In this document: positions 1 to 64,000 of the stretch, piece by piece
Position numbering within the stretch: the stretch's first letter is position 1
How the letters are laid out: each line of letters begins with the position of its first letter
Virus record (IMG/VR): IMGVR_UViG_3300036885_000228
Location: 30,368-94,367 of that record
Strand: one strand, 5' to 3'
DNA: 64,000 nucleotides
From: a virus
Lineage: Duplodnaviria > Heunggongvirae > Uroviricota > Caudoviricetes
Program-made: the position numbers and the translations under genes
Notes under the pieces: model-generated
What the model saw: the letters and a program-made list of their open reading frames with translations, nothing else
What the model was told of the DNA's origin: nothing
Database searches by the model: none

Positions 1-1
1 A

Positions 2-3000
2 AATGATGGTTATATTCCACCGCCAAATGATGCATCTATTACTAATGATGCTGATATTAAATCTTTAAATTCAGAAAAAACCTTTACTGAAGATGGTAAT
101 ATTGTAGAACTCGTTGGTGATAAACCATTTTCTAATGATGGATTAGTTCTTCCTGCTAATAGTTCAAGTATAACAATTACTGAAGGAATTCAATATACGA
201 TATATCAGAGACATACTGGTAATGTTAGAGATATTACAATTGCTGGAACTTATACTGGCTCACCAACCACTATTGAAGCTAGAGTTTTAAAAGATGATTT
301 AAGTTCAGTTATAGTCGATTGGACTACAATAGTTGCATCACCAACTGGTGGTGTATATTCTGGTGTTTTAACAGCAGTTCCTCAAGGTGGATGGTATAGA
401 ACTCAAGTTCGTTTTTCAAATGATGTATCAAAGATGTCCATCACTCTTAATATTTGGGGAATTGGTGCTATTATTGGTATTACTGGTCAGTCCAATGCTC
501 AAGTTTTGGGCAATGACATAAACGGTGTACAAACCCAAAACTTAACAAGAAAATATACAAACAGAAATTATCCGTCTCCTGGTTATTATGATAATACTGC
601 TACGGGAACAGTAGCACTTGCTAATCAGTTGATGGATTCGTTGAACATTCCAGTTTTGATACTTTCACAAGGAATAAATAGTACTCCTATTACAGATTGG
701 AATTCTGCTGGAGGGTATGCATATTCACAATTTAAAACTGCAGTTACTACTGTTGGTGGTGAACTTGAAGCAATTTGTTATCTACAAGGAGAATATGAAG
801 CAGACCCTGCTCATCCAATGGATACTGCTACATACACTACTAATCTTAATACTTTAATCTCTTTATTTAGAAGTGATATTACGTGGGCAAGAAGTGATAA
901 GCCTATTGTTATTACTCAGTTAGACAGACATGATATTGGAACTGATTCAAATTGGGAAGCAATCAAAACGGCACAGAAAAACATAGTTAATGAAGGAAAT
1001 TATATTTATGGATTTATGTGCGGTGATGTTGAGGTCGTTGATGGAATTCATTATCAATGGGCAACTTGGCCAATTGGTGCGGCTAGAGTTGGTGAAAGAC
1101 TGGGTTTAGCTTTATTGTATCATTTTGGTTTAGTAGGTTATTATAAAGGACCGACAATTTTACATTATAGTCAGCATTCATCGACTGAGATTGATATTGT
1201 AATACAGAATAATGGTGGAACAGATTTTGTTCCAATTTCTGGAATTACAGGATTTGAGGTATTTGATAATAGTAGCCCAAAAACAATTTCTTCTACTGTT
1301 AGAATAAATTCAACCACTATTAGATTGACTGTTAGTAGTCCAATAGTAAATATTACAAATGTCAGGTATATGTATGGCACATATCCACCTGACCAATTAT
1401 ATTGGTTGACTGGTCCAGTTAGAGATAATACTTCTCATAATTTACCGTTACAAGATACGAGTAATATTTTAGGTTATATAGAAGAAACTTTTACAAATGA
1501 TGGAATATTAAAGACTTTAGATAATTCAAAAACGTTTACTGAAGATGCAATAATTAGAGATGTTTCTGGTGATAAAAGTATAACTGAAGATGCTATTGTA
1601 CAGTCTTTGAATAATGAGATTTTCACCACTGACGCAATGGTTACAGTTAACACTTTAGTTATTGATGTTTTAGCAGTTGGTGGTGGAGCTGGTGGTGGTG
1701 GTGGTACTAGCGGAAATGGAGGTTCTGGTGGTGGAGGAGCTGGAGGATATCAATATATTACTGGTCATAATGTTTCTGTAGGTAGTTATGCGGTAACTGT
1801 TGGTAATGGTGGAACTGGAGGAAATCCTTATTCTTCTGGAGATTCTGGTGGAGATTCAGTTTTTGACACAATCACTGCTAATGGTGGTGGTTCTGGTGGT
1901 AATGCTAATGGTGGAGGTACTGGAGGTAATGGAGGCTGTGGTGGTGGTGGTGGTGCATATTGTGCAGGAGGAACAGGTTCTCAAGGAGGTAATGGTGGTA
2001 GTAGTTCTTTGCCTCCTCTTGGAGGTGGAGGTGGTGGAGGTGCTAACGGAAATGGTAGTAATAATAGAGGAGCTGGAGGAGATGGATTGGCTAATTCGAT
2101 ATCAGGTGTATCAGTGACTTATGCTGGTGGTGGTGGAGGAGGTTATGGAATTGGAGCTGGAGGAACTGGTCTTGGTGGGGCTGGTGGAGGTGGCAATGGT
2201 GGAGCTGACCAGCAAAATGGAAGTAATGGAACTGACGGACTTGGAGGTGGAGGTGGTGGAGGTGCTCATAGTAGTCCAGGTTCGACTAGTGGTGGAAATG
2301 GTGGTTCGGGTGTCGTCATAATTAGATATTTGACTTCTGATTTTGGGGTTTGTACTGGAGGAATTAAAACAGTAGATGGAAGTTATACTGTTCATACTTT
2401 TACAAGTAATGGAACGATGATTTTTACTGCACCTCCATTAGTTTCTTTTACAAATGATGGTATATTAAAAGAAATTTATGATAAAGATTTTACTACTGAT
2501 GGTTATGTAAAATTTGTTATAGATAAGACCTTCACTGTAGATGCAGTAGTAAAAAGTTTAAATGACAATACTTTTACTAATGATGGAGTATTAAAAAGTT
2601 TGAATAATACTCATAGTTTTTTTGAAGATGGAATATTAAAAATATTAAATATAGACAAAACATTTACTGAAGATGGAGTATTACAAGTTTTTGATAATGA
2701 TATAAATTTTACTGTAGACGGTTTGGTTTATTTCTTTAATTATCATTTTTTAGGTCAAGATGGAATTATTTTTTCTGAAGTAGATAAAATGTTCACTGAA
2801 GATGGATATGTTGTAATACGAGTGACTCACGAAGAAACTTTTACAAATGATGGAATTGTCAAAATTAAAAATAATGATTTAAGTCTTACTGAGGATGCTG
2901 AAATTAAAGAAATAAATGAGTTATCTTTTTCAGAGGATGGTGATATTAAAAGTTTTGATATAAATAAAACATTTACCAATGATGGAATTAGTAAAGTTTT

Positions 3001-3979
3001 AAATAATACTAAAGACTTTACTGAAGATGGAATTTTAAAAGTAAAAGACAATGAAATTATTTTCACTGAGGATGCTTCGGTTAAATCATTTAATAATGTT
3101 TCTTTTACTAATGATGCAGATGTTGAAGCACATACTGATAAAATTTTTACAACTGATGGAATTGTATTGAAAAATACAATTGAGTTTACTAATGATGCGA
3201 TTATTATTTCTCAAGGAACAAGTGTCATTTTTAATGGTTTAAATATCAATGGAGTTACGTATATTACTGAAAATACATCACATGATAGTGATCCAGTCAG
3301 AGTTTTAGCTTCTTATAAGATTGCTAGAAGAGATGGAGAAAAGCTAGTCAGTGCTTATTGGGGTAAAAAAGAAATAACAATTAATGGATATATTCAAGAT
3401 GATAATCAGCAAGAGTTTGAATTAGATGTTGATATTTTTAAAAAGATTACTTCACAAAAATCTGGTAGTCTTGAGATTATGTACAATAATCAGTTTAGAA
3501 GATACATTGCTACAGTTGAAGAACTTAAAATTAGTCGTGATTCATATAACATTGATTGGTCACCCTTTAGTATTAAATTTTTAGTTCCAGATGGAAAAGG
3601 ATATGATACTAGCTCTACTATTGAGACGTATTCAGTCGTGATAACTTCTGGAAGTGTCTTTGCTGGAACATTTTACAATGATGGAACAGCAGATGCATTT
3701 CCAACTATCAGAATTCAAATAAATAGTCTTTCTTCAGTTAATTCATTTTATTTGTCTGATGGAATACGAATATTAACTATAACAAATACATTTCATAATG
3801 GAGATATTATTACAATTGATTTCCTGAATTTTATAATCAAATTGAATATTGCTCAGATTAATTCTTCTGGAGCTTTCCCATTATTTCCAGTCGGTGGAAC
3901 AAATTTTAGATTATACACAGATGGCACTAGTTCTGCTAATTTAACAGTTTCGTTTATTTACGATAAAGCCTACTTATAA
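2..3979 (+). CDS. Fibre-like structural protein, 5' partial, with SGNH/sialate-O-acetylesterase-like motif, 16-aa FTEDG repeat arrays and a poly-Gly tract
   Basis: The frame of ORF 434..3979 stays open back to nt 2, and the upstream peptide (..KTFTEDGNIVELVGDKPFSNDG..) continues the same repeat, so the gene starts left of the window. A GQSN motif (IGITGQSNAQ, ~nt 480-530) is typical of SGNH/SASA esterases. FTEDG/FTNDG 16-aa repeats at 1480-1640 and 2440-3200. GGxGG low-complexity tract at 1680-2340. Confidence 0.75.
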   Translation, partial: NDGYIPPPNDASITNDADIKSLNSEKTFTEDGNIVELVGDKPFSNDGLVLPANSSSITITEGIQYTIYQRHTGNVRDITIAGTYTGSPTTIEARVLKDDLSSVIVDWTTIVASPTGGVYSGVLTAVPQGGWYRTQVRFSNDVSKMSITLNIWGIGAIIGITGQSNAQVLGNDINGVQTQNLTRKYTNRNYPSPGYYDNTATGTVALANQLMDSLNIPVLILSQGINSTPITDWNSAGGYAYSQFKTAVTTVGGELEAICYLQGEYEADPAHPMDTATYTTNLNTLISLFRSDITWARSDKPIVITQLDRHDIGTDSNWEAIKTAQKNIVNEGNYIYGFMCGDVEVVDGIHYQWATWPIGAARVGERLGLALLYHFGLVGYYKGPTILHYSQHSSTEIDIVIQNNGGTDFVPISGITGFEVFDNSSPKTISSTVRINSTTIRLTVSSPIVNITNVRYMYGTYPPDQLYWLTGPVRDNTSHNLPLQDTSNILGYIEETFTNDGILKTLDNSKTFTEDAIIRDVSGDKSITEDAIVQSLNNEIFTTDAMVTVNTLVIDVLAVGGGAGGGGGTSGNGGSGGGGAGGYQYITGHNVSVGSYAVTVGNGGTGGNPYSSGDSGGDSVFDTITANGGGSGGNANGGGTGGNGGCGGGGGAYCAGGTGSQGGNGGSSSLPPLGGGGGGGANGNGSNNRGAGGDGLANSISGVSVTYAGGGGGGYGIGAGGTGLGGAGGGGNGGADQQNGSNGTDGLGGGGGGGAHSSPGSTSGGNGGSGVVIIRYLTSDFGVCTGGIKTVDGSYTVHTFTSNGTMIFTAPPLVSFTNDGILKEIYDKDFTTDGYVKFVIDKTFTVDAVVKSLNDNTFTNDGVLKSLNNTHSFFEDGILKILNIDKTFTEDGVLQVFDNDINFTVDGLVYFFNYHFLGQDGIIFSEVDKMFTEDGYVVIRVTHEETFTNDGIVKIKNNDLSLTEDAEIKEINELSFSEDGDIKSFDINKTFTNDGISKVLNNTKDFTEDGILKVKDNEIIFTEDASVKSFNNVSFTNDADVEAHTDKIFTTDGIVLKNTIEFTNDAIIISQGTSVIFNGLNINGVTYITENTSHDSDPVRVLASYKIARRDGEKLVSAYWGKKEITINGYIQDDNQQEFELDVDIFKKITSQKSGSLEIMYNNQFRRYIATVEELKISRDSYNIDWSPFSIKFLVPDGKGYDTSSTIETYSVVITSGSVFAGTFYNDGTADAFPTIRIQINSLSSVNSFYLSDGIRILTITNTFHNGDIITIDFLNFIIKLNIAQINSSGAFPLFPVGGTNFRLYTDGTSSANLTVSFIYDKAYL

Positions 3980-3982
3980 AAT

Positions 3983-5608
3983 ATGTTAATAGCTTTTGAT
4001 GCATATACTGCTGGTGGTGATAATGGCGGTTCAAGTAATAGTTTGACTTACTCCCATACTTGTACAGGAAGTAATGGAATACTTTTTGTGGGTGTTCGTG
4101 GTGATGTGTTAAATGATTACGTTACTAGTGCGACTTATAATGGTGTAGCAATGAGTCTTGCTGGAAAACAGATATGTAATGGTGATAGATATGTATATTT
4201 GTTTTATTTGAAAGGTCCAGCAACTGGAACTCATAATGTTGTTGTAACTGCTAGTCAAACAATTTTAATTTCAGCAGATTCTACATCGTATACTGGTGCA
4301 TCACAAGGTGTGGGGTTAGATGCAACATCAGTCCAACAAGATGGAGGTTCTTCACCGTCTAATTTTTCAATAACAACTGTAGCTGATAATTGTTGGGTTA
4401 TTGAATGTATGCATTCTCAGTCAAATGTAACAGCTGGAGTGGGAACGACATTAAGGTCTGATGGAACAATACAACGTCCTCATCTGTGTGATACGAATGG
4501 ACCAAAAACACCAGCTGGTTCTGTTACATTGTCTTTGAATATTACTCCAGATTATAAAAATACAACAGCAATTTTAGCTTCATTTGAACCCTTTGGAATG
4601 GTTACTGAAGATGAAACATTTACAGAAGATGCTAGTATTTTACAGATTACGAATAAGACAATTGATAATGATGGAAATATTAAGATTTTAAATTCTGATA
4701 ATATTTTTACTGAAGATTGTCTTGTTCTTAATACACTTAATCGACTTTTTACTGAAGAAGGAATAGTACAAAATACGAGTAATACTGGTTTAACTGAAGA
4801 TGGTCTTACTCGTGATACATTTGGTAAGATTTTTTCTGACGATGGTATAGTCCGTGATACATTTATAGAAAGTATTATTGAAGATGGAATTATACATGTT
4901 ACTTTCACTAAGGATATTACTGAAAATGGTTTAATTAGAGATACTTTCAATAAAACTTTTTCTGACGATAGTATAATCCGTGATACATTTGATGTAAATA
5001 TTACTAATAATGGAATTGTTAAATATTCTAATAATAGAACATTTACTAGTGATGCAATAATAGTTAAAGCTAACCAAATTTTAAATTTTACTAATAATGG
5101 AAATGTTCTTATTGCTAATATTGATAAGAATTTTACTGACGATGCGATTATTCATAATGCTTATACGTTTAAATCATTGTCTAATGATGGATATGTTTCA
5201 GTCGTATCTCCAGGAATTTCTGGGCCGATGTGGGCTTTATTTACTCATAAATGCAATGTGAAAAGAAGAGCAACATATCCAATAAAAGATGCATTAAATG
5301 CTCCGAGTTATGGTACAGTCAATACGTGGATGAATGTATATGTAAATTTACCTTGTCGATTAGAAATAAGTAGTTCAGACATTCAATTCAAACCTACTGG
5401 TGAAAGAGTTGCACCAACAAATATTCTTTATGTTGATGTCTCGACACCTCTTAAAATTGAAGATCGAGTTTTTATGGTTTTTGATTCAAAAAATGATGTT
5501 GCTGGACTTGGATATCAACAAGAATTTATAGTTCAAGGTACTGTGCCAGCTTTGACGATGTTAGGACAGACTGGACATCATTCAGAATATATTTTAGTAA
5601 TGCCATGA
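3983..5608 (+). CDS. Fibre-like protein 2 (FTEDG 16-aa repeat array, 4600-5200)
   Basis: 541-aa ORF starting 4 nt after the previous stop. Central block of ..TFTEDG/FSDDG.. repeats related to those in 2..3979 and 12849..16598. Confidence 0.7.
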   Translation: MLIAFDAYTAGGDNGGSSNSLTYSHTCTGSNGILFVGVRGDVLNDYVTSATYNGVAMSLAGKQICNGDRYVYLFYLKGPATGTHNVVVTASQTILISADSTSYTGASQGVGLDATSVQQDGGSSPSNFSITTVADNCWVIECMHSQSNVTAGVGTTLRSDGTIQRPHLCDTNGPKTPAGSVTLSLNITPDYKNTTAILASFEPFGMVTEDETFTEDASILQITNKTIDNDGNIKILNSDNIFTEDCLVLNTLNRLFTEEGIVQNTSNTGLTEDGLTRDTFGKIFSDDGIVRDTFIESIIEDGIIHVTFTKDITENGLIRDTFNKTFSDDSIIRDTFDVNITNNGIVKYSNNRTFTSDAIIVKANQILNFTNNGNVLIANIDKNFTDDAIIHNAYTFKSLSNDGYVSVVSPGISGPMWALFTHKCNVKRRATYPIKDALNAPSYGTVNTWMNVYVNLPCRLEISSSDIQFKPTGERVAPTNILYVDVSTPLKIEDRVFMVFDSKNDVAGLGYQQEFIVQGTVPALTMLGQTGHHSEYILVMP

Positions 5609-5611
5609 TAT

Positions 5612-6013
5612 ATGCAGATAGGAATAAATTTTACTGGATTAACCCAATTTCAGAATAAAATTAAAACAAGACCACAATTTGCAGAAAGTGCTGCACTATT
5701 AGCAATGAAAGCTGTTATTAAGAAAATTGAGACAGATATCAAAAAAGATATAAATATACGAGGAACAATTCCAAGTTTGCCAGGAGAACCACCACATAAA
5801 GTTACTGGAAATTTATATAGTAATGTTTATAGTCGAGCAGAAAAGACTGGAAATATGACAATTACAGGAATTATAGGAGACACTGCTGAATATGCTGCAT
5901 ATCTTGAATATGGGACTTCACGAATGGCTCCTCGCCCATATTTTAGAATAAATATTGATAGAAATACTCAAATGTTTGAAAATCTAATGAAAGGGATATT
6001 AGGTAAAATATAA
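5612..6013 (+). CDS. HK97 gp10-family head-tail joining/tail component
   Basis: 133 aa. C-terminal ..TGNLYSNVY.. and AEYAAYLEYGTSRMAPRPYF match the HK97 gp10 family signature (GxLRxS ... YAxxVEfGT). Confidence 0.65.
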   Translation: MQIGINFTGLTQFQNKIKTRPQFAESAALLAMKAVIKKIETDIKKDINIRGTIPSLPGEPPHKVTGNLYSNVYSRAEKTGNMTITGIIGDTAEYAAYLEYGTSRMAPRPYFRINIDRNTQMFENLMKGILGKI

Positions 6014-6019
6014 TCTTAT

Positions 6020-6415
6020 ATGCTTGCAGTCTACGAAAATGTAATTAATACAATCAAAAATGATTCAATAATACAATCATTTGTTAGTGATAGAGTTTAT
6101 CCAGAAGGAGTTGACATTAATCCAGAAGTTTTACCGATGGTGACTGTTCATCATATCAGTGAGATAGTTCATACAGTCCCAAGAAATGACCGAATGATAC
6201 AAATGCAAGTTAGTATTTGGTCAAAACTAAGTGAATTGGAAGTTGAGCAAATTGCTGAGAGAGTTGAAGACTTGTTAAATTTTCAGACATTTGATACCGG
6301 TTATGGTTCGGCAATACAAAGATGGCAAAGAATGGATACTGGTGCAGATTTGTTTGAATCAGATAGAAGAATTTGGCACAAAGCTTTAACATTTAGAATT
6401 TGGGCAAGACCCTAA
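6020..6415 (+). CDS. Hypothetical neck/tail completion protein
   Basis: 131-aa ORF packed between the gp10-like and putative major tail genes. No recognisable motif. Confidence 0.45.
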   Translation: MLAVYENVINTIKNDSIIQSFVSDRVYPEGVDINPEVLPMVTVHHISEIVHTVPRNDRMIQMQVSIWSKLSELEVEQIAERVEDLLNFQTFDTGYGSAIQRWQRMDTGADLFESDRRIWHKALTFRIWARP

Positions 6416-6538
6416 ATTATTTATTTTTCAAATATGAGAGTATCGACTCATAAATGAAAATTAATATAGGATGAAAATCCATTGCAGTAAAAAAGGTCGA
6501 ACTGCAAAAATTAATTAACAAAGATAGTACAAAACATT

Positions 6539-7015
6539 ATGCCGTTAATTCCAGGTGGTGCTCCATTAGCTACAAGAGTAACATTTAATTCAGGCTATGT
6601 AGATTTTGGCAGTAACCGAATAGTTCAACTTGATAATGTAAAGATTGAAACTACAGTTACTGATGCTCAATTAAGACAGTTAAATTCAATAAAAATGGCT
6701 GCTCTTAAAAGAAAATCTTTAACTATTAAGATGACTGGTAAAGTAAAATCGTTTAACAGAGAAATGTTTGAGACCTATTTTGGTGCAAGTTCTACCGATG
6801 GAAGTGGAACTTTGATATCATTTTTCGATGGTCAGCAAACTACTTTGAATCCGAATTTTACGTCTTATGTTGATGATGACAATGCTAAACCTTTTCAATG
6901 TCAATTGATTAATGCTGTAATTTTATCAATGCCTGTAACAGCAAGTATTGAAAATTACGGAGAAGTTGACTTTGATATGGTTGCTACCGACATCAAGATT
7001 TACGATGTAGAATAA
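6539..7015 (+). CDS. Putative major tail (tube) protein
   Basis: 158 aa. Lies immediately upstream of the chaperone/frameshift/tape-measure trio, as in siphovirus tail modules. Assigned by position only. Confidence 0.4.
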   Translation: MPLIPGGAPLATRVTFNSGYVDFGSNRIVQLDNVKIETTVTDAQLRQLNSIKMAALKRKSLTIKMTGKVKSFNREMFETYFGASSTDGSGTLISFFDGQQTTLNPNFTSYVDDDNAKPFQCQLINAVILSMPVTASIENYGEVDFDMVATDIKIYDVE

Positions 7016-7060
7016 TTAATTAATGTCTCAACGGAAGAACCGTGAGATAAAATTAAAAGT

Positions 7061-7393
7061 ATGTTACAAGAAATAATAAACACTCCATTTGAAATACAAT
7101 TGGGTGAAAACAAAGTAAAAGTCAAAAGAGCATCACTTAAAGATTTTGCGATGCTTCAAGAGTATTCAAGAGTCGCAAAAGACGATCCAGATGTGATTAT
7201 CAAACAAATGGCTTATGCAATTCGTCTTTGCATTTTGAAAGCAATTGATAATGAAGAAGATAAATCAAAAATTACAGATGATTATGTAATGGAGTTGATT
7301 CCATTGTCAGAGGTTAGAAATTCTCAAAATATTCTAACTCAATTAGGTTTTATGTTGCCCACGGAGACGAAGATCGGAGAAGTAAAGAAGTAG
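7061..7393 (+). CDS. Tail assembly chaperone (G-like)
   Basis: 110-aa ORF directly upstream of the tape measure. Its -1 frame stays open across its stop codon (see 7318..7587). Confidence 0.6.
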   Translation: MLQEIINTPFEIQLGENKVKVKRASLKDFAMLQEYSRVAKDDPDVIIKQMAYAIRLCILKAIDNEEDKSKITDDYVMELIPLSEVRNSQNILTQLGFMLPTETKIGEVKK

Positions 7394-7587
7394 AGGATAG
7401 TGCTTCGTGGGAAGAAATTTTTGCATTTTTTATCGAAAAGACTGGTTGGACTATTGATGATATTTCAGATTTGACATTTGAGCAATTAAAAGTGTATCTA
7501 GACATTTGGACAAGGACGAAAAAAGAGAAAGCATCGTCGAAAAGTGAAATTGAAATGTTTAAACAACAGATGAAAAGAATAAAATAA
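7318..7587 (+). CDS. -1 frame extension (T part) of the tail assembly chaperone; putative programmed frameshift product GT
   Basis: The frame -1 relative to 7061..7393 is open from 7318 to TAA 7585-7587. It has no ATG and encodes EDSASWEEIFAFFIEKTGWTIDDISDLTFEQLKVYLDIWTRTKKEKASSKSEIEMFKQQMKRIK. It ends 1 nt before the tape measure ATG (7589). Confidence 0.55.
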   Translation, partial: KFSKYSNSIRFYVAHGDEDRRSKEVEDSASWEEIFAFFIEKTGWTIDDISDLTFEQLKVYLDIWTRTKKEKASSKSEIEMFKQQMKRIK

Positions 7588-7588
7588 T

Positions 7589-9862
7589 ATGGCTGAAGTT
7601 AATAATATAGAAGCAAAATTTACTGCTGACATTAGTGATATCAAAGGGAAATTAGACATTCTAAATGGCTCACTTTTGAAGACTCAAACATCAGTTGGGA
7701 CTGTTGCTAAGGGAGTAGCTTTAGGAACTGCAGCGTGGTCACTGTTTAAGCAGGGAGTTGGTGAAACTACAGAGTTTCTCAAATCTTGTATTTCGGAATT
7801 TGAAAAAGATGAAGAAGTCAATGCTAAATTTTATGAAGCTGTTTCACATACTAAAGAAGGAATGGAGTCGTGGTCAAAAGTATTAAATACTTCAGTAAAT
7901 AATGCATTAAAGAATACTACTTTCTCGATGGAAGAGGTTACGACTGCATTGACAGGCATGGCTCATTATGGTATCGATAGTTCAAAGGCTGCCAAAATGT
8001 TAGCTGTCGCTGAAGATGCTTCTGCTGGTTCTGGAATGAGTCTGTCAACTATAATGACATCACTTCAAAGAGCTTCACAGGGAATGGTTGGTAAGGGTTT
8101 AGTACCATTAGGTGTGAATCTTGCTGAGGTCAAAAAATCATCTGACAAATTAGGTGATACGATGAAACAGTTAAGTGATAGATTTGGGGGTGATGCTGCT
8201 ATACAAGCACAGACATTAGCTGGTCAAATAAAAAGATTAAACAACAATATAGATGAAGCAAAATCAAGTATTGCTGCTCAATTTGTACCAGCATTGAATG
8301 CAATATTAGGTAAGATATTAGGTCTTAATGATGCATTAGGAGATAATAGTGATGCAATGGTGAAAGTTCAGGCTGCTACATATCGAGTTGTTGAAGCATT
8401 GAAAATGTTTTATGATTCTTTGAAATTTACTTTTGAACTTATTCAAGAAGGTCTTGTATTATTGATTGATGGGGTTGCAGAACTTCCTGCAATGTTTGTT
8501 GCCGCGGTTGTAGATTGTATAAAAAATTTGAGTAAGATTGGTGAAGCATTTAAAACACTAGGAACTAATATAATTGGTGAAATGAAGTCATGGATACCAG
8601 GTTCTAAAAAAGCAGTTTGGGACCCAATGCCACAGATTGCATTTACTGCAACTGCTGCAACAAAAAAAGTTTTTGACGATATGACCACTCATTTTACACA
8701 AAATCTAGGAAAAACCGCTAGTGATATAAAAAATGATTTCATGGGAATGACAACTGGGGCTGGATTTGCATTTAAAACAATCGGTGAAAATGCAAAAGCT
8801 GGTAGTGATGTTGCTGGTGATGTTGTTGATACTTTAACTAACAAATTAAAAAGTGCTAAAGATGCGGTAACTTCTTTTGCTTCTGGAATTGATGATGCGA
8901 TGTCAAAACATGCTGATGCAATGTCTAAAATTCAAGATGATATTGCAACAACTACTTCTGACTATCAAAAAAGTCAAGTTGATGCTGCTAGTAGTGAAAA
9001 AGATAGCATTGCAGCAATAATTAAAACTCATCAAGATAAAGCAAAAACATTGAAAGAACAATTAAGACAAGAAACTGAATTAGGTCAAGAACAAGACGAA
9101 GGAAAAATTGCTCAGACTAAGTCAGAATTACAAACTGAATTAGATTTTTTAAATAAACACTCATCCGATGTTGCTTCTGTTCAAGACGTTTTAAATGCAG
9201 ATGAAATTGATAAAGAAAAGAATAAGTATGCTAAACAACGAACTGATGCTGAAGATGCTTACAATAAGAAATTAACAGACTTAAAAAGTCAATTGGAGAA
9301 AGAAAATCAAGCATACGATGACAGTTTAGCAAAACAAGCAATTGATTTCAAGGGAAATTGGGATGAAATTTTAACATACATTAAAAGTAATGCAACTCCA
9401 GCAATTGTTGCTGCATTTCAAGTAATGGCTGACCAGGCAAATATTGCATTAGCAAAAATAGGATTGCCAGCTTTAAATTTATCTTCTGCTACTTCTTCTA
9501 CTTCTACACCAGGAAAGACATTTTATCGTGTTGGAAAAGATATTTTTAATGCAGATACTGGAGTAAGGATTGGTGCAACTGACTGGGCTAATAATTGGAG
9601 TGGTCAAGCTACAGAAGTCCCTGGTAAAAATCAATATGCTATGGGAGGAATAATTGGAGAAACAGGTCTTCAATTATTACACGCTGGTGAAATGGTTGTT
9701 CCTAGAAGTCAAGTTAGTGGTATTTCGAGTGCATCAAATATTAATGTAAATTTTTATGGTGGTATGACTTTAACTAAAGAAGCAGATGAAGATCGATTAG
9801 TTTCAAAAATAAGAACTACGTTATTACACGATTTCGAAATGGCGCAACGTGGCCTTTACTAG
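7589..9862 (+). CDS. Tail tape measure protein
   Basis: 757 aa, Ala/Lys/Gln-rich and largely helical-looking. Sits directly after the G/GT chaperone pair. Confidence 0.7.
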   Translation: MAEVNNIEAKFTADISDIKGKLDILNGSLLKTQTSVGTVAKGVALGTAAWSLFKQGVGETTEFLKSCISEFEKDEEVNAKFYEAVSHTKEGMESWSKVLNTSVNNALKNTTFSMEEVTTALTGMAHYGIDSSKAAKMLAVAEDASAGSGMSLSTIMTSLQRASQGMVGKGLVPLGVNLAEVKKSSDKLGDTMKQLSDRFGGDAAIQAQTLAGQIKRLNNNIDEAKSSIAAQFVPALNAILGKILGLNDALGDNSDAMVKVQAATYRVVEALKMFYDSLKFTFELIQEGLVLLIDGVAELPAMFVAAVVDCIKNLSKIGEAFKTLGTNIIGEMKSWIPGSKKAVWDPMPQIAFTATAATKKVFDDMTTHFTQNLGKTASDIKNDFMGMTTGAGFAFKTIGENAKAGSDVAGDVVDTLTNKLKSAKDAVTSFASGIDDAMSKHADAMSKIQDDIATTTSDYQKSQVDAASSEKDSIAAIIKTHQDKAKTLKEQLRQETELGQEQDEGKIAQTKSELQTELDFLNKHSSDVASVQDVLNADEIDKEKNKYAKQRTDAEDAYNKKLTDLKSQLEKENQAYDDSLAKQAIDFKGNWDEILTYIKSNATPAIVAAFQVMADQANIALAKIGLPALNLSSATSSTSTPGKTFYRVGKDIFNADTGVRIGATDWANNWSGQATEVPGKNQYAMGGIIGETGLQLLHAGEMVVPRSQVSGISSASNINVNFYGGMTLTKEADEDRLVSKIRTTLLHDFEMAQRGLY

Positions 9863-10040
9863 AAGTTTGTATTGAAAGACATATATTCTATCATATTAAT
9901 CATAAAGATTCATCTGACATCATTCAGATGACATCATTTATATACAGAATTGGGCTATTGTCCATTGCTTGTAGTCGAGAAGCATAAACTAATTAATGTC
10001 AATCATTTAAATCAAAATACATAATGATTTAAGTACAAAG

Positions 10041-10544
10041 ATGAGTGCTACAGTAAGCGTCAAACAAGTTGTTGGAGGTGGAGCTGGAACAGCTACCACT
10101 ATCACAAACTTGAGACACAATACCGATGACACAATCAATCCAGGAACAACCAATCCTTTGGTTAAACCGGCTGCAGGAACGAATTATGGTTATTGGAAGA
10201 CAGTCTATCTGAATGCAGATACTGCTCCTTCTAATGTGATCAATAATGTACGTTTCTTCTCTGATGGAACCGTTGGTTGGACTGGCGTAACTCTTTATTC
10301 GGGTACAACCACTGCTTATACTCAAGCAACTGGAACTGCTGGAACTACTGGTGATGTTTCTAGTGTTGCTACAACCAACATTGAAACTTATACTTCGGGT
10401 TCTCCGTTGTCAGTTAGTGGTTCGATTACCGCTGCGACTGGTGTTATTTCAGCGAATGTTATTTTGCAAGCGAGAGTTTCTACTTCCGCAGTTGCAGGAA
10501 CATTGGCTCAGGAAACGACTACTTTCAGATATGACGAAACTTAG
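10041..10544 (+). CDS. Thr/Gly/Ser-rich putative structural protein
   Basis: 167-aa ORF after a 180-bp spacer that contains TGACATC direct repeats. Composition (TTAYTQATGTAGTTG..) suggests a structural or fibre-like protein. Confidence 0.45.
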   Translation: MSATVSVKQVVGGGAGTATTITNLRHNTDDTINPGTTNPLVKPAAGTNYGYWKTVYLNADTAPSNVINNVRFFSDGTVGWTGVTLYSGTTTAYTQATGTAGTTGDVSSVATTNIETYTSGSPLSVSGSITAATGVISANVILQARVSTSAVAGTLAQETTTFRYDET

Positions 10545-10620
10545 AGAGTAGATAATTATTTAGGGTTGTTTAATACAATAAACTCTCTTACTAATTATTA
10601 ATTAAATTAAATTCAAAAAT

Positions 10621-10989
10621 ATGAACGAGTATAATTGGGTGGTTTATTATGCTGATGGTAGTAAACTAACTGAAAAAAAAGAAGATGGGACATTAAGAAG
10701 TACACAAGATATTGATAGGTCTAAACTTAAAATCTTTCAGCTTTTTGATGGAGAGGTATTAAAATATTCTTTATTTTTGAAAGAAGGACAAAGATTTATT
10801 TTTAGAAGAAGAAAGACTATTAATTGTGCAAGCCAAGTATTAGATATTGTGTATTTGATTGGTTATCAATTTAATGACACAACAGGAAAGAATTATAAAG
10901 TCTTAAATTATGTCCATATAGATGGACTAATAGAAATGGATGATGACCGTAGTGATTTAGTTTTATTACAAGAAGAAGAAATTAAATAA
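10621..10989 (+). CDS. Hypothetical protein
   Basis: 122-aa ORF with no recognisable motif. Confidence 0.4.
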   Translation: MNEYNWVVYYADGSKLTEKKEDGTLRSTQDIDRSKLKIFQLFDGEVLKYSLFLKEGQRFIFRRRKTINCASQVLDIVYLIGYQFNDTTGKNYKVLNYVHIDGLIEMDDDRSDLVLLQEEEIK

Positions 10990-11004
10990 TTAATAAACAA
11001 ATTT

Positions 11005-12825
11005 ATGCGTGGTGGTAAGCTTAAAATTTTGTGGAGTTCTGTTTCACCTCAAGTTGAAACGGGATATGGAAGAGTTTCAAAAGAAATAGTTACAAGATTA
11101 AAAAAAGCAGGATTCGATATTATATATCACGGATATCAGCATCAGTTCAACCAGGATTGGGATGGTATCCAGATTTTAAAAACAGGAGAAAAAGAGCAAT
11201 TTGGTGAAGATGTTCTTACAAAATATTTTAATAAATATGAAAGAGATGTGGTAATTACTCTTTTCGACTTGTGGAAATTAAATTTTATGCCTAAGTTAGG
11301 TATTCGATGGATTCCATATTTTCCAATTGATGCAGCACCACTGACTGAACCTTTAATTGAACCTGCTAAATCTGCGTATAAGAGAATTTGTTTTAGTGAT
11401 TTTGCAAAAGAATTACTTGATAATGCAGGTATAGAAAATTCAATGATACCTCACGGTATTGATACAAAAGTCTTTAAGCCTCTGACTAATCGAGACGAAT
11501 TAAGAAAGAATTCAGGAATTGATAAAGATGATTTTATCATAGGTACAGTTGGAATGAATATTTTCGACAGAAAAGACTTTCCAAGAATGATTCGGATATT
11601 TAGTGAATTTGTTCATAAGAATAAATTAGAAAATGCTTATCTATATTTACATACTAATCCAGACATTGAACCGCCATTTGGTTTTAATATCAAAGTTTTA
11701 GCAAAACAATATAGAGTTGAGAAATTTGTAAGATGTTTTCAAAAGAATCCATTTGTTGAACCTTTACAGAATACAGGTTTAGCAAAAATGTATAACACCT
11801 TTGATGTGACAATGATAACGAGTCGTGCAGAAGGTTGTTGTTTACCAGTTTTAGAATCTCAAGCCTGTGGAGTTCCTTGCATTGTTTCTGATTATTCGGC
11901 AACTCCAGAATGGGTTAGAGGTCATGGTTGGACAGTTAAAGCGGATGACTATATTCACGCTTTAACAACTACAATGATGAACCATTGGCATTTGATGGAT
12001 ATTAATGAAGGAGTTAAAGCATTAGAAGATGCATATTTTAATAGAGGAAAAATCAAAAAATATGGAAAAATTGCAAGAGAAGAAATGCTAAAATATGATT
12101 GGGATAAGATTGTTGAAGAGAAATGGGTACCATATTTGAATGCTTTAGAAAAAGAAATATATTCTGAAACAAGAAAAATTAAAGTCAATGGTAAAGAAAT
12201 GATTGTCAGAAATGATACCATTGATGAACTTGTAGTGAATTCAGTAATAGGTCAAGGTGAGTATCGAAAAATGATTGAACTGACTAAAAAAGATAGATGG
12301 TTAGACATTGGTGGACATATTGGTTCATTTACGGTCGATATATCAAATGAAGTTGAAAATGTTTATATTTTTGAACCTGTTAAAGATAATTGGAAATTAT
12401 TGTTAAAAAACACAGAAAGTTTTACTAATGTAGGGACATATAATTACGCAATAATTGGTACTGATGATAAGACCAGAAAACTGAATCTTTTTTTACAAGG
12501 TGAACAAAATACTGGAGGGCATTCCTTAATTGGTGAAGGAGACGGAGAAGAAATCAAATGCAAAAATATAAATAATGTACTTGATGAATTCGGAATCAAT
12601 AAAATTAAATTAGATTGTGAAGGTAGTGAATATGAGATATTGAAAGCAATCACAGAGGATAATTTAAAGAAGATGAAAGAGATTATTCTTGAATACCATT
12701 TTAATCTTTTGGGTTTATCAAAATTTGAAGAACTGGTTAAATATCTTGAACCGAATTTTAAAGTTAATATTTCTAGATATATTGACATTGCTGGACAAAC
12801 TATTATTCATTGTAAAAGATTATAA
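11005..12825 (+). CDS. Glycosyltransferase (GT1/GT4-like) fused to an FkbM-family methyltransferase domain
   Basis: The N-terminal ~370 aa have the GT-B C-terminal signature (..ESQACGVPCIVSDYSATPEWV.., EX7E-like). The C-terminal ~200 aa match FkbM methyltransferases (..WLDIGGHIGSFTVD.., ..KIKLDCEGSEYEILKAI..). Confidence 0.7.
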   Translation: MRGGKLKILWSSVSPQVETGYGRVSKEIVTRLKKAGFDIIYHGYQHQFNQDWDGIQILKTGEKEQFGEDVLTKYFNKYERDVVITLFDLWKLNFMPKLGIRWIPYFPIDAAPLTEPLIEPAKSAYKRICFSDFAKELLDNAGIENSMIPHGIDTKVFKPLTNRDELRKNSGIDKDDFIIGTVGMNIFDRKDFPRMIRIFSEFVHKNKLENAYLYLHTNPDIEPPFGFNIKVLAKQYRVEKFVRCFQKNPFVEPLQNTGLAKMYNTFDVTMITSRAEGCCLPVLESQACGVPCIVSDYSATPEWVRGHGWTVKADDYIHALTTTMMNHWHLMDINEGVKALEDAYFNRGKIKKYGKIAREEMLKYDWDKIVEEKWVPYLNALEKEIYSETRKIKVNGKEMIVRNDTIDELVVNSVIGQGEYRKMIELTKKDRWLDIGGHIGSFTVDISNEVENVYIFEPVKDNWKLLLKNTESFTNVGTYNYAIIGTDDKTRKLNLFLQGEQNTGGHSLIGEGDGEEIKCKNINNVLDEFGINKIKLDCEGSEYEILKAITEDNLKKMKEIILEYHFNLLGLSKFEELVKYLEPNFKVNISRYIDIAGQTIIHCKRL

Positions 12826-12848
12826 GTTTGACATAACTTCAGAACACG

Positions 12849-15800
12849 ATGATATATGATGCTCTAATACAATATGATGCGTCAAATACCACTTATGATG
12901 GTAAGACGTTAAATATAGATAAAACTTTTACTAATGATGGGATTGTCAAAGTTTTAAATAATGACAAAGCATTTATTGAAGATGCTATTGTTAAAGTTTT
13001 AGACAACTCAAAAACTTTTACTACTGATGCAATTGTTAAGGTACTAAATAGTGTTCAGACTTTTACAAATGATGGAGTACTTAAGACATTAAATATTGAT
13101 AAAACTTTCACGGAAGATGGAGTTATTAAAGTTTTCAATAATGATAAAGACTTTATTAATGATGGGGTTGTTAAAATACTAGACAATGAGTCAACTTTTA
13201 CAGAAGATGGACTTGTCCGTGAAACGTTTGACGGAATATTCACAAATGATGGAATAGTTCGAGATACATTCATACAAATATTTACTGAAGATGGAATCAT
13301 TGAAGTTTTTAATACTGATAAAAATTTCACTAATGATGGAGTCATTAAAGTTCTCGATAATCTCACTATTTTTACAGAAGATGGTTTAATCCGTGAAACT
13401 TTCGTTAAAACATTCACGAATGATGCTATTGTCAAAATTTTAAATATAGTCAAGACATTCACTAATAATGGATATGTTCAAGAAATTGGTGATTCAGCAA
13501 TTGATACTGATGGGTTAATTCGAGAAACTTTTGATATAACAATTGATGAAGACGGCTTAGTCAGAGAAACTCTTGATAAGAATTTCATTGAAGATGGTTT
13601 AGTTCGTGATACTCTTATTGAAACTTTCATTGAAGATGGTCTTATTCGTGATACGTTCATTACAACTTTTACTCAAGACTGTCTTGTTCGTGATACTTTT
13701 GAATTAGATTTAACGGAAGATGGTGTAATCAAAACTCTTGATAATAATAGTAGTTTTACAAATGGAGGTCTCATTCAAGATACTTTTGATAATTTTTTTA
13801 CGGACGATGGTTTAGTTAGTGGACTTATTGAGTTTACAATTGATGGTATTATATTTGGTACTCTCGATTTAGATTTCACTAATGATGGTAGAGTTAAAGA
13901 AATTCAATCTCAAATTTTTGGTAATGATGGAATTGTTAAGACTTTTGATAATAATTCAGACTTTACTGAAGACGGAGTAGTTAAAGTTTTTGACAATAAT
14001 TTAACCTTTACAGAAAATGCATTACTTAAAATTGTAAATATTGATGAAACTTTTACTACTGATGCAATTGTTAAAGCTACTTCAACTATCAACTTTTTCA
14101 ATAATGGAATTGTTTTTGATGCAAATGTAATTACTGGATCTTTTCATAATAAAAGTTTTTATTATAAAATTTTAAAATCGAATGGTACATATATTACGAC
14201 CTGGTCGTCTGAAGTAGTTAATGATCCAACTTTTAAGTCTGTCATCAATGGGGGTTTGTCAGAATTAATAATTAAACTTGCTAGAGAATTCAATTCAATT
14301 GATGAAGATGATTCAAATCGAGATATAAATTTTAGAAATGAAATTCAATTATGGATTCAAGATCTTGAAGAACCAAATGGTCTATTAATTTATGATGGAT
14401 TTATTTCGGATTATAGTCCATACCTTGATGGAAATGATGAATATATTAATGTAACATGCCTTGGTTATGTTGACGATTTAAGTTCATCTGAGTTAATTGA
14501 TTCAAATCATAATACTGCTATCACGTATCCATCATCACTTCATCCACAGACTGATCCAGGGGATATCATTAAAAATATTCTAATTCTAAGTGCTGGTAAA
14601 ATTACTGGAACTTCAACAGTTTTTAATACTGGAACATCTGTCAATTATACATTTAATAATTCGACAGTAAAAGACGCAATTGATAAAGCAAAAGATATGT
14701 CTTTAGCTGATTGGTATTGGTTTGTCGGTGTTGACAATAAATTGCATTTTCAGGAATCTAATGTTACAGTTGATCATACTTTATTTATTGAACGAGACAT
14801 TTTGAAGATTGACACATATAAGACTATTCGTGATTTAAAGAATGAAGTTCGGTTCATCGGTGGATATACGAATCCACTTGATCCTACTGATACGACTCAA
14901 TTATACAAGGTTTATCAAGATTCTGCATCAATAGCATTGTATGGAAAAAGAAGTCATACAATTGTCGACACAAAAGTCATAGTTGAAACAACTGCTAATG
15001 CTCAAGCAAATAAATTTTTAGAAGAACATAAAGACCCATTTGTTCGTTCAACTATTGAAGTTATTGATAGTAATGGAGACCAGACAAGGGGTTATGATAT
15101 TGAAAGTTTAAAGCCAGGAGATACAGTTCAAATCATTGATCCAAGAATGCCATCAGATTCACAAGTTTATTCTTTTTCTCAGCCTTTTATAATTCAAACA
15201 GTAACTTATGAATTTGATAAAGCTACTATTGAGCTTTCGGTAAGACCGCCCTGGATTGCTCTTGCACTTCAGAGACAAATTAATGCTTTATCACAGGATC
15301 AGAATTCAAATATCCCAACTCATCCGATTGGAACTGGTGTTGATGATCTTTCGACTATTGTTAATACTCAGGTTTATGGTGCTGATAATCAGCCAGGACA
15401 ATTAGTTGTTCTCAATGGAAAGTTAACAGTTACAGATTCTGGAGGAACTACAACAATTTCTGGTGGAAAAGTTACAACTTCTGGAGTCGACTTCGTAGTT
15501 GTTGGTTCAAATAATATTGTCGCAACTATAAATGCTTCAATAGAAGGTATAACAATTGCAGCTAATAAAATAACAATTAGTGGTTCGACTACTTTTACAT
15601 CTGGATATGACCCGTCAACAAAAGTCGCAGCTCTTGCTGGAACGTATTCTAGTGCGACGATAGGTCCTAAAGTTCAGATATTTCCAGATGCAAATACTGG
15701 TATTGTAATAAATAATGGGACAAATGATGTATTTGTTTCAAAAGTTGGAGGAGTAGATGTTGGTGATGTGATTATTGGAAATTATTCTACTGGTCAGGGA

Positions 15801-16598
15801 ATAAAATATGATAGTTCTGCTAATACTACAACTTTTCAAGGTGCGATTGCTGCTGCAACAGTTTCTAGTGGTTCAATAGTTATTGATACAAATGGAAATA
15901 TCAGAAGTGGTCAAACTGCTTATAATACAGGAACAGGTTTTTGGTTTGGTAGTGTCAGTAGCATCCCAAAGTTTTCAATTGGAAATTCTGCTGGAAATCG
16001 AATTACTTGGGATGGTTCAACTCTTAATGTTGTTGGTTATATTGCAACAAATGGTGCTTTAGTTGATGTTCAAAACAATGCATCTGATTTATCGACTATT
16101 AGGCCAGGTCTTGGAAATATTACTTCTGGAACATTTAAAGTTAGTACAAGTATTGCAATTCAAAAAAGTACTTCTGTAGCTGTTGGGTATATTGGACAAG
16201 ACCCAGGAGCTACTGGAATTTGGGGGTTTATTGCTGAAAGAGGATATGGTTTAATGTGCAGATATTCTGGAAATAATTACTTTCGTATTTTTGTAGATTC
16301 GGGAGGTAGCAATGATGCAATTATTGATTTGCCAAGTCCGAATATGTTAAAGATTCAGGATAATGATGGTAGTGCTATTGCTAGATTTTATGGAAGTAAT
16401 GCTGGATTTACGAATCAAGGAGGATTAGACATGATAGGTTCTCTCCGTTTATTTACTACAAATACTCCACCGACTGGAGCTTCAAATGGCATATTGTTTT
16501 ATCATACTACATGGAATGAAGTTTGGGCTTATCTAAATGGTGCTTGGCATGCTTTTGCAGATAAAGATTGGGTTACTGCTAATTTTGTTCATAAATAA
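12849..16598 (+). CDS. Giant fibre/host-specificity protein (N-terminal FTEDG repeat array, C-terminal beta-rich domain)
   Basis: 1249 aa. About 25 tandem 16-aa repeats (12900-14100). Downstream are Gly/Thr/Ser-rich beta-strand-like segments (..TVTDSGGTTTISGGKVTTSGVDFVVVGS..). Confidence 0.7.
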   Translation: MIYDALIQYDASNTTYDGKTLNIDKTFTNDGIVKVLNNDKAFIEDAIVKVLDNSKTFTTDAIVKVLNSVQTFTNDGVLKTLNIDKTFTEDGVIKVFNNDKDFINDGVVKILDNESTFTEDGLVRETFDGIFTNDGIVRDTFIQIFTEDGIIEVFNTDKNFTNDGVIKVLDNLTIFTEDGLIRETFVKTFTNDAIVKILNIVKTFTNNGYVQEIGDSAIDTDGLIRETFDITIDEDGLVRETLDKNFIEDGLVRDTLIETFIEDGLIRDTFITTFTQDCLVRDTFELDLTEDGVIKTLDNNSSFTNGGLIQDTFDNFFTDDGLVSGLIEFTIDGIIFGTLDLDFTNDGRVKEIQSQIFGNDGIVKTFDNNSDFTEDGVVKVFDNNLTFTENALLKIVNIDETFTTDAIVKATSTINFFNNGIVFDANVITGSFHNKSFYYKILKSNGTYITTWSSEVVNDPTFKSVINGGLSELIIKLAREFNSIDEDDSNRDINFRNEIQLWIQDLEEPNGLLIYDGFISDYSPYLDGNDEYINVTCLGYVDDLSSSELIDSNHNTAITYPSSLHPQTDPGDIIKNILILSAGKITGTSTVFNTGTSVNYTFNNSTVKDAIDKAKDMSLADWYWFVGVDNKLHFQESNVTVDHTLFIERDILKIDTYKTIRDLKNEVRFIGGYTNPLDPTDTTQLYKVYQDSASIALYGKRSHTIVDTKVIVETTANAQANKFLEEHKDPFVRSTIEVIDSNGDQTRGYDIESLKPGDTVQIIDPRMPSDSQVYSFSQPFIIQTVTYEFDKATIELSVRPPWIALALQRQINALSQDQNSNIPTHPIGTGVDDLSTIVNTQVYGADNQPGQLVVLNGKLTVTDSGGTTTISGGKVTTSGVDFVVVGSNNIVATINASIEGITIAANKITISGSTTFTSGYDPSTKVAALAGTYSSATIGPKVQIFPDANTGIVINNGTNDVFVSKVGGVDVGDVIIGNYSTGQGIKYDSSANTTTFQGAIAAATVSSGSIVIDTNGNIRSGQTAYNTGTGFWFGSVSSIPKFSIGNSAGNRITWDGSTLNVVGYIATNGALVDVQNNASDLSTIRPGLGNITSGTFKVSTSIAIQKSTSVAVGYIGQDPGATGIWGFIAERGYGLMCRYSGNNYFRIFVDSGGSNDAIIDLPSPNMLKIQDNDGSAIARFYGSNAGFTNQGGLDMIGSLRLFTTNTPPTGASNGILFYHTTWNEVWAYLNGAWHAFADKDWVTANFVHK

Positions 16599-16647
16599 AA
16601 TCAAAATATTAAAGGTCGAATTTATAAAATAGTTAATAATCAAATTT

Positions 16648-16824
16648 ATGGAAATTGAGAAAAAAATAGTTGAAGTAGAGGAAAAGTTAAAAAAAGACAT
16701 TGAATTGTATCAACAATTTCAAAAACAGATGCAAGAACTTGGAAATGAAATTCTTGCAGAGCAGGGTGCTGTTAAGGCATTGAAAGAAGTAGTTGAGTCT
16801 GGTAAAAATAAACTTGCAAATTAA
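16648..16824 (+). CDS. Small coiled-coil protein (58 aa, below ORF-track cutoff)
   Basis: ATG 16648 to TAA 16822-16824: MEIEKKIVEVEEKLKKDIELYQQFQKQMQELGNEILAEQGAVKALKEVVESGKNKLAN. Confidence 0.3.
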   Translation: MEIEKKIVEVEEKLKKDIELYQQFQKQMQELGNEILAEQGAVKALKEVVESGKNKLAN

Positions 16825-16896
16825 TTCAAATAGCCTCATCCTTCTGGTAAGTATTAGCAATATTGAACCACCGCATGTTGCTAATCACTTATCAGA

Positions 16897-17838
16897 GTGA
16901 TGGGGCTATTCAAAAGTATGATAAAGACTTCTTATACAAAAAACTGGTTACCCTACAAATCGGCACTAAAATTACAATTTATCAATGCAGGATTGACAAA
17001 AGCATTTGATACAAATTTTTGCATTACTTTTTCTACTCTTTTTAGTATTGAAAATTTGATGAATTATAAAATTGCAAAAGGATTGTATTCTGTAGATGAT
17101 GTCAAATGGCTTAATGACAATGGGTACATGAAAAATGGATTAGTTGATTTTTCTCCAAGATTTACTGGAACTCTTGGCAATACTACAATTTATGGAAATA
17201 CTCAGTGGAACATCAGCAATTCAATTTATGCTTATGGTTTGATTCCAGAAAAAATGCATCCTAACATAGCAGATAATTGGGGTGAGTATTCTGACCATAT
17301 GTTAATAACTCAAGAAATGAAAGATTTAGGGCAAGAATTTTTGAAAAGATTTCAAATTGATATTGAACCTGCTACTGATCTTTCCAATTTAATTTATTCT
17401 CCACTCCAATGTATTGTAAAATTTGCAGATGGTGATGGAATACTCTCACCAAGTGGAAAGACAAATCATGGTGTTGAGATTATAGATGATGGAGACAGTT
17501 TAACTTATTGTGAAATTAAAGATTCATACTGGCAGGAAATTAAGAAATATGACCGAAGTAAAGTGTTCTATTTGCAAAATATTTTTATTAATTCAAAACA
17601 TACAACTATGGACACTCAAAATTTCATAGCAACTCATGAAAAGAAGATCATTTTTGAAGGTACTCCTGGTTCAAAGGGTAGATTTGGAATTATAATCAAT
17701 GGTCAAAATAGAGAAATAACTTCTGACAGAGCAGCTCAAGCATGTTTGTATGCCTTTGTAAATGCCAGGACTCTACCATTTGGTATAACAATCCAGACTG
17801 ATTTATTTGACTCAATTCCAAAGGGTAAAAACTTTTAG
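16897..17838 (+). CDS. Papain-like (C1-like) cysteine peptidase
   Basis: 313 aa. ..DTNFCITFSTLFSIEN.. resembles the papain CGSCWAFS nucleophile region. A later ..TNHGVEIIDDGD.. and ..KDSYWQE.. resemble the His and Asn/Trp segments. Confidence 0.5.
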   Translation: MMGLFKSMIKTSYTKNWLPYKSALKLQFINAGLTKAFDTNFCITFSTLFSIENLMNYKIAKGLYSVDDVKWLNDNGYMKNGLVDFSPRFTGTLGNTTIYGNTQWNISNSIYAYGLIPEKMHPNIADNWGEYSDHMLITQEMKDLGQEFLKRFQIDIEPATDLSNLIYSPLQCIVKFADGDGILSPSGKTNHGVEIIDDGDSLTYCEIKDSYWQEIKKYDRSKVFYLQNIFINSKHTTMDTQNFIATHEKKIIFEGTPGSKGRFGIIINGQNREITSDRAAQACLYAFVNARTLPFGITIQTDLFDSIPKGKNF

Positions 17839-17870
17839 TGAGATATTCATTATTATACAGGTTCTAAAAT

Positions 17871-17898
17871 CCCACCTAAAAATAGGTGGTTTTTTTTG
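17871..17898 (+). terminator. Rho-independent terminator closing the late/structural operon
   Basis: cccacct-aaaaat-aggtggt hairpin followed by an 8-T run. Confidence 0.8.
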
Positions 17899-18053
17899 TG
17901 TAGTTTACAAACTTTAATAAATATGTTATAATCAATTTATGGTTAAAAGATGTTAACTTGTTCAGTATCTTGAATTTTTTATTTATAAATGTTTATAAAA
18001 ATTCATTGTTAATAACTTCTAGATTAACCTAATATTAAACAAAATATCACCTA

Positions 18054-18082
18054 TTTACAAACCTTTACAAATGGTATATAAT
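18054..18082 (+). promoter_or_regulatory. Sigma70-like promoter TTTACA-N17-TATAAT inside 130-bp conserved element, copy A
   Basis: TTTACA 18054-18059, 17-nt spacer, TATAAT 18077-18082. Element A spans about 17949-18083. Confidence 0.6.
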
Positions 18083-18210
18083 GATTATAGGTGGTTGGAA
18101 AGAGGATAGTTCATTACAATTGAATAAACTTACAAACTTAAAAAAAATAACGATTCTTTCAATAGCAGAAAATTAAATTTTCTTCCTCTGAAAGAACAAC
18201 TCTAAAAAAT

Positions 18211-18417
18211 ATGAAACTTTATACTTTTACAGACAAAAATGGAGAAATCATTACACAAGTAAGAGCTAATAATCATGATGAAGCATTAAAAACTTTATCA
18301 ACAACTAAAAAAGTAAATTTCATGACTGATTTTTACTCTGAAAATCTTTGTCCGATTTGTGAAGGAATTGAAGATACAGATGGAAGATGTGGATGTACAA
18401 ATAAGGACTCAAATTAA
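18211..18417 (+). CDS. Small early protein (Cys-rich C-terminus)
   Basis: 68-aa ORF. CPICEG..CGC motif. Confidence 0.4.
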   Translation: MKLYTFTDKNGEIITQVRANNHDEALKTLSTTKKVNFMTDFYSENLCPICEGIEDTDGRCGCTNKDSN

Positions 18418-18483
18418 AACTTTTATAATCATAAATTTCTCTGGTTAACTGGAAACAACTTAACCAGAAGTGAACAGATAAAT

Positions 18484-18888
18484 ATGTACAAAGAACTCAA
18501 AGCAATGTACAATGAAGAATTCAAGAAAGTTTTAGCAAAATATAAATCACAGGGAGAAGGAGTAGTTGATATCGCAGTAGGAAGTGGAGGAGTAGATAAG
18601 GTCTTCCATGAAAAAGAATTTTTCTGGTGCGGATTCAATACTTTCGTCATTGATAGAGATCCAAAAAACAAACCATTAATCAAACAACTTGAAGATGATG
18701 GAGCCACAGTTGAAAGATTTCATAATTGGTTTGGTTATAAAGGAAAATGGACTGGATATGAAGTAAGACTCTCAAACAATAATGATGGAAATGGATATTA
18801 TACAATTGAAGAAGAAGCACTTGGAAATATCTCAAAACATCTTAATTCTCTTGGCTATTCAACTCAAGTTTATAGCCGATTGGACTAA
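18484..18888 (+). CDS. Hypothetical early protein
   Basis: 134-aa ORF. Confidence 0.4.
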   Translation: MYKELKAMYNEEFKKVLAKYKSQGEGVVDIAVGSGGVDKVFHEKEFFWCGFNTFVIDRDPKNKPLIKQLEDDGATVERFHNWFGYKGKWTGYEVRLSNNNDGNGYYTIEEEALGNISKHLNSLGYSTQVYSRLD

Positions 18889-18916
18889 GTATTATAAATT
18901 AAATTAAAATAATTAT

Positions 18917-19135
18917 ATGACAAAAGAATATCATTTTAAGTCAACAAGAGGAAATGATCAAGAATATCTTATACGGAGAGCAATTGAAAATCAAAAGCAT
19001 TTCGTAATTGAAGTCTACAATGGAGGAAAATCGTTTCCAGCAATTATCAGTGGACGTTACTCGTCTCTTAAAAAAGCAAAAGATGCAATGGGGTTACATA
19101 ATACAAATGGAATAATCCCTTGGGGAAACATCTAA
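18917..19135 (+). CDS. Hypothetical early protein
   Basis: 72-aa ORF. Confidence 0.35.
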   Translation: MTKEYHFKSTRGNDQEYLIRRAIENQKHFVIEVYNGGKSFPAIISGRYSSLKKAKDAMGLHNTNGIIPWGNI

Positions 19136-19171
19136 GAATAATCTAATTAAAATAACGTAATCAAAAATTGT

Positions 19172-19486
19172 ATGAAAATGTATAATGCAACAGGAATTGT
19201 TTGGGGCAAATATTGGGGAGGTGGAGAAGGTGGATATGCCGCAACCAAAATTTACGGTGAAACTTCTAAAGAAAAGCTTTTAGCAAAAGCAAATCAAATG
19301 TTAAAAGATGGTTCTTTAGACTCTGGAATGGGATATGAAGAATTGATTGGTGCAAAGTTAGAGATTGAAGAAGTTGACCAAAGGACGTTTGATAAGAAAT
19401 TATTTACTCATAGAGAATTTGAGACCGAATATATCGGTAAACTTTCTAATGAGACAATTGATTTCTTAGAAACGATAGATTTATAA
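19172..19486 (+). CDS. Hypothetical early protein
   Basis: 104-aa ORF. Confidence 0.4.
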   Translation: MKMYNATGIVWGKYWGGGEGGYAATKIYGETSKEKLLAKANQMLKDGSLDSGMGYEELIGAKLEIEEVDQRTFDKKLFTHREFETEYIGKLSNETIDFLETIDL

Positions 19487-19592
19487 TTCAAAATAATAAC
19501 GGTTTGCCAGTGGCGGAGGATGACAAGCAGGTGGACGAGGTTATTCGTTATTTCCTTGTTCATCTCCTCCGCTGGTAGACTACAAAAATGTA

Positions 19593-19723
19593 TGACAATC
19601 AAAAAAGCAGAATTTATGGCCTATGAAGATGTAAGATTAAGTGGAGTCACAAACATGTTTGCAGTTACGACAGTTTGTGCTTTAACAGGATTATCAAAAG
19701 AAAAAGTTCTTGAGATAATGTAA
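19593..19723 (+). CDS. Small putative HTH DNA-binding protein (alternative start 19520 lies inside a GC-rich hairpin)
   Basis: MTIKKAEFMAYEDVRLSGVTNMFAVTTVCALTGLSKEKVLEIM. The C-terminal half looks like a helix-turn-helix. Confidence 0.35.
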
Positions 19724-19763
19724 CGGTATTCAGAATTAGAAACTAATTTTATCAAAAACTAAT

Positions 19764-19979
19764 ATGAAAAGTAAAAATGACATAAATCGAATGATTGAAA
19801 AAATCACGAAAGATAATCAACATGTATTGGATTGTGGTCCAGCGACAGTAGACATTAATGCTCCAAGAGCATTGATGCAATTAGCAACAACGGTGGCACT
19901 TGATAATTTATATTGGGTGTTAGGAAAAATAAAAAGACCAAGGTTCAGATGCGATGATAATAGTAAAATAAATTGTTAA
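19764..19979 (+). CDS. Hypothetical early protein
   Basis: 71-aa ORF. Confidence 0.35.
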   Translation: MKSKNDINRMIEKITKDNQHVLDCGPATVDINAPRALMQLATTVALDNLYWVLGKIKRPRFRCDDNSKINC

Positions 19980-19990
19980 ACTAAATTAAT

Positions 19991-20215
19991 ATGACTATAT
20001 ACGATAAAATTAGAGAGATTTCAGGAATGTCTATTTCTGGAATTGACGAAGATCAAAATATTGAATGGATTGGGACTGATGTTCAAATGAAGAAAGCCGA
20101 AGACATAATAGAAAAATATGATAATGGAGATTTAGATAGTGATGAAATTGAAGAAATTTGGGAAGCATTAGGAGAAGATTTACCTGAAGATAAAATAAAC
20201 TTACCAAATAACTAA
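19991..20215 (+). CDS. Hypothetical acidic early protein
   Basis: 74-aa ORF with a D/E-rich C-terminus. Confidence 0.35.
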   Translation: MTIYDKIREISGMSISGIDEDQNIEWIGTDVQMKKAEDIIEKYDNGDLDSDEIEEIWEALGEDLPEDKINLPNN

Positions 20216-20216
20216 T

Positions 20217-20486
20217 ATGAAACGTTTAGAGATAAGCCAAAAGGCTAGAACTGAAATAAAAGAAAAGTATTCTGAAGTATTAAAGTCAGATGATAAAGAA
20301 GTTTGGAAATCTGCAATTATGAAAATCAAAATTGAACTTGCAGAAATTGATGAAAAGAAAAAGACTCTTGCAATTGAAGATACAAAAATACTTTCTAGTT
20401 TTAGAAGGGGATATATACTTAATAAAGTATTATATATCATACTTGATAAATTTGGAAAAAAATTCATCAAGCCAAAATATTTATGA
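20217..20486 (+). CDS. Hypothetical early protein
   Basis: 89-aa ORF. Its start overlaps the previous stop (TAATATGA). Confidence 0.35.
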   Translation: MKRLEISQKARTEIKEKYSEVLKSDDKEVWKSAIMKIKIELAEIDEKKKTLAIEDTKILSSFRRGYILNKVLYIILDKFGKKFIKPKYL

Positions 20487-20668
20487 AACCAGATTGCTAC
20501 AATTGTAAATTTAGACGAGATATTCCAGGTGATGCACATTCTTGTTGTTCTAATTCAAAAGCAAAGGTCAAAGGTGATAGTTATGGAAAGGGTCAAGGTT
20601 GGTTTTTGTGGCCTTTTAATTTTGATCCTACCTGGCTTGAAAGTTGTAATGGTTTTGAAAAGAAATAA
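20483..20668 (+). CDS. Small Cys-rich protein
   Basis: 61 aa. CYNCKF..HSCC. Confidence 0.35.
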   Translation: MKPDCYNCKFRRDIPGDAHSCCSNSKAKVKGDSYGKGQGWFLWPFNFDPTWLESCNGFEKK

Positions 20669-20686
20669 TTAAGTAATTATATTTGT

Positions 20687-21061
20687 ATGAATATTGTACA
20701 TGTTGAAGAAGTTCTAACTGAACAAGAATTACTTTCATTAGATTCAAAATGCTTAAAAGACAGTGAAGTCATTTGTCTGAATTGTGGTAATAAAGCTGAC
20801 AAAATTCAAGATGATGCTAAAATGAATAAATGGAAATGTAGTTTTTGTGGATCTGGTGGATTGATGAAACATTATCGTTCTGAATTCAAAGAGCAAGTCG
20901 ACAAAGGTAAACTATCATTACGAGTAGGTTCAATCATCCAGAACAATCTGGGAGGTTTAGGGATTATCGACATGATCGTTGGTGAGATGATATATTTTCA
21001 TAATGGTGGTGCATCAGGAATGCATTCAATGTATTTAATTCGTAATGTAATAAAATTTTAA
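20687..21061 (+). CDS. Zinc-ribbon protein
   Basis: 124 aa. CLNCGN..x17..CSFCGSGG. Confidence 0.4.
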   Translation: MNIVHVEEVLTEQELLSLDSKCLKDSEVICLNCGNKADKIQDDAKMNKWKCSFCGSGGLMKHYRSEFKEQVDKGKLSLRVGSIIQNNLGGLGIIDMIVGEMIYFHNGGASGMHSMYLIRNVIKF

Positions 21062-21065
21062 ATTT

Positions 21066-21260
21066 ATGAATTATCAATTACTTTGGTTTGTACCTGCTTT
21101 ACTTATTTATCTTTTTATTTGGTATAAAGTTATTGAATCAGCAATTAAAGATTCTGATACTGATGCACTTAATAGTTGGATATTTCTGAACATTGTAATA
21201 GTGTCAACAACTTGTACACTTATTGGTATATTGAGTATATTCAAAATAATAAAATTTTAA
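21066..21260 (+). CDS. Small membrane protein
   Basis: 64 aa with two hydrophobic helices. Confidence 0.35.
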   Translation: MNYQLLWFVPALLIYLFIWYKVIESAIKDSDTDALNSWIFLNIVIVSTTCTLIGILSIFKIIKF

Positions 21261-21264
21261 AAAT

Positions 21265-21501
21265 ATGCCAAGCAATTATAAAACATCAAAACTAAATCGA
21301 AGAAAGATATATGATTATATTGAAATTCTTCTTAATCGAAAATTAATTGAAACAGAAATTATAACATTATCAAAACTAATCAGAGAAACAATTACGGTTC
21401 AAAGTTTAAATTTATTACATGAGAATAGACTAATAATTAAAAAAGTAACACGCCTTAAAAAATACGTTTATCAACATCTAAAAGGATGGAAAACTAAATA
21501 A
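21265..21501 (+). CDS. Hypothetical basic protein
   Basis: 78-aa ORF. Confidence 0.35.
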   Translation: MPSNYKTSKLNRRKIYDYIEILLNRKLIETEIITLSKLIRETITVQSLNLLHENRLIIKKVTRLKKYVYQHLKGWKTK

Positions 21502-21502
21502 T

Positions 21503-22801
21503 ATGATATCAATTTCAAAAGATGCTAATAAAAATTATCTTGCAAAAATTGTAAGATTAGAAGGACTCAAAAAACATTCAAATGCTGACAAACTTCAAAC
21601 TGTCATTATTGATTTTCAGACAGTTATTACTGACATGAATGCAAAAGATGGAGATCTTTATGTGTTTTTTCCTCTTGAATGTCAGATTAACTTTGAATTT
21701 CTTGCACAAAATAATTCTTTTCGAGATAAAGAATTAAACAAAGATAAAACTCAATCTGGATTCTTTGAGAAGAATTGTCGAGTACGTGCAATGAAACTCA
21801 GAGGTGAAAGATCAATGGGCTATATAGTACCTATATCTGTAGTAGAAAAATTTACTAGAGATCATCTGAGTGACAGGGTTGGTAAAGAATTTGATACAAT
21901 TAATGACATTTTGTTGTTAAAGAAGTATGTTACGGTAGTTTCTCAGTCACAGCAAAGATTTCAAGGTAAGAAACCTCGAATTTCTAGACTTGTAGAAAAC
22001 CAATATCGGTTGCATATTGAAACAGAAAATCTTAAAAAGAATGCTTTTATGATTAAACCACAAGATGAGATAATGTTGAGTTACAAACTTCATGGGACCT
22101 CATTCATTGTCGGTCATGTGTTAGGTAAGAAAAAATTAAATATAATCGAGAAGACATTCAAAATATTAGGCATCAAAATTCTTGATACTGAATATGACTA
22201 TTTTTATGGAAGTAGAAAAGTTGTAAAGAATGAATTCGAGACTAAATTCAAAAATGATTTCTATGATGGAGACCTTTGGTTAGATATCAAAGACGAACTT
22301 AAAGACAAAATACCAAAGGGTTATACCGTCTATGGTGAATGTGTTGGATATACTAAAGGAGGCAAATATATTCAAACTCAATATGATTACGGGTGTGCAA
22401 TGGGACAAAAGAAATGTTATGTTTATAGAATTACTCATACGAATATAGATGGATATGTTGTAGATTTGTCAACTAATCAAATACGTGAATTCTGCATAAA
22501 GTATGGATTGAATTATATTCATGTATTTTTTCAAGGTCAAGCAGGAGAATTATATCCCGAACTCAATCCTGAGGAGTATTGGCATGAAGAGTTCATAAAA
22601 AATCTCGAAAGAGATTATACCGACAAAGATTGTTTCATGTGTAAAAATAAAGTTGCTGAAGAAGGAATTGTTCTACGAAAAGAAGGATTATTCTCTTTTG
22701 AAGCATATAAACTTAAATCGTTTCGTTTTTATGAATGGGAAACTTCTCAATTAGACAAAGAAGTTACTCGTCTTGAAGACGTGACTGGTTTTGACAATTA
22801 G
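21503..22801 (+). CDS. RNA ligase (Rnl2-like KxHG nucleotidyltransferase) with N-terminal tRNA-binding OB domain (Myf/CsaA/EMAP-like)
   Basis: N-terminus ..KKHSNADKLQTVIIDF..NAKDGDLYVFFPLEC..KLRGERSMGYIV matches the tRNA_bind signature (HPxADKL...GD.V..A..G...K.RG..S.GML). Motif I SYKLHGTSF resembles the T4 Rnl2 EKIHGTNF. Later ..YGECVGY.. and ..EEGIVLRKEG.. resemble motifs IV and V. Confidence 0.6.
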   Translation: MISISKDANKNYLAKIVRLEGLKKHSNADKLQTVIIDFQTVITDMNAKDGDLYVFFPLECQINFEFLAQNNSFRDKELNKDKTQSGFFEKNCRVRAMKLRGERSMGYIVPISVVEKFTRDHLSDRVGKEFDTINDILLLKKYVTVVSQSQQRFQGKKPRISRLVENQYRLHIETENLKKNAFMIKPQDEIMLSYKLHGTSFIVGHVLGKKKLNIIEKTFKILGIKILDTEYDYFYGSRKVVKNEFETKFKNDFYDGDLWLDIKDELKDKIPKGYTVYGECVGYTKGGKYIQTQYDYGCAMGQKKCYVYRITHTNIDGYVVDLSTNQIREFCIKYGLNYIHVFFQGQAGELYPELNPEEYWHEEFIKNLERDYTDKDCFMCKNKVAEEGIVLRKEGLFSFEAYKLKSFRFYEWETSQLDKEVTRLEDVTGFDN

Positions 22802-23132
22802 TATGAAATTTACAGTATCAAAGGATCCAGTTGAATTATTAAGAAGATGTGGATATGTACAATATGGTCAAAATACTTATTCATATCAGAAGAAAATAAA
22901 GTTTGGTCAATTTCATGCAGTGATAGAATATAATGCAAGAATTATTCATTTGCATATTGATAAAGAAAATGATAGAGGAACATTTGACCATCATGATACA
23001 ATTCAAAATAATTTAGAAGTAGTCAATGAATCAATAAAGATAAAGAATCAACAGAGAACAGAAAAAGAAATTAGATATGAAGATAAATATAATCTTTCTG
23101 CTTGGAAACGAGCATGGAAACAATCAAAATGA
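22791..23132 (+). CDS. Hypothetical protein
   Basis: 113-aa ORF. Confidence 0.35.
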   Translation: MTISMKFTVSKDPVELLRRCGYVQYGQNTYSYQKKIKFGQFHAVIEYNARIIHLHIDKENDRGTFDHHDTIQNNLEVVNESIKIKNQQRTEKEIRYEDKYNLSAWKRAWKQSK

Positions 23133-23383
23133 AAGGATATTGGATGACACAAAATGGAGATGAAATAAAATATAAACAATTAAAAGATAGTCATCTTTTA
23201 AATATTTTAAAATGGATTAACAGAAGAGCAGATGAAGGAATGATAATTGAATATGGAGGAGGAGGAATTGACATTGAAGATTTATGGTATGATAGTGAAG
23301 AAATAAAAGGACAAAAAGTTTTAGAGTATTATGATTACGAGGATTTATTAAAAGAAGCTAAAAAAAGATTATTAATACACTAA
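23102..23383 (+). CDS. Hypothetical protein
   Basis: 93-aa ORF. Confidence 0.35.
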   Translation: METSMETIKMKGYWMTQNGDEIKYKQLKDSHLLNILKWINRRADEGMIIEYGGGGIDIEDLWYDSEEIKGQKVLEYYDYEDLLKEAKKRLLIH

Positions 23384-23384
23384 T

Positions 23385-23870
23385 ATGAAATATTTTTTTA
23401 CAAGTGATGAACATTTTGGACATATGAGGATAATTGAATATTGTAATCGTCCATTTAAAGATGTGAAAGAGATGGATGATGAGATAATCAAAAGATTTAA
23501 TTCTGTAGTTTCTCAAGAAGACATAACTTATCATCTTGGAGATTTTACTTTTAGAAAGAAAAATGAAGCAGAAAATTATATCAGACGAATGCATGGCCAA
23601 CATATTTTTATAAAGGGGTCTCACGATTATTGGGCAGAAAAAGACAATTTACCATATATAATTGAAACTAAAATTGATGATGTACAATTAGTATTATGTC
23701 ATTATCCACTTAAGTCGTGGCCTGCATCATTTCATGGGAGTGTAAACATATTTGGTCATGAACATGGTGTATTAACGAATTTAGAACCTAGACAACTTGA
23801 TGTTGGAGTTGATACTAATAATTTCTATCCTTATTCACTAGAAGACGTAATCAAAAAATTAAAATTATGA
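23385..23870 (+). CDS. Calcineurin-like metallophosphoesterase
   Basis: Motifs FTSDEHFGH, HLGDF, GSHDYW and FGHEHG. Confidence 0.7.
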   Translation: MKYFFTSDEHFGHMRIIEYCNRPFKDVKEMDDEIIKRFNSVVSQEDITYHLGDFTFRKKNEAENYIRRMHGQHIFIKGSHDYWAEKDNLPYIIETKIDDVQLVLCHYPLKSWPASFHGSVNIFGHEHGVLTNLEPRQLDVGVDTNNFYPYSLEDVIKKLKL

Positions 23871-24187
23871 AAATAGCATTCGATGTTGATGACACGATTT
23901 GGAAAATTGATGTAAAACATAAAAGACAAGTTCCTGATTATGACTTGATACAAGTTCTTAGATGGTTTTCAAATAATGGTGACGAAGTATTTGTCTGGTC
24001 TGCCGGGGGTCTTGATTATGCTCAGATGATTGTTGACAAACTAGGTTTGACTGATTCAGTTAAAGTTATACCAAAGGGAAAATTTGGAGATAAACAATTA
24101 GACATTGATTTGACTTTTGATGATGATGAATTTGAACAAATTGGGAAAGTGAATGTAATTGTAAAACGACCTAAATATAATGAGTAA
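23867..24187 (+). CDS. Small HAD-superfamily phosphatase-like protein
   Basis: AFDVDDTIW (DxDxT motif I), then ..VWSAGG.. and ..KGKFGDK..DIDLTFDDD. Confidence 0.5.
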   Translation: MKIAFDVDDTIWKIDVKHKRQVPDYDLIQVLRWFSNNGDEVFVWSAGGLDYAQMIVDKLGLTDSVKVIPKGKFGDKQLDIDLTFDDDEFEQIGKVNVIVKRPKYNE

Positions 24188-24194
24188 TGTTATG

Positions 24195-24350
24195 ATAAAA
24201 AATCAAATATGCAATAGAATTGGTTGTAATAAAGAAATTGAAGGAGAAGGAATCATAACTTCAGTCGGTATTTTTTGTTCTGAAGAATGTAGAAAAGAAA
24301 TAGAGAAAAAGCTAATTAAATTATTTATAGATTTTCCAATTAATTTATGA
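24195..24350 (+). CDS. Small zinc-ribbon protein (51 aa, below cutoff)
   Basis: MIKNQICNRIGCNKEIEGEGIITSVGIFCSEECRKEIEKKLIKLFIDFPINL. Its stop overlaps the Pnk start (ATGA). Confidence 0.35.
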   Translation: MKNQICNRIGCNKEIEGEGIITSVGIFCSEECRKEIEKKLIKLFIDFPINL

Positions 24351-25213
24351 AACAGAAAATAATAATGACAAAAGGATTAATTGCATCAGGAAAAACGACT
24401 TGGGCAAAAGAGCAAGTAAAGAAAAGTAATGGAAAAATTAAAAGAATAAATAAGGATGATTTAAGACAGATGTTGCATAATTCTGAATATCCTATTTGGA
24501 AAGAAGACAAAGATAGATTTATCTTAGATGCTAGAGATGCATTAATCAAACAGTCAATACTTTCAGGATTTTCTATTATCGTCGATGATACAAATTTCAA
24601 TCCATTTCATGAAAAACGATTAAAAGTACTTGCTATAGAACTTAATGCCGATTTCGAGATCAATGATAGTTTTTTGAATGTACCATTGAGTGTATGTATT
24701 GAACGAGATTTTAAAAGAGAAAAACCTGTAGGAAATAAAGTCATTTCTGAAATGTATAACAAATATGTCAAAGGTCGAGAATATATTCAAAAAGATGAAT
24801 CATTACCTAAAGCAATAATTTGTGACATTGATGGAACACTAGCACTTTCAACTGGAAGAAATATTTTTGACTGGTCAAAAGTACACACAGATGAAGTGAA
24901 TCACATGGTTGCTAGAGTAATTAATCTATTCAAAAAAGAAGGATATAAAATTCTTATCACTACTGGAAGAGATGGTGAATGTGAAGAACAAACTAAAAAA
25001 TGGTTGAAAGATAATCTAATTGATTTTGATGAATATTATACTCGTCCTGCTGGAAATAATGAAAAAGATTGCATAATCAAAGAGAGAATTTATCGTCAAG
25101 AAATTTTACTAAAGTACAATGTGATATTGTGTCTTGATGACAGGAACCAGGTAGTTGAGACTTGGCGTAAATTAGGTTTAGAATGCTGGCAGGTTCAGGA
25201 CGGGTCATTTTAA
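24347..25213 (+). CDS. pseT: Polynucleotide 5'-kinase/3'-phosphatase (T4 Pnk-like)
   Basis: P-loop GLIASGKTTWA. HAD motif ICDIDGTLA. The C-terminus ..LCLDDRNQVVETWRKLGLECWQVQDGSF closely parallels the T4 Pnk C-terminus ..[25 protein letters not shown]. Confidence 0.85.
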   Translation: MKQKIIMTKGLIASGKTTWAKEQVKKSNGKIKRINKDDLRQMLHNSEYPIWKEDKDRFILDARDALIKQSILSGFSIIVDDTNFNPFHEKRLKVLAIELNADFEINDSFLNVPLSVCIERDFKREKPVGNKVISEMYNKYVKGREYIQKDESLPKAIICDIDGTLALSTGRNIFDWSKVHTDEVNHMVARVINLFKKEGYKILITTGRDGECEEQTKKWLKDNLIDFDEYYTRPAGNNEKDCIIKERIYRQEILLKYNVILCLDDRNQVVETWRKLGLECWQVQDGSF

Positions 25214-25495
25214 TTTGTAAATGTTAGAAAGAATGACATCTGGATGACATCTAGAAAGGAAAACTAGACAAAATATAGGAATATATGACTGACATATAGA
25301 CCAATATCTGACATCAATCTGATGACAACAGAATAATACTGAATCTTAACTTATAGAATATATGATACTAGAATCCGTTAAACTAGAAAGTTATTAACTT
25401 TTCATGAACACTTGAATTTTTTTTATTTATAAATGTTTGTAAGATTCACTGTTAATAACTTCTAGACTTGTTTAATATTAAACAAAAATTCACCT

Positions 25496-25524
25496 ATTTA
25501 CAAACACTTATAAATTTGTTATAA
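25496..25524 (+). promoter_or_regulatory. Promoter TTTACA-N17-TATAAT inside conserved element copy B
   Basis: TTTACA 25496-25501, TATAAT 25519-25524. Element B spans about 25387-25527. It points into an ORF-free region. Confidence 0.6.
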
Positions 25525-25530
25525 TGAATC

Positions 25531-26360
25531 TATACAGTTAAATAAGTTCATTGATACTTTCTACTGGTCAAACCTTTCTAGGGTGATTGGTAAAAGTTTT
25601 GAAAATACAGAGAGTACAACATAGAGATAGAAACCATTTTTCGGCTTAGTCCGAAAACCAGTCTCATAGTTGTACTTTCCACTCTTTTCAGAACATTACA
25701 ATATTAGTCTATTAATTGTCATTCTTAATTGCTGGAGATTATGTCAAAAGCTCCCTGGTAAGTCCTGCAGGACTGAACGGGCAAGGGTATGACATCATGC
25801 ATATCATTTAAGAATGTCAACTAGTAGATTAAGTACTTTTCAAATGTGGGATTTTGAGGCGTTGTTGATAGGTTGCTTATGCGTAAAAGACTGTTAAGTT
25901 CAAACTCAAACTTATCAGTTGCCTATCTGTAAAAAGGAGAAAGTAAGAATAGGGGATACCTTATTTTTATATAGCTCCACCGCAAAAGGATTTAGCGACA
26001 AAGAGTTTGAGTCGCCAGTAGGGGCACCCGAGAAAATCTCTCAAACCCTCACATTTGCAAGGTACAGGTAAGTTCTTTAATGGAAGAAAAAATACAGTGA
26101 AACCCAACTCAAGATGAGCGGTTCTCGCTAATCAAAGTTGCAACTAAGATTAGTAAACTGTACATAAAAAATCTAACTCCCCGTCAAAGGAGAGAGATGA
26201 TACACCTTCCTGAAATGCCTTTAAAATAATCCTGCTTTTTTTAGCAATAGGTTTGGCTGTCAATTGGGACCTATCATCTATGTGGAACGTTAAGGCGGTC
26301 GGCATGGTTTTGAAAAATTAAATCAACGACTTAGCTGTTCTATTCTTCCATTAAAGAATT
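25531..26360 (+). ncRNA. Candidate large structured noncoding RNA (unclassified)
   Basis: ~0.85 kb with no ORF of 60 aa or more on either strand, in a genome that is otherwise about 95% coding. Visibly GC-richer than its flanks. Many local hairpins (e.g. gtcctgcaggac, agcgacaaagagtttgagtcgc, tgacat..atgtca, gtttgc/gcaaac-like). A strong promoter lies immediately upstream. Confidence 0.4.
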
Positions 26361-26382
26361 TATCAAAATCAAAACAAAAATT

Positions 26383-26868
26383 ATGAAAAAGAGTATTACA
26401 ATTGAACTTATCATTTTAGGAGTTCTATTATTTCCAGTTTTTACATCATTTGCTGATGAGTCAGACAATTATTACAGAGCACATTTACCAATGAATCGAA
26501 GTATTCTCCCAAGATCACATGACAAACCTTATCGTATTAGTGATAAGAAATTAGTTACTGAATTTCCAGCAATAATTACAGCATACAATCTTGGAGACGT
26601 AAATCAAAATGATAGTACTCCTTGCACCGGTGCTTTTAATGAAGATCTCTGTAATTCAATAAATAATGGAGAACTCTTGGTTGCTAATAATTATTATTTA
26701 CCAGGTACATTAGTCTGTATTGACAAAGTTGGCTGCGGACGTATTGCAGATCGAATGAATTCACGTTATGACAAAGATCATTTTGATATTGCAATGTCAA
26801 AAGATGATTATCTAAAAGCTATCAAATTTGGTGCACCGAAATTAATTGTTAGAATTTATAAAAAATAA
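26383..26868 (+). CDS. Secreted 3D-domain protein (MltA/YuiC-like)
   Basis: N-terminal signal peptide. C-terminus ..YYLPGTLVCIDKVGCGRIADRMNSRYDKDHFDIAMSKDDYLKAIKFG fits the conserved-Asp 3D domain pattern. Confidence 0.55.
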   Translation: MKKSITIELIILGVLLFPVFTSFADESDNYYRAHLPMNRSILPRSHDKPYRISDKKLVTEFPAIITAYNLGDVNQNDSTPCTGAFNEDLCNSINNGELLVANNYYLPGTLVCIDKVGCGRIADRMNSRYDKDHFDIAMSKDDYLKAIKFGAPKLIVRIYKK

Positions 26869-27166
26869 TACGTCAAAACTATATTATACTCCTCCTGATT
26901 CTAAATTGTTTGATGAATTAAAGTCAAAAGCAATGGAGTTATGGAAAATTGTAGATACAGATAATGACAAATATGGTTATGCAACTGAAAAAATTAGTCA
27001 GATAAAAGACCTTCAGAATGTTGGAGATAATTTTATGTATATTGTAGCAATGTTCGATTCTGGGAATCAAAGATTGTTAGCAGGTTTAATTGATGATGAA
27101 ACAAAATTATCAGTCAGAAAAAGAATGATTGATGGAGGAATGCTAGAAGAATTAATTTACTTTTAA
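26846..27166 (+). CDS. Hypothetical protein
   Basis: 106-aa ORF. Confidence 0.35.
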   Translation: MLEFIKNNTSKLYYTPPDSKLFDELKSKAMELWKIVDTDNDKYGYATEKISQIKDLQNVGDNFMYIVAMFDSGNQRLLAGLIDDETKLSVRKRMIDGGMLEELIYF

Positions 27167-27170
27167 TTAT

Positions 27171-27359
27171 ATGTCAATAGTTCAAATTGTAATGATATCT
27201 CTCATTGTAAGTTGTATGATTTTTGTGTCATACGACTTAGGTTGTTTATGGGGTTTAAAACGAGAAAAAAAAGTAATCGAAATACTGGGAGAAACAATTA
27301 ATGAATGGAAAAAAAGTACTGACTATTTTATTAAAGTCATTAATGATTTAACAAAATAA
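27171..27359 (+). CDS. Small single-TM membrane protein
   Basis: 62 aa with an N-terminal hydrophobic helix. Confidence 0.35.
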   Translation: MSIVQIVMISLIVSCMIFVSYDLGCLWGLKREKKVIEILGETINEWKKSTDYFIKVINDLTK

Positions 27360-27363
27360 TTTT

Positions 27364-27543
27364 ATGTCACAACCAATTAAAGATTTATCAAAAGAAGAAT
27401 TAGCAACATTATTTGAGATGTTAGATTATTTATGTTCAAAGATTGATTTTAGTAAAACTTTTTTAGATAATACTGCAATTATATCAATGAATGTATTATT
27501 TCGAGAACTTAGAAAGGATGAACGTAAATTCAACATTGAATAA
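27364..27543 (+). CDS. Small protein (59 aa, below cutoff)
   Basis: ATG 27364 to TAA 27541-27543. Confidence 0.25.
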   Translation: MSQPIKDLSKEELATLFEMLDYLCSKIDFSKTFLDNTAIISMNVLFRELRKDERKFNIE

Positions 27544-27712
27544 TATGGATATTTTTAGAACAAGAATTCTTTGATAAATTAGCAGGAAAATTAGAAGAAC
27601 TATTCCCAAAACATCAATGTAAAGAGAGAAGTCAAGCTTTAGTTTTGAATGCATTTGCTAATTTATTTTTTAGAGAATTAATCAAAAAATAAATGACAAA
27701 AAGTTATAGGTA

Positions 27713-27741
27713 TTTACAAATATTTATAAATATGTTATAAT
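27713..27741 (+). promoter_or_regulatory. Promoter TTTACA-N17-TATAAT
   Basis: TTTACA 27713-27718, TATAAT 27736-27741. Upstream of the ParB-like gene. Confidence 0.55.
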
Positions 27742-27804
27742 GTAAATATAATTAAATAATTGATTGCATTTGATGATTAAATCAAACAATCAAAACTAAA
27801 AACT

Positions 27805-28689
27805 ATGTGTGCAAAACTCGTGTATGAAAACAGTATCAAGATTGTACCATTGGAAAAACTTTTTCCAGACCCAAAACAACCAAGAAAAGAGTTCTTTGAG
27901 AAAGAAATGAAGAAATTACAAATGTCAATCAAAGACAGAGGAATCATGACTCCAATAGTTGTGGAGAAAATGAAAGATGGAAAGTATCTAATTGTCGATG
28001 GTGAAAGACGTTATCGGAGTGCTAAATTTCTTGGAATGAAAGAAGTTCCAATAAATATTATCACTGAGGACTTGGATGATGTAGACAGAAACATTGTCAG
28101 ATTTCAATTGCAGGAAACACATTCGCAATGGACTGTAATGGAAAAAGCTCAAGCAATTCTATTGCTTAAACAAGCATTAGATTTAACTACAAAAGATTTA
28201 GCAAAAGCTATTGGTATTCCAGAAGCAACTGTTTCACAGTATTTAATGCTTTTAGATTTTTCACCAAGAGTTAAAAGTATTCTCATTGAAATGAATATGA
28301 GAATGTCGTATATTCTTGCTTTATCTTCAATGCATAAAGTTTTTCCGGTTGAAATTTCAAAGAAATATCCAGATTACGTTGAATTAGCAATTGACAAGTT
28401 CAAAAATGGTTATATCAAAACTTACAAAGACTACATTGATATCCGTCGGTTGATTTTAGCAGGTGAATATAAATACGTCGAAAAATGGTTAACTAATAAG
28501 ACGTATACTTCTGATCAGGCAATGAATGATTCGACTTTCAATTTAAGTGTAAGAGTTGAGAAAGCAATACATAAAGCAAAAGGTGTAATTCGTGAACTTT
28601 CTGTTATTCATAAGAATAAATTGAAAATTTCTGAATTTGACATTTTAGTTTTGACGAAATTAAGAGACGAAATAAACCAACTAATTTAG
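27805..28689 (+). CDS. ParB/Sulfiredoxin-domain protein (ParB-like nuclease/partition)
   Basis: ..MTPIVVEKMKDGKYLIVDGERRYRSAKFLG.. carries the classic ParB N-terminal GERR motif. Confidence 0.7.
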   Translation: MCAKLVYENSIKIVPLEKLFPDPKQPRKEFFEKEMKKLQMSIKDRGIMTPIVVEKMKDGKYLIVDGERRYRSAKFLGMKEVPINIITEDLDDVDRNIVRFQLQETHSQWTVMEKAQAILLLKQALDLTTKDLAKAIGIPEATVSQYLMLLDFSPRVKSILIEMNMRMSYILALSSMHKVFPVEISKKYPDYVELAIDKFKNGYIKTYKDYIDIRRLILAGEYKYVEKWLTNKTYTSDQAMNDSTFNLSVRVEKAIHKAKGVIRELSVIHKNKLKISEFDILVLTKLRDEINQLI

Positions 28690-28699
28690 GAGGTGACGA

Positions 28700-28963
28700 A
28701 TGGAGTTCAATTTCCCAAGGATCAAAGATTTGCAATCGTCAAAAGTGCAAATCAGTAAGATTGTTGATGAATTGAATGAATTACGGGTCGAACTTGACAA
28801 AAGAGATATTGACAAGTCGACAATTGAATTAATCGATGTATTACATGCCACTGAATCATTAGTTCGAATTTTTATGGAACAATTCAGTATACCATTGTCT
28901 CAAATCGATTTATTCATTCAACGTGTGAAAAGTAAAAATCAAAATAGGGGGTATTACTCTTGA
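28700..28963 (+). CDS. Hypothetical protein
   Basis: 87-aa ORF with an RBS-like GGAGGTG upstream. Confidence 0.4.
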   Translation: MEFNFPRIKDLQSSKVQISKIVDELNELRVELDKRDIDKSTIELIDVLHATESLVRIFMEQFSIPLSQIDLFIQRVKSKNQNRGYYS

Positions 28964-29112
28964 TACCCCTTTTCAATTTATGAGTAACATTATTGAAGAT
29001 TCATTATCACATATTCAAAAATGTAAAGAAGACAGTAATTGTTCGTCATGTGGACAAAAAGTGACGTATGATAGTTTTAAAGATAATTTGTCAAGAAAAG
29101 AATACACATTGA

Positions 29113-29784
29113 GTGGACTGTGTCAGCAGTGCATGGATTCGATATTTGATTAATATGATATTCAAAGATAAAGAAAAATGGAGAAAGAATCTTAGTATAT
29201 CATTGAAAGGCAAACCGAATAAAATGAAAGGTAAGAAATTGAATTTGTCTGATGATCAAAGAAAAAATAGAAGTGAAAAAGCTAAAATTTCAGCAAGTCT
29301 TCCTAAAAATAGAAAAATTTTTCTAGAATCAATACAAAAAGTATTATTAGATCCAATCCGTCGAGAAAATAGAAAGAAAAAAATTCAACAAACAATTAAA
29401 CGAAAATTAGAAGATGGGACATGGTACATTTGGAAAACTAGAAACATTCGAAGTTTTCCAGAATTATTTGTTGAAAAATTTCTATCTAAACATAATATCA
29501 AATTTGAATCAGAAAAATATATTTCAAGAAAAGAATTAGGAATAGATAAAAAACAAGGTGGATATTTTCTTGACTTTTATTTACCTGACAATATGATTGA
29601 TTTAGAAATAGATGGAAGCCAACATGAACAACCTGAAAGAAAATTAAGTGATACTAAAAGAGATAAATTATTAACAAATGCAGGATTTAAAGTCGTAAGA
29701 ATTAAATGGACGACAATCAAAAATGATACTGGTTCAAAATACATCTTTGATCAATTAAATTCTGTAATAAAATGTCAAAAATAA
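29113..29784 (+). CDS. Homing-endonuclease-like protein (NUMOD3-like repeats plus DUF559/Vsr-like PD-(D/E)xK domain)
   Basis: N-terminal repeats (..SISLKGKPNKMKGKKL.., ..SEKAKISASL..). The C-terminus ..YFLDFYLPDNMIDLEIDGSQHEQPERKLSDTKRDKLLTNAGFKVVRIKW matches the DUF559 endonuclease pattern. Confidence 0.5.
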   Translation: MDCVSSAWIRYLINMIFKDKEKWRKNLSISLKGKPNKMKGKKLNLSDDQRKNRSEKAKISASLPKNRKIFLESIQKVLLDPIRRENRKKKIQQTIKRKLEDGTWYIWKTRNIRSFPELFVEKFLSKHNIKFESEKYISRKELGIDKKQGGYFLDFYLPDNMIDLEIDGSQHEQPERKLSDTKRDKLLTNAGFKVVRIKWTTIKNDTGSKYIFDQLNSVIKCQK

Positions 29785-29811
29785 GATTCTATTTTTGACT
29801 AATGTATAATT

Positions 29812-30180
29812 ATGGAAAATCAAAAATTAGTAAAAGTCGAACTAACTTACGTTGGTCGACAAAACAAAATTAGCAAGAAAACTGGAAAACCATACATTTC
29901 ATTAGGTATTAAGACAAAAGAATATGGTGAAGAATGGATTAATGGATTTGGTGGGAAAGAAAATCAATATTGGGCACAAGGTGATATTGTCGATATTGAA
30001 ATTTATGAAGATGAGTGGAATGGTAAAAAGACTCTGAAATTTAATACTCCAAAGGTTGATCCAAATATTGAAATTTCAGCAATTAAGACTAGACTTGATA
30101 ATGTTGAATCGAGATTAACGAGAATTGAAAAGGGGACTGCTATGCCGGAAAACTTCCCCTTTAATCCTCAAGCTAAATAG
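29812..30180 (+). CDS. DUF3127-like OB-fold protein
   Basis: ..KISKKTGKPYISLGIKTKEYGEEWINGFGGKENQYWAQGDIVDIEIYEDEWNGKKTLKF.. resembles DUF3127 proteins, which are common in Bacteroidetes and their phages. Confidence 0.45.
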   Translation: MENQKLVKVELTYVGRQNKISKKTGKPYISLGIKTKEYGEEWINGFGGKENQYWAQGDIVDIEIYEDEWNGKKTLKFNTPKVDPNIEISAIKTRLDNVESRLTRIEKGTAMPENFPFNPQAK

Positions 30181-30181
30181 T

Positions 30182-30418
30182 ATGAATGAGAAAATGTACA
30201 CGATGTACGAACTTTTTAAATCTGGAAAGATTTATTGGATTAAATCTTTTCCGACTTTACGTAAGTGGATTTTACGAGATATGTCATCTCAGAATTTGTT
30301 AGGCACGAAAGTCATTTCTGCAAATGCAGGAAAAACAGGTATTAGATACTTCATACCCGAAGACAATATTGTCAAATTCGTAAATGCATTTAATGATAAA
30401 AGTTTGTATGCAAAATAA
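30182..30418 (+). CDS. Hypothetical protein (start trimmed to first ATG after the upstream stop)
   Basis: The ORF-track start 30125 overlaps the previous gene. ATG 30182 gives a 78-aa product. Confidence 0.35.
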   Translation: MNEKMYTMYELFKSGKIYWIKSFPTLRKWILRDMSSQNLLGTKVISANAGKTGIRYFIPEDNIVKFVNAFNDKSLYAK

Positions 30419-30947
30419 TCTTCAAACTGACTCGATGGAATCAACATTTCAAAAATATGAAATTGAATTTTTTGAAAGTCAAGTTTCATCGACTCAATTA
30501 GAATTAATCAAAAAGATTGATGAATTAGTCAATCTTAATGACTTGAATGGGTTGTCTATTGATGACTTAATTGATTTACGTTGGAGACTTTCAAGATACT
30601 CAGAATCTTTGGGAGAGTGTATTAGTTATCATGAATCAAGATCAGATTTTGCTTATATCTGGAGAAAATTTCAAATTGCTTCAGATTGGATTCCAACGAA
30701 GAAAGAATTGAATTCAACTCTTGAAAAATCAAAAACGACTAATAGTGAAATTGATTCAGTCCTCACAACTAAATATATCGGTGAACAATTCTATTCGATG
30801 TTTCACCGAAGACGTGCTGATTTTCTAATGATTAAGATGGAAGCATTGACACGTCATATTCGTACAATTGACCATAGATTGTATGAACTTCAAAGACAAT
30901 TTCGGTTACCTCAAACTGATTCAATGAATGTTGACATGAACAAGTAA
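30408..30947 (+). CDS. Hypothetical protein
   Basis: ORF 30384..30947. ATG 30408 (MQNNLQ..) overlaps the upstream stop by ATG/TAA coupling. Confidence 0.4.
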   Translation: MQNNLQTDSMESTFQKYEIEFFESQVSSTQLELIKKIDELVNLNDLNGLSIDDLIDLRWRLSRYSESLGECISYHESRSDFAYIWRKFQIASDWIPTKKELNSTLEKSKTTNSEIDSVLTTKYIGEQFYSMFHRRRADFLMIKMEALTRHIRTIDHRLYELQRQFRLPQTDSMNVDMNK

Positions 30948-30978
30948 AGTTATTAACTTTTCATGAACAGTTTATCAG

Positions 30979-31007
30979 TTTACATCAATTCAAAAGTTTG
31001 TTATAAT
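30979..31007 (+). promoter_or_regulatory. Promoter TTTACA-N17-TATAAT
   Basis: TTTACA 30979-30984, TATAAT 31002-31007. Preceded by the GTTATTAACTTTTCATGAAC box. Confidence 0.55.
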
Positions 31008-31323
31008 GAATTTATGGTAAATTAATTTTGACAAATAAATATTCTAGAGAGGTCTCAGAAGTGATGAAATCGGTTGAATTATAGAATATATGTCTTTTAC
31101 TTGTACTATTCAACAGGGTCATTCTGAGGTCATCAGTATAATTATACTTTAATACCAATGAAATGAATATGCTCAAAATCACAAACATTATCGAAAACAC
31201 CATTCGTCTTGGAAGGGAGAAGGTTAAATCTTTCGTGTCTGTTTGTGGACATTGAGCCTCTTCTAAGACGAGTGGTTTTTTTGATTTTAAGAAAGTATTG
31301 AAGAATGTATTATTAATGTAAGA

Positions 31324-32298
31324 ATGTTGTATTTTTATTCAAAAGTAAACATTAATAATATGCGATGCAAAATTAAGATGCAATTCGATCCAGAAATTGC
31401 AAAAGATATTGGAGTAGAAGAAGCAATAATGTATTCAAATGTTGAATTCTGGTGTGAACATAATAAAGCAAACAATACAAATTTTTATGATGGACGTTAT
31501 TGGATGTATAACACAATTGATGCTTTTGTTCAATTATTTCCATTTTGGACAGTAAAACAAATTCGACGTATTTTAAATAACTTAGAGAATAAGAAGTACA
31601 TCAAAACTGGTAATTACAACACTGTGAAATTTGATCAAACGATCTGGTATTCAATTGATATCCCTGATTTGTCAGTTCCGACAAATGCAACTGCCCAAAT
31701 CGGTACGCTGCAACTGCCCAAATGGGCAAATGGAACTGCCCAAATGGACAATGCTATACCAGATAATAAACCATATGTTAATCTTATGATTGGCGAAGAC
31801 AAGCTTCACCGTATAGATTTAAAATTAGAAAGTACCAAAATTGACAAGAAAACTAAACCTAATGGTAGTAAATCTGACAAAAACAAGATTCTTGGAACTC
31901 AGGCAGATGAAGTTCTAACATACTTTTTTGATGAATATTTGCAAATTTTCAAAATTAAACCAACAATTACCAACTTTGGTAGATTTAATAAAGCAACTCA
32001 AAAATACCTCAAACTTTATAATCTAGAGAAAATGAAAGAATTTGTGGATGCATATTTCAGTTTAACTGAGAAATATTACAAAGACAATGGTTATTCGGTT
32101 AATATTTTTTTAACAGATAACGTGATTACTCGACTGAATTCTAATTATTCAAAAAAATTGACATCAGAAGAAGAAAATCGACTAATGCAGATTGATAATG
32201 ATCGACAATTTAGACGGTATATTCGAACTAATCCAACTAGTGAGACAGCAAGGAGATATTTAGAAGAACATAATGGTTTATTACCAAATATTGATTAA
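31324..32298 (+). CDS. Putative replication initiation / replisome organiser protein
   Basis: 324-aa ORF directly upstream of the primase-helicase. Its direct repeats GCAACTGCCCAAATCGG / ACTGCCCAAATGG at 31690-31745 lie inside the gene and are iteron-like. Confidence 0.4.
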   Translation: MLYFYSKVNINNMRCKIKMQFDPEIAKDIGVEEAIMYSNVEFWCEHNKANNTNFYDGRYWMYNTIDAFVQLFPFWTVKQIRRILNNLENKKYIKTGNYNTVKFDQTIWYSIDIPDLSVPTNATAQIGTLQLPKWANGTAQMDNAIPDNKPYVNLMIGEDKLHRIDLKLESTKIDKKTKPNGSKSDKNKILGTQADEVLTYFFDEYLQIFKIKPTITNFGRFNKATQKYLKLYNLEKMKEFVDAYFSLTEKYYKDNGYSVNIFLTDNVITRLNSNYSKKLTSEEENRLMQIDNDRQFRRYIRTNPTSETARRYLEEHNGLLPNID

Positions 32299-33894
32299 AT
32301 GCAAGACTATCAAAATTCTCCAATTTATACAACAGCAAAGACATATTTAGAAAAAAAGATGTCAATAATTCCAGTGGGTAAAGACAAAAGGCCACTGGTT
32401 GCTTGGGCCGAATATCAGAACCGAATAGCAACAATACAGGAACTCGACAAATGGTTTACTGATTTTGAATATATCAATATTGCTATTGTGACTGGAAAAA
32501 TTTCAGGATACACAGTAGTAGATGTTGAAAATGGTGGGAAATATGACGATTTACCTCCGACCTTGACATCAAAAACTGGAGGTGGAGGAGTTCATCTGTT
32601 TTACAAATATTGCGAAGGAATCAAAAATCTGGTAAGAGTTAGAGAGTTTATGGATATCCGAAATGATGGAGGTTATGTAATTGTCCCGCCAAGTACGACT
32701 GACAAAGGTACATATGAGTGGAAATCATTTATATCAATTGCAGATTTTCCAAAAGACAAGTTTGAGATTAAAGAAAAATCAAAACCATTTGTCAGGACTC
32801 AAGATTTGCCAGAATATCTAGGTTCTTCAGAAGGAGGACGAAATGATTCAATTACGAAATATGCAGGTTCATTATTGCCACTAATACACCCTCTTGACTG
32901 GGAGAATCTTGCTTGGCCAATGTTGAAATCAGCAAATCAAAAGAATAAGCCACCATTACTGGAAGGGGAATTACGGACAATCTTTCTAAGTATTTCAACT
33001 AGAGAGAAACTCAATCCAAGTTTTAGGAAACAATTAGATGTACACCCAATTGTAGAAATTCCAACGACTGATGATGAAATTATGTTAATGTCAGAAGTTG
33101 CTGCAAGACAAGTTGTTAGAGAACTAGAAACATTCCCAACAGGATTTGAAGCATTTGATAAAAATATGTTAGGAGGATTTAAAGAAGGAGATTTGGTCGT
33201 AATTACTGCACCAACGGGTCATGGTAAAACTACATTCGCTCAATCATTAACTTGTAATATTGCAAAAACAAATGTACCAGTTTTGTTTTTCTCATTTGAA
33301 GTTATGATTGGAAATATTTGGAAGAGATTTGAAGAGATGGGAATGAGTAAGAAGTCAGTAGTTTATTCACCATTGAAAATTAGCAACGGAACAATTGAAT
33401 GGATTGAAAAAAGAATTTTAGAAGGAATCAAAAAATACAATGTTAGAATGGTAGTGATCGATCATTTAGGATTCTTATTACCAAAAAAACAAGGATATGA
33501 CAATCAAATGAGTTCAAATTATTCTGCATTCTTAGGTGGGATTTGTAGAGACTTAAAAACTTTAGCAATCAAAAACAATTTAGTTATTTTGCTTTTAGCT
33601 CACGTAAAGAAGACAGACAAACCAACTATTAATGATATTAGAGATTCTTCTGGAATTGCGCAGGAATCTGATTATGTTTTTATTCTTGAAAGACAATTAA
33701 TGACTCAGAAAAAAGGAGGAGATATGATTGACATGCAATATTCAGATGATACAGTAATTACATTAGCAAAAAATAGATTGACTGGAATTACACCTAAAAT
33801 CAAATGTCATATTGTACAAGCAAAATTTGTAGAATTATATTCGACAAGTGCAATGGCTGAAACAAGAGCAAATAAAGATGGGAAATTATTATGA
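32299..33894 (+). CDS. Primase-helicase (bifunctional Prim-Pol N-terminal domain plus DnaB/RecA-like P-loop helicase)
   Basis: The N-terminus ..SIIPVGKDKRPLVAWAEYQNRIATIQELDKW..IAIVTG.. fits the Prim-Pol family. Walker A VITAPTGHGKTTFA. ..VVIDHLGFL.. and ..LLAHVKK.. are helicase motifs. Confidence 0.75.
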   Translation: MQDYQNSPIYTTAKTYLEKKMSIIPVGKDKRPLVAWAEYQNRIATIQELDKWFTDFEYINIAIVTGKISGYTVVDVENGGKYDDLPPTLTSKTGGGGVHLFYKYCEGIKNLVRVREFMDIRNDGGYVIVPPSTTDKGTYEWKSFISIADFPKDKFEIKEKSKPFVRTQDLPEYLGSSEGGRNDSITKYAGSLLPLIHPLDWENLAWPMLKSANQKNKPPLLEGELRTIFLSISTREKLNPSFRKQLDVHPIVEIPTTDDEIMLMSEVAARQVVRELETFPTGFEAFDKNMLGGFKEGDLVVITAPTGHGKTTFAQSLTCNIAKTNVPVLFFSFEVMIGNIWKRFEEMGMSKKSVVYSPLKISNGTIEWIEKRILEGIKKYNVRMVVIDHLGFLLPKKQGYDNQMSSNYSAFLGGICRDLKTLAIKNNLVILLLAHVKKTDKPTINDIRDSSGIAQESDYVFILERQLMTQKKGGDMIDMQYSDDTVITLAKNRLTGITPKIKCHIVQAKFVELYSTSAMAETRANKDGKLL

Positions 33895-33927
33895 GAAGTT
33901 GTTAACTTTTCATTAACAAGTAGATAG

Positions 33928-33956
33928 TTTACAAATGTTGACAAATATGATAAGAT
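33928..33956 (+). promoter_or_regulatory. Promoter TTTACA-N17-TAAGAT
   Basis: TTTACA 33928-33933. The -10 is the TAAGAT variant at 33951-33956. Preceded by the GTTGTTAACTTTTCATTAACAAG box. Confidence 0.45.
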
Positions 33957-33994
33957 GATATTATCAAATAATTAATTAACATAACGACAAAAAA

Positions 33995-34237
33995 ATGTTT
34001 GAAGTACTCAAAAATCTTGTCGCCAATCTTGACGAGATTGACACATCAAAGTACAAAGACGTGGTTGTTGCAAGAAAATCATTGCAAGCAATCAAAATTG
34101 AAGCTCAAAAGGTAAGGAAAGAAATTGCTGAAGCAGGAAAGGAAGCAAGAAAAACAGCAAAAGCAGAAAAAGTGGCAAAAAAGAAAGTGAAGAAAGAAGT
34201 AGTAAAGGAAGAACCGACTCTTGGGGATGTAGAATAA
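33995..34237 (+). CDS. Lys-rich small protein
   Basis: 80 aa with KEIAEAGKEARKTAKAEKVAKKKVKKEVVKEE. Confidence 0.4.
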   Translation: MFEVLKNLVANLDEIDTSKYKDVVVARKSLQAIKIEAQKVRKEIAEAGKEARKTAKAEKVAKKKVKKEVVKEEPTLGDVE

Positions 34238-34355
34238 AGAGATATTTGGCAAGGTTTTTTTCTTGCCATTTTCTCTACCTGGGTGATGTACAGACTTGAT
34301 GTCCCTTTTAAGTCTTTGGCCACATCATCTAGGTTGAGAAGATTATCAAATTAAT

Positions 34356-35273
34356 TTGAAATATATGGATTTAAAAATTCAGGTTCGAAATTATTTGTTG
34401 AAAGAAAGAGAAGCAAGATCGAAAAAGAAAGATGCATTTTGGCCATCTGAAACTGAAGGAAATATTTTTGACATCTATCATGGATTCAAAGGTACTCTAC
34501 CAACTAACCCAATGACTGTTGAAACTCAGTTTGCATTAGGAATGAGAAAGAAACTTGAAGAAGCGGTTGTTGAAATTTTTGGAAAGATGAACATTTTAGT
34601 CTCTCCAGCATCTTATACAAATAGAGAAGGTGTATTGATTGAGAAACCGGATCAACATAGAGTTGAGATAACGAGAATGGGAATCAAGATCAACGGTTAT
34701 ATGGATGCAATAGTTCGAGATGATGGAAAGGAAGTACCAGTAGAGATTAAGACGAGTTACGGTTCATATTCAAAAAATGATTTACTTGCAGGACATCCAA
34801 AGGTTGCATATCTAAAACAACTTGCAATTTATATGGATTCATTGGGAGTCAATCTTGGATATTTATTTGTCGTAAATTTTGAAAGGGACTTGATTATCGA
34901 TGACGTTTATCAATTTCCATTAGTTAAAATAGGTGACATTTTCAAATGTGGTGATATTGAATTCAATTTAGAGAAAGATGTCTATGCTAGATGGAAGATG
35001 ATTTGGGACACATACATTGTTCCAGATATTGAACCAGTTTCTGAATACAGGTATAAATATGATGTCAAAACAATTGACTGGAAAAGATTACCAGCTTCAA
35101 GAATTGCTAATGCAAGAAACAACAAAGCAGTAATTGGTGATTGGCAAATTTTATATTCATCATATAAAGACCTTTTAATTCAAAAAGAAGGAACTGAACC
35201 TGGATATGACGAAAATGAATTGGAATACATTAAAAAATGTACAAGTGGATACACTACTTGGAACCGAAAGTAA
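34356..35273 (+). CDS. PD-(D/E)xK exonuclease (YqaJ/lambda-Exo-like)
   Basis: ..GYMDAIVRDDGKEVPVEIKTSYG.. matches the D..D..E-x-K catalytic pattern of YqaJ-type viral recombination exonucleases. Confidence 0.55.
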   Translation: MKYMDLKIQVRNYLLKEREARSKKKDAFWPSETEGNIFDIYHGFKGTLPTNPMTVETQFALGMRKKLEEAVVEIFGKMNILVSPASYTNREGVLIEKPDQHRVEITRMGIKINGYMDAIVRDDGKEVPVEIKTSYGSYSKNDLLAGHPKVAYLKQLAIYMDSLGVNLGYLFVVNFERDLIIDDVYQFPLVKIGDIFKCGDIEFNLEKDVYARWKMIWDTYIVPDIEPVSEYRYKYDVKTIDWKRLPASRIANARNNKAVIGDWQILYSSYKDLLIQKEGTEPGYDENELEYIKKCTSGYTTWNRK

Positions 35274-35274
35274 T

Positions 35275-36177
35275 ATGCATAAAACAATTCACCCAATGCT
35301 TGCAGGAAGTTTACCTCCAGAAAAATTGAAGGAATTATGGAATAATCCGGATTGGATTTGTGAAGAAAAGATTGATGGGAGTCGATACGTATTACAATAT
35401 GATAGTCATGGAATTCCCTTATTGACAAGTAGAAAAAGATCAGTTAAGACAAATGAGATGGTTGATAAGACTCAGAATTTGATGGGTTATGTATGTGAGA
35501 AAAATCTAAAATTCAAAAACACAATTATTGATGGAGAAATACAAGGAGGTAATTCATTCGGTGATACAGTATCTCTAATGGGTTCGACTCCGGAGAGAGC
35601 TCAGCAAATGCTTAAAGATGGATTTAAAGTCAAATATATTGTATACGACATTTTAGAATACCAAGGAACTGATTTACGTAATCGACCATTTAATATTAGA
35701 CGATTAAAGCTTCAAAATTTTCTATTGAATTATCATAATCCGTACATTGAATTGATTCGAGTATTACCAAATGAACCGTCTAGTTTTGATCAGATTGTTA
35801 GTGAGGGTGGAGAAGGTGTTATACTAAAACATAAAATGAGTCAATATCAAGAAGACAAACGTGGAAAGGACTGGATAAAAGTAAAGAAGACCGATACGTT
35901 CGATGGTATAATCATTGGGATGACAGAAGGAACCGGTAAATATAAAAAATCAATGGGTGCATTACGAATAGGTCAATATGTCGGAGATGAAATTGTAGAA
36001 GTTGCAACTATTTCTGGAATGACAGATGACCAAAGAGATTATTTTAGTCAGAATATTCAAAAGTTGAATGGTCAAGTAATTGAATTTGAAGCACAGGAAA
36101 AAACAAAGAAGAGATATCGACATCCAAGATTTGTAAGACTTAGAAATGATAAATCACCAACAGAATGTAAATTTTAA
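35275..36177 (+). CDS. ATP-dependent DNA ligase
   Basis: Motif I CEEKIDGSRY (KxDGxR). The ORF-track start 35206 overlaps the upstream gene, so ATG 35275 (MHKTIHPMLAG..) is more likely. Confidence 0.8.
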   Translation: MHKTIHPMLAGSLPPEKLKELWNNPDWICEEKIDGSRYVLQYDSHGIPLLTSRKRSVKTNEMVDKTQNLMGYVCEKNLKFKNTIIDGEIQGGNSFGDTVSLMGSTPERAQQMLKDGFKVKYIVYDILEYQGTDLRNRPFNIRRLKLQNFLLNYHNPYIELIRVLPNEPSSFDQIVSEGGEGVILKHKMSQYQEDKRGKDWIKVKKTDTFDGIIIGMTEGTGKYKKSMGALRIGQYVGDEIVEVATISGMTDDQRDYFSQNIQKLNGQVIEFEAQEKTKKRYRHPRFVRLRNDKSPTECKF

Positions 36178-36325
36178 TATTGCAATATGAAAGCACCACA
36201 ATTTAAAATTGAAACATGGAAAGATTGGATTATACTATCAATTGAACTTTTTATTTGTATTATGATTGGTAATTTGATTGGTAATTTTTTATTCGTACTA
36301 ATAAAATCCTTTTAAAAATTGAATT

Positions 36326-37408
36326 ATGAAAATTGCACTCTTGCATCTATATTCAAATGTTCCTACAGGTGGAGAATATACTTATGCAATACATCTACAG
36401 TCAGGATTAAAGAAACTTGGACATGAATGTGATATTGTTGTGGAATCTAAGTCAGGGAGAACTTGTAAGAATCAAAAAGATAAGGGATTTCGAGTAGTAA
36501 AAAAAGACATGATGAAATCTGAATTAGAGAACTATGATTATGTGATTGTAATTTCAGGATATCTGAATGGTGGAGATTATAGCGTATTAGAATCGAACAA
36601 GTTTAAGATTGCATATATTGAACACAATTATAATCGATCATATAAAAGATATTTATATAATGATTTAATCAAAATTAGACCAGATGTCAAGATTTTTAGT
36701 GCAGGAAAACCAAGTGTTCGAATATACAAAACTTTTACAGACATTCCAGTTCATTTTGTACGTTTACCATTTGATATTGATTTGATGAAACTTAAGATTC
36801 AAAAGAAAGAGATTACTGCATTGAAGGCAGTTTTTCCTCACCGTATGAGTAGTGTTAAAAAGCCAGAATTCACATATAGATTTTTTGATAGTATTGGAGA
36901 CATTATTGAATGGTCATTAGATTTTTACGGTTCATACACTGAAAGTATAATTTTGTGGAGTATGTCAGATATGGTAGTTGATAATTTTTTCGATAAGACT
37001 TTCACTAAAGCAAATGTAGCCCCTTATATTTTTAAAAATAAAAATATTCGAATTTTACCGGCATACAATCCTCAGAGTGATTTGCCTGAAGTCTATTCAA
37101 ATTATAATCTCACTGTTCATTCGACTAAATGTCGTAATGATGGTGCAAGAATGGAATATGTATTGCTTGAATCAATATATTACGATACACCAATTATGTC
37201 AATGAAGAAGAATTGGGTAGACAATGTCCCGTATGATGATAGAGATGAATTATGGGTTGAGAATGAAGCGTATATTGATATGACAATAGAAAACATTCAA
37301 AAGTTTGCAAATGATATGAAGTTTAGAGAAGAAGTATTGGATAGACAGAAACAGATACTTAAATTATATGATGCAACAGAAATTGCTAGAAAATTCATTG
37401 AACTTTAA
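36326..37408 (+). CDS. Glycosyltransferase-like protein (GT-B/GT4-like N-terminus)
   Basis: MKIALLHLYSNVPTGGEYTYAIHLQSGLKKLGHECDIVV resembles GT4 N-terminal domains. Confidence 0.45.
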   Translation: MKIALLHLYSNVPTGGEYTYAIHLQSGLKKLGHECDIVVESKSGRTCKNQKDKGFRVVKKDMMKSELENYDYVIVISGYLNGGDYSVLESNKFKIAYIEHNYNRSYKRYLYNDLIKIRPDVKIFSAGKPSVRIYKTFTDIPVHFVRLPFDIDLMKLKIQKKEITALKAVFPHRMSSVKKPEFTYRFFDSIGDIIEWSLDFYGSYTESIILWSMSDMVVDNFFDKTFTKANVAPYIFKNKNIRILPAYNPQSDLPEVYSNYNLTVHSTKCRNDGARMEYVLLESIYYDTPIMSMKKNWVDNVPYDDRDELWVENEAYIDMTIENIQKFANDMKFREEVLDRQKQILKLYDATEIARKFIEL

Positions 37409-37859
37409 AGTTGAGCAATTCAAAAAGTTAAGGAAAGAAATGATTAGAAAAGGATGGTATGATAGTCCACCTTCTGGAAATTTGTTAGCTAAATACATGA
37501 TTATTGGAATTCGACCAGGGAGGACGATGAAAAAAGTAACAAAATCAAATACTGTTCTTGAACCGATTTTAGATAAATACATACCTGGGGATTATTATTT
37601 CACAAACATTGTCAAATATCCACATTCAGATAACAATCTACCAGATGTTAATGATATACTATTATCAATGGATCTTTTGATCTCTGAAATCAGATTAGTC
37701 AATCCGAAAGCCATCATTTCATTAGGCAATTGGGTATATCAGACACTTAAAGACAATGGTATTGATTCAGTAAAGATTTTCCACCCAAGTTATGTCTCAA
37801 GGACTAATAACCTTTTAAACTATGAGCAACAAATCAAGACGTCAATTTTTAAAACATGA
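37368..37859 (+). CDS. Uracil-DNA-glycosylase-superfamily (family-4-like) protein
   Basis: ..MIIGIRPG.. (GEAPG-like), ..FTNIVKY.., ..ISLGNWVYQTL.. and the C-terminal HPSYVSR (HPSPLN-like). Confidence 0.5.
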   Translation: MMQQKLLENSLNFKVEQFKKLRKEMIRKGWYDSPPSGNLLAKYMIIGIRPGRTMKKVTKSNTVLEPILDKYIPGDYYFTNIVKYPHSDNNLPDVNDILLSMDLLISEIRLVNPKAIISLGNWVYQTLKDNGIDSVKIFHPSYVSRTNNLLNYEQQIKTSIFKT

Positions 37860-38211
37860 AATAAGATATTATGATATTGTCGAATTATTTGATAGACAGA
37901 AGGAATTTCAGAGACTTGTCAAATCTGGAATTAAGTCAGGATTAACTAATTCTAAACGAAATTTATTGTATCGTGAAAATTGCCTTTTTACAATTGAAGA
38001 AATCATTGAGGGTTTACGATTTATCAATCATAAACCTTGGAAAAAAACTTCAGAAAAGGATGACATCAATAAATTGAAAGATGAATTGGTTGACGAATTT
38101 AGATTTTTCATCAACCGTTGCATATTGGTTGGTATGGATGAGAAGGAATTATTTTCTCGTTTGGGTAAATCATTTAACAAGACAAGTAAACGATTAAAAA
38201 ATAATTATTAG
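37822..38211 (+). CDS. Hypothetical basic protein
   Basis: 129-aa ORF. Confidence 0.35.
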   Translation: MSNKSRRQFLKHEIRYYDIVELFDRQKEFQRLVKSGIKSGLTNSKRNLLYRENCLFTIEEIIEGLRFINHKPWKKTSEKDDINKLKDELVDEFRFFINRCILVGMDEKELFSRLGKSFNKTSKRLKNNY

Positions 38212-38217
38212 TATATG

Positions 38218-38376
38218 AAAGATAAGAAACATTTAGCTAGAACATTGATGTCTAAAGAAGAGATAAGAAAACATGTTTCACCATTTTTATCAAAAAATTG
38301 GACATTGCGAGTTGAATCAATTCAGAAGAGAATACAGGATCATATTGACAAAATCAAAAAATCAAGACTAGAAAAA
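38218..38376 (+). CDS. Small protein (53 aa, below cutoff)
   Basis: ATG 38218 (MKDKKHLARTLMSKEEIRKH...). Confidence 0.25.
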
Positions 38377-38449
38377 TAAGAAAATTAAAATTATAACTCT
38401 TAATAGGTCGAAAGAGTTTTTACATAATTAAAAACGTAATAATCAAATT

Positions 38450-38818
38450 ATGAAAGACATTTTACAGAAAGTAGCATCTCTCTGCAAAGATAATGAGAGA
38501 ACACTTTTAGAGAAGTACGATTTAATTGACAAGGATTCTCCAAGAGGAAAAGATTGTAATGGATTATTCATGGAGAAGACGACTTGTGAAGGAGATAAGT
38601 TGTTGGCTTTGCTATTATGGAATGAAAAGAGACCAGAAATTATTGAAATGTTGAAGAAGATGTCAGCCAAAGATGCATCTAAAGCTAGAAAGAGAATCAA
38701 GGAAGCATTCCTTGACAATCTTAAAGTAAAAGATGACGAGGAAATTCTTGGAATGGATGACGAATTGAAAGCAGAACAAGAACTTACATCAGAGGGAGAA
38801 GTCAAAGATGAGGAGTAA
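38450..38818 (+). CDS. Acidic protein (possible DNA-mimic-like; speculative)
   Basis: 122 aa with a strongly acidic C-terminal third (..DDEEILGMDDELKAEQELTSEGEVKDEE). Confidence 0.4.
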   Translation: MKDILQKVASLCKDNERTLLEKYDLIDKDSPRGKDCNGLFMEKTTCEGDKLLALLLWNEKRPEIIEMLKKMSAKDASKARKRIKEAFLDNLKVKDDEEILGMDDELKAEQELTSEGEVKDEE

Positions 38819-38836
38819 TAACTAAACAATATATTT

Positions 38837-39133
38837 ATGACATTATTTAAGAAAGGTTCCTCATCTGAAGAAGACAAACCATCTGAGTCAGAAGAGGAGA
38901 TTAAGAAAATCAAAATCAGTATAGGTCGGTTGGGAGTTGGAGTGGATGTAAAATATGTCAATCCTGATTCAACAATCAAAAAGATATTAGATGATAATGG
39001 TTACGAATTAGGAAAGAACGAAAAAGTTCATCTGAATGGTACAAAGTTGACTGATGATGAAGTAAAGAAGACTATACCAACAAAGAATTCAGTTATTGCA
39101 ATAGTAGGAGCAAAAGAAGGTGGTATTAAATAA
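38837..39133 (+). CDS. Ubiquitin-like beta-grasp protein (ThiS/MoaD-like) with GG followed by a 2-residue C-terminal extension
   Basis: ..KVHLNGTKLTDDEVKKTIPTKNSVIAIVGAKEGG-IK* fits the ThiS/MoaD pattern (..vNG..v......l.dgD.v.i.p.vsGG) with two extra residues after GG. Confidence 0.55.
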   Translation: MTLFKKGSSSEEDKPSESEEEIKKIKISIGRLGVGVDVKYVNPDSTIKKILDDNGYELGKNEKVHLNGTKLTDDEVKKTIPTKNSVIAIVGAKEGGIK

Positions 39134-39154
39134 TACTTCAAGGGAAATCAAAAG

Positions 39155-40876
39155 TTGATTTTCCTGAAAGTGATATTTAATTTTATGGTCACAACTGGAG
39201 ACACCTCAATATTTCGTCGATCTACAACTTTAGATGGTTGGACGACTGCAATGACTACATCCGGTTCAGTTACGAGTGATCAATATTCACTATATACTAG
39301 TTATGCAGTTGCTCAAGGAGTTTTTTCTAATACAATATTAGACCCGGTAAGTACAGAATCATCAAAACGAGAACATAAAGTCAATGTATTAAAGCAAAAG
39401 ATGATTGACTTTTATTCAAATCAATTTGTAAATATAGGATTTGATGACATTAAACCTGACATGATAGCAATGAAGAAATGGTTTTTGTTATACGTCTCAA
39501 ATAAAAAATTAGATAAAAAGAGGGAAGTGAAATTATATCAGACAATATTAAAGTCATTTGATTCAGAATATCGGAAGTATAAAAAAGCAAAGAATAGAAA
39601 AGTTAAAGCAGTTTGTAGAGATGAGATATTGAAACTTTTCGATTTTACAACTAGACTACCAAGTGGAATATTTATTAAAGAAGTAAAGAAAAGAGTTGTA
39701 GAGATAAAAAAGAAAATCAAAATACTTGAAACCGAGATTAGTTGCAATACAAATTTTTATGAAACGATTCTTTCATTGACCGGAAACCGACTAATTGAAT
39801 CATTCGGTCATGCAAAGAATGATGAGTTTGGGTTTTATTTTATTACTAAACCACTTGAATTAGTATATACCAATACGAAATTCGTAGAATCGAATGGTAA
39901 GTTAGGTCGATTTTTAATCCGTCTATCCTGCTATGGTGGTCGACATGATATTAAAATTATAAATTTGACACGAAAGCATATTACGGGAGGACATGAACAT
40001 TTTTGCATAATCGAGAATGTATGTTGGGGAGAGAATGGAGAGTATATTAGTAAAATTTTAGATTCGGGTAATTTGAATACTTTAATTATTTCAATTATTT
40101 CATTTTTAGAAACTCCAGCATATAAAAGCCCATACATGAACCCAATTGAAAGGTGGTTTAATGAAGCATCTACAATTCACTATACAAAATTATCTGACAT
40201 AATCAAAATAAATAGAATAGTCAAAAAAGATATAATTACATTTTACAATGGGGGTGAAAGACCGACAAGTACAAATTCGGGGCAATGTGTCGAAATGATT
40301 CAAGGGGCAAGAGATCTCATTGGGTCAACAATAACATCAGAAGGGCGAGTTTATCGAGAAATTTTCTATGAACAATATCGAGTAGTATTACGAGAAGGTC
40401 CGGAAATGTTTAACCACGCATTACAATCAATTTTTTCAAATATCATAAATATTGAGGCACCTCGTAGATTTTCAAGATTAAGAGAATTTGCAACCCCCGA
40501 TTCAGAACATTTACGAGTTGTTGATTATTTTATTTCAGTAATTGAGTCAATTGTTAGACAAATTTCAAATTTTTATCCAGATACTGATTATACATTTGTC
40601 TTTTCTGAGATACATCATTCATTTAGTGATTGGGCTTCCCGCGGATATCAATATATTACATTTGGGAATCTCGACCAAATAGGATTGACAACTGATGCAT
40701 ATGTAATTATATCGATGATACCGAGAGATGAATTCATTTCAATGTTTGGACACCAACTTGGACGATTAGGTCGTCAATTTATAAATCGACAACAGATGAA
40801 TACATCACCAGCAACTTTTCATCCAATGTATGACCAACAATTGCATGGAAGATTAAGAGGTGTCACAACAAATTAG
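39155..40876 (+). CDS. Large protein of unknown function between the Ubl and JAB genes (candidate E2-like/target/effector)
   Basis: 573-aa ORF with no recognised motif. A conserved-looking Cys/His segment ..HITGGHEHFCIIENVCWGENG... Its stop overlaps the JAB gene start. Confidence 0.45.
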   Translation: MIFLKVIFNFMVTTGDTSIFRRSTTLDGWTTAMTTSGSVTSDQYSLYTSYAVAQGVFSNTILDPVSTESSKREHKVNVLKQKMIDFYSNQFVNIGFDDIKPDMIAMKKWFLLYVSNKKLDKKREVKLYQTILKSFDSEYRKYKKAKNRKVKAVCRDEILKLFDFTTRLPSGIFIKEVKKRVVEIKKKIKILETEISCNTNFYETILSLTGNRLIESFGHAKNDEFGFYFITKPLELVYTNTKFVESNGKLGRFLIRLSCYGGRHDIKIINLTRKHITGGHEHFCIIENVCWGENGEYISKILDSGNLNTLIISIISFLETPAYKSPYMNPIERWFNEASTIHYTKLSDIIKINRIVKKDIITFYNGGERPTSTNSGQCVEMIQGARDLIGSTITSEGRVYREIFYEQYRVVLREGPEMFNHALQSIFSNIINIEAPRRFSRLREFATPDSEHLRVVDYFISVIESIVRQISNFYPDTDYTFVFSEIHHSFSDWASRGYQYITFGNLDQIGLTTDAYVIISMIPRDEFISMFGHQLGRLGRQFINRQQMNTSPATFHPMYDQQLHGRLRGVTTN

Positions 40877-41639
40877 TATGAATGAAATTCAACCAATTTT
40901 ATTTTTTGAACCGAAGACATTTCAAAAACTGTGGAATTATACGATATTCTGTGATACTGAAATTTCTGGAATGGGATTAGTACGAGAACTTTCACCGAAT
41001 ATTTTTTTATGTTATGATATTAAAATATATCAACAAACATGTTCACCAGTAATGACAAAGATCGAAAGTGAAGAACTAGCAAAATGTTATACACAATTAG
41101 TAAGAAGAGGAAAGGGACAAGAAAAGGACATGAACCTTTGGTGGCATTCACATAACACGATGGGAGTATTTTGGTCACCACGAGACAGAAGTGAAATTAG
41201 TGAATGGTCAAATTCAGGATATGGTATTTCATTAGTAGTAAATAAAAGAATGGAATATTTATGTCGAGTTGATATTTTTAAACCTTTACAAATAATAATT
41301 CCAGATATTAAAATTGAACAGAAGACAATAGAAGAATATGATGAAATATTAGCAGAAAAATGTAAGAAAGAAGTTAAAAATAAAGTAAATTATTTATGGA
41401 AATCAAAGATCAAGACAGATACCTTAGACAAAGTGATGTATTTACCCCACCAGATAGTAAATCAACGCAAATTTCCATTGTTGGATGTGGGGGAATTGGA
41501 AGTTGGACTGGATACGTTTTATCAAAACTTGGGATTGCCAATATCACCTTATTCGACTTTGACATTGTTGAATCAAAAAATCTCGCCTCCCAATTTTTCG
41601 ATACAACCGATATCGGGAAAAACAAAGCCATTGCCTTAG
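40860..41639 (+). CDS. JAB/MPN (JAMM) metallopeptidase
   Basis: ..CDTEISGMGLV.. (upstream Glu), then WWHSHNTMGVFWSPRD, which is an exact H-x-H-x7-S-x2-D JAMM motif. The 3' 244 nt overlap the E1 gene in another frame. Confidence 0.7.
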   Translation: MSQQISMNEIQPILFFEPKTFQKLWNYTIFCDTEISGMGLVRELSPNIFLCYDIKIYQQTCSPVMTKIESEELAKCYTQLVRRGKGQEKDMNLWWHSHNTMGVFWSPRDRSEISEWSNSGYGISLVVNKRMEYLCRVDIFKPLQIIIPDIKIEQKTIEEYDEILAEKCKKEVKNKVNYLWKSKIKTDTLDKVMYLPHQIVNQRKFPLLDVGELEVGLDTFYQNLGLPISPYSTLTLLNQKISPPNFSIQPISGKTKPLP

Positions 41640-42055
41640 GTAAGAAATTAAGAAAGAATGGGACATTTGTAGTTTCAGTTGCTGCAGAATATGACATGAC
41701 TGGAAATGAAGACATTTTAATTGTTGCAGTTGACAGTATAAAAATAAGAAAGAACATAGCAAAGAAGTTAATCAAAAATGATCATTGGCCAAAGTACATC
41801 ATTGATGGTAGAATGGGATTGGAACAAATGGAAATATATACATATAGATCCCCAATGACCTGGTTGAATGATTTACCAGATGAAAATAATGTAGACCATG
41901 AACCTTGTACTGCTAAAGCAATTGCATATAATACATCAGTAATTGGTGGATTGATATCTAGCATCATTAAAAAGATAATAAAAGGTGAGAAATTTCCACA
42001 GAGTATCATATTTGATTTGATTACATATACAGCAATTATTCAGTCTGAATCTTAA
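41396..42055 (+). CDS. E1-like activating enzyme (ThiF/MoeB/HesA family)
   Basis: N-terminal RYLRQ. ..ISIVGCGGIGSWTGYVLSKLGIANITLFDFDIVESKNLASQFF.. fits the Rossmann GxGxxG plus D.D.V..SNL.RQ-like motif. Confidence 0.7.
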   Translation: MEIKDQDRYLRQSDVFTPPDSKSTQISIVGCGGIGSWTGYVLSKLGIANITLFDFDIVESKNLASQFFDTTDIGKNKAIALGKKLRKNGTFVVSVAAEYDMTGNEDILIVAVDSIKIRKNIAKKLIKNDHWPKYIIDGRMGLEQMEIYTYRSPMTWLNDLPDENNVDHEPCTAKAIAYNTSVIGGLISSIIKKIIKGEKFPQSIIFDLITYTAIIQSES

Positions 42056-42128
42056 TATTTATAAATGTTTGTAAAATTGAAGATTTCATTTAGTTGAATT
42101 TGTTTAATATTAGATAAGAACTGGCCTA

Positions 42129-42157
42129 TTTACAAACCTTTACAAATGTGTTATAAT
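42129..42157 (+). promoter_or_regulatory. Promoter TTTACA-N17-TATAAT inside conserved element copy C
   Basis: TTTACA 42129-42134, TATAAT 42152-42157. Element C spans about 42055-42168. Confidence 0.6.
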
Positions 42158-42203
42158 GATTATAGGTAGTTCATTGACAACTGAATAGAGCTTATAAAAA
42201 TGT

Positions 42204-42917
42204 ATGGTCATTAAAAATTCTACACCTTGGTCAACTTCAGACATAAAAGCGGTTTTCCGCAGATGTGTCAAAGAAGTTGAGAAGGTAAGGCGGCCAAAAC
42301 TTCCATTTCATAGGAAGAACAAACATTTCAAACTTGACATTCTAAATGGAACTCATTGGAGTGGTCGAGCAACGGTAAATGGCTATTGGATAATGGCAAG
42401 AATTCCACGAGAATGGAGTATTAAACGAGAGATGCCATCTAAACCAAATGAGATTGATTTAGAAAATAAATACAATGTCTATTGGGTAGATGGAAAGAAC
42501 TCTTCGTCAGCAATGAGAATACCATTTGGTCAGGAGGAAGATATCAAAAATTATCCAAGTTATTGGCCAATTGTTGGAAATGAGAATGAAATTTCTTATG
42601 ATAACAAAGTGCAATTTGCAAGAATTCTCATTCATGAATATTTTCATTCAATTGGGTATGGTTATGAAGATATCGATCATCATAATTATGCGCATGACTT
42701 TACTAATAAATGGAATGTTGATTGGATAAAAGAATATCCAATACGAATCAAAGAAAAACAAAAAGGAAAGACCACTGATGAAAAATTTCAGTTAAAGTAT
42801 GATCGTGCAGTTGTTAATTTTAGGAGATCTGAAACTCGTCTAAAACGAGCAAAGACTATTTTTAACAAATGGCAACGAAAGGTCTCATATTACGAGACAA
42901 AAGTAGGTAAGAAATAA
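42204..42917 (+). CDS. Putative zinc metallopeptidase (HExxH)
   Basis: ..ARILIHEYFHSIGYGYEDIDHH.. has an HEYFH motif with downstream His residues. Confidence 0.45.
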   Translation: MVIKNSTPWSTSDIKAVFRRCVKEVEKVRRPKLPFHRKNKHFKLDILNGTHWSGRATVNGYWIMARIPREWSIKREMPSKPNEIDLENKYNVYWVDGKNSSSAMRIPFGQEEDIKNYPSYWPIVGNENEISYDNKVQFARILIHEYFHSIGYGYEDIDHHNYAHDFTNKWNVDWIKEYPIRIKEKQKGKTTDEKFQLKYDRAVVNFRRSETRLKRAKTIFNKWQRKVSYYETKVGKK

Positions 42918-42977
42918 TTTAATTATTGCTCTATTCAGTTATAAGTGAATTACTTATAATTAATTAATGAAAAATGT

Positions 42978-43625
42978 ATGAAACAAAGTATTAAACGAGA
43001 ATTAATTGCAATAGTAATTGCGATTATAGTTGCTACTATTCTTAGTGGGATTGGATATATAGCAATAAAATTGAGTCTGAACCATTGGGCAGAAAATCAA
43101 AAGTCAGTTGTGAATTATGTCAATGGATTTACTCATATTTATAAAGGTCAAACGTTAAGTCCTGAAAATTATCCTAATGCAATTATTAAACTTTCCCGTA
43201 GAGCATCTTATCTTCACGAAAGTGAATATCTTTCACTTCCTGCTGCAGTAGCAATTGAAACAATGATTAAAGATGCAGAGCAAGATGGAATGTGTTTAGT
43301 TGTAATGTCAGGATATAGAAGTGCTAAAAGTCAAGAAAAATTATATGAAGAAACTGGTGATAAATCAAAAGTAGCTTTACCAGGTCAAAGTGAACATCAA
43401 ACCGGACTTGCAGTTGACTTTGGTGGATGTCCTATGAAGAATGGAGTTCGAAATGATTCAGTTGAAAGACATGAACTTGTAAATGATTTTAGTACTTTAC
43501 CTGAATATAAATGGTTGCAAGACAATGCATCAAAATATGGATTTGAGCAAAGTTTTACTGCTAGTAATACTGCAGAAACCGGTTATGCAAATGAACCTTG
43601 GCATTTTAAATTAATTCTACATTAA
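42978..43625 (+). CDS. Peptidase M15 (VanY/L-Ala-D-Glu peptidase-like) cell-wall hydrolase with N-terminal transmembrane anchor; candidate endolysin
   Basis: N-terminal TM helix (LIAIVIAIIVATILSGIGYIAI). ..VMSGYRS...Q.. then GQSEHQTGLAVDF and EPWHF match M15 motifs (SxHxxGxAxD, EWWH). Confidence 0.65.
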   Translation: MKQSIKRELIAIVIAIIVATILSGIGYIAIKLSLNHWAENQKSVVNYVNGFTHIYKGQTLSPENYPNAIIKLSRRASYLHESEYLSLPAAVAIETMIKDAEQDGMCLVVMSGYRSAKSQEKLYEETGDKSKVALPGQSEHQTGLAVDFGGCPMKNGVRNDSVERHELVNDFSTLPEYKWLQDNASKYGFEQSFTASNTAETGYANEPWHFKLILH

Positions 43626-43626
43626 T

Positions 43627-43854
43627 ATGCACAAATTATTCAGATTGATTGATGCGATGATAAATCCTTATAGTAAGAATAAGCATCTTTTAATTACTAA
43701 AATTTACGAAATGACAGAAAACGAACGAATTTACTTAAGAACATTTCCACATAATTGTCCAGTCAATGAAAAAACTGCAGATGGATTATACGTCGGAAGA
43801 TGTTTGTTTCATTTAAAAGATGGAATTTGTTCACGTCATGGAATATTAAAATAA
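43627..43854 (+). CDS. Hypothetical Cys-containing protein
   Basis: 75-aa ORF. Confidence 0.35.
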   Translation: MHKLFRLIDAMINPYSKNKHLLITKIYEMTENERIYLRTFPHNCPVNEKTADGLYVGRCLFHLKDGICSRHGILK

Positions 43855-43871
43855 ATAATTTGAGAATAGAT

Positions 43872-43973
43872 ATGAAATTCAATAAAGAAGCTACAGATAA
43901 TCAAATACTTTTTGCAATATTATTTGGGTTATTTTGTGTTGCTGTAGTTATTATTGCAATATTAATTAATTAA
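43872..43973 (+). CDS. Small TM peptide (33 aa), holin/antiholin-like candidate
   Basis: MKFNKEATDNQILFAILFGLFCVAVVIIAILIN. Lies between the lysin and the SPFH gene. Confidence 0.25.
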   Translation: MKFNKEATDNQILFAILFGLFCVAVVIIAILIN

Positions 43974-43986
43974 CATAACAAAACTT

Positions 43987-44784
43987 ATGGAGACAAAAAG
44001 TTTAGTTAAGTTGATTATTGGTGGAATTATCGGCATTTTTCTACTGGTAGTCATCTTTAGTTCGTTTGCTATTGTCAATGCTGGCGAAAGAGGTGTCGTC
44101 TTGAATTGGGGAGCAGTTTCTCAAGATGTAAGAGGTGAGGGATTACATTGGTTGATTCCCTTCAAACAGTCGATGAAGATAGTCGATGTCAAGAACATTA
44201 AGATTGAAACGAAGACTCAATCATATTCAAAAGACATTCAGACAGTGGATGTTTCTTTGGCTTTAAATTATAATGTTAAGCCAGATTTAGCAGCAAAGAT
44301 ATATCAAGAAGTTGGTACGACTTATCAATCAACGATTATCGATCCTGCAATTCAAGAAAGTGTTAAAGCTGCAGTTGCATTATTTACTGCTCAGGAACTG
44401 ATTGAACAAAGACCAAAGGTTAAAGATGCGATTACTCTAGAATTGACTAATCGGTTGAGCAATTATTTTGTTGTTAGCCAGTTCTCAATCACTGATTTCT
44501 CATTTTCTAATGAGTATGAAAAAGCAGTAGAAGCTAAACAGGTTGCTCAACAGAAAGCATTGGAACAAGAAAATATTACAAAGCAAGTAGAAGAACAGAA
44601 AAAGCAGACTATTCTTGCAGCTCAAGCTCAAGCAGAAGCAATTAAAATTCAAGCAGAAGCTATCACTCAGCAAGGTGGTGCAGATTATGTCAAATTACAG
44701 GCAATTAATAAGTGGAATGGAATCTTACCGACACAATTCGTTCCTGGAAGTGCTATTCCTTTTCTGGATTTGACTACAAAATAA
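43987..44784 (+). CDS. SPFH/Band-7 (prohibitin/HflC-like) membrane protein
   Basis: N-terminal TM helix, then ..AIVNAGERGVVLNWGAVSQDVRGEGLHWLIPF.. and a C-terminal coiled coil. Typical of the SPFH domain. Confidence 0.65.
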   Translation: METKSLVKLIIGGIIGIFLLVVIFSSFAIVNAGERGVVLNWGAVSQDVRGEGLHWLIPFKQSMKIVDVKNIKIETKTQSYSKDIQTVDVSLALNYNVKPDLAAKIYQEVGTTYQSTIIDPAIQESVKAAVALFTAQELIEQRPKVKDAITLELTNRLSNYFVVSQFSITDFSFSNEYEKAVEAKQVAQQKALEQENITKQVEEQKKQTILAAQAQAEAIKIQAEAITQQGGADYVKLQAINKWNGILPTQFVPGSAIPFLDLTTK

Positions 44785-44839
44785 TTTGAGATTTTACTGG
44801 CAAGTTCTATGACTTGCCTAATAAGCTCTTAAAGACATT

Positions 44840-45364
44840 ATGAATGACGAAATAAAAGAGATTCTCAAATTTAGCAATTGGATTGAGCGTGAATATTCAA
44901 AAGAAGCATTAGAAGATGCTTTACGTGCTTGGAAATATGCTAAAGCAAACATTGACAACATTAGTCTTGATTACATTTTGAAGATACATTATCTATTGAT
45001 GAGACGTATTCGACCAGATATTGCTGGAAAAATACGACACTGTGATGTATGGATCGGTGGACATCCAAAAATATTTGTCTCTGAATATTTGATCAAGACA
45101 GATTTGATGATAAGAGTATGTTATGAGATGTTAGCAAAAGGATGTACAACAATTGAACAGAAAGAAGAAAAAACTAAAGAGATACATAAAGATTTTGAGT
45201 CAGTTCACCCATTCGAAGATGGCAATGGTAGAGTTGGAAGAATACTTTACCAAATCCACCGAATTAAACTTGGACTCAAACCAAAAATGATTACAGGTCC
45301 TGCACAAGGAAAAGAAATGACAAAGGACCAACTTGAATATTACAAATGGTTTTCTAATTTTTGA
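44840..45364 (+). CDS. Fic/Doc-family protein
   Basis: HPFEDGNGRVGRIL matches the canonical Fic motif HPFx(D/E)GNGR. Confidence 0.75.
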   Translation: MNDEIKEILKFSNWIEREYSKEALEDALRAWKYAKANIDNISLDYILKIHYLLMRRIRPDIAGKIRHCDVWIGGHPKIFVSEYLIKTDLMIRVCYEMLAKGCTTIEQKEEKTKEIHKDFESVHPFEDGNGRVGRILYQIHRIKLGLKPKMITGPAQGKEMTKDQLEYYKWFSNF

Positions 45365-45411
45365 TGTTATATTTAAATGAAGTTGTTAACTTTTCATTAA
45401 CATTTTTATAG

Positions 45412-45440
45412 TTTACAATAGTATTCAAATTTGATATAAT
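45412..45440 (+). promoter_or_regulatory. Promoter TTTACA-N17-TATAAT
   Basis: TTTACA 45412-45417, TATAAT 45435-45440. Preceded by the GTTGTTAACTTTTCATTAACA box. Confidence 0.55.
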
Positions 45441-45447
45441 AAATTAT

Positions 45448-45954
45448 ATGATAATATTCATTGAAGGCCCAGACGGGTCAGGAAAAACCGAATTAGTCAA
45501 CCGACTAAATCGAGGAGGATATGGACCAATTGTTCGACTACCTAAATCTCAGGAATTTTTCAAAAAAGGAAATATTGAAGAAGCTTCTTGGATTTTCAAT
45601 AACACAATCGGTCAACTAATTAGTAAATGTAATTTTATTGTTGATAGAGGTTATTTTTCTAGTTTAGTTTATTCAAAAATCTATAAACGAAAGACTGATT
45701 TATCTTATATTTGGGATATACATAAGAAATTAAAACCAATTATTATTTTTTTAGATGCTAAAGATTCAATTTTATTTGAACGCCGGCCAATTGATGCAGT
45801 AATAAAATCGAAGGAACGATTGAGAGTCAGTAATGAATATCGGAAAATGTATAATAAATTGAAAGCTAAAAAATTCAATTGTATTTATCGGATTGATACA
45901 TCAAAGTTGTCACCTCTTGAAGTTTATCAAAAAGCAACTAAATTTATTTGGTAA
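45448..45954 (+). CDS. dNMP/thymidylate-kinase-like P-loop kinase
   Basis: MIIFIEGPDGSGKTELVNRL is the TMK-type P-loop. Confidence 0.6.
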   Translation: MIIFIEGPDGSGKTELVNRLNRGGYGPIVRLPKSQEFFKKGNIEEASWIFNNTIGQLISKCNFIVDRGYFSSLVYSKIYKRKTDLSYIWDIHKKLKPIIIFLDAKDSILFERRPIDAVIKSKERLRVSNEYRKMYNKLKAKKFNCIYRIDTSKLSPLEVYQKATKFIW

Positions 45955-45958
45955 AATT

Positions 45959-46858
45959 ATGTCAAAATTCGTGATCGGTGGTGGTATTTCTGGCCTTATC
46001 TTTTCATATTATAATCCCAATTTTACAATTGTCTCTCCTGACATTGGAGGTCAATTGTCAAATGGTGTTTATAATATGACATGGATGCATCGGACACCTG
46101 AAACAGAAGGATTAGTAAAAGATTTAGGATTTGATTATGAGGTACACAAGACTCAAATAGGTTATTATTCAAATGGAGAAGTCTTTGACATATGTTCTCC
46201 CGAAATGAATTCGAGAATAATCAAAAGGAAAATGTCAGTATGGAATGATCTCGATAATAGATTTCAGATTTCAGATATGACATTGTCAGTTCCAGAAAAT
46301 TTTATTGATACAATTAAAATTGATTTTTCAAAAGTTATTGATGCAATGAAAAACAAAGTAAAGTATATTGAAGATAAGATTATGTCAATTTATCCTGATA
46401 AGATTAGAGGTCAGAATAATGATTACAATTACGATGAATTAATTTCGACTATCCCAGCAAATTTGTTCTGGTTGATATTTGATGGTATAACTATTAAACC
46501 ACTACTTAATTCTATCCCAGTGACATTCGTAGTGACAAAAAATCCTCCAGTCTGGTATAATAGTCGGTTCGAGATGATTTATATTTCAGATTTACAATTT
46601 TATACAAGAGTCTCAAAACGTGACAATGATTTCGTTTATGAATTCACTGGAGTGATGCCGAAAGAGGTATTTGAGAAATTATATCCTGATAGTAAGATTG
46701 ACAAATATTTCATTAACAGAACTGGAAGAATTATCACTTCTGAAAATAAACCACCTCAGGATAATATTCATTTTCTTGGGAGATTTGCCCAATGGTCGCA
46801 CCCGTCAAAAATACAAGATGTAATACGTTTTTCAAAAGATTATAAACTTAATAAATGA
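45959..46858 (+). CDS. UDP-galactopyranose-mutase-like FAD-dependent enzyme
   Basis: MSKFVIGGGISGL (GxGxxG). ..IGGQLSN..YNMTWMHRT.. and the C-terminal ..NIHFLGRFAQWSHPSKIQDVI.. parallel the Glf patterns (..IGGN.., ..NI.F.GR..Y.Y.DMD..I..). The ORF-track start 45893 overlaps the previous gene. Confidence 0.5.
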   Translation: MSKFVIGGGISGLIFSYYNPNFTIVSPDIGGQLSNGVYNMTWMHRTPETEGLVKDLGFDYEVHKTQIGYYSNGEVFDICSPEMNSRIIKRKMSVWNDLDNRFQISDMTLSVPENFIDTIKIDFSKVIDAMKNKVKYIEDKIMSIYPDKIRGQNNDYNYDELISTIPANLFWLIFDGITIKPLLNSIPVTFVVTKNPPVWYNSRFEMIYISDLQFYTRVSKRDNDFVYEFTGVMPKEVFEKLYPDSKIDKYFINRTGRIITSENKPPQDNIHFLGRFAQWSHPSKIQDVIRFSKDYKLNK

Positions 46859-46862
46859 TACT

Positions 46863-47816
46863 ATGTTACTTATTACTGGAGCATCGGGAATGATAGGCAC
46901 TTCATTTTGTGAAAAGTTATTAGAGTTAGGAATTGATTTCATAGGATTAGATAAGGTTCATAATCAATGGAATTCTGATGTAGATTCAAAAACTGCAATT
47001 ATTGATCTACTAAATGACTATCAAGTCAAATATTTTGTTGAAGGATTGAAAACTCAAAAGATTGATTTGATTGTACATTTGGCAGCAAATGCAAGAGTAA
47101 TTCCAGTAGTTCGGGATACTGCATTAGGGGTTCATAATTGCATGATGACAAATCAGGTTTATTGGATTGCTAGAGAATTGGGAATCAGAAGAATCTTTTT
47201 TGCATCTTCAAGAGAAGTATATGGTAATGAATTATTATCGACAAAAGGAGATTTACGTGAAAGTTTTGCTAAACATACTGATTGTTCAAATCAGTATGCT
47301 GCAAGTAAGATTTACGGAGAAGCATTAGCAAATGCATATCATACAACAGATGGAATTGATTCAATTATAGGAAGATTTTCGAATGTCTATGGACAATATG
47401 ATATGTCAGATAGATTTGTACCATTGATGATTAAAAGGTTATTGAAAAATGAAGATATTACAATCTATGGTGGGAAAGAAAAGTCTATGGACTTCACGTA
47501 TATTTCCGACACTGTCAATGGTATGATTATTCTATGTAAAGACTTTGACAAATTCAAAATGCAAGAAAAGGAAACTGGAATCTATAATATTTCATCTGGA
47601 AAAACATCAAGTTTATTTTCTGCAGCAGAATACTTAAAGAAAGAATTAAGGAGTAAATCAAAAATCATATTAGCAGAAAACCGAAAAGGAGAACCTATGT
47701 TCTATTGTGCAAATATTACAAAATCAAAATCAATAGGATATGAACCTAAGATTGAATTACGAGAAGGATTGACTAAATCATTAATTTACTATAGAAAACA
47801 ATATGCCTCACAATGA
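46863..47816 (+). CDS. NAD-dependent epimerase/dehydratase (SDR family)
   Basis: LLITGASGMIGTSFCEKLLELG Rossmann motif. YAASK (YxxxK). Confidence 0.7.
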   Translation: MLLITGASGMIGTSFCEKLLELGIDFIGLDKVHNQWNSDVDSKTAIIDLLNDYQVKYFVEGLKTQKIDLIVHLAANARVIPVVRDTALGVHNCMMTNQVYWIARELGIRRIFFASSREVYGNELLSTKGDLRESFAKHTDCSNQYAASKIYGEALANAYHTTDGIDSIIGRFSNVYGQYDMSDRFVPLMIKRLLKNEDITIYGGKEKSMDFTYISDTVNGMIILCKDFDKFKMQEKETGIYNISSGKTSSLFSAAEYLKKELRSKSKIILAENRKGEPMFYCANITKSKSIGYEPKIELREGLTKSLIYYRKQYASQ

Positions 47817-48849
47817 TTCACTCTCACCAAAAACTCACCCATATCGGATGCTATTTGGTCAAATACCTTTGACTAAATTTCATGATTACCGAAGAGCAAT
47901 TAACGTCGAAATGTTATATGCTCCTGATCGAGAGAAGATTATGCCAGCAGTTTATGATTTTTGTAAAGCCACGTGGAGTGAAGATGGAGAAGAATCTAGA
48001 CGAGCAACTCAAGAGGAAATGTCAGAAACATTTTCGACAATGTTATCAGGTAAGGCAATGAGTTTAGGTATTGAGACAATTGATTTTATTTTTAGAATTG
48101 AAGGAATTACTAGAATTGACACTCATCAAATTGTCAGAAATAGAGTTGGTGTGACTTACAGTCAACAATGTACAGGTGATAGATTTTTGACTCACGGGAA
48201 TGTATTGATTGAGGAATGTATTGCTAAGAATAAGGATGTATTAGATTCAGTCATCAATGCTACATTGGAAACTAAATTGGCTTATGCAAGAATGATTGAT
48301 AGTTTAGACGTATCAATTCAAACTGCAAGAGAAATTACACCACATAATTTTGAGACTTTTATTTTTATGAAGATAAATCTCATGACATTGATTCAATTTT
48401 ATTCAAAACGAATTGATGATGGGAGTCAAACTTGGCCAATAAATATTATTGCTCAACAAATGGCAGATAGAGTTTGTTCAGTTTATCCAGAATTACAAAA
48501 AGTTTTTGATAAAAGTAAAACCTCTTTCAAATTTCAAACTGAAGCATCTAAAGATAGAACAAATACATATTCAACAAGTCTTTACATTCCAAAGAATGGT
48601 GATGAATTTGACTATCATGATAGAGATTTCCTTTATCAAAAGACAAAAGTTGATATGAATTTTACAAATACACCAATTGATGATTTGTATTATTGGGGTT
48701 CAACTCTTATCTCAAAAGAAAAATATGACACAATTACGAAATTGTATCATGAACTTGACATTTTGGTGGATAAGGAACATTACTCAAATGAGAAAATTTT
48801 AGAATTAGCAAAAGAATTAAATAGTCGAATTATAACTGAAATTATATAA
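47803..48849 (+). CDS. Divergent ThyX-like (flavin-dependent thymidylate synthase family) protein
   Basis: ..ITRIDTHQIVRNRVGVTYSQQCTGDRF.. parallels the ThyX signature ..tRqlvRHRxxSxsqxSxRY, with His replaced by Asn and Ser by Cys. A downstream ..QTAREITPHNFETFIFMKINLMTLIQFYSKR.. parallels the ThyX ..ArE.AR..LP..........N.R.L.hF..LR. Confidence 0.55.
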   Translation: MPHNDSLSPKTHPYRMLFGQIPLTKFHDYRRAINVEMLYAPDREKIMPAVYDFCKATWSEDGEESRRATQEEMSETFSTMLSGKAMSLGIETIDFIFRIEGITRIDTHQIVRNRVGVTYSQQCTGDRFLTHGNVLIEECIAKNKDVLDSVINATLETKLAYARMIDSLDVSIQTAREITPHNFETFIFMKINLMTLIQFYSKRIDDGSQTWPINIIAQQMADRVCSVYPELQKVFDKSKTSFKFQTEASKDRTNTYSTSLYIPKNGDEFDYHDRDFLYQKTKVDMNFTNTPIDDLYYWGSTLISKEKYDTITKLYHELDILVDKEHYSNEKILELAKELNSRIITEII

Positions 48850-48851
48850 TT

Positions 48852-49364
48852 ATGACAAAAATTAGACAAAAAATAAAAGATCTTGTACAACAGATTTATG
48901 TCTATGGAACTCCTCGATACATCAAACGTTTGACTCAAGGGACTAAAGAATTGACGAATACAACTCTTGAATTTGAGTCAATTGATATTCTTAACTTGAA
49001 ACTGACAGAGAATGAAAAAGAAGTTCTAGATGATGAAAACCAAATAGTATTACCATTGATACAATCTCAGTTAGATGCAGTTGTCACTCTGTTGATTTCA
49101 GATAAACTTTCACGTAGAGGATTAGTGTATAATCATATTGATGATTTGGCCTCTCCAGTATATCCCTGTTTGTCAGTTTTTCATTTTCTTTGTGATAAAA
49201 CTAGATTGAATTTGACAGTTTTCATTCGGTCTAGCAATGTTGAGAAAATGTTAGCAATTGATTTGGTTTTTTTAAATGACATCTTAATTTCAATTTCAAA
49301 AAAATTAGAATTGGAAGCAGGAAAGGTGTCAATATTTATTTCGTCGGCACATATAATATGTTAG
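48852..49364 (+). CDS. Truncated ThyA-fold protein (thymidylate synthase / dNMP hydroxymethylase-like core)
   Basis: ..VYPCLSVFHFLCDKTRLNLTVFIRSSNV..LEAGKVSIFISSAHII aligns with ThyA ..[43 protein letters not shown]. It is only 170 aa and lacks the ThyA N- and C-terminal segments. Confidence 0.45.
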   Translation: MTKIRQKIKDLVQQIYVYGTPRYIKRLTQGTKELTNTTLEFESIDILNLKLTENEKEVLDDENQIVLPLIQSQLDAVVTLLISDKLSRRGLVYNHIDDLASPVYPCLSVFHFLCDKTRLNLTVFIRSSNVEKMLAIDLVFLNDILISISKKLELEAGKVSIFISSAHIIC

Positions 49365-51589
49365 AAGAAATTAAATCAAAACGCAAGTTTTTTAACTCAT
49401 ATTCCTTTAAAGACACAGTTGTACTTGAATATCAGGAAAATGGGATTAAAATGAAGGAAGTTCACAATAACTTCGATTGGTATTTGGTTGTCACATTGAT
49501 TGATTTTCAAAGAATTGAAAAAGTTATTGAGGATTTAAAATCATCTAGATTATTGAATAGGTATGAGGTCATTGGTGATTACGTAAAATTATTTACTGAA
49601 AATAAAAATACAAAATACGAGATAGATGGAAAGCAATCACTAATTAAATGGTTAAAAGATAATGACATTAAACCATTGGAGTCAGATTTATCTTCAGATA
49701 AGAGATATTGTGTTGATAGAGACATTGAAATTGAAGACCATTATTCAATTTTATATTTTGACATTGAAACAGATGACTCAAAACCAACAATTCAAGTTGG
49801 TTCAGAAAGAATTTTATCATTAGCAGCAATTGATAGAGAAGGTACTACATATTATCTTACAAATCCTCGTAGCGAAAAGAAATTATTAGAAGACATCTTT
49901 GAGTTATTTCAAAAGTATGATATTATTACTGGTTGGAATAGTGGACCATTTGATTTGACGTACATTAAGGAACGGATGAAATTTTGGAAAATTCAAAAGT
50001 TTTGGAAAGGAATTACACATATTGACATGTTAGATAGATTTCGACATATTTTTAGATTTGATAATCATATTGAAAAATTTTCACTTGAATATATTTCACA
50101 GCATTTTTTAGGTCATGGAAAAGTTAAGCATGATGGAATTAAAATAATTGAGCTTTATCGTAAGTATCCAGATAAACTAAAGGAGTATAATATTCAAGAT
50201 GTAGTATTATTAAAAGAATTAGATGCAAAGATTGGATGTTTAGATATGATGATTTTACAATGCCAATGGTGTAAAACTTTTCCAAGTCAATTTTATATTT
50301 CAGAATTATTAGATAATTATATTCTTAGAGTTGCTCATGCAAATGGAGTTTATTGCCCAACTAGAGATTATGATACCGAAGATATTCATTATCAAGGAGC
50401 ATTTGTATTTGAACCAAATCGTGGAGTACATAGAAATGTACATATATTCGATTTCAAAAGTCTATACCCGACATTAATTATGTCGTCGAATATTGGATTT
50501 GATACATTAGATGAAGATGGAAAAATATTAAACCCAGGAACTGGAAAACATTTTCGTGATGATAAAAGTTCAATAATCAAATTGACAATAGAAGGATTAA
50601 TTGGTAAACGAAAAGAATATAAAAAGAAAAAGATTCAAATGATACATGATAAAACGAATTCTGGACCAGAATGGGAAAGAGTTGTTAGTGATGAGATTGT
50701 AGTTAAAGAATTATCAAATTCAGTATATGGGATAATGGGGAAAAGAGATGGACGATGGTATTCGTATGATGTAGCAACATCAATTACGATGTTTGGTCAA
50801 TGGGTGTTAAAATTTGCAAAACAATTTTTTGAAGAGGAAGGATTTAGTGTAATTTATGGTGATACAGATTCGACATTTGTTAAAGATGATGACAAAGAAA
50901 CATTGAAGTTGGAAATGAAAAAAACACTCGATAAATTTCATAAGAAATTACAAACAGTATTGAAAGAACAATACAATATGTCAGATTGCCGAATTGAACT
51001 TGAATATGAGAAAACTTATGGCATGTTATTAATGGTCGACAAAAAAACATATACAGGACGATTATCAATGTTAGAAGGAAAAGAAACAAATGAAATGTAT
51101 ACAAGAGGGATGGATTATATTAAGAAGAACAATATTAGTATTGCTTGTGATAAGCAATTGGAATTAATCAAAAGGGTTCTATATTCTGACAAGTTTACAG
51201 TTGATGAAGCAGAAGATTTTATTCAGGAATTACTTGACTTTACTAGAACTGGACAAATCAAAATGGATGACTTAATAATTCAGGTCAAATTGAGTAGACC
51301 GATTGAGACGTACAAGACTAATTTACCACATGTAAATATTGCAAAGCAAATTATTGCTAAAGAGGGTGTTTTACAGTCAAATGAGATAGAGTATATTGTA
51401 GTAGATTCAAAAACTAAGAAAAATATAATTCCTGAAGAGTATCAAGGTGAATACGATAAACTCTACTATTGGAACAATAAAATTTATCCGATGCTTCAGA
51501 GAGTTCTAGAAGTTGTATTTCCTAATAATAACTGGCAGAAATATCATTTTAAGAAGTTTGTCAGTGAACGACAAATGACATTACTTTAA
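49358..51589 (+). CDS. Family B DNA polymerase
   Basis: Exo I ..LYFDIETDD... Pol motif ..VIYGDTDSTFV.. (YGDTDS). Confidence 0.85.
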   Translation: MLEEIKSKRKFFNSYSFKDTVVLEYQENGIKMKEVHNNFDWYLVVTLIDFQRIEKVIEDLKSSRLLNRYEVIGDYVKLFTENKNTKYEIDGKQSLIKWLKDNDIKPLESDLSSDKRYCVDRDIEIEDHYSILYFDIETDDSKPTIQVGSERILSLAAIDREGTTYYLTNPRSEKKLLEDIFELFQKYDIITGWNSGPFDLTYIKERMKFWKIQKFWKGITHIDMLDRFRHIFRFDNHIEKFSLEYISQHFLGHGKVKHDGIKIIELYRKYPDKLKEYNIQDVVLLKELDAKIGCLDMMILQCQWCKTFPSQFYISELLDNYILRVAHANGVYCPTRDYDTEDIHYQGAFVFEPNRGVHRNVHIFDFKSLYPTLIMSSNIGFDTLDEDGKILNPGTGKHFRDDKSSIIKLTIEGLIGKRKEYKKKKIQMIHDKTNSGPEWERVVSDEIVVKELSNSVYGIMGKRDGRWYSYDVATSITMFGQWVLKFAKQFFEEEGFSVIYGDTDSTFVKDDDKETLKLEMKKTLDKFHKKLQTVLKEQYNMSDCRIELEYEKTYGMLLMVDKKTYTGRLSMLEGKETNEMYTRGMDYIKKNNISIACDKQLELIKRVLYSDKFTVDEAEDFIQELLDFTRTGQIKMDDLIIQVKLSRPIETYKTNLPHVNIAKQIIAKEGVLQSNEIEYIVVDSKTKKNIIPEEYQGEYDKLYYWNNKIYPMLQRVLEVVFPNNNWQKYHFKKFVSERQMTLL

Positions 51590-51591
51590 AT

Positions 51592-51930
51592 ATGCGTGAA
51601 ATAAAATTCAGAGCTTGGAATAAAAAAGAAAAAATAATGGATTATGACCAAGAATTTATTTTTGATTATCTTAAACCATCAAATTTTTTCTTTAAAGAAA
51701 ATTACGAAAGATTTGGCGATGTAATGCAATTTACTGGTCTTAAAGACAAGAACAGAAAAGAAATCTATGAAGGAGATATTATTATGAAGTCTTTAAAAGA
51801 CAATGGAAGAAAGGATGAAAAGATTATTGTCAAATGGGATGAACAAACAGTCGGATTTAATATTTCTGGTAAAAAAGGACACATGTATGAGATTATTGGA
51901 GATATTTATCAAAATCCAGAATTAAACTAA
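51592..51930 (+). CDS. YopX-like protein
   Basis: MREIKFRAWNKKEKIM... and the C-terminal ..IGDIYQNPELN match YopX-family proteins. Confidence 0.55.
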   Translation: MREIKFRAWNKKEKIMDYDQEFIFDYLKPSNFFFKENYERFGDVMQFTGLKDKNRKEIYEGDIIMKSLKDNGRKDEKIIVKWDEQTVGFNISGKKGHMYEIIGDIYQNPELN

Positions 51931-51940
51931 TTTAATAAAT

Positions 51941-52153
51941 ATGAAAATTGATAAGAATGAGTATTATAGTATTTCAAAAATAGTAGAATTAAATTTTCTA
52001 CCAGTTTTTGGAAGAAATAGACAAACAGTTTTAAAGCGACTTTTAGAAGACAAAACTTTTAATGTGATAATCTTCAAAGGAAAGACAAAGAATGGTTGCC
52101 GTTACAAGATAAAAGGTGAGGATATTGTCAAATATTTAACCAAAATCAAATAG
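51941..52153 (+). CDS. Hypothetical protein
   Basis: 70-aa ORF. Confidence 0.35.
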   Translation: MKIDKNEYYSISKIVELNFLPVFGRNRQTVLKRLLEDKTFNVIIFKGKTKNGCRYKIKGEDIVKYLTKIK

Positions 52154-52190
52154 TTGAAAGTTGTTAACAAGTTATGAACAGTTTGACCTA

Positions 52191-52219
52191 TTTACAAATA
52201 TTTATAAATATGATATAAT
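52191..52219 (+). promoter_or_regulatory. Promoter TTTACA-N17-TATAAT
   Basis: TTTACA 52191-52196, TATAAT 52214-52219. Preceded by the GTTGTTAACAAGTTATGAAC box. Confidence 0.55.
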
Positions 52220-52289
52220 AGTTTTAGGCAATTGAACATTGACAATTTGAGATATTAAAATCTGGACTGGTAGCTTTAAAACAATCAGC

Positions 52290-52625
52290 ATGGTGAACAA
52301 GCTAAAAAACTTTTTTGTCAGAACGGCAAAAGTTCAAAGTAAAAGAGAAGAAAAACCCATAGACATATATTACAACAGCTTAGAGGAAGCTTATGGAAAT
52401 CTTCCAGTACCAGCAGATGATTGGGCAGGAGTTGAAGAATTACTCAATGAGTTTTTCAATCAGATAACTCCTGATCAAAAAGAAAAAGTAAAAGAAGAAT
52501 TCGATGATATGCAAACGTGGGATATTACTGAACATCTTCAAGATTTAGAAAGTGCAATTGAATTCATTAGAAAGCATTATTTTCTTATGTCAATTGTACT
52601 TAATAAATCTCAACGTTGGGGTTAA
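52290..52625 (+). CDS. Hypothetical protein
   Basis: 111-aa ORF. Confidence 0.4.
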   Translation: MVNKLKNFFVRTAKVQSKREEKPIDIYYNSLEEAYGNLPVPADDWAGVEELLNEFFNQITPDQKEKVKEEFDDMQTWDITEHLQDLESAIEFIRKHYFLMSIVLNKSQRWG

Positions 52626-52815
52626 TCATAATTCAAAGAAAGCAATTAATTAAATAATTAGCTTTCCAGTTCAGATTTTAGTATTTCAAATTATTATTTT
52701 TGATAGGTTATACGACATAGTATGACCGAAGAGTAAAAAATTTAGACGTTTTATTCGGGAAAACTTAGGTTGTGAATTAACTTTCACAATCTATCAAAGA
52801 CAATAAATCTTTTTT

Positions 52816-53313
52816 ATGATAAGAGGTACTCATCATTCTAAAGTATCGAAATTAAAAATTAGTGTTTATCGTACAGGGAAAAAACATTCAACAGAAACGC
52901 GATTAAAGATATCGGCAAACCATAAAGGAATGTTAGGGAAAACATTTAGTGAAGAATCAAGAAAAAAAATTGGATTAGGAAATAGTGTCTATATAGGAGA
53001 AAAAAATTCAAGATGGATAAAAGACAGAAGTTTTCTAATTTATCCTGATGAATGGAAAGAAGAGTTAAAAGATTCAATTCGGAAGAGAGATAATTACACT
53101 TGTAAAATGCCTGGATGTGTCATTCATCAAAATGAACTTAAAGGAAGATTCAAGAAACTCGATGTTCACCATATTGACTATAATAAGAAAAACCTTAATC
53201 CAAATAATCTTGTTACTCTTTGCAGAAAGCATCACATTAAAACAAATTCAAATAGAAAATATTGGAAAGAATTTTTTTATAAAATAATTAAAAATATAAT
53301 AATCTGGAAGTGA
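52816..53313 (+). CDS. HNH homing-endonuclease-like protein with NUMOD-like repeats
   Basis: ..ETRLKISANHKG.. and ..EESRKKIGLGNS.. repeats. C-terminal ..LDVHHIDYNKKNLNPNNLVTLCRKHH (HNH). Confidence 0.6.
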   Translation: MIRGTHHSKVSKLKISVYRTGKKHSTETRLKISANHKGMLGKTFSEESRKKIGLGNSVYIGEKNSRWIKDRSFLIYPDEWKEELKDSIRKRDNYTCKMPGCVIHQNELKGRFKKLDVHHIDYNKKNLNPNNLVTLCRKHHIKTNSNRKYWKEFFYKIIKNIIIWK

Positions 53314-53392
53314 TAAAAAAGTTACTTCATAAATTCTCGTCAAAAGAATTAAATCAAAATGACTTTTTTAGACTTTCTCCAGATATATTTTT

Positions 53393-54856
53393 ATGAGCAA
53401 GTTTAACAAAAAAAAGTTAGGAACAAAGACAATCAATAAAGCAGGAGGTCAAGCATTTAAGGAGACTACTGAGTTAGAACTCGTTTCTCTTTTACTTACT
53501 TCTTTCTTAAAGGACAAATTTTACGAAAAAGAAGAAGAGCAATTAGAAAGATTGCAGAATTTAGTCGGTGGGTTAAAAGACAAAAAATTTGCTGCTAAAG
53601 CTGCAATTTATGCTCGTACAGTTTTTGGAATGAGATCAATTACTCATGCATTGATTGGAGAAATTTGTAAGATGGTCAAAGGTGAACAATGGGTTAAGAA
53701 TGCAGTAGAAAAAGCAGTTTATCGTCCTGATGACATGCTTGAAATTCTTGCTTATGTTAGAGACGATAAAACTACACCAATTCCAAATTCATTGAAAAAG
53801 GGATTAAGATTAGCAATCAATAAGTTTGACAAGTATTCTTTAGCTAAGTATAAAGGAGGAGGACACGAATTCAAAATGGTCGATTTAATTAATTTAGTAC
53901 ATCCAAAAGGTTCTGGTAAATTGGCTGAAATTTTTAAAGAATTAGTTGAAGGGAAATTGAAGACTGAAAATACTTGGGAAAGAAATTTATCAGATGCTGG
54001 ACAAAAAGTTAAAGATATTGAAGACGAAAATGAGAAAGAGGAAGCATTGAAAGAAGCAAAGGATAATGTCTGGAAAGACATGATTAAGGAAAAGAAAATT
54101 GGAACATTTGCTTTATTGAGAAATCTTCGTAACATTGTTCAGCAATCTCCAGATTCAATTGACGATGCTTGTGAATTACTTGTTGATGAAAAGAAAATTA
54201 AAAATTCATTGATTCTGCCTTTTAGATTCAAAACTGCAATGGACGAATTAGGTAAGGTAGATGGTAGTAGGAAAATTTTAACTGCAATTAGTAAAGCATT
54301 GGATATTTCAGTTTCAAATGTGCCAAAATTTGATGGGAAGACTCTTGTAGTAATTGATAAATCTGGTTCGATGAATGGGAAACCAATAGAAATTGCTTCT
54401 ATCTTTGGTGCAATATTATACAAATCAAATGATGCAGATTTAATGTATTTTTCTGAAGGTACAAAGAATGTCAATCTTAATACCGAGGATAGTACAATGA
54501 CAATTGCTAATGAGATTGAACACGATGGTTGGGGTGGAGGAACTGATTTTACTGTAATTTTTCCAGCACTTACAAAAAAGTATGATAGGATTATAATCTT
54601 AAGTGATATGCAAGGTTGGGTTAATGATTGGAGAGGAGAATCAACACCAATAAGAGGATTTAGAGATTATAAAATAAGACTTGGTATCAATCCGAAGATT
54701 TATTCATTCGATCTAAACGGGTATGGGACACTTGAGTTCCCCGAGAATGATGTATTCTGCATTGCAGGATGGAGTGATAAAATTTTTGATGTAATGAAGA
54801 TTATGGAACAAGATAGAAATGCATTAATTAAAAAGATAAACGAAATTGAACTTTAA
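53393..54856 (+). CDS. rsr: Ro60 orthologue (TROVE domain plus vWA domain)
   Basis: N-terminus MSKFNKKKLGTKTINKAGGQAFKETTELELVSLLLTSFLKDKFYE...AAIYARTVFGMRSITHAL is TROVE-like. C-terminus ..LVVIDKSGSMNG.. is the vWA MIDAS DxSxS motif. Total 487 aa, as expected for Ro60. Confidence 0.75.
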   Translation: MSKFNKKKLGTKTINKAGGQAFKETTELELVSLLLTSFLKDKFYEKEEEQLERLQNLVGGLKDKKFAAKAAIYARTVFGMRSITHALIGEICKMVKGEQWVKNAVEKAVYRPDDMLEILAYVRDDKTTPIPNSLKKGLRLAINKFDKYSLAKYKGGGHEFKMVDLINLVHPKGSGKLAEIFKELVEGKLKTENTWERNLSDAGQKVKDIEDENEKEEALKEAKDNVWKDMIKEKKIGTFALLRNLRNIVQQSPDSIDDACELLVDEKKIKNSLILPFRFKTAMDELGKVDGSRKILTAISKALDISVSNVPKFDGKTLVVIDKSGSMNGKPIEIASIFGAILYKSNDADLMYFSEGTKNVNLNTEDSTMTIANEIEHDGWGGGTDFTVIFPALTKKYDRIIILSDMQGWVNDWRGESTPIRGFRDYKIRLGINPKIYSFDLNGYGTLEFPENDVFCIAGWSDKIFDVMKIMEQDRNALIKKINEIEL

Positions 54857-54869
54857 AAATATATTTGAG

Positions 54870-55200
54870 AAGTGAGAAAACGGGTTCATCTATTGAATTA
54901 ACATTCAATGTATTCTGGTTTGCGTAAGCAAACTCTGAAATTACTGAATAATTGCCAGCGGCAATTGTTTTAACATCACGACATGTAATGGGACGCAACA
55001 TGGTCAGTAAACTACTGATTCAAAGTTTTTAGAGTTATTTTTACTAATTCTAATTCAAAACTTAGTCTAGTAAGGAGACTTAATCCCACCGTTTTCAGTT
55101 TTCTCTCAAATATTATCTGGATTAGAATTTACATAGTTCCGAAAGTGAGAATAAAGTTACTTCTCCTTATGAAAATACTTTATTCACTTTTTCTTCGGGA
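54870..55200 (+). ncRNA. Structured noncoding region downstream of rsr (candidate second Y-RNA-like/ncRNA)
   Basis: No ORF. Several clean hairpins: attgaat-taac-attcaat, gtttgc-gtaa-gcaaac (GNRA loop), aattgcc-agc-ggcaatt, agtct-agtaagg-agact. Confidence 0.3.
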
Positions 55201-55204
55201 CAAT

Positions 55205-55275
55205 GCGACTGTAAGATAATGGCAATCTGACAGTTTTCCAAACTGTAAACGTGGGTCCGATTCCCACTAGTCGCA
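55205..55275 (+). tRNA. tRNA-Gly(UCC)
   Basis: Acceptor gcgactg/tagtcgc. D arm agat-aatggca-atct. Anticodon arm acagt-tttccaa-actgt (anticodon tcc). T arm gtggg-tccgatt-cccac with an unusual C at position 55. Discriminator a. No encoded CCA. Confidence 0.7.
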
Positions 55276-55294
55276 CAAAATTGTTTATTTGTAC

Positions 55295-55431
55295 GTGAAT
55301 AGAAGTGACATCAGAGTTACTTCTCATTGTAAGAGAGTGGTCATTGGTTCGAGTCCAATTTTTAGTCGAAAGGCTAAAATAGCTCAGTTGGTAGAGCACT
55401 TAAATTTCTCTGATAAATTTTCTCTATTCAC
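55295..55431 (+). ncRNA. Y-RNA-like RNA with tRNA-like module (T arm plus GAAA-capped acceptor-like stem plus D arm), closed by long terminal helices
   Basis: T arm attgg-ttcgagt-ccaat (55343-55359). Stem ttttagtc / GAAA loop / ggctaaaa (55360-55379). D arm gctc-agttggta-gagc (55382-55397). No anticodon arm follows. Terminal helix gtgaataga(55295-55303)/tctattcac(55423-55431) and inner helix atcagag(55310-55316)/ctctgat(55408-55414). Lies 440 nt downstream of the Ro60 gene. Confidence 0.55.
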
Positions 55432-55449
55432 TTATAAGTAAATAATCAA

Positions 55450-56280
55450 ATGAAGTATAATCGAGACAAGACATTGAAAACAACAAAATTAGATAATGAT
55501 GCATATTTTACACCTATTGAAATATCAAAAAGATTAATAGATAAGACATTTGAAATTATAGGTATTGATAATATTACAGAGAGTATAGACCCAAGTGCCG
55601 GAAATGGAAGTTTTAGTAAACAAATTAGGAATTGTACTGCTTATGACATTGAGTCTAATGATGAGACAATTATTAAACAGGATTTTTTACAATTACAATT
55701 AGATTATAAAAAGGGAAGATTATTCATTACGAATCCACCATTTGGTCCACAAAATTTTTTATCGGTTAAATTTTATTCAAAATGTTGTGATGAAGGTGAT
55801 TATATTGCATTTATTCAACCAATAAGTCAATATAAAAATTCTTTTCAGTTGTATAAATTTGATTTAATTTATAGTGAAGATTTAGGAATTCAAAACTATT
55901 CAGGAAGAAATATTCATTGTTGTTTTAATATTTATCGTCGCCCATTGTTTGGGATATTAAATAAACAAAAAAGATGGAAATTTGATGATTTTAAGATTTT
56001 TGAAAGACGTAATGTTAAGGGGAATATTATACAATTTAAAAGTGATTACGATTTTAGAATATGTGGTTGGGGTGCTAAATGTGGAAAGATATTAGATGAT
56101 ACTGAACTTTATGCTAAAGAATACGCAGTTACAATATATAATCAAGACGTTAAAGATAAGATATTTAATGCAATAAAAACTATTGACTTAAAGAAAGATT
56201 TCAATATTGTTAGTACTCCAAATCTTTCAATGCAAATGCTATATAGATATTTACAAAATAAGATTCCAGAATTAAAATGA
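55450..56280 (+). CDS. N6-adenine DNA methyltransferase
   Basis: Motif I ..IDPSAGNGSFSK... Motif IV ..LFITNPPFGP.. ((D/N)PP(F/Y)). Confidence 0.7.
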   Translation: MKYNRDKTLKTTKLDNDAYFTPIEISKRLIDKTFEIIGIDNITESIDPSAGNGSFSKQIRNCTAYDIESNDETIIKQDFLQLQLDYKKGRLFITNPPFGPQNFLSVKFYSKCCDEGDYIAFIQPISQYKNSFQLYKFDLIYSEDLGIQNYSGRNIHCCFNIYRRPLFGILNKQKRWKFDDFKIFERRNVKGNIIQFKSDYDFRICGWGAKCGKILDDTELYAKEYAVTIYNQDVKDKIFNAIKTIDLKKDFNIVSTPNLSMQMLYRYLQNKIPELK

Positions 56281-56657
56281 ATCCAATTCCAGGAAAATTG
56301 AAGCAAAAGATGAATGAAGATGAATATTACAAAGTTTGTTGTTTATCAGGAAGGAAAAATTGTGTAATAAATTGGCACCACACATACACATATTCAGGAA
56401 AACAAATTAATGAAGAATGGTGCATAATGCCAATATGGGAAGAATTACATAATTGGGCATTTAGTAAATTAGCAGTTCATAATAATAAAGAGACAATGGA
56501 ATTCGTAAAGTATCTTTCATTATTAAGAGCAAATATTTCTGACTTAATCAAAAGGATGCCGAAAAAAAACTGGATGCAAGAGTTTAAAGTATTAGAGAAA
56601 CGATTTAAAGACAAAAAGGAGGATATGTTAAAAATTTATCAAAATCAAAATGTCTGA
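56277..56657 (+). CDS. Hypothetical Cys/His-rich protein
   Basis: 126 aa with ..YKVCCLSGRKNCVINWHHTY... Start overlaps the upstream stop (ATGA). Confidence 0.4.
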   Translation: MNPIPGKLKQKMNEDEYYKVCCLSGRKNCVINWHHTYTYSGKQINEEWCIMPIWEELHNWAFSKLAVHNNKETMEFVKYLSLLRANISDLIKRMPKKNWMQEFKVLEKRFKDKKEDMLKIYQNQNV

Positions 56658-56982
56658 AACACCAATTGTGTCTAGCATAAAAAAGTATCTAGATATTTTA
56701 GAAAAACAAGGAAAACTTGTCTATCAACGAAACAATTCGGGAGCAATGCCAATACAATCAAAAGGAGGAACGAGATTTATTCGATTCGGGAAGACAGGAA
56801 GCCCTGATTTCTACGTGTTTGTAAAACACGGTATGGTATTATCGGTTGAAGTTAAAGATTCAAAAGGCAAGCAAAGTGAAGGACAGATAGAATTTCAGAA
56901 AAAGTTAGAGGCACTTGATCATAGCTATTTTGTAGTTCGTTCGTTGGACGATATAGTCAAAATTTTAAAGAAATTTATATGA
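56650..56982 (+). CDS. VRR-NUC domain nuclease (PD-(D/E)xK)
   Basis: ..GSPDFYVFVKHGMVLSVEVKDSKGKQSEGQIEFQ.. has the D...E-V-K catalytic arrangement typical of VRR-NUC. Confidence 0.55.
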   Translation: MSETPIVSSIKKYLDILEKQGKLVYQRNNSGAMPIQSKGGTRFIRFGKTGSPDFYVFVKHGMVLSVEVKDSKGKQSEGQIEFQKKLEALDHSYFVVRSLDDIVKILKKFI

Positions 56983-57045
56983 GACCAATTAAAAATTATT
57001 ATTACTGGTGTAATTATTTTAACTGCTTTTTTAGCAGGATTTTTT

Positions 57046-57130
57046 GCATTAGTAGACGACTATGGAAGTCGGCTTGATTGTAGATCAAGCATCCGTAAGG
57101 GTCATAAGAGTTCGATTCTCTTCTAATGCA
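57046..57130 (+). tRNA. tRNA-Tyr(GUA), type II
   Basis: Acceptor gcattag/ctaatgc. Anticodon arm cttga-ttgtaga-tcaag (anticodon gta). Long variable arm atcc-gtaa-gggt. T arm aagag-ttcgatt-ctctt. Confidence 0.75.
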
Positions 57131-57135
57131 CAATT

Positions 57136-57207
57136 GGAAGAGTAGCATAACGGTCAATGCAATGGTTTGAAGCACCATAGAAGAAAGTTCAATTCTTTCC
57201 TCTTCCA
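57136..57207 (+). tRNA. tRNA-Phe(GAA)
   Basis: Acceptor ggaagag/ctcttcc. D arm gcat-aacggtca-atgc. Anticodon arm atggt-ttgaagc-accat. T arm gaaag-ttcaatt-ctttc. Confidence 0.8.
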
Positions 57208-57215
57208 CTATAAAT

Positions 57216-57286
57216 GCTATAGTAGGCAAGAGGCTAGCCACGAGATTGCAAATCTTGAAACATGGGTTCGACTCCCATCTATAGCT
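57216..57286 (+). tRNA. tRNA-Cys(GCA)
   Basis: Acceptor gctatag/ctatagc. Anticodon arm cgaga-ttgcaaa-tcttg (one G-U pair). T arm atggg-ttcgact-cccat. The D stem is only 3 bp. Confidence 0.65.
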
Positions 57287-57291
57287 CAAAT

Positions 57292-57364
57292 GCAGGGGCA
57301 TGTTCCAAGGCTGGCGGTTGCGACTCCAAATCGTGACGGAAGAGTTCGATTCTCTTACCCTGTG
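57292..57364 (+). tRNA. tRNA-like gene with CCA (Trp) anticodon loop; imperfect cloverleaf
   Basis: T arm aagag-ttcgatt-ctctt. Anticodon-like arm tgcga-ctccaaa-tcgtg. Acceptor gcagggg/accctgt has one mismatch. No convincing D stem, so it may be degenerate. Confidence 0.35.
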
Positions 57365-57373
57365 CTATTAGGT

Positions 57374-57446
57374 TGGCAGGTATCATAACTGGTAATGATT
57401 TCGACTGTTAATCGAAAATATACTGGTTCGAATCCAGTCTTGCCAG
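57374..57446 (+). tRNA. tRNA-Asn(GUU)
   Basis: Acceptor tggcagg/cttgcca (U1-A72, as in many bacterial tRNA-Asn). D arm tcat-aactggta-atga. Anticodon arm ttcga-ctgttaa-tcgaa. T arm actgg-ttcgaat-ccagt. Confidence 0.8.
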
Positions 57447-57476
57447 CAAATATTACACTGAGAATTTAACATTATT

Positions 57477-57547
57477 GCCGGTGTAATTCAAAGGTTAGAA
57501 TGGCAGTTCTGTAAACTGCTCATAGGGTTCGAATCCTCTCACCGGCT
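57477..57547 (+). tRNA. tRNA-like gene with UGU (Thr) anticodon; atypical
   Basis: Perfect acceptor gccggtg/caccggc. D arm attc-aaaggtta-gaat. Anticodon arm gcagt-tctgtaa-actgc with C at position 33. The T stem is weak (taggg/cctct). Confidence 0.45.
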
Positions 57548-57554
57548 CACATTA

Positions 57555-57725
57555 TGCAAAATTATCTTAAAAGAGAAATATTTTTAACTCGATTTACTAA
57601 AGATACAACAATCAAATGTCCGAGTTGTCAAAGAGTTCTTGATTATCCAGATTTTGTTTGCGAATCGTGCAAGACGCAAATCGTAATCAAATTCAAACCA
57701 GAAGACAAATTGTGGGAAAGATAAG
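57555..57725 (+). CDS. Small zinc-ribbon protein (57 aa, below cutoff)
   Basis: MQNYLKREIFLTRFTKDTTIKCPSCQRVLDYPDFVCESCKTQIVIKFKPEDKLWER. Confidence 0.3.
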
Positions 57726-57925
57726 ATGTTTCAGATGATCGATTGTATTGGGCATATAAGAATATATGTACATTGACAATTTTATTCACTGAGGTCATTC
57801 TGGTGACAACAGCAAATAAGCAAGATGAGGTGGTATGGGCCTGGGGTCTGGAGTCGGATTAGTAAGACATCGCATTTGCATTGCGAAAATAACGGGTGCA
57901 ATTCCCGTCAGATCCACATCTCATT

Positions 57926-58522
57926 ATGCATTATATAATCTATAAAACTACAAATCTTGTCAATGGAAACTTTTATATTGGATATCATTCAACGAATAAT
58001 TTAGATGATAAGTATTTAGGTTCTGGTAAATTGTTAAGATTAGCAATTAATAAATACAATATTGATAAATTTAAAAAAGAAATATTGTTTATATTTGATA
58101 CAAAAGAAGAAGCATTATTGAAAGAAAGAGAAGTTGTCAATCCTGATTTTATTAAACGTAATGATGTATATAATGTCAAGTACGGTGGAGAGGGTGGTTG
58201 GGAGCATACATGGTATGATAAAAGACGATATGATGCATGGAGAAAAGTAAATAAAGGATGGTCTATGACATTTGAAAAAAGAAGTAAGTTATTTTTAGGA
58301 AAGAATAATGGAATGTATGGAAAAAAACAAAGTTCAGCAATGAAAGAACGGATGAAGTTAAATCAAATACTTGATAAAGGAATTTTAGCACAAAGATTAA
58401 ATGATTATAATACTATCGAAAAGAAATATGGATGGAAAACGAAATTGGCAAGAAAATGGAATATTTCGCATACTCAAGTTTGTCGATTTATTAAGAAATA
58501 TGTCAAGTACGAAAAAACGTAG
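57926..58522 (+). CDS. GIY-YIG homing endonuclease
   Basis: MHYIIYKTTNLVNGNFYIGYHSTNN...YLGSG is a GIY...YIG module. The ORF-track start 57896 adds 10 aa of GC-rich leader. Confidence 0.75.
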   Translation: MHYIIYKTTNLVNGNFYIGYHSTNNLDDKYLGSGKLLRLAINKYNIDKFKKEILFIFDTKEEALLKEREVVNPDFIKRNDVYNVKYGGEGGWEHTWYDKRRYDAWRKVNKGWSMTFEKRSKLFLGKNNGMYGKKQSSAMKERMKLNQILDKGILAQRLNDYNTIEKKYGWKTKLARKWNISHTQVCRFIKKYVKYEKT

Positions 58523-58575
58523 AATTAGAAAGCACACTGAGGAGATAATGCGTTCGAGTCCCATCGAGTCTACAG

Positions 58576-58598
58576 AATAGATTATCAATCTATTTTTT
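58576..58598 (+). terminator. Weak AT-rich hairpin plus T-run
   Basis: aatagat-tatca-atctatt followed by tttt. Confidence 0.3.
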
Positions 58599-58671
58599 AT
58601 TTGTAAATGTTTATAAAAATTCACTGTTAACAACTTCTAGATTTACCTAATATTAAATAAAATATTACCTA

Positions 58672-58700
58672 TTTACAAACATTAACAAATGTGTTATAAT
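58672..58700 (+). promoter_or_regulatory. Promoter TTTACA-N17-TATAAT inside conserved element copy D
   Basis: TTTACA 58672-58677, TATAAT 58695-58700. Element D spans about 58595-58703. Confidence 0.6.
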
Positions 58701-58738
58701 GAATATAATTAAACATATAATTTAATAATCAAGAATGT

Positions 58739-59014
58739 ATGACAAAAAGTAAACAACGTATACATTATGCTACAGGAGGATTCATTCCAGGTGAAGCATT
58801 GCAAAAGAAAGGACAAAACCCAGAATTTCATACCCTATGTGGTAGAACATATGACCACGGTGGAAGTGATTTAATGCAAAGTGGTTATCTTGGTGCACAA
58901 CATGTAACCTGTAAACAATGTAGACAGAAATTAGATATACAGGAAAGAAAAAGAATGCAAAGAGAACAAATAGAAAGAGATGCACAAAAGAAAATAGCAA
59001 ATCTTTATAAATAA
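58739..59014 (+). CDS. Cys-containing small protein (zinc-finger-like)
   Basis: 91 aa with ..HTLCGRTYDHGG...HVTCKQCRQKLD. Confidence 0.4.
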   Translation: MTKSKQRIHYATGGFIPGEALQKKGQNPEFHTLCGRTYDHGGSDLMQSGYLGAQHVTCKQCRQKLDIQERKRMQREQIERDAQKKIANLYK

Positions 59015-59016
59015 TT

Positions 59017-59601
59017 ATGATACAAACAAAAGAACAATTACAACCATTTTCTAAAGGAATACGTTGCATTTTATTACTTCAAAGAAAAAAGGAAGGGGGC
59101 TCGACTAACGAAAATAATCGATGTTGGAGACGGATAATGACTAGAAATAGTGAAGAGTTTTTTGAAGCAATTGATAAATTAGAAATTGAAAAGCAAAGAG
59201 TATTTGATAAGGATGGTAAGCAATTACGAATTTATTCATCTGTCAATGCTAGAAATATTGATAAGTCAATACGACAATTCAAAAAAGACCAAATCGACAA
59301 TGATTATAATCTAGATGAGTTACGTCAGAGTTTTTATTTGGATATCAAAAATAGATTTATTCATTGTTTGATGCAACATACTTGTAAAGCAGAAAGCAAT
59401 TTCATGTTTGATTTAGATGAATGTTGTGAAAGAAGTCTTGCATCTATAGAGAAGGAATTAATCAAACATACTGAAATACTTTTACGATATCCAACTAAGA
59501 GTGGATTTCATATCGTGACTAAACCATTTAATTATACGAAATTAGAAAATGATGGAAGGTTCGAAATCAAAACTGATGGATTGTTATTAATTTCTTTTTA
59601 G
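59017..59601 (+). CDS. Hypothetical protein
   Basis: 194-aa ORF. Confidence 0.4.
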   Translation: MIQTKEQLQPFSKGIRCILLLQRKKEGGSTNENNRCWRRIMTRNSEEFFEAIDKLEIEKQRVFDKDGKQLRIYSSVNARNIDKSIRQFKKDQIDNDYNLDELRQSFYLDIKNRFIHCLMQHTCKAESNFMFDLDECCERSLASIEKELIKHTEILLRYPTKSGFHIVTKPFNYTKLENDGRFEIKTDGLLLISF

Positions 59602-59602
59602 T

Positions 59603-59851
59603 ATGTCAAAAGTCGGTGATTCAATAACATTCAAGAAATTAAAATGGGAGATAGTTAAGATTAAAATTTCAATTGCAGGTATAAAATTTTTCAGATATAG
59701 AGTCTATAGAAAATATTTTGGATTGTGGTTGAATAATACTGATTCATCTTATTTAATTTTTGAAGATCAATGGAAGTTTTATCCAGTTTCTCTTATAGAA
59801 AAAATGAAGAAAAAATTTATTGAAATCACAAGTCTAAAGAGCAACAATTAA
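59603..59851 (+). CDS. Hypothetical protein
   Basis: 82-aa ORF followed by a GC-rich hairpin. Confidence 0.35.
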   Translation: MSKVGDSITFKKLKWEIVKIKISIAGIKFFRYRVYRKYFGLWLNNTDSSYLIFEDQWKFYPVSLIEKMKKKFIEITSLKSNN

Positions 59852-59927
59852 AAAGAAAAAATAATCCCCTTCCTCCGCCCCTAAGTGGGGGTGGCGATAA
59901 GATGATTAATTAAATAACATATAATTT

Positions 59928-60173
59928 ATGACTTGTGGAGGCCCTTGGGAAGAATTTAAACCAGTTAAAAAAAGAACATATAAGTTTTACGGCCACGAAG
60001 ACTTCTGGTGTTTTATAGGATTTCATAAATGGAAGACTAAAAAGGATAGAGTGTATAAGTCAGGGAATGTGGAAACGAATAATTATGTTGAATATTGTAA
60101 GAAGTGCGGAAAGATAAAAGACGAATGGGGTTCAACAAATTTTTCAATGAAATTTATTATTAAGTCTAACTAG
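59928..60173 (+). CDS. Hypothetical Cys-containing protein
   Basis: 81-aa ORF. Confidence 0.35.
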   Translation: MTCGGPWEEFKPVKKRTYKFYGHEDFWCFIGFHKWKTKKDRVYKSGNVETNNYVEYCKKCGKIKDEWGSTNFSMKFIIKSN

Positions 60174-60671
60174 GGCTTAATCCCTTAGTCAGGGAAGGCA
60201 GGACGTTACATTTTGCAGGGTAATTTAACAATCTTAGTTAAATTCAAACTACTGTAAAATAGTAATATAATTATAACTGCCTCCCCTGATTAGATGATTA
60301 ACTAACTTCGCAGCTCACTACTGCGATATAAATAAAACAATATGCTTAAAAAAATAAAGGGTTGTATGACTTTTAGGGATGGCAAGCCGTTGGAATGTTC
60401 AACAGTTTCTTTGTGTAAATATGAAGTTTATGCAGACAAAGCAAAAACTTGGCAGGATGGAGATAAGAGCGTTCCAGTTGTAATTACTTATCATTGTAAA
60501 AAATAACTATGCCAAACCTAACTAAAAAAGAACTTAGAAAAGCCGCCATTGAAGCCGCTATCGCCATTGTTGATAATGAATTTATCCCTATGTGTAAGCA
60601 AGGAAGTCCAGCGCACTATATCAACGAAACGTTATTGAAGATAGTTAAAAATCTTAACTTATTAAAATAAT

Positions 60672-61037
60672 ATGGACTTAAAAAACTATAAAGGACAAAT
60701 ACTCACTACCGATGAATACGCCGAAGGAAAAAATCAGATTATAAAGGATATTCACGATTTAGAGAGTATTGCTTTAAAAACAGGTAAAGATTATTTACTT
60801 TTAAAGTGGGGAACTATTAAAAGTTTTGGATTAAAAAGCGACAACGGAAAGAAACTTTTAGAAAGATATAACAAGATTGGTTCTTGTATTAGTGTTATGC
60901 TCCAAAAAGATACCGATGAGCAGAAGAAAATTCTTTGTGAAATGATAGATGAATGTAATGGATGTATTCAAGAAGATTGGGGAGGAAAATATTTAACCAA
61001 AAAAGGTGCTAAAAAATACGTCTTAGATTATAAATAA
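60672..61037 (+). CDS. Hypothetical protein, paralogue of 61672..61956
   Basis: ..LKWGTIKSFGL..YNKIGSCISVMLQKDTDEQKKILCEMIDE..KYLTKKGAKKYVLDY closely parallels the second copy. Confidence 0.45.
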   Translation: MDLKNYKGQILTTDEYAEGKNQIIKDIHDLESIALKTGKDYLLLKWGTIKSFGLKSDNGKKLLERYNKIGSCISVMLQKDTDEQKKILCEMIDECNGCIQEDWGGKYLTKKGAKKYVLDYK

Positions 61038-61058
61038 ATCTTAATATATGTTAAAAAT

Positions 61059-61259
61059 ATGAAAGTAAAAATCATTTATACCGAAAACAGTCCTTATAAT
61101 TTAAAGGAAGAAAATATTGAATGCACCGAAGTTCATTATTGTTTTGAAAGCGTGATGATTGAAGAAATCGGACAACAGACAGCCTTTGAAAACTTCCGAG
61201 CGGGAACAGGCTTTACAATTCCTAATAAATATATAAAAGAATTTGAAATAAAAGATTAA
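61059..61259 (+). CDS. Hypothetical protein
   Basis: 66-aa ORF. Confidence 0.3.
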   Translation: MKVKIIYTENSPYNLKEENIECTEVHYCFESVMIEEIGQQTAFENFRAGTGFTIPNKYIKEFEIKD

Positions 61260-61671
61260 TATATGCTAAAAATACTTGAAAGAAATTCTTACTAATGCCG
61301 AGAAAGACGGCGTAACGCTAATTAAGTAAAATATAAAATTTATGGACGAAGAAGAAGTTAAATTAGTCCAAAGAAAATTCCTTATTGAAATACTTAGTGA
61401 TTTTAATCGTAGTCAGCTTGAAGGAAAAGGATTTGATTTTTACTTTGTGCTTAGGAATAAATTAGACAAACTTAATAAAGAAAAAATATGATAACAATTA
61501 ACTATGGTAAGGTAATTTGCACAAGAGAAAATCCAATGGTTCTTCTTAACGATATTAAAAAGATGTTAAAAGAAGAAAAAATGACTTGGATAAAAGATAG
61601 TATTGGCTGGAAATCGGTTGAAAGTATAGAAAAAAACCTACCTAATTTAACCCCCTAACTCCCAGACCTTA

Positions 61672-61956
61672 GTGTCTGGTGAAAATAATATGGAAGAAAA
61701 AATTAAAAAAGAGCATTTAACACTGAAATGGGGAACATTAAAAGATTGGGATTTCGGAGATTGGGCAAAACCTTTGTTTGAAGAATATAATCAGATTGGA
61801 AATTCAATGTCAGCAATAATGCAAAAAGATACAGAAAAGCAAAAACAAATTATTTGTGAATTAATTGATAAAGGAAACTTTAAAAAAGTTTATTTAAATT
61901 GGGACGGTAAATATATATCAAAAAAAGCGGCAAAGAAGTATGTTTTAGAAAATTAA
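61672..61956 (+). CDS. Hypothetical protein, paralogue of 60672..61037
   Basis: ..LKWGTLKDWDF..YNQIGNSMSAIMQKDTEKQKQIICELIDK..KYISKKAAKKYVLEN. Confidence 0.45.
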   Translation: MSGENNMEEKIKKEHLTLKWGTLKDWDFGDWAKPLFEEYNQIGNSMSAIMQKDTEKQKQIICELIDKGNFKKVYLNWDGKYISKKAAKKYVLEN

Positions 61957-62307
61957 CAAATAACTTATATGATAAACATTTTACCAGACCTTAAAATCTG
62001 CCAAGAGGCGCAGGGAATTGTGAAAGAGAGTAAGTTTTGGTGGAGAGAAGATGAGTTAAAAAAAAATACCGATTGTTATTGTTAGTAACTGTCAAAAAGA
62101 AGAAGCGGAAAAATATGAATTTAGATTTAAGTATTATCCTGCCCCTATCGCCGAAGAGCTGTTGGAGATATTGCCAAACGAAATCTGTGTTGATAACATT
62201 TATTATCCATTAGTAATAGGAAAGTGTGGAGTTGGATATGGAAACGAATATGAAAGTATTTATTATTGTAATAATAAAAATCTCTCCGATGCTCTTGCCG
62301 AAATGGT

Positions 62308-62547
62308 TTGCAAGCTAAGGGAAGAGGGGATAATATGAAAATCAAGCACCCCTACACGGGCAAGACAATTAAGACTGACGGAGTTTATCCGATTTACGAT
62401 CCTTATTACTCAATCACAATCTGCCCTCAATGCGGGAATGTTTTAAACAAGAGTGAAGATAAAAAAGATAAAGACTGCCACGGACACCCAATTTACAAAG
62501 GCGAGGATTGCGATAAATGCCTTTGGAGAAATACAATAGAAGAATAA
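62308..62547 (+). CDS. Small Cys-rich protein
   Basis: 79 aa with ..ICPQCGN...CHGHPIYKGEDCDKC. Confidence 0.4.
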   Translation: MQAKGRGDNMKIKHPYTGKTIKTDGVYPIYDPYYSITICPQCGNVLNKSEDKKDKDCHGHPIYKGEDCDKCLWRNTIEE

Positions 62548-62647
62548 AATAGAGGAATTAAAAGTTGTTAACATCTCGTTAACACTTTATTTGTATACAA
62601 AGTCAGGAGAATATGATATAATATTAATAAGATAATATGAAAAACGT

Positions 62648-63013
62648 ATGACTCGTCCAGAATTTTCAAATGCTAGAGATTTAACATTTTCGCATTGGAT
62701 AAGAGAGAAATTACCTGATAGTTTTACAGGATTTCTAGTATCTGATTTAGATTTCATTATTGAGAATTACAAGACTAAGAAGATAATGCTAATAGAGACG
62801 AAGACCAATAATGGAGAATTGAGAGAATGGCAAAAAAGGTTATTCAAAAACATAGATAAATGGTTAAAACGTGGAACTGAAGAAGAGGATTGGGAATATC
62901 TAGGTTTTCATGTTATTCAATTTGAGAAAACTGGATTTCATGATGGTAAATGTTATTTTGACAATGTAGAAATACTAGAAACTGAATTAATCAAAAAATT
63001 GAGTATAGTATAA
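62648..63013 (+). CDS. Hypothetical protein
   Basis: 121-aa ORF. Confidence 0.4.
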   Translation: MTRPEFSNARDLTFSHWIREKLPDSFTGFLVSDLDFIIENYKTKKIMLIETKTNNGELREWQKRLFKNIDKWLKRGTEEEDWEYLGFHVIQFEKTGFHDGKCYFDNVEILETELIKKLSIV

Positions 63014-63020
63014 CGGAATT

Positions 63021-63206
63021 ATGAATGATAAAGAAATTTTAGAATATTGCAAAAAATTTAGACGTGATTTAATTCTAAGTGATTTAGAGGGATGTAATAT
63101 TTGTGGTAAACCACTGAAGAAAATTGATACATATACATATAGATGGGATTGTGAATGCGTAAAGAAATATCCAGAATTGAAAGATCTACGTATAAGTTGT
63201 GGATAA
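63021..63206 (+). CDS. Small Cys-rich protein
   Basis: 61 aa with CNICGK...CEC. Confidence 0.35.
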   Translation: MNDKEILEYCKKFRRDLILSDLEGCNICGKPLKKIDTYTYRWDCECVKKYPELKDLRISCG

Positions 63207-63398
63207 TATGTTTAATGAAGTCCAAATGAATAAACCTTATATTGTTCAACCTACACCAGGAGTACAACTTAGTCAATGTTCTAATTGTGGGAAATTTCAG
63301 CTCACATATTTGACAAAGCTTGGAGAAAAGTATGTTGAATTGTGCAAACAATGTAAACAAGTTAAAGAACTTTAAAATAATTTGTAATTTCAAAATAT

Positions 63399-63704
63399 AT
63401 GAGTAATCCTTTAGAAGAATTTTATAATGATGTAGTTTCTGAAGTACATGTAAAGATTATCAGAGAACGAAATGGTTTAGTTGCAATTGCTAGTGCAGTA
63501 ATTAAAACTGCAAAAGGTAATTTTTTTATCAATTCAATAGGTTTATATACAAAAAGAACTGGTGGGTATCGTCTTACATATCCAACAAAGAAGTCAGGAA
63601 ATTCCGAATTACAACTTTTTAATCCTTTGCACGTCGATTTACACAAAGAACTTGAAGATAAAATCATAAAAGAATACGAGGATTTACTTGTAAGCGAAAT
63701 ATGA
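63399..63704 (+). CDS. Hypothetical protein
   Basis: 101-aa ORF. Confidence 0.4.
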   Translation: MSNPLEEFYNDVVSEVHVKIIRERNGLVAIASAVIKTAKGNFFINSIGLYTKRTGGYRLTYPTKKSGNSELQLFNPLHVDLHKELEDKIIKEYEDLLVSEI

Positions 63705-64000
63705 CATTTGACGAAATAAAATTTGAGATTATTTTATGTCTCAAACAATATAACAAATCAAAATCAGTAAAAGAACGACGAGTAATTCGTGAAAAGATCA
63801 ACAATTTATATACTCAACGAGAAGATTTACTTAGCAAACAATATGTCAATTCAACTCCAAAACATTAATAGACAAATTGTATTAGCATATAAAGAATACG
63901 ATGAGAAGGTAGACAAATCAAAGAGAGAACCAATTCGTGAAAGAATCGGTCATTTATTTGAAGACAAAAGAGCTGAACTATGTTTGATTGAACTTGAAAA

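What the first reader, a model, noticed from the sequence alone, without database searches (positions are those of the whole stretch)
434..16598. Three fibre-like genes share a 48-bp (16-aa) FTEDG tandem repeat (>60 copies overall)
Blocks at 1480-1640, 2440-3200, 4600-5200 and 12900-14100 are imperfect tandem repeats of a 48-nt unit encoding approx. (D/N)K(T/D)FT(E/N)DG(I/V)VK(V/I)LNN. The repeat continues upstream of the window. The units are similar enough at DNA level to allow unequal recombination within and between the three genes. That would change fibre length and mosaic structure, a built-in host-range or phase-variation mechanism. I do not recognise this repeat as a named phage fibre repeat family. 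The first two fibre-like genes also sit upstream of the gp10-like/neck genes, where head genes would be in HK97-like order, so they could be head fibres rather than tail fibres.
Basis: seen in the sequence. Interest (0 to 1): 0.55.

Follow-up and report, generated by a model that had tools for sequence, protein, structure and literature searches.

The report
Repeat stalks on three phage virion proteins
One uncultured tailed phage has added the same undescribed 14-15-residue repeat, probably as a stalk carrying sugar-binding or sugar-cleaving domains, to its neck, tail-hub and tail-tip proteins; the arrays are old and stable, not a rapid switching device.

Summary
The repeat is real and far above chance. 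There are 67 units in the window and 71 in the three complete genes. The unit is 14-15 aa (42/45 nt), not 16 aa/48 nt.

All three proteins end in a virion anchor:
- ORF1 (1916 aa, runs off the 5' end of the window) ends in a distal tail protein (Dit).
- ORF2 ends in a neck (stopper-like) domain.
- ORF3 ends in a Tal-like tail-tip protein.

Sibling phages encode the same three anchors with 0/0/0 or 1/2/6 units, against 14/29/28 here. The arrays are therefore N-terminal add-ons that grew over evolutionary time. In ORF1 and ORF2 they link LamG, SGNH-esterase, glycine-rich and "minor-tail" domains.

The repeat marks a rare family with no name in the libraries searched: 427 cluster representatives among 1.84 billion, no match in local Pfam, NCBIfam, PDB or the literature.

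The proposed recombination or phase-variation mechanism is not supported. Units are only about 52% identical in DNA. Exact shared runs reach 28 nt within a gene and 18 nt between genes. The arrays are identical in contigs from at least five samples, while a glycine tract in ORF1 did change length.

"Head fibres" does not fit this phage, but it may fit a second clade that encodes such proteins in its head module. The fold of the repeat remains unknown.

The parts
2..3979 (+). ORF1, the 3' 1325 codons of a 1916-aa gene. Full order: DUF2341/LamG, 3 units, 'minor-tail' domain, 4 units, beta-sandwich, SASA esterase, 4 units, Gly-rich domain, 18 units, Dit.
   Evidence: In frame with no stop from base 2. 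Full length in P0005 and L003. Pfam domains.
38..172 (+). Repeat block A of ORF1: 3 units of 15 aa. A fourth unit lies partly upstream of the window.
   Evidence: P0005.
611..988 (+). SASA / SGNH carbohydrate-esterase domain of ORF1.
   Evidence: Pfam PF03629, E = 2e-9, 37.9 bits against a cutoff of 24.8.
1490..1666 (+). Repeat block B of ORF1: 4 units.
1646..2329 (+). Glycine-rich domain (Gly_rich_2) of ORF1. This is the only place where strains differ in length: indels of -3 and +9 nt at about 2143 and 2172.
   Evidence: PF21722, E = 2.6e-23; phrog_2295; indels in L004.
2447..3229 (+). Repeat block C of ORF1: 18 units of 13-16 aa.
   Evidence: TRF.
3206..3976 (+). Distal tail protein (Dit) module at the C-terminus of ORF1.
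   Evidence: Sipho_tail 27 bits (cutoff 24.2) and SPP1_Dit 23.5 bits. phrog_33 Dit, E = 3e-17. 45% identical to the stand-alone Dit of L001 and 44% to that of L008.
3983..5608 (+). ORF2, 541 aa: N-terminal globular 'minor tail protein' domain (3983-4585), 14 repeat units (4619-5221), C-terminal neck domain (5216-5605).
   Evidence: phrog_2106 and phrog_553. N-domain 58% identical to ORF1 aa 384-578. Units. C-domain.
4619..5221 (+). Repeat array of ORF2: 14 units, mostly the 14-aa subtype FTEDG[LI][VI]R[DE]TF.
   Evidence: TRF period 42.
5216..5605 (+). Neck (head-closure/stopper-like) domain of ORF2.
   Evidence: 63% identical to the stand-alone 154-aa protein of L001. Ten stand-alone homologues of about 145 aa. 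AF2 pLDDT 80-90. Top Foldseek hits are phage neck proteins: XkdH, and chains of the Douge connector, Mycofy1 head-to-tail interface, T1 stopper-terminator and lambda neck entries (E = 1.5e-3 to 3e-2, prob 1.0). It lies directly upstream of the Neck1, terminator and tube genes.
5612..9862 (+). Context genes: tail completion/Neck1 (5612-6013), tail terminator (6020-6415), major tail protein (6539-7015), chaperone (7061-7393), tape measure (7589-9862).
   Evidence: PHROGs; orthologues in L001 and L008.
10041..12825 (+). Context genes occupying the place where relatives encode Dit: conserved 167-aa and 122-aa genes, then a GT4 glycosyltransferase fused to an FkbM methyltransferase (11005-12825).
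   Evidence: SNP hot spot at 11001-12043 in L004.
12849..16598 (+). ORF3, 1249 aa: short N-terminal cap, 28 repeat units, then a Tal-like tail-tip protein (about 14148-16595).
   Evidence: 51-67% identical to P0002/L001 Tal, which has no repeats and scores 33.9 bits on Prophage_tail PF06605 (cutoff 31.3). ORF3 itself scores 25.7 bits.
12927..14138 (+). Repeat array of ORF3: 28 units, a mix of the 15-aa and 14-aa subtypes.
   Evidence: TRF periods 45 and 42.

Best explanation
The FTxDG units form a beta-rich stalk or linker module. It makes up N-terminal extensions of three proteins, each fixed in the virion by its C-terminal part:
- ORF1 is fixed by the distal tail protein ring (Dit).
- ORF2 is fixed by a neck, stopper-like protein.
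- ORF3 is fixed by the Tal-like tail-tip protein.

In ORF1 and ORF2 the arrays act as spacers between and below globular modules: DUF2341/LamG lectin-like, a 'minor tail' domain, an SGNH/SASA esterase and a glycine-rich domain. They hold these modules away from the particle, where they can bind or deacetylate host surface polysaccharide during adsorption. In ORF3 the array itself is the exposed arm.

The arrays grew by tandem duplication from short N-terminal seeds, and modules were exchanged between genes. This happened over evolutionary time. Today the units are diverged in DNA, and the arrays behave as stable structural elements, not as a contingency locus.

Shown: the repeat anatomy, the anchor domains, orthology to repeat-free or short-array proteins in sibling phages, the family's distribution, the DNA divergence and the strain invariance. 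Inferred: the stalk role, the beta structure, the adsorption function and virion incorporation.
For: - Anchors. ORF1 C-terminus is Dit. The ORF2 C-terminus folds like phage neck proteins and sits directly upstream of the Neck1, terminator and tube genes. The ORF3 post-repeat part is Tal-like.
- Sibling phage L001 has stand-alone Hc-like (154 aa), Dit (268 aa) and Tal (702 aa) proteins with no units. Sibling L008 has 1, 2 and 6 units on the same three proteins. Ten stand-alone Hc homologues begin with one unit, and P0013 has about 16.
- No internal Met precedes the Dit or Tal part, so every copy should carry its arm.
- Globular domains sit between arrays.
- Family: 427 representatives. The co-occurring domain is mostly Laminin_G_3, and arrays usually lie between an N-terminal globular part and a C-terminal end piece.
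- Stability: units 52% identical in DNA, with no higher identity within than between genes. Arrays are identical in contigs from at least five samples and in all cluster alleles.
- Precedent: carbohydrate-binding modules on neck, Dit and tail proteins of lactococcal siphophages (PMC6669499).
Against: - The fold of the array is unknown. The AF2 monomer model had pLDDT 45 and its Foldseek matches were meaningless. Whether the stalk is rigid, monomeric or trimeric is open.
- Nothing shows directly that the proteins are in virions or bind anything.
- The neck assignment of ORF2 rests on marginal Foldseek E-values (1.5e-3 and weaker) plus synteny. No sequence family matched.
- ORF3 scores below the Pfam cutoff for Prophage_tail.
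- ORF3 and P0013 carry no distal globular domain, so for them 'spacer' is an incomplete description.
- The strains compared are nearly clonal, so invariance is a weak test.
Confidence: 0.6

Rival explanations
1. First reader's model. The arrays are recombination-prone, and unequal crossing-over within and between the three genes changes fibre length and mosaic structure at useful frequency, giving a host-range or phase-variation device.
For: - Unit number differs greatly between related phages: 0/0/0, 1/2/6 and 14/29/28.
- ORF1 and ORF2 share a 58%-identical domain flanked by arrays.
- The Dit gene has moved relative to L001 and L008.
- Two exact repeats of 26-28 nt exist within genes.
Against: - Mean unit DNA identity is 52%. 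Within-gene identity (0.51-0.54) equals between-gene identity (0.51-0.55), so there is no concerted evolution. Exact runs between genes are 18 nt or less.
- The same holds for arrays in other phages, L002 and L010.
- Arrays are identical in L003-L007 and in P0005, P0283, P0285 and P0286. All ORF3 alleles are 1249 aa.
- In the 98.6% strain, length changed only in the Gly-rich tract.
Confidence: 0.1
2. The array is itself the adhesin: a lectin-like beta-hairpin solenoid, in the manner of cell-wall or choline-binding repeats. It would bind a repetitive host polymer multivalently rather than act as an inert spacer.
For: - ORF3 and P0013 have arrays with only a short N-terminal cap and no distal globular domain.
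- Short arrays of 1-6 units in L008 are too short to be useful stalks.
- An aromatic F and a D-G pair are conserved in every unit.
Against: - The conserved positions (F1, T2, D4, G5, hydrophobic 6, 7, 9, 10) look like core and turn residues. The variable positions show no ligand-like conservation.
- No similarity to any known binding repeat in Pfam, NCBIfam or PDB.
- In most family members the arrays sit between recognisable lectin-like domains and the C-terminal end.
Confidence: 0.2
3. ORF1 and ORF2 are head fibres or decoration proteins, as their position upstream of the neck genes suggests.
For: - They lie between the head-tail adaptor (L003, 333 aa, phrog_442) and the neck genes.
- In four phages of another clade, array-bearing genes lie between portal and prohead protease/capsid.
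Against: - The ORF1 C-terminus is the only Dit in the window. It is orthologous to the Dit that sits between tape measure and Tal in L001 and L008.
- The ORF2 C-terminus is orthologous to a stand-alone neck protein.
- No capsid-binding domain was found.
Confidence: 0.05
4. The Thr/Asn-rich arrays are scaffolds for glycosylation by the phage's own glycosyltransferases, forming a glycan coat on the virion.
For: - Glycosyltransferase and methyltransferase genes lie inside the structural modules of the window (11005-12825), L003, L008, L009 and L017.
- Arrays are twofold enriched in T and N, and other family members are very T-rich.
Against: - The GT genes also occur in relatives with no arrays or only short ones (L008, L009), so they are not linked to array size.
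- There is no direct evidence of glycosylation.
- Thr is in any case favoured in beta strands.
Confidence: 0.05

Closest known systems
Carbohydrate-binding-module decoration of lactococcal/streptococcal siphophage virions ('evolved' Dit, Tal extensions, neck passage structure; Hayes et al. 2019, PMC6669499)
   Same: Several virion proteins at the neck, baseplate hub and tail tip of one siphophage carry extra lectin-like modules that are thought to aid adsorption. The parts are reused as modular 'bricks'.
   Different: - Here the add-ons are N-terminal extensions of up to about 1690 aa, built on a tandem 14-15-aa repeat.
- From my own knowledge of the field, evolved Dits carry insertions within the C-terminal galectin domain instead.
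- The neck arm here is fused to the stopper-like protein itself.
- There is no sequence relationship.
Triple beta-spiral shaft of adenovirus fibre and reovirus sigma1 (about 15-residue pseudo-repeat)
   Same: The period is about 15 residues, with an invariant turn Gly and alternating hydrophobic residues, and the repeat serves as a shaft carrying a distal binding domain. This resemblance is recalled from established knowledge, not tested here.
   Different: - No sequence or profile similarity to any PDB chain.
- Polarity is reversed: the anchor is C-terminal here.
- Trimer formation could not be tested, and the AF2 monomer model was unreliable.
Mycobacteriophage-type 'minor tail proteins' with glycine-rich domains (phrog_553, phrog_2106, Pfam Gly_rich_2)
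   Same: The ORF2 N-domain and ORF1 aa 384-578 match these PHROGs. ORF1 holds a Gly_rich_2 domain.
   Different: PHROGs and the local Pfam copy have no model of the FTxDG arrays, and fusion to Dit or neck anchors is not a feature of these families.
Ig-like or other tandem-domain display arms on phage particles (T4 Hoc, fibritin whiskers, phi29 head fibres)
   Same: Accessory, repeat-built arms on capsid or neck that are thought to help find hosts. The second clade encodes FTxDG proteins in the head module.
   Different: The unit here is far shorter (14-15 aa against about 90 aa), it is unrelated in sequence, and in this phage the arms are anchored at the neck and tail tip.

Membership tests
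Distal tail protein (Dit): Pfam Sipho_tail PF05709 + SPP1_Dit PF22768 | N-terminal ring (RIFT-related) domain scoring above the Pfam cutoff | tested here: met
   27.0 bits against a cutoff of 24.2 on ORF1 aa 925-1181. phrog_33 'Dit', E = 3e-17.
Distal tail protein (Dit): Pfam Sipho_tail PF05709 + SPP1_Dit PF22768 | C-terminal galectin-like domain | tested here: inconclusive
   SPP1_Dit scores 23.5 bits, just under the cutoff of 25. It lies in the right order after the N-domain.
Distal tail protein (Dit): Pfam Sipho_tail PF05709 + SPP1_Dit PF22768 | Gene located between tape measure and Tal | tested here: not met
   In the window the gene lies between the adaptor and the neck genes. Its orthologues in L001 and L008 (44-45% identical) are in the canonical place, and no other Dit is in the window.
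Tal / Prophage_tail (PF06605) | Match to the family model above its cutoff | tested here: inconclusive
   ORF3 scores 25.7 bits against a cutoff of 31.3. Its homologue P0002, 51-67% identical, scores 33.9 bits.
Tal / Prophage_tail (PF06605) | Gene immediately downstream of Dit in the tail module | tested here: met
   True for the orthologues in L001 and L008. In the window it is the last large gene of the tail module.
Head-closure / stopper class of neck proteins (SPP1 gp16-like) | Fold similarity to solved neck proteins | tested here: met
   AF2 C-domain pLDDT is 80-90. The top Foldseek hits are mostly neck or connector chains (3f3b XkdH, 8zdl_M, 9lwa_A, 9l0e_A, 8k37_M), prob 1.0, TM about 0.5, E = 1.5e-3 to 3e-2. 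This is a marginal pass.
Head-closure / stopper class of neck proteins (SPP1 gp16-like) | Sequence-family match | tested here: not met
   No Pfam hit. The best PHROG hit is phrog_615 'head-tail adaptor', E = 0.22.
Head-closure / stopper class of neck proteins (SPP1 gp16-like) | Position between the adaptor and the tail-completion/terminator genes | tested here: met
   Window, L001, L008 and L009.
Triple beta-spiral fibre shaft | About 15-residue repeat with a turn Gly and alternating hydrophobic residues | tested here: inconclusive
   Period 14-15 aa, with G/A at position 5 in 61 of the 64 regular (14- or 15-aa) units. The pattern comparison rests on memory only.
Triple beta-spiral fibre shaft | Detectable similarity to solved shafts, or an intertwined trimer | tested here: not met
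   No PDB sequence or profile hit. The monomer model is unreliable. The trimer could not be tested with these tools.
Pfam PF27214 ('PM1083') | Match to the family model | not testable with these tools
   The model is absent from the local Pfam copy. Precomputed hits are listed for four relatives (P0004, P0007, P0008, P0011), and they are marked 'faint' for the three whose contigs were looked up. None is recorded for the window proteins.
Contingency / phase-variable tandem-repeat locus | Near-identical repeat units at the DNA level | tested here: not met
   Mean identity 52%, maximum 86%. The longest exact run is 28 nt.
Contingency / phase-variable tandem-repeat locus | Unit-number polymorphism among closely related genomes | tested here: not met
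   No indel in any array across L003-L007, P0005, P0283 and P0285-P0287. The sample is small and nearly clonal.

The most novel reading that the evidence does not exclude
The FTxDG unit defines a new, structurally unsolved stalk fold. It works as a general 'display arm' that grows at the N-terminus by tandem duplication from a single seed unit, and it can be attached to any symmetric virion component: capsid in one phage clade, and neck, Dit ring and tail tip together in this phage. If the usual oligomeric states of these components hold (my assumption, not tested), that would give roughly 12 + 6 + 3 arms per particle. On this reading, arm length and cargo, not the classical receptor-binding protein, would tune adsorption range.
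Probability: 0.3. Interest if true: 0.65.

Novelty: new variant of a known kind. Interest (0 to 1): 0.45.

Why it matters
- It defines an unannotated repeat family, present in hundreds of large proteins of uncultured phages, that current libraries leave blank.
- It gives a natural series within one phage lineage: the same three anchor proteins carry 0, 1-6 or 14-29 units. This shows how accessory adhesion arms are built onto neck, hub and tip proteins.
- That is useful for annotating metagenomic phages, for predicting which proteins contact the host, and as a candidate modular spacer for engineering.
- It also corrects a tempting but unsupported reading, that tandem repeats imply phase variation.

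Tried and rejected
- **GenBank phages.** Megablast and tblastn found no match.
- **IMG/VR, JGI metagenome and GTDB scans.** Queries with ORF2, P0005, the tube protein and its alignment gave nothing or only four loci, three of them short fragments. Host and habitat stay unknown, and few extra relatives were obtained.
- **AF2 of a 15-unit segment with a 20-row alignment.** pLDDT was 45. Its Foldseek hits (beta-helix proteins, E > 3) are meaningless, and I draw no fold from them.
- **PDB sequence and profile searches.** Only chance-level hits: OspB at E = 0.11, NXF1 at E = 0.44.
- **Pfam, NCBIfam and PHROGs on the arrays.** Nothing significant. I judged the Bactofilin, Serpin and L19 hits in the family survey to be repeat-composition artefacts.
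- **Literature search** for motif strings, PF27214 and PM1083: nothing relevant.
- **Exact look-up of ORF3 (P0001) for its source contig.** Not on record.
- **Internal starts** that would make array-free Dit or Tal: rejected, since no Met lies near the junctions.
- **Rfam on the window.** Only the seven tRNAs.


Full report
**Observation**

The window is AT-rich (31% GC). Its first 16.6 kb hold a run of same-strand ORFs. Tandem Repeats Finder reports arrays with periods of 42 and 45 nt at 2946-3042, 4793-5005, 12909-13175, 13547-13697 and 13943-14030.

Translation shows the arrays are longer than that, because the units have diverged. Anchoring on the F of F-T-x-D-G gives 67 units in the window:
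- 3 + 4 + 18 in ORF1 (38-172, 1490-1666, 2447-3229);
- 14 in ORF2 (4619-5221);
- 28 in ORF3 (12927-14138).

By length, 33 units are 15 aa, with consensus FT[NE]D[GA][IV][VI]K[VI]L[ND]NDKT. Another 31 are 14 aa, with consensus FTEDG[LI][VI]R[DE]TFDKT. One unit each is 16, 13 and 12 aa. The strict motif FT.D[GA] occurs 37 times in the six frames, against 0.4 in shuffles, and 36 of the 37 lie in the blocks.

ORF1 is open from base 2. The complete gene encodes 1916 aa with 29 units (P0005 and L003), so the three genes hold 71 units in all.

**What the three proteins are**

*ORF1.* From N to C it carries:
- DUF2341/Laminin_G_3;
- 3 units;
- a roughly 200-aa domain matching mycobacteriophage 'minor tail protein' PHROGs;
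- 4 units;
- a beta-rich segment, then a SASA/SGNH esterase;
- 4 units;
- a Gly_rich_2 domain;
- 18 units;
- a complete distal tail protein.

The Dit evidence is Sipho_tail at 27 bits (cutoff 24.2), SPP1_Dit at 23.5 bits, and phrog_33 at E = 3e-17.

*ORF2.* It has the same 'minor tail' domain, 58% identical to ORF1 aa 384-578, then 14 units and a 130-aa C-terminal domain. That domain has ten stand-alone homologues of about 145 aa. AF2 models it at pLDDT 80-90. Its best Foldseek matches are mostly phage neck entries: PBSX XkdH, the Douge connector, the Mycofy1 head-to-tail interface, the T1 stopper-terminator and the lambda neck. Probabilities are 1.0, TM about 0.5 and E = 1.5e-3 to 3e-2. The next genes are tail completion/Neck1, tail terminator, tube protein, chaperone and tape measure.

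*ORF3.* It is a 20-aa cap, 28 units and then a Tal-like protein. ORF3 itself scores 25.7 bits on Prophage_tail. Its homologue P0002 scores 33.9 bits against a cutoff of 31.3.

**Comparison with sibling phages**

This is the most informative result.

*L001.* This 11-kb contig has the canonical order: Hc-like (154 aa), Neck1, terminator, tube, chaperone, tape measure, Dit (268 aa), Tal (702 aa). These match the ORF2 C-terminus (63%), the ORF1 C-terminus (45%) and ORF3 aa 434-1236 (51-67%). None of them has a repeat unit.

*L008.* This 45-kb contig has the same order. Its Hc, Dit and Tal carry 1, 2 and 6 units at their N-termini, behind a 'MAYG..YG..YG' cap on Dit and Tal.

*Other Hc homologues.* Most stand-alone Hc homologues begin with a single FTxD unit, and P0274 seems to carry two. 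P0013 has about 16 units on the Hc domain and no globular head.

The arrays are therefore N-terminal add-ons to three different virion anchors, and they have expanded in parallel in the window phage to 14, 29 and 28 units. There is no Met at the array/anchor junctions of ORF1 and ORF3, so every Dit and Tal subunit should carry its arm.

The Dit fusion gene has also moved. In the window and in L003 it lies between the head-tail adaptor (333 aa, phrog_442) and ORF2, together with 507-, 93- and 295-aa genes. The usual Dit position after the conserved 167- and 122-aa genes now holds a GT4-FkbM methyltransferase fusion.

**Family**

A full scan of 1.84 billion cluster representatives with the ORF3 array found 427 proteins at E ≤ 1e-3, 184 at ≤ 1e-10 and 41 at ≤ 1e-30. 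Nearly all are 500-3300 aa long. In 55 of them the only recurrent credible partner domain is Laminin_G_3 (9 of 55). The other hits look like repeat-composition artefacts.

Arrays usually sit between an N-terminal globular part and a short C-terminal end piece, and several of those end pieces share a motif. In four phages of another clade (L002, L015, L016, L017), the array genes lie between portal-MuF and the prohead protease/capsid genes. In L002, two adjacent genes share the repeat.

No model in the local Pfam copy, NCBIfam or PHROGs matches the arrays. No PDB sequence does either, and no paper in the library contains the motif strings. Four relatives carry precomputed hits to PF27214 'PM1083'. 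These are marked 'faint' for the three that were looked up. The model is missing from the local copy, so I could not test it.

**Test of the recombination / phase-variation idea**

Units are on average 52% identical in DNA and 31% in protein. Identity within a gene (0.51-0.54) is no higher than between genes (0.51-0.55), so there is no sign of concerted evolution. The longest exact repeats are 28 and 26 nt within a gene, and 18 nt or less between genes. Arrays in L002 and L010 show the same pattern.

Contigs from five different samples carry the locus:
- L003, L005, L006 and L007 are at least 99.98% identical to the window, with no indel.
- L004 is a 98.6% strain. Its only length differences are -3 and +9 nt in the Gly-rich tract of ORF1. 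Apart from six mismatches near that tract, its SNPs all lie in 11001-12043, the glycosyltransferase gene.

All full-length members of the 90% clusters have 1249 aa (ORF3), or 1916, 1916 and 1918 aa (ORF1). The ORF3 alleles differ only by point changes.

The caveat is that the strains are nearly clonal. Unit number clearly does change over longer times, as the sibling phages show, and ORF1 and ORF2 share a paralogous domain. Duplication and module exchange built these genes, but not as a rapid switch.

**Structure**

A 15-unit segment with a 20-row alignment gave pLDDT 45. It showed short strands about every 7-8 residues, and only meaningless Foldseek hits.

The conserved positions are F1, T2, D4, G/A5, hydrophobic residues at 6, 7, 9 and 10, and a variable polar tail. 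I read this as two short strands joined by a D-G turn in each unit. Whether this makes a monomeric solenoid, a beta-meander or an intertwined trimer is unknown. The resemblance to the 15-residue triple beta-spiral of the adenovirus fibre is from memory and has no sequence support here.

**Mechanism proposed**

The arrays are stalks or linkers anchored by C-terminal virion modules. They expose lectin-like and esterase modules, and in ORF3 the bare array itself, at the neck, around the tail hub and at the tip, to help adsorption to a polysaccharide-covered host. The anatomy, orthology and stability are shown. Virion location, beta structure and function are inferred.

The nearest described system is the decoration of lactococcal siphophage necks, Dits and tails with carbohydrate-binding modules (PMC6669499). 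The present case differs in three ways: it uses a new repeat, it builds N-terminal extensions, and it fuses an arm to the neck protein.

**Verdict**

This is a real and well-defined repeat family and an unusual triple deployment in one phage. The kind is known (modular phage adhesion appendages) and the variant is new. Host, habitat and fold remain unknown.

Noticed in passing
window 2143 and 2172 (Gly-rich domain of ORF1, 1646-2329): The only length differences between the window and the 98.6%-identical strain L004 are in-frame indels of -3 and +9 nt in the glycine-codon tract. TRF also flags (TGG)9 at 1678-1705 and a 27-nt repeat at 1876-1931. This tract, not the FTxDG arrays, is the length-variable part.
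   Followed up: partly
window 11001-12043 (GT4 + FkbM methyltransferase gene, 11005-12825): 153 of the 159 mismatches between the window and L004 fall in this 1 kb, about 15% divergence. The other six lie near the Gly-rich tract (2001-2500), and the remaining roughly 10.5 kb are identical. This looks like an allele replacement or recombination hot spot in a glycosyltransferase that sits inside the tail module. L004 ends here, so the state of its ORF3 is unknown.
   Followed up: partly
L008 16650-19298; L001 172-636; window 12849-12926: Short N-terminal caps precede the arrays: 'MAYGSAEYAALPYGD' and 'MAYGIPSYGARSYGG' in L008, 'MIYDALIQYDASNTTYDG' in ORF3, and 'LLMEDGSALLQEDGSFILLDG' in P0013. 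This may be a conserved capping or assembly motif.
   Followed up: no
P0014-P0131 (homologues of ORF2 aa 1-201, window 3983-4585): The ORF2 N-terminal domain has more than 130 homologues. Many sit on quite different tandem repeats (P0097 'TTKTQTGxSRIT' of about 13 aa; P0019, P0037 and P0084 'LxDT/ISESF' types), so there appear to be several alternative stalk repeats under the same head domain.
   Followed up: no
L002 10001-15818; L015, L016, L017 (gene at 10001 in each): In a second phage clade, the FTxDG-array proteins are encoded between portal-MuF and prohead protease/capsid. Many family members end in a shared tail of the form 'GG[KR]..GL[YW].E.D.P...P.L', a possible docking peptide. These are candidates for head fibres.
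   Followed up: partly
window 55205-57917 and 53393-54856: A cluster of seven tRNA genes (Gly-TCC, Tyr, Phe, Cys, Asn, Thr-TGT, Ala) lies next to a TROVE/Ro60-like ORF. Phe, Thr and Asn are about twofold enriched in the arrays. Rfam finds no Y RNA or any other RNA family there.
   Followed up: partly
window 10041-10989; L008 14537-15420: Two small genes (167 and 122 aa) directly after the tape measure gene are conserved with L008 (63% and 41% identical) and match no family. They may be tail-tip or assembly components specific to this lineage.
   Followed up: no
L003 444-4193 (upstream of the window): The head-tail adaptor carries an N-terminal extension of about 130 aa with no family match; from the sequence alone it looks like a beta-sandwich. 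Three further genes (507 aa, a 93-aa protein that looks like a coiled coil, and a 295-aa glycine-rich protein) are inserted between the adaptor and ORF1. The whole neck region is an insertion site for appendage genes.
   Followed up: partly
window 21503-51589: The replication module includes a family B DNA polymerase (49358-51589), a primase-polymerase/DnaB helicase fusion (32299-33894), ThyX (47803-48849), an RNA ligase (21503-22801) and an NAD-dependent sugar epimerase/dehydratase (46863-47816). The source is a 94-kb phage genome with no relative in GenBank phages, IMG/VR or GTDB genomes.
   Followed up: partly

What the first reader, a model, noticed from the sequence alone, without database searches (positions are those of the whole stretch)
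17949..58703. Reiterated early promoter system: nine TTTACA-N17-TATAAT promoters, four embedded in an ~130-bp conserved element, each preceded by a GTTAAC-containing box
Copies at 18054, 25496, 27713, 30979, 33928, 42129, 45412, 52191 and 58672 share an exact -35 TTTACA and a 17-nt spacer that ends ..tgt or ..tga. Seven of the nine have an exact TATAAT -10; 33951 has TAAGAT instead. The TG at spacer positions 15-16 forms an extended -10 (TGnTATAAT). Four copies (near 17949-18083, 25387-25527, 42055-42168, 58595-58703) extend into a longer shared sequence (TTTTTATTTATAAATGTTT(A/G)TAAAA-TTCA(C/T)TGTTAA(T/C)AACTTCTAGA-...TTAATATTAAA(C/T)AAAA-T(A/T)(T/C)ACCTATTTACAAAC...). About 35-60 nt upstream of most -35 boxes is a partially palindromic box (GTTGTTAACTTTTCATTAACA, GTTATTAACTTTTCATGAACA, GTTGTTAACAAGTTATGAACA). 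This looks like an operator or activator site, or an UP-like element. The system partitions the early region into short units and could mark recombination hot-spots for module exchange. The sigma70-type consensus also constrains the host, because it is not the Bacteroidetes -33/-7 type, despite the DUF3127-like gene.
Basis: seen in the sequence. Interest (0 to 1): 0.55.

Follow-up and report, generated by a model that had tools for sequence, protein, structure and literature searches.

The report
Reiterated strong phage promoters with upstream box
An uncultured ~94-kb phage drives its non-structural genes from eleven near-identical strong sigma70-type promoters, an ordinary phage strategy, but half carry a conserved 21-bp upstream box also found in unrelated phages, and the promoter type clashes with the phage's Bacteroidia-like translation signals.

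Summary
The motif is real. TTTACA-N17-TATAAT occurs 9 times (0.13 expected), always on the coding strand and always intergenic. 33928 (TAAGAT) and 62594 (TATACA) are weaker members, making 11. Relatives sharing only 45-60% protein identity keep sigma70-type sites at the same gene junctions, and conservation of the four ~115-nt long copies stops at the predicted start site. These are best read as strong promoters of the T4 early "UP/-35/TGn/-10" kind, splitting 46 kb of non-structural genes into units of about 2-8 kb.

The GTTAAC box is two tandem 11-bp GTTRTTAACA units (6 copies, 0.01 expected). It ends 9-10 nt before the -35 at five promoters, where the long copies have A/T-rich UP-like DNA. 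It is not a stable RNA hairpin. The same box-promoter composite occurs in otherwise unrelated uncultured phages, so it is probably a protein-binding site.

Open puzzle: the start-codon context matches cultured Bacteroidota phages, but the Bacteroidota TAnnTTTG promoter motif is not enriched.

Verdict: a new variant of a known kind, of moderate interest. Side find: an 848-nt highly structured RNA candidate (z = -10).

The parts
17904..17932 (+). Promoter P1 (plain class): TTTACA-N17-TATAAT with TATGt extended -10. It lies 15 nt after terminator hairpin 17872-17889 and in tandem with P2.
   Evidence: (41.8 bits)
17974..18089 (+). Long element 1. It comprises a conserved A/T-rich upstream region, an inverted box unit at 18007-18016, promoter P2 (-35 at 18054-18059, -10 at 18077-18082, no TGn), and a degenerate box at about 17949-17967. 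It heads the ORFan/early block 18211-25213.
   Evidence: (D8)
25390..25410 (+). Distal box copy GTTATTAACTTTTCATGAACA, about 87 nt upstream of the -35 of P3, at the 5' edge of long element 2.
25417..25532 (+). Long element 2, with an inverted unit at 25450-25459 and promoter P3 (-35 at 25497-25502, -10 at 25520-25525). It is followed by an 848-nt ORF-free, highly structured stretch.
27713..27741 (+). Promoter P4 (plain class), 63 nt upstream of the ParB-like gene. L140 has an equivalent site before its ParB gene.
30949..31007 (+). Box (30949-30969) + 9 nt + promoter P5 (30979-31007). It drives a 286-nt structured leader and then the replication-initiator and primase-helicase genes.
33898..33956 (+). 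Box (33898-33918) + 9 nt + promoter P6 (TTTACA-N17-TAAGAT), immediately after the primase-helicase gene. The position is conserved in L122, L123 and L140, and L140 also has the box there.
42049..42164 (+). Long element 3 (the most diverged copy, with no box unit), with promoter P7 (42129-42157).
45382..45440 (+). Box (45382-45402) + 9 nt + promoter P8 (45412-45440). The ATG at 45448 is 7 nt after the -10, so a leaderless mRNA is predicted. It heads the dTMP kinase / ThyX / PolB operon.
52160..52219 (+). Box (52160-52180) + 10 nt + promoter P9 (52191-52219), downstream of PolB. L122 and L123 have a sigma70-type site after PolB.
58592..58707 (+). Long element 4, with an inverted unit at 58625-58634 and promoter P10 (58672-58700). 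It is preceded by a weak hairpin plus T-run at about 58574-58597, after the GIY-YIG gene.
62564..62622 (+). Box with a perfect palindrome TGTTAAC-N5-GTTAACA (62564-62584) + 9 nt + degenerate promoter P11 (TATACA-N17-TGaTATAAT).
27805..28689 (+). ParB_N + HTH_ParB protein, the only Pfam-supported HTH protein in 16.6-64 kb. Candidate box binder.
31324..32298 (+). Replication initiation protein / DnaD-like helicase loader. Candidate box binder, and its own promoter (P5) carries a box.
25533..26380 (+). Transcript predicted from P3: an ORF-free candidate large structured RNA.
17872..17889 (+). Intrinsic terminator closing the structural module, just upstream of P1.

Best explanation
The elements are eleven co-oriented promoters of the canonical sigma70/sigmaA type: -35 TTTACA, a 17-bp spacer, a TRTGn extended -10, and -10 TATAAT. 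They drive the whole non-structural half of an uncultured ~94-kb lytic-type phage. That half holds ORFans, an RNA-repair set, replication and nucleotide-metabolism operons, tRNAs, and at least one large non-coding RNA. The promoters are read by an RNA polymerase holoenzyme with canonical primary-sigma specificity. By default that is the host's, since no sigma or RNAP gene lies in 16.6-64 kb.

There are three architectures:
1. Four 'long' copies carry about 95 nt of conserved A/T-rich upstream DNA, UP-like at -60 to -40, and are inferred to be the strongest, factor-independent promoters.
2. Five 'boxed' copies have, in exactly that -66 to -45 zone, two tandem 11-bp GTTRTTAACA units. These are inferred to bind a sequence-specific DNA-binding protein that touches or competes with the polymerase alpha-CTD. 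That would put the replication and nucleotide operons under common control, either class-I-type activation or repression.
3. Two copies are plain.

Shown: the motif statistics, strand and position, positional conservation in relatives, the break in conservation at the predicted +1, the fixed box-to-promoter distance, and the recurrence of the composite in other phages.

Inferred: promoter activity, timing, the identity of the polymerase or sigma, and the identity and sign of action of the box-binding protein.
For: - Motif statistics: 9 exact sites against 0.13 expected, all on the + strand. A PWM separates 10 sites from everything else. Loose sigma70-like matches are at chance level, so only this family stands out.
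- Position: all sites are intergenic, 7-316 nt upstream of the next ORF.
- Consensus quality: -35 5/6, -10 6/6 in 10 of 11, spacer always 17, TGn in 10 of 11.
- Positional conservation in relatives: a sigma70-type site follows primase-helicase in the window, L122, L123 and L140; follows PolB in L122 and L123 (two genes further on in the window); and precedes ParB in the window and L140.
- Lineage enrichment: 10 against 0.65 (window), 4 against 0.25 (L122), 3 against 0.05 (L140).
- Long-copy conservation runs from about -125 to -10 +8 nt and then stops.
- The promoter half resembles intergenic promoters of Staphylococcus and Bacillus phages and the mapped Cp-1 PL7 promoter.
- Box: 6 copies against 0.01 expected, 9-10 nt from the -35, and not a consistent hairpin.
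- The same composite occurs in L125 (twice), L126, L129, L130, L131 and L140.
- The full 10-bp unit precedes 8 of 50 distinct TTAACA-N9-promoter hits in IMG/VR, against a 2% background.
- Boxed promoters head replication genes in the window (initiator and primase-helicase; PolB operon) and in L126 (DnaD-like organizer).
- T4 early promoters are a described precedent for UP/-35/TGn/-10 promoters with extra consensus regions (PMC2988021).
Against: - No transcription data exist; activity and start sites are predictions.
- Translation signals are Bacteroidia-like (SD 3/68, A-3/A-6, T-1, TAATTA leaders). The primary sigma of Bacteroidia does not use TTGACA/TATAAT (PMC6847099). If the host is a Bacteroidia member, host RNAP should not read these sites.
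- 30 kb of the contig, which could encode a sigma factor or an RNAP, was not available.
- The spacer (AAAT.TG) is as conserved as the hexamers. That is unusual for sigma70 promoters and may partly reflect recent duplication.
- No candidate box binder is shared by all composite-bearing fragments.
- Contigs with ParB homologues L136-L139 lack the box.
- The initiators of the window and L140 are not detectably similar by BLASTP.
Confidence: 0.65

Rival explanations
1. The phage infects a Bacteroidia-type host whose primary sigma cannot read these sites. The motif is then read by a phage-specified factor: a sigma or RNAP encoded in the unseen 30 kb, a virion-delivered enzyme, or a re-specified host RNAP recruited through the GTTRTTAACA/TTAACA box. 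On this view the promoters are a phage-private, not host-type, system and not necessarily 'early'.
For: - SD cores precede 3/68 genes (below the 13.5% background), with A at -6 and -3 and T at -1.
- The same profile, with TAATTA leaders, occurs in Flavobacterium phage 11b and Cellulophaga phi38:1 but not in pelagiphage HTVC010P or SD-rich phages.
- Bacteroidia RNAP uses TTTG/TAnnTTTG and does not express E. coli-type promoters (PMC6847099).
- Contigs with the box composite are mostly SD-poor.
- Both genome hits to the composite pattern are Bacteroidota MAGs.
- The spacer is unusually conserved.
Against: - No sigma, RNAP or appropriator gene was found by Pfam or PHROGs in 16.6-64 kb.
- Two cultured Bacteroidota phages show no such promoters, so there is no precedent.
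- The hexamers are the textbook host-type consensus. L122 uses TTGACT/TTGACC, even closer to canonical.
- The two genome hits lack a -10 and look like unrelated operators.
- An SD-poor lineage with a canonical sigma70 cannot be excluded.
Confidence: 0.2
2. The repeats are primarily PeSL-like mobile regulatory cassettes. Their conservation is maintained by, and serves, homologous recombination that shuffles gene modules within and between phages; promoter function is secondary.
For: - Four copies, 63-90% identical over about 115 nt, are dispersed over 40 kb.
- The first genes downstream of the conserved promoter junctions differ between the window, L122 and L123.
- Near-identical box-promoter composites occur in phages sharing almost no genes.
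- Homing endonuclease genes sit next to two elements.
- PeSLs are documented in T4-type phages (PMC2839356, PMC4122927).
Against: - The defining stable stem-loop terminator is absent. The box folds at -0.7 to -8.2 kcal/mol, and 3 of 6 copies fold no better than shuffles.
- Only two promoters follow a terminator-like hairpin, and there are none on the + strand in 37-57 kb.
- The elements also head core replication operons, not only ORFans.
- No recombination junction or mini-circle evidence is available.
- The second sample (L135) is 99.99% identical, so no variants are visible.
Confidence: 0.15
3. The box is an iteron/operator for the phage replication initiator (or a parS/OB-like site for the ParB-like protein). 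Its dispersal at promoters couples transcription of the replication operons to initiator or ParB occupancy. This would resemble Rep autoregulation in iteron plasmids, or KorB/OB in RK2 and SopB sites in N15.
For: - The box consists of tandem 11-bp units, each containing a palindrome.
- The initiator gene's own promoter carries a box.
- L126's composite directly precedes a DnaD-like replisome organizer.
- L140 has two box-like palindromes, TATTAAC-CCTAS-GGTTAAC, inside its initiator gene and a box after primase-helicase.
- The window and L140 share a 45%-identical ParB with an HTH.
- L136/L137, which have a ParB homologue, hold one variant palindrome, GTGTTAAT-N5-ATTAACAC.
Against: - There is no clustered iteron array or box inside the initiator gene in the window.
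- The initiators of the window and L140 are not similar by BLASTP.
- ParB-homologue contigs L138/L139 have no box, and L136/L137 have only a variant within a coding region.
- No ParA or KorA partner was found.
- Composite-bearing fragments L125, L129, L130, L131, L155, L174 and L182 show no ParB or initiator homologue in the DNA held.
Confidence: 0.2
4. The box is an RNA-level element: a terminator, attenuator or processing hairpin at the 3' end of the upstream transcript.
For: - It begins 0-17 nt after upstream stop codons.
- The 62564 copy is a perfect 7-5-7 palindrome (-8.2 kcal/mol, z = -3.5).
Against: - The pairings are inconsistent between copies. Energies are weak, with at most one G-C pair, and no regular U-run follows.
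- Variants break pairing instead of compensating: TATTAAC...ATGAACA gives 4 of 7 pairs.
- The loop sequence is conserved in four copies.
- The fixed distance is to the -35, not to the upstream stop codon.
Confidence: 0.04

Closest known systems
T4 (and T5-type) early promoters: 'über' UP/-35/TGn/-10 promoters (Hinton 2010, PMC2988021)
   Same: - Many near-identical copies of a very strong host-type promoter sit in the prereplicative region.
- All RNAP recognition elements are present at once (UP-like A/T tract, -35, TGn, -10).
- There is additional conserved sequence beyond the canonical elements.
- They serve to out-compete host promoters.
   Different: - The host and its polymerase are unknown here.
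- The -35 is TTTACA and the spacer is almost invariant.
- Half of the copies replace the UP-like segment by a specific 21-bp box.
- No Alt/Mod/AsiA/MotA-type factors were detected.
- No transcription data exist.
PeSL cassettes (promoter-early stem-loop) of T4-type phages (Arbiol et al. 2010, PMC2839356; Comeau et al. 2014, PMC4122927)
   Same: - Reiterated ~100-bp composite elements contain a sigma70-like early promoter and lie in intergenic positions.
- They are associated with variable small genes.
- They are proposed as recombination substrates for module shuffling.
   Different: - PeSLs are defined by a stable, usually G/C-rich stem-loop that terminates transcription. Here the palindromic box is A/T-rich, weak, and conserved in sequence rather than in pairing.
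- Most copies have no terminator.
- The elements also head core replication operons.
- No recombination products have been shown.
T4 middle promoters with a MotA box (PMC2988021)
   Same: A phage-specific DNA box at a fixed distance from a host-type -10/TGn marks the promoters of replication and nucleotide-metabolism genes and tRNAs.
   Different: - The MotA box replaces the -35 (centred at -30) and needs AsiA and MotA. Here the -35 is intact and the box lies at -66 to -45.
- No MotA or AsiA homologues were found.
Dispersed ParB-family operators at promoters: KorB-OB of RK2 and SopB centromere sites of phage-plasmid N15 (recalled from the literature; not checked here)
   Same: A ParB-family HTH protein is encoded next to one promoter, and palindromic sites are scattered at several promoters of the replicon.
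   Different: - No ParA or KorA partner was found.
- The sites are two tandem units at a fixed distance from the -35.
- Homologous ParB genes in other phage contigs are not accompanied by the box.
Iteron/Rep autoregulation and lambda O-ori iterons, and OmpR/PhoB-type tandem sites abutting the -35 (recalled from the literature)
   Same: - Tandem ~11-bp units lie one helical turn apart, immediately upstream of the -35.
- A replication-initiator gene lies under a boxed promoter.
- L140 has box-like palindromes inside its initiator gene.
   Different: - No clustered origin array is present in the window.
- The units are dispersed over 37 kb.
- No response-regulator-type protein was detected.

Membership tests
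sigma70/sigmaA-dependent promoter | -35 and -10 hexamers close to TTGACA/TATAAT, separated by 17 +/- 1 bp | tested here: met
   -35 5/6 at 10 sites and 4/6 at 62594. -10 6/6 at 10 of the 11 sites and 4/6 at 33928. The spacer is 17 at all 11.
sigma70/sigmaA-dependent promoter | Extended -10 (TGn; TRTG in low-GC Gram-positives) | tested here: met
   TGn at 10 of 11 sites, TRTG at 7 of 11.
sigma70/sigmaA-dependent promoter | Located upstream of, and co-oriented with, genes, and more frequent than chance | tested here: met
   All sites are on the + strand and intergenic. 9 found against 0.13 expected.
sigma70/sigmaA-dependent promoter | Transcription starts 5-9 nt downstream of the -10, and activity with the cognate holoenzyme | not testable with these tools
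   No RNA data. Indirect support only: long-element conservation stops at the predicted +1, and the positions are conserved in relatives.
sigma70/sigmaA-dependent promoter | The host has a primary sigma of canonical specificity | tested here: inconclusive
   The host is unknown. Translation signals resemble Bacteroidia, whose sigma differs. Promoter content resembles neither of the two Bacteroidota phages tested.
Bacteroidota -33/-7 promoter (TTTG / TAnnTTTG) | TAnnTTTG enriched in intergenic DNA upstream of genes | tested here: not met
   Window: 48 + strand hits against about 42 expected, with 6 in the 11% of the sequence that is intergenic. Control phage 11b: 16 of 36 hits in the 9% that is intergenic. 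The spacer octamer YAAATNTG matches all six key positions at only 1 of 10 sites.
PeSL cassette | Reiterated sigma70-like early promoter within a conserved ~100-bp element | tested here: met
   Four long copies and five boxed copies.
PeSL cassette | Stable stem-loop acting as a terminator or attenuator inside the cassette | tested here: not met
   The box folds at -0.7 to -8.2 kcal/mol, with inconsistent pairing and 3 of 6 copies no better than shuffles. Terminator-like hairpins precede only P1 and P10.
PeSL cassette | Recombination between copies (indels bounded by elements, mini-circles) | not testable with these tools
   Only suggestive: genes after the conserved promoter junctions vary in L122 and L123. 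L135 is identical to the window.
ParB/KorB-type operator system | ParB-family protein with an HTH encoded in the replicon | tested here: met
   27805-28689: ParB_N 1.7e-20, HTH_ParB 1e-6, and several ParB PHROGs.
ParB/KorB-type operator system | The operator co-occurs with the ParB homologue across genomes | tested here: inconclusive
   L140 has both. L136/L137 have only a variant palindrome and L138/L139 have none. The other composite-bearing fragments show no ParB in the DNA held.
Iteron / replication-initiator operator | Initiator gene present, with its promoter carrying the repeat | tested here: met
   31324-32298 matches phrog_11233 at 4e-32, and box 30949-30969 lies at its promoter. L126's composite precedes a DnaD-like organizer.
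Iteron / replication-initiator operator | Clustered array of repeats at an origin | tested here: not met
   The window's boxes are single 2-unit sites dispersed over 37 kb. Only L140 has two palindromes inside its initiator gene.
UP element | A/T-rich tract at -60 to -40 without conserved G/C positions | tested here: inconclusive
   The long copies carry TAATATTAAAYAAAA.. (74-87% A+T), consistent with an UP-like tract. The box does not fit, because it has conserved G and C positions.

The most novel reading that the evidence does not exclude
A group of uncultured phages (the window's lineage plus L125, L126, L129, L131, L140, L155, L182 and others) combines Bacteroidia-type, SD-independent translation signals with canonical sigma70-consensus promoters. 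These promoters carry a dedicated upstream GTTRTTAACA element at a fixed distance from the -35.

If the hosts really are Bacteroidia, whose own polymerase cannot use such promoters, these phages must bring or build a transcription specificity foreign to the host, with the box as its recruitment site. Alternatively, they reveal an unrecognised host lineage that pairs SD-blind ribosomes with a canonical sigma70.
Probability: 0.22. Interest if true: 0.75.

Novelty: new variant of a known kind. Interest (0 to 1): 0.45.

Why it matters
- For this phage, the elements give a transcription map: eleven units covering 46 kb. They separate a probably factor-independent class from a box-regulated class that heads the replication and nucleotide operons.
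- More generally, the GTTRTTAACA-N9-TTTACA composite is a compact, searchable signature shared by otherwise unrelated uncultured phages. It could define a regulon or a host group in metagenomes.
- The mismatch between translation signals (Bacteroidia-like) and promoter type (sigma70-like) can be tested directly with two holoenzymes. Either outcome is informative: it would refine sequence-based host prediction, or it would uncover a new way for phages of Bacteroidota to transcribe their genes.
- The promoters also point to non-coding products, an 848-nt structured RNA and a structured leader before the initiator gene, that would otherwise be overlooked.

Tried and rejected
1. Chance or low-complexity artefact. 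Rejected by shuffles and the PWM scan.
2. Close cultured relatives. None were found by megablast or by tblastn with PolB, primase-helicase, RNA ligase or the DUF3127-like protein.
3. Phage-encoded sigma, RNAP or regulators. Pfam on all ORFs in 16.6-64 kb and PHROGs on the early and replication part found only a ParB-like protein and a replication initiator.
4. Box as an RNA hairpin or terminator. Rejected.
5. Box as the Bacteroidetes LexA site. [quoted passage not shown]
6. Reading the conserved spacer as a Bacteroidota -7 element. A poor fit.
7. Shared regulator among composite-bearing loci. None was found in the stored fragments.
8. Host from genome contigs. There were two Bacteroidota MAG hits, but at operator-like sites without a -10.
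9. Host from endolysin homologues. The close ones are unnamed. The closest cellular one (L215, 43% GC) lacks the signatures.
10. L132, with 4-5 tandem GGTTGTTAACA units, lies in a 20% GC contig of unclear origin and was not used.
11. L135 is the same phage (99.99% identical), so it gives no information on microdiversity.
12. Rfam for the ORF-free regions. No family matched the 848-nt RNA or the 286-nt leader.

Full report
**Context**

The window is part of a 94,367-bp JGI metagenome contig; its PolB is P0001. It has about 31% G+C, and every gene is on the + strand.
- Positions 1-17.8 kb hold structural and tail-fibre-like genes full of 45-nt repeats.
- Positions 18-64 kb hold small ORFans and the following annotated genes.

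| Coordinates | Gene or feature |
|---|---|
| 21503-22801 | RNA ligase |
| 24347-25213 | PNKP |
| 27805-28689 | ParB-like protein |
| 31324-32298 | Replication initiator |
| 32299-33894 | Primase-helicase |
| 34356-35273 | Cas4-like exonuclease |
| 35206-36177 | DNA ligase |
| 47803-48849 | ThyX |
| 49358-51589 | Family-B DNA polymerase (PolB) |
| 53393-54856 | Ro60/TROVE protein |
| 55205-57917 | Seven tRNAs |
| 29113-29784, 52816-53313, 57896-58522 | Three homing-endonuclease-like genes |

No cultured phage is close. The same phage occurs in a second sample at 99.99% identity (L135).

Yes, with corrections.
- TTTACA-N17-TATAAT has 9 exact matches against 0.13 expected, all on the + strand.
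- The exact set is 17904, 18054, 25497, 27713, 30979, 42129, 45412, 52191, 58672.
- 62594 (TATACA-N17-TATAAT) is an eleventh member.
- A PWM built from ten sites scores them at 26-54 bits and scores nothing else at >=14 bits on either strand.
- Loose sigma70-like matches are at shuffle level (112 against 115 and 153 against 116), so only this family stands out.
- All sites are intergenic, 7-316 nt upstream of the next ORF.
- The extended consensus is ccTA-TTTACAAA-nn-TT-n-A-n-AAAT-n-TG-n-TATAAT-gaWt. Several spacer positions are as invariant as the hexamers.
- TGn is present at 10 of 11 sites and TRTG at 7 of 11.

**The long copies**

The four long copies (17974-18089, 25417-25532, 42049-42164, 58592-58707) are 63-90% identical. 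In alignment, conservation starts about 95 nt upstream of the -35 and stops about 8 nt after the -10, at the predicted start site. That pattern fits a promoter with an extended upstream region. It does not fit a transcribed or coding repeat. The -60 to -40 segment of these copies is A/T-rich (TAATATTAAAYAAAA; 74-87% A+T) and so UP-like.

**The box**

- TRTTAAC-N5-RTKAACA occurs at 6 sites on the + strand against 0.01 expected: 25390, 30949, 33898, 45382, 52160, 62564.
- Cleaner copies in other phages (GTTGTTAACAaGTTGTTAACA in L125) show that it is two tandem 11-bp units, GTTRTTAACAn. Each unit contains the palindrome TGTTAACA.
- At five promoters the box ends 9 nt before the -35 (10 nt at 52160). 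It therefore occupies about -66 to -45, exactly where the long copies have the UP-like tract.
- The sixth copy lies at the 5' edge of long element 2.
- Three long elements carry one inverted unit, TGTTAAYAAC, near -80 (6 exact units against 0.64 expected).
- As RNA the box is not a consistent hairpin. Energies are -0.7 to -8.2 kcal/mol, the pairings differ between copies, and 3 of 6 copies fold no better than shuffles. Its variants break pairing rather than compensate.
- The box is therefore conserved as DNA sequence, which points to a protein-binding site.

**Evidence from relatives**

The relatives were found through PolB and ParB homologues.

| Junction | Window | L122 (PolB 47%) | L123 (PolB 60%) | L140 (ParB 45%, syntenic) |
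|---|---|---|---|---|
| After primase-helicase | P6, 33928, with box | TTGACT-N17-TATAAT | TTTACA-type site | Tandem box (GTTATTAACAtGTTATTAACA-N10-TTTACA-N17-TACGAT) |
| After PolB | P9, 52191, two genes further on | TTGACC-N17-TATAAT | TTTACA-type site | - |
| Before ParB | P4, 27713 | - | - | TTTACA-N17-TATAAT |

- L140 also has three GTTGTTAACA-like units upstream of a promoter resembling the long element.
- Strict sigma70-type sites are enriched in the whole lineage: window 10 against 0.65, L122 4 against 0.25, L140 3 against 0.05.
- Promoter positions persist where the intergenic DNA cannot be aligned. This is the strongest computational evidence for function.

**The composite outside the lineage**

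- Exact-pattern scans found box-N9-TTTACA-N16/17-TATAAT in L125 (twice), L126, L129, L130 (Trout Bog lake) and L131. These loci share almost no proteins with the window.
- A relaxed scan fixed only TTAACA-N9-promoter. It returned 50 distinct sequences, of which 8 (16%) have GTTR just before TTAACA, against 2% for any TTAACA in the same loci.
- A 10-bp unit at a fixed distance from the -35 is thus a recurrent promoter architecture in uncultured phages.
- In cultured phages the promoter half resembles intergenic promoters of large Staphylococcus and Bacillus phages and the mapped Cp-1 PL7 promoter. Nothing matches the box half.

**Who reads the box?**

This is unresolved. Pfam and PHROGs found no sigma, RNAP, anti-sigma or classical repressor in 16.6-64 kb. 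There are three candidates.

1. The replication initiator (31324-32298).
   - For: its own promoter (P5) is boxed. L126's composite directly precedes a DnaD-like replisome organizer. L140 has two box-like palindromes, TATTAAC-CCTAS-GGTTAAC, inside its initiator gene.
   - Against: the initiators of the window and L140 are not similar by BLASTP, and the window has no clustered array.
2. The ParB-like HTH protein (27805-28689).
   - For: it is shared at 45% identity with L140.
   - Against: other contigs with equally similar ParB proteins lack the box. L138/L139 have none, and L136/L137 have only a variant palindrome inside a gene.
3. A host factor, or the polymerase itself.
   - For: the composite spreads across phages with no shared genes, and no homologue of candidates 1 or 2 is present in those fragments.
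   - Also, TTAACA, the core of each unit, is one base from TTGACA, as TTTACA is.

The published Bacteroidetes LexA motifs do not match the box.

**Comparison with known systems**

- The core is the classic strategy of large lytic phages. T4 early promoters are described as combining UP, -35, TGn and -10 elements with additional regions of consensus (PMC2988021).
- PeSL cassettes of T4-type phages (PMC2839356, PMC4122927) are the nearest named concept for reiterated promoter-containing elements. However, their defining stable terminator stem-loop is absent here. Only P1 (hairpin at 17872-17889) and P10 (weak hairpin at about 58574-58597) follow a terminator-like structure, and there are none on the + strand in 37-57 kb.
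- A role in module exchange remains possible. The first genes after the conserved junctions differ among the window, L122 and L123. It has not been shown.

**The host problem**

- Only 3 of 68 genes have an SD core, below the 13.5% background. A is most frequent at -6 (45/68) and -3 (42/68), and T at -1 occurs in 55/68.
- Bacteroidia lack SD, favour A at -3, -6, -12 and -13, and have a primary sigma that reads TTTG/TAnnTTTG, not TTGACA/TATAAT (PMC6847099).
- Control phages were measured in the same way.

| Genome | SD cores | T at -1 | TAATTA/AATTAA leaders | Intergenic TAnnTTTG | Strict sigma70-type sites |
|---|---|---|---|---|---|
| Window | 3/68 | 81% | 18-24% | Not enriched: 6 of 48 + strand hits in 11% of the sequence | 10 against 0.65 expected |
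| Flavobacterium phage 11b | 6/65 | 58% | 14-25% | Enriched: 16 of 36 + strand hits in 9% of the genome | None intergenic |
| Cellulophaga phi38:1 | - | - | 12-30% | - | 1 against 0.3 expected |
| Pelagiphage HTVC010P | 28/64 | - | 2-10% | - | - |
| SD-rich phages | - | - | 0% | - | - |

- Contigs carrying the box composite are mostly SD-poor as well.
- The translation signals therefore say Bacteroidia-like, while the promoters say canonical sigma70.
- Reading the conserved spacer octamer (YAAATNTG) as a -7 element fails: only 1 of 10 sites matches all six key positions.
- Two readings remain. Either the host is an SD-poor lineage with a canonical sigma70, or a Bacteroidia phage uses a non-host specificity. 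Attempts to name the host were inconclusive.

**What the promoters drive**

| Promoter(s) | Downstream |
|---|---|
| P1/P2 | ORFan / RNA-repair block |
| P3 | 848-nt ORF-free RNA |
| P4 | ParB block |
| P5 | 286-nt leader, then initiator and primase-helicase |
| P6 | Exonuclease / ligase block |
| P7 | Endolysin, Band7, Fic |
| P8 | dTMP kinase, ThyX, PolB; the ATG is 7 nt after the -10, so the mRNA is predicted to be leaderless |
| P9 | Ro60, Y RNA, tRNAs |
| P10, P11 | ORFans |

- The RNA downstream of P3 folds at -255.5 against -187 +/- 6.8 kcal/mol for shuffles (z = -10). It has no Rfam or BLAST match.
- The leader downstream of P5 has z = -3.1 and ends in a long hairpin plus a U-run.

**Verdict**

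The boxed sub-class and its recurrence in other phages are a real, undescribed variant. I rate it as a new variant of a known kind, interest 0.45. There is a 0.2-0.25 chance that the promoter/translation mismatch reflects something considerably more interesting.

Noticed in passing
window 25533-26380: An 848-nt ORF-free, GC-richer stretch lies directly downstream of long-element promoter P3. The predicted RNA fold is -255.5 kcal/mol against -187 +/- 6.8 for shuffles (z = -10.0). It has no Rfam family at E<=1 and no BLAST match in cultured phages. It is a candidate novel large structured ncRNA.
   Followed up: partly
window 31015-31300 (and L140 about 6090-6350): A 286-nt untranslated stretch lies between boxed promoter P5 and the replication-initiator gene. 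It is moderately structured (z = -3.1) and ends in a long hairpin plus U7, so it could be an sRNA, an attenuator or an origin transcript. L140 has an ORF-free leader of about 270 nt at the same position.
   Followed up: partly
window 53393-55449: The Ro60/TROVE gene is followed by tRNA-Gly (55205-55276) and a YrlA-like Y RNA hit at 55297-55432 (41.8 bits, E 8e-8, below the gathering score of 69). With RNA ligase (21503-22801) and PNKP (24347-25213), the phage carries an RNA repair and quality-control set.
   Followed up: partly
window 9915-9935, 25234-25325; 9880, 25353, 31081: A second intergenic motif family. TGACATC occurs 13 times on the + strand against about 2.7 expected, clustered in two intergenic regions. 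The 12-mer ATAGAATATATG occurs exactly three times. These could be an origin or iterons, or another promoter class.
   Followed up: partly
window, all gene starts; also L122, L123, L131, L140: The start-codon context is unusual: SD cores before 3/68 genes, T at -1 in 55/68, A peaks at -6 and -3, and TAATTA/AATTAA in 18-24% of leaders. Flavobacterium phage 11b and Cellulophaga phi38:1 share it; pelagiphage HTVC010P does not.
   Followed up: yes
window 45435-45450: The ATG of the dTMP-kinase-like gene (45448) lies 7 nt after the -10 of P8, so a leaderless mRNA is predicted. L122 has an ATG immediately after a TATAAT at 5911-5942.
   Followed up: no
window 18108-18120, 25545-25557, 42168-42180; L140 about 8860: The motif AGTTCATTrACAA lies 12-27 nt downstream of the -10 at three long-element promoters and at the L140 boxed promoter. 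GTTCAT is the reverse complement of the box half ATGAAC, so it may be a downstream operator half-site or a 5'-UTR element.
   Followed up: partly
window 1-5608 and 12849-16598: Giant tail-fibre-like ORFs (1181, 541 and 1249 aa) are built from 45-nt/42-nt (15/14-aa) repeats of the type F-T-x-D-G-x-V-K. A Gly-rich 9-nt repeat tract lies at 1679-2279.
   Followed up: no
window 29113-29784, 52816-53313, 57896-58522: There are three homing-endonuclease-like genes (DUF559/Vsr-like, HNH+NUMOD3, GIY-YIG). The GIY-YIG ORF abuts tRNA-Ala and lies just upstream of long element 4. A tRNA T-arm-like fragment (GTTCGAGTCCCATC) follows it at about 58550.
   Followed up: no
L132 745-800: A 20% GC contig of unknown origin has 4-5 perfect tandem GGTTGTTAACA units abutting TTTACA, upstream of a 648-aa ORF. 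The 11-bp unit matches the box, but the context is unrelated.
   Followed up: partly
L134 about 3513-3548 (Flavobacterium sp. MAG): A box-like palindrome, GTTATTAACAAATAATTAACA, lies in the divergent intergenic region next to a TetR-family regulator gene. This hints that such sequences can serve as TetR-type operators in Flavobacterium.
   Followed up: partly

What the first reader, a model, noticed from the sequence alone, without database searches (positions are those of the whole stretch)
21503..25213. tRNA/RNA repair cassette: Rnl2-like ligase fused to a tRNA-binding domain, metallophosphoesterase, HAD phosphatase and T4-type Pnk
Phage T4 counters host anticodon nucleases with Pnk plus Rnl1. 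Here a T4-like Pnk (24347..25213) is clearly conserved through to the C-terminal ..ECWQV..G.F. It sits with a ligase that is not Rnl1-like. The ligase carries the Rnl2-type KxHG motif I (YKLHGTSF) behind an N-terminal OB domain with the HxxADKL...GD...K.RG..S.G signature of Myf/CsaA/EMAP tRNA-binding domains. That fusion could target the ligase to tRNA substrates. Between them lie a calcineurin-type phosphoesterase and a separate small DxDxT HAD. In bacterial Pnkp-type healing enzymes the phosphoesterase resolves 2',3'-cyclic phosphates. Together these give a complete end-healing and end-sealing toolkit, plausibly a counter-defence against tRNA-cleaving systems (PrrC, RloC, colicin-like, or retron/PARIS-type tRNA nucleases). 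The tRNA-binding-domain/ligase fusion is the unusual element.
Basis: partly seen in the sequence, partly recalled or inferred. Interest (0 to 1): 0.75.

Follow-up and report, generated by a model that had tools for sequence, protein, structure and literature searches.

The report
Phage RNA repair genes: ligase plus kinase-phosphatase
An uncultivated phage carries a well-known type of RNA break-repair gene pair (an Rnl5-family RNA ligase and a T4-type polynucleotide kinase-phosphatase) with two extra phosphatase genes wedged between them; the "unusual" ligase fusion is the normal architecture of that ligase family, so the finding is real but ordinary.

Summary

- **The "unusual fusion":** The tRNA-binding-like OB fused to the ligase is the defining feature of the Rnl5/DraRnl clade. 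It was described in 2007 and solved in 2015. The family is large: PHROG 968, matches in 416 phage records, and about 2,300 50%-identity clusters.
- **Pnk:** It is a full-length T4 Pnkp homologue (E 8e-43).
- **Linkage:** A PNK-type kinase lies within 6 kb of the ligase in 26 of 48 ligase lineages. Its phosphatase partner varies (HAD, HD or metallophosphoesterase), sometimes with RlaP or a CCA-adding enzyme nearby.
- **Metallophosphoesterase:** It is a recurrent but loose partner, found in 7 of 48 lineages. Its closest homologues sit elsewhere in phage genomes.
- **Small HAD:** It is a genuine cap-less HAD, but it is never linked to the ligase in other genomes.

Verdict: a new member of a known phage RNA heal-and-seal module. 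A counter-defence role is plausible but inferred. Rnl5 enzymes seal nicks in duplexes, and their OB domain is known to be needed for ligase adenylylation and nick sealing; no role in tRNA targeting has been shown for it.

The parts
21503..22801 (+). Rnl5-clade ATP-dependent RNA ligase, 432 aa, of the long phage subfamily. Layout: N-terminal OB domain about aa 1-141, conserved linker 142-188, nucleotidyltransferase domain 189-420. Motif I is K195-L-H197-G198, motif III Y277-G-E279, motif IV E387-G388, motif V K403-x-K405. There is no C-terminal domain.
22803..23132 (+). Small ORF of unknown function. 109 aa from the ATG at 22803; 113 aa if the TTG at 22791 is used.
   Evidence: ORF list. Gene call in the identical contigs L089-L091. 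A partial homologue follows the ligase in L088, which is 82% identical at DNA level. No significant Pfam or PHROG match. Absent from 84 ligase loci.
23114..23383 (+). Small ORF of unknown function. 89 aa as called; 93 aa from the TTG at 23102.
   Evidence: No family match. Absent from 84 ligase loci.
23385..23870 (+). Calcineurin-type dinuclear metallophosphoesterase, 161 aa. Motifs: D8-x-H10, G52-D53, G78-S-H80-D81 (Ser in place of the canonical Asn), H106, H125-x-H127. It is a candidate accessory 3'-end-healing enzyme.
   Evidence: PHROG 547, 4.5e-45. PDB 1xm7, 3.9e-8. Conserved metal-ligand positions in a 28-sequence alignment. A homologue lies within 6 kb of the ligase in 7 of 48 ligase lineages; in three of these it sits beside a kinase with no Pnk-type HAD detected (kinase-only ORF read directly in L008 only). 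The family is very common in phages generally, matching 1,419 records.
23867..24187 (+). Minimal cap-less HAD phosphatase, 106 aa. Motif I D6-x-D8-x-T10, motif II S45, motif III K70, motif IV D85-D86. Its substrate is unknown, and it is probably not a dedicated part of the repair module.
24180..24350 (+). Small ORF (52-56 aa) of unknown function, with paired Cys motifs.
   Evidence: Only a weak zf-FLZ match, E 0.049. Absent from the related loci.
24347..25213 (+). T4-type bifunctional polynucleotide 5'-kinase / 3'-phosphatase (Pnkp), 288 aa. P-loop kinase about aa 1-150; DxDxT HAD phosphatase about aa 154-288.
   Evidence: PDB 1LTQ, 7.9e-43, covering aa 3-288. PF25109 7e-49 plus AAA_33 1.4e-13. 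PHROG 505, 4e-92. A Pnk lies adjacent to or near the ligase in related phages.
17946..18084 (+). Upstream copy of a repeated promoter-region element. It is the likely start of the transcription unit (about 18.1-25.2 kb) that contains the cassette.
   Evidence: 80% identical to 25387-25527. Further copies lie at 27711, 42056, 52183 and 58593.
25387..25532 (+). Next copy of the promoter-region element. It includes TTTACA-17-TGnTATAAT at 25497-25525 and marks the downstream boundary of the cassette's transcription unit.

Best explanation
This is a phage RNA heal-and-seal module of a known kind. Its conserved core is a T4-type Pnkp plus an Rnl5-clade RNA ligase. The seven genes overlap or abut each other, so they are probably co-transcribed and translationally coupled.

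Proposed mechanism:
1. [quoted passage not shown] The source could be a host abortive-infection or toxin nuclease, or a competing element.
2. The DxDxT phosphatase domain of Pnkp converts the cyclic or 3' phosphate to a 3'-OH. The neighbouring metallophosphoesterase may act here as a second or alternative phosphoesterase.
3. The P-loop domain of Pnkp phosphorylates the 5'-OH.
4. The ligase self-adenylylates on Lys195. In Rnl5 enzymes this step requires the N-terminal OB domain.
5. The ligase transfers AMP to the 5'-phosphate and seals the nick. It most likely acts on breaks held in a duplex-like context, such as nicked tRNA or rRNA whose halves stay base-paired.

Shown here: gene presence, folds, catalytic motifs, and conserved ligase-kinase linkage with interchangeable phosphatases. 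Inferred: the substrates, a counter-defence role, and participation of the metallophosphoesterase. The small HAD and the three unannotated ORFs are probably passengers.
For: - Fold and family assignments.
- All ligase motif residues are invariant across 31 homologues.
- The Pnk aligns with T4 Pnkp end to end, with the P-loop and DxDxT retained.
- The ligase is immediately followed by Pnkp in L001, L002 and L005. In L003 an RlaP gene lies between them.
- In 48 ligase lineages (70% identity clusters of 84 loci), a PNK-type kinase lies within 6 kb in 26. Partners: Pnk-type HAD in 11, HD in 9, metallophosphoesterase in 7, RlaP in 4, CCA-adding enzyme in 2, Ro60 in 1 (Pfam checks).
- L008 shows ligase, then a kinase-only ORF, then a metallophosphoesterase. 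This is the bacterial Pnkp design split into separate genes.
- The window encodes a separate ATP-dependent DNA ligase at 35206-36177, so the 432-aa enzyme is not the replicative ligase. It also has a Ro60 orthologue, a YrlA-like RNA and 7 tRNA genes.
- The literature describes exactly this repertoire in phages: RNA ligase, PNK-HAD, standalone HAD, calcineurin-like or HD phosphatases, RlaP and TROVE (PMC7824862).
Against: - No experiment bears on any member of this long phage ligase subfamily.
- Characterised Rnl5 enzymes seal duplex nicks and are weak on single-stranded RNA. Their physiological substrates are described as uncharted. The only phenotype, for DraRnl, concerns recovery from ionising radiation, which suggests DNA repair (PMC4408790, PMC5397189).
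- T4-type Pnkp also heals DNA ends (my own knowledge).
- The ligase scores far below the TIGR02306 cut-off (36.8 vs 151 bits), so its properties may differ from DraRnl and NgrRnl.
- About half of the ligase lineages show no kinase within 6 kb.
- The metallophosphoesterase family occurs in 1,419 phage records, many of which were not among the ligase matches. Its closest homologues (64% and 59% identity) are not near a ligase or Pnk.
- No host, and no nuclease that the module would counter, is known.
Confidence: 0.62

Rival explanations
1. The ligase and Pnkp act on DNA or on RNA-DNA junctions rather than on RNA. They would seal nicks whose 3'-OH side is a short ribonucleotide patch, or heal 5'-OH/3'-P DNA breaks during phage replication, recombination or damage by host nucleases.
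For: DraRnl loss sensitises Deinococcus to ionising radiation and delays genome reassembly. Rnl5 enzymes accept DNA in the 5'-PO4 and template strands. The authors state it is undetermined whether Rnl2 and Rnl5 enzymes repair DNA, RNA or both (PMC5397189). The cassette sits in an early or replication-type region with ParB, primase-helicase, DNA ligase and PolB downstream.
Against: The phage has its own ATP-dependent DNA ligase. Ligase homologues are repeatedly linked to RNA-specific partners: RlaP, a CCA-adding enzyme, Ro60/TROVE and kinase-HD fusions. Rnl5 enzymes strictly require RNA on the 3'-OH strand (PMC4408790).
Confidence: 0.15
2. The N-terminal domain is a tRNA-binding module that targets the ligase to anticodon-cleaved tRNA. 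That would make the protein a functional analogue of T4 Rnl1, dedicated to countering PrrC, RloC or PARIS-type tRNA nucleases.
Against: The same OB is present in every Rnl5 enzyme. In DraRnl and NgrRnl it is required for ligase adenylylation and nick sealing, and no tRNA specificity is reported in the Rnl5 papers read here (PMC1807946, PMC4408790). NgrRnl is feeble on single-stranded RNA, whereas loop breaks are said to be the province of Rnl1 and Rnl4 (PMC4408790). No tRNA_bind Pfam match appears for the window protein, even at E<=10.
Confidence: 0.2
3. The metallophosphoesterase, the small HAD and the three small ORFs are unrelated accessory genes (morons) inserted between an ancestrally adjacent ligase-Pnkp pair. 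Their roles would lie elsewhere, for example nucleotide or cyclic-nucleotide signal hydrolysis, or protein dephosphorylation.
For: In the closest relatives with long contigs, the ligase and Pnkp are directly adjacent (L001, L002, L005). HAD homologues sit next to SNF2 helicase, DnaB/primase or RecA/SHMT and never near the ligase. The closest metallophosphoesterase homologues are in unrelated contexts. PHROG 547-type proteins occur in 1,419 phage records. Calcineurin-like phage phosphodiesterases have been proposed to target nucleotide signals (PMC7824862).
Against: A metallophosphoesterase recurs near the ligase in 7 of 48 lineages. In three of them (L008, L027, L032 clusters) it accompanies a kinase with no Pnk-type HAD detected, as though it supplies the missing phosphatase. 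Cap-less HADs typically act on macromolecular substrates (my own knowledge), and the HAD's structural neighbours include Pnkp phosphatase domains. The overlapping start and stop codons suggest co-expression with the repair genes.
Confidence: 0.45

Closest known systems
Rnl5 family RNA ligases (Deinococcus DraRnl / DR_B0094; Naegleria NgrRnl, PDB 5COT)
   Different: About 90 aa longer, with a conserved 45-aa linker and insertions. Only 16% identical to NgrRnl. Fails the TIGR02306 cut-off. Belongs to a separate, mainly phage-borne subfamily (PHROG 968; typically 425-450 aa). None of its members has been characterised, as far as the searches here show.
T4 Pnkp / Rnl1 tRNA restriction-repair system
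   Same: A bifunctional T4-type Pnkp (kinase plus DxDxT phosphatase) is encoded with an ATP-dependent RNA ligase in a phage. The same heal-then-seal logic applies.
T4 Rnl2 / kinetoplastid REL ligases (Rnl2 family)
   Different: It lacks the Rnl2 C-terminal alpha-helical domain and has the N-terminal OB instead.
Cluster-E mycobacteriophage Pnkp plus 'RNA ligase' (for example Tourach genes 76 and 88; Cjw1-type)
   Same: The same long ligase subfamily (32% identity over 99% of the query, annotated 'RNA ligase') is encoded in the same genome region as a polynucleotide kinase.
   Different: The genes lie 3.6 kb apart with unrelated genes between them. No metallophosphoesterase or small HAD is interposed.
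Bacterial Pnkp (Clostridium thermocellum Pnkp: kinase-metallophosphoesterase-ligase) and the Pnkp/Hen1 system
   Same: It uses a calcineurin-type metallophosphoesterase to heal 2',3'-cyclic and 3'-phosphate ends (PMC2190708). The related loci L008, L027 and L032 appear to mirror this with a kinase, no detectable Pnk-type HAD, and a metallophosphoesterase next to the ligase (gene order read directly in L008).
   Different: Here the three activities are on separate proteins, a HAD-type Pnkp is also present, and there is no Hen1. The window phosphoesterase is most similar to Aquifex aq_1665 (1xm7); no CthPnkp or lambda phosphatase chain appeared at E<=1.

Membership tests
Rnl5 (DraRnl/NgrRnl) RNA ligases | N-terminal OB-fold module directly preceding the nucleotidyltransferase domain | tested here: met
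Rnl5 (DraRnl/NgrRnl) RNA ligases | Covalent nucleotidyltransferase motifs, including the motif I lysine | tested here: met
   PF09414 at aa 189-396. K195, H197, G198, E279, E387, G388, K403 and K405 are invariant in 31 homologues.
Rnl5 (DraRnl/NgrRnl) RNA ligases | No domain C-terminal to the nucleotidyltransferase domain | tested here: met
   Motif V is at 403-405 and the protein ends at 432. The model shows one helix (407-418) and then a disordered tail.
Rnl5 (DraRnl/NgrRnl) RNA ligases | Sequence membership in the curated DRB0094 equivalog (TIGR02306) | tested here: not met
   36.8 bits against a cut-off of 151.15, and only aa 19-218 aligned. It is a member of the clade by architecture and structure, but of a distinct subfamily.
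Rnl5 (DraRnl/NgrRnl) RNA ligases | ATP- and Mn-dependent sealing of duplex nicks with an RNA 3'-OH strand | not testable with these tools
   Biochemical property (PMC4408790, PMC1807946).
Rnl2 (T4 Rnl2 / REL) | Signature C-terminal alpha-helical domain after the nucleotidyltransferase domain | tested here: not met
   No C-terminal domain. T4 Rnl2 aligns only over 177-180 catalytic-domain residues.
tRNA_bind domain (PF01588: Trbp111/CsaA/EMAPII/PheRS-B2) | OB fold of the Myf/CsaA type | tested here: met
tRNA_bind domain (PF01588: Trbp111/CsaA/EMAPII/PheRS-B2) | Significant match to the family profile | tested here: not met
   No PF01588 hit for the window N domain at E<=10. A homologue gives only 0.046 over 21 residues. 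PDB profile hits to YgjH and MetRS-C have E 0.45-0.62.
tRNA_bind domain (PF01588: Trbp111/CsaA/EMAPII/PheRS-B2) | Binds tRNA | not testable with these tools
   Needs binding assays.
T4-type polynucleotide kinase-phosphatase | N-terminal P-loop 5'-kinase fused to a C-terminal DxDxT 3'-phosphatase, with catalytic residues retained | tested here: met
   1LTQ 7.9e-43 over aa 3-288. GxxGKT, the DD-R segment, DIDGT and DDR are all aligned. PF25109 7e-49.
Calcineurin-like dinuclear metallophosphoesterases | Motifs DxH / GD / GNH(D/E) / H / GHxH | tested here: met
   D8, H10, D53, H80-D81, H106, H125 and H127 are conserved. Motif III reads GSHD in the window protein and in the majority consensus of its aligned homologues (a deviation). 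PHROG 547 4.5e-45; 1xm7 3.9e-8.
RNA end-healing metallophosphoesterases (CthPnkp phosphatase domain type) | Specific relationship to, or activity of, a 2',3'-cyclic phosphodiesterase / 3'-phosphatase acting on RNA ends | tested here: inconclusive
   No sequence hit to CthPnkp or lambda phosphatase. The only support is contextual: a metallophosphoesterase lies beside a kinase with no detectable Pnk-type HAD next to the ligase in three lineages. Its closest homologues are elsewhere.
HAD superfamily phosphatases | Rossmannoid core with motifs I-IV (DxDxT, S/T, K, DD) | tested here: met
T4 Pnkp-Rnl1 anticodon-nuclease counter-defence system | Rnl1-type ligase, and a cognate host anticodon nuclease that is counteracted | tested here: not met

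The most novel reading that the evidence does not exclude
The long, phage-borne Rnl5 subfamily (PHROG 968) might be a dedicated tRNA-break ligase. Its tRNA_bind-like OB would dock on nicked tRNA. The interposed metallophosphoesterase, and perhaps the cap-less HAD, would extend end-healing to termini that a T4-type Pnkp handles poorly. That would let the phage defeat repair-resistant tRNA nucleases. If true, it would give the Rnl5 family its first defined physiological substrate.
Probability: 0.15. Interest if true: 0.55.

Novelty: new member of a known kind. Interest (0 to 1): 0.25.

Why it matters
The physiological role of Rnl5 ligases is still described as uncharted (PMC5397189). This cassette and the neighbourhood survey add genomic evidence that the phage branch of the family works with RNA end-healing enzymes. 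Those partners include kinases paired with HAD, HD or metallophosphoesterase phosphatases, plus RlaP, a CCA-adding enzyme and Ro60.

That points to RNA repair during infection, probably as a counter to RNA-cleaving defences. The long phage subfamily would be a reasonable target for biochemistry.

It does not reveal a new kind of system. The architecture, the Pnkp pairing and the accessory phosphatases have all been catalogued before (PMC1807946, PMC4408790, PMC7824862).

Tried and rejected
- **DNA-level similarity of the cassette to known phages:** only an 89-nt match to Lak phages.
- **Searches for the small HAD, the three small ORFs and the upstream small ORFs near ligase homologues:** none found in 84 loci.
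- **'Rnl2-like ligase':** rejected as a family assignment, because the C-terminal domain is absent.
- **'Novel fusion':** rejected, because it is the Rnl5 signature.
- **The 1.17-kb ORF-poor stretch downstream of Pnk, tested as a known ncRNA:** no Rfam hit at E<5. No blastn hit in phages. No hit in the 87 loci held at that point. Exact 33-mer and 22-mer scans of viral and metagenome contigs were empty.
- **Anchoring on neighbouring proteins to find relatives:** anchoring on the downstream 161-aa protein and on Pnk in metagenome contigs gave no relatives. Only 99.5-100% identical copies exist (L089-L091), so covariation could not be tested.
- **Burroughs & Aravind 2016 (NAR, RNA repair systems):** the paper could not be retrieved. 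Its content is cited only through PMC7824862.

Full report
**Observation.** The window looks like an uncultivated tailed-phage genome. GC content is about 30% and nearly all genes lie on the + strand. It encodes tail, glycosyltransferase, ParB, primase-helicase, DNA ligase, ThyX and PolB genes.

The interval 21503-25213 holds seven tightly packed + strand ORFs whose start and stop codons overlap or abut (gene calls in identical contigs):
- ligase, 21503-22801 (432 aa)
- two unannotated ORFs, 22803-23132 and 23114-23383
- a metallophosphoesterase, 23385-23870 (161 aa)
- a small HAD, 23867-24187 (106 aa)
- a small ORF with paired Cys motifs, 24180-24350 (52-56 aa)
- Pnk, 24347-25213 (288 aa)

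**The ligase.**
- Pfam finds PF21189 (PHA02142 OB-fold domain, aa 13-111, 9e-7) and PF09414 (RNA_ligase, aa 189-396, 2.4e-8). Both are above their curated cut-offs.
- PHROGs gives family 968, 'RNA ligase', at 1e-61 over the full length.
- NCBIfam gives a sub-threshold match to TIGR02306, the Deinococcus DR_B0094 (DraRnl) equivalog.
- An AlphaFold2 model built on 31 homologues has pLDDT 88.3.
- K195/H197/G198 (motif I), E279 (III), E387-G388 (IV) and K403/K405 (V) are invariant in the family alignment.
- The chain ends 27 residues after motif V.

The protein is in the nucleotidyltransferase superfamily and has an N-terminal OB domain.

**What the architecture means.** An N-terminal OB related to the PheRS/tRNA-binding fold, followed by a nucleotidyltransferase domain with no C-terminal module, is exactly the definition of the DraRnl/NgrRnl 'Rnl5' clade.
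- Raymond & Shuman (PMC1807946) described the DraRnl N module as a putative homologue of the PheRS B2 OB fold. They listed a phage homologue (Aeromonas phage 44RR2.8t).
- DraRnl's essential motif I residues (T163, K165, H167, G168) correspond to the S-Y-K-L-H-G seen here.
- Unciuleac & Shuman (PMC4408790) named the family and state that it occurs in bacteria, viruses and unicellular eukaryotes.
- In both enzymes the N domain is needed for ligase adenylylation and overall nick sealing. It is not needed for the final step on a pre-adenylylated nick.
- NgrRnl is feeble on single-stranded RNA. Loop breaks are said to be the province of Rnl1 and Rnl4.
- The physiological substrates of Rnl5 are called 'uncharted', and the only phenotype is radiation sensitivity in Deinococcus (PMC5397189).

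So the 'unusual fusion' is not unusual, and its proposed tRNA-targeting role is conjecture.

**Family size and subfamily.**
- HMMER against 1.84 billion cluster representatives finds 2,311 with E<=1e-3 and 782 with E<=1e-30. Nearly all of the best 150 are 420-470 aa and match over the full length.
- tblastn finds homologues in 416 deposited phage genomes: Mycobacterium 296, Pseudomonas 37, Microbacterium 27, Gordonia 22, Lak Prevotella megaphages 15. The actinophage records among the 30 listed (Microbacterium, Gordonia, Mycobacterium) are annotated 'RNA ligase'.
- The window protein therefore belongs to a long (about 430 aa), mainly phage-borne subfamily. This subfamily is distinct from the roughly 340-aa DraRnl equivalog, which explains the failed TIGR02306 cut-off.
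- My literature searches found no characterised member of this subfamily.

**Pnk.** The 288-aa protein aligns end to end with T4 Pnkp (1LTQ, 7.9e-43). It retains the P-loop, the DD-R kinase segment, DIDGT and DDR. Pfam gives PF25109 at 7e-49.

**Linkage.**
- In contigs carrying the closest ligases, Pnkp follows immediately (L001, L002, L005). In L003 it is separated from the ligase by an RlaP nucleotidyltransferase.
- I fetched 79 further loci from IMG/VR and searched all 84 with the window proteins. I then searched again with a wider query set and clustered the ligases at 70% identity into 48 lineages.
- A PNK-type kinase lies within 6 kb in 26 of 48 lineages. Its phosphatase partner is a Pnk-type HAD in 11 lineages and an HD domain in 9 (fused to the kinase in L055 and L078).
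- A PHROG 547-type metallophosphoesterase is present in 7 lineages. RlaP occurs in 4, a CCA-adding enzyme in 2, and Ro60 in 1.
- In L008 the order is ligase, a 131-aa ORF, a kinase-only ORF (157 aa), then the metallophosphoesterase. L027 and L032 also pair a kinase with a metallophosphoesterase and have no detectable Pnk-type HAD. This is the bacterial Pnkp design split into separate genes.
- In cluster-E mycobacteriophage Tourach, the polynucleotide kinase (gene 76) and RNA ligase (gene 88) lie 3.6 kb apart.
- The same repertoire is described for jumbo phages by Iyer et al. (PMC7824862): ligase, PNK-HAD, standalone HAD, calcineurin-like or HD phosphatases, RlaP and TROVE.

**The two extra phosphatases.**

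*Metallophosphoesterase.* It has the dinuclear-metal motifs, with Ser replacing the canonical Asn of GNHD in the window protein and in the majority consensus of its aligned homologues. It resembles Aquifex aq_1665. It recurs near the ligase, but three points weaken the link:
- It belongs to a family found in 1,419 phage records.
- Its closest homologues (64% and 59% identity) are not near a ligase or Pnk.
- Ligase and Pnkp are directly adjacent in the nearest relatives with long contigs.

I regard its role in end-healing as plausible but unproven.

*The three small ORFs.* None has a significant family match.

**Transcription context.** A 100-140-nt promoter-region element recurs at 17946-18084, 25387-25532, 27711, 42056, 52183 and 58593. 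The copy at 25497-25525 contains TTTACA-17-TGnTATAAT. The cassette therefore lies at the end of a roughly 7-kb unit of mostly small genes.

**Mechanism and confidence.** I assign 0.62 to the following model.
- They are then sealed by the Rnl5-type ligase through a K195-AMP intermediate. Sealing most likely happens in duplex-like contexts such as nicked tRNA.
- This would serve the phage against RNA-cleaving defences.
- The component identities are near-certain. The substrates and the counter-defence role are inferred.

Rivals, scored as separate claims that partly overlap, so the numbers are not meant to sum to one:
- Repair of DNA or RNA-DNA junctions: 0.15.
- The interposed genes being unrelated morons: 0.45 overall, higher for the HAD than for the phosphoesterase.

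**Verdict.** This is a real but ordinary phage RNA repair module and a new member of a known kind. Interest is low to moderate (0.25). The residual value is that the long phage Rnl5 subfamily is uncharacterised, and its gene neighbourhoods argue for an RNA-repair role for a family whose physiology is still open.

**Things noticed outside the finding.** These are listed in detail separately:
- a candidate structured RNA of about 800 nt just downstream of Pnk
- a phage Ro60 / tRNA-Gly / YrlA-like module
- NAD-salvage genes next to ligase homologues

Noticed in passing
window 25533-26382 (+): An ORF-poor stretch of about 850 nt lies immediately downstream of Pnk. It is preceded by a strong promoter-like site (TTTACA-17-TGnTATAAT, 25497-25525). 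GC is 0.36-0.41 against a 0.30 background. The + strand folds at -231 kcal/mol (z = -6.4), against z = -2.7 for the - strand. There is no Rfam match at E<5 and no homologue in any collection searched; only identical copies exist (L089-L091). It is a candidate large structured ncRNA or a long 5' leader of the 26383-26868 gene. Unresolved.
   Followed up: partly
window 53393-55432 (+); also L085 8145-9832 and L005 2850-4253: The phage encodes a Ro60/TROVE orthologue (53393-54856, PF05731 2.9e-17). It is followed by tRNA-Gly(TCC) at 55205-55276. Next comes a full-length but sub-threshold YrlA (Y RNA-like, RF02553) match at 55297-55432 (41.8 bits, E 8e-8). A related phage contig (L085) has a YrlA-like hit (39.9 bits) directly upstream of its own TROVE gene. 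L005 has TROVE 2 kb upstream of its ligase-Pnk pair. The 348-nt spacer 54857-55204 also folds unusually well (z = -5.7).
   Followed up: partly
window 17946-18084, 25387-25532, 27711-27766, 42056-42159, 52183-52219, 58593-58707: A family of promoter-region repeats, 76-84% identical and 40-140 nt long, appears to delimit transcription units across the window.
   Followed up: partly
L008 3030-4508; L022 8051-9469; L025 7411-8424; Gordonia phages Neville and Trax: NAD-salvage genes lie directly beside homologues of this ligase in several lineages: nicotinamide phosphoribosyltransferase, an NMNAT-Nudix fusion, and an annotated PRPP synthetase. This may reflect a shared anti-defence island or a functional link. 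Not explored.
   Followed up: no
L055 8150-9124; L078 7310-8200; L060 7293-8063: PNK-type kinase fused to an HD phosphohydrolase domain lies immediately downstream of distant ligase homologues. L055 also has an RlaP gene there. In the L060 group a metallophosphoesterase lies upstream of the ligase. A separate 256-aa ORF lies downstream; I read it as HD-like from its H..HD motif and from recurrence in all 15 loci of the cluster, but Pfam did not call an HD domain in it. The phosphatase partner of the ligase appears to be interchangeable (HAD, HD or metallophosphoesterase).
   Followed up: partly
window 35206-36177 (+): A separate ATP-dependent DNA ligase is present (PF01068 1.4e-24 plus the DNA_ligase_OB_2 domain). 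The phage therefore has two nucleotidyltransferase-family ligases with different OB arrangements.
   Followed up: no
window 57046-57917 (+): A cluster of six tRNA genes (Tyr-GTA, Phe-GAA, Cys-GCA, Asn-GTT, Thr-TGT, Ala-TGC) lies downstream of the Ro60/Y-RNA module.
   Followed up: no
window 23385-23870, aa 78-81: Metallophosphoesterase motif III reads GSHD instead of the canonical GNHD. The Ser is the majority residue in the 28-sequence alignment (consensus IKGSHD), whereas the distant homologues L008 and L060 keep GNHD.
   Followed up: partly
alignment A2 (homologues of window 23867-24187): Several homologues of the small HAD carry a 15-30-residue Cys-rich insert (C..C....C pattern) between motif I and the conserved QVPDYD segment. 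It may be a zinc-binding mini-cap. The window protein lacks it.
   Followed up: no
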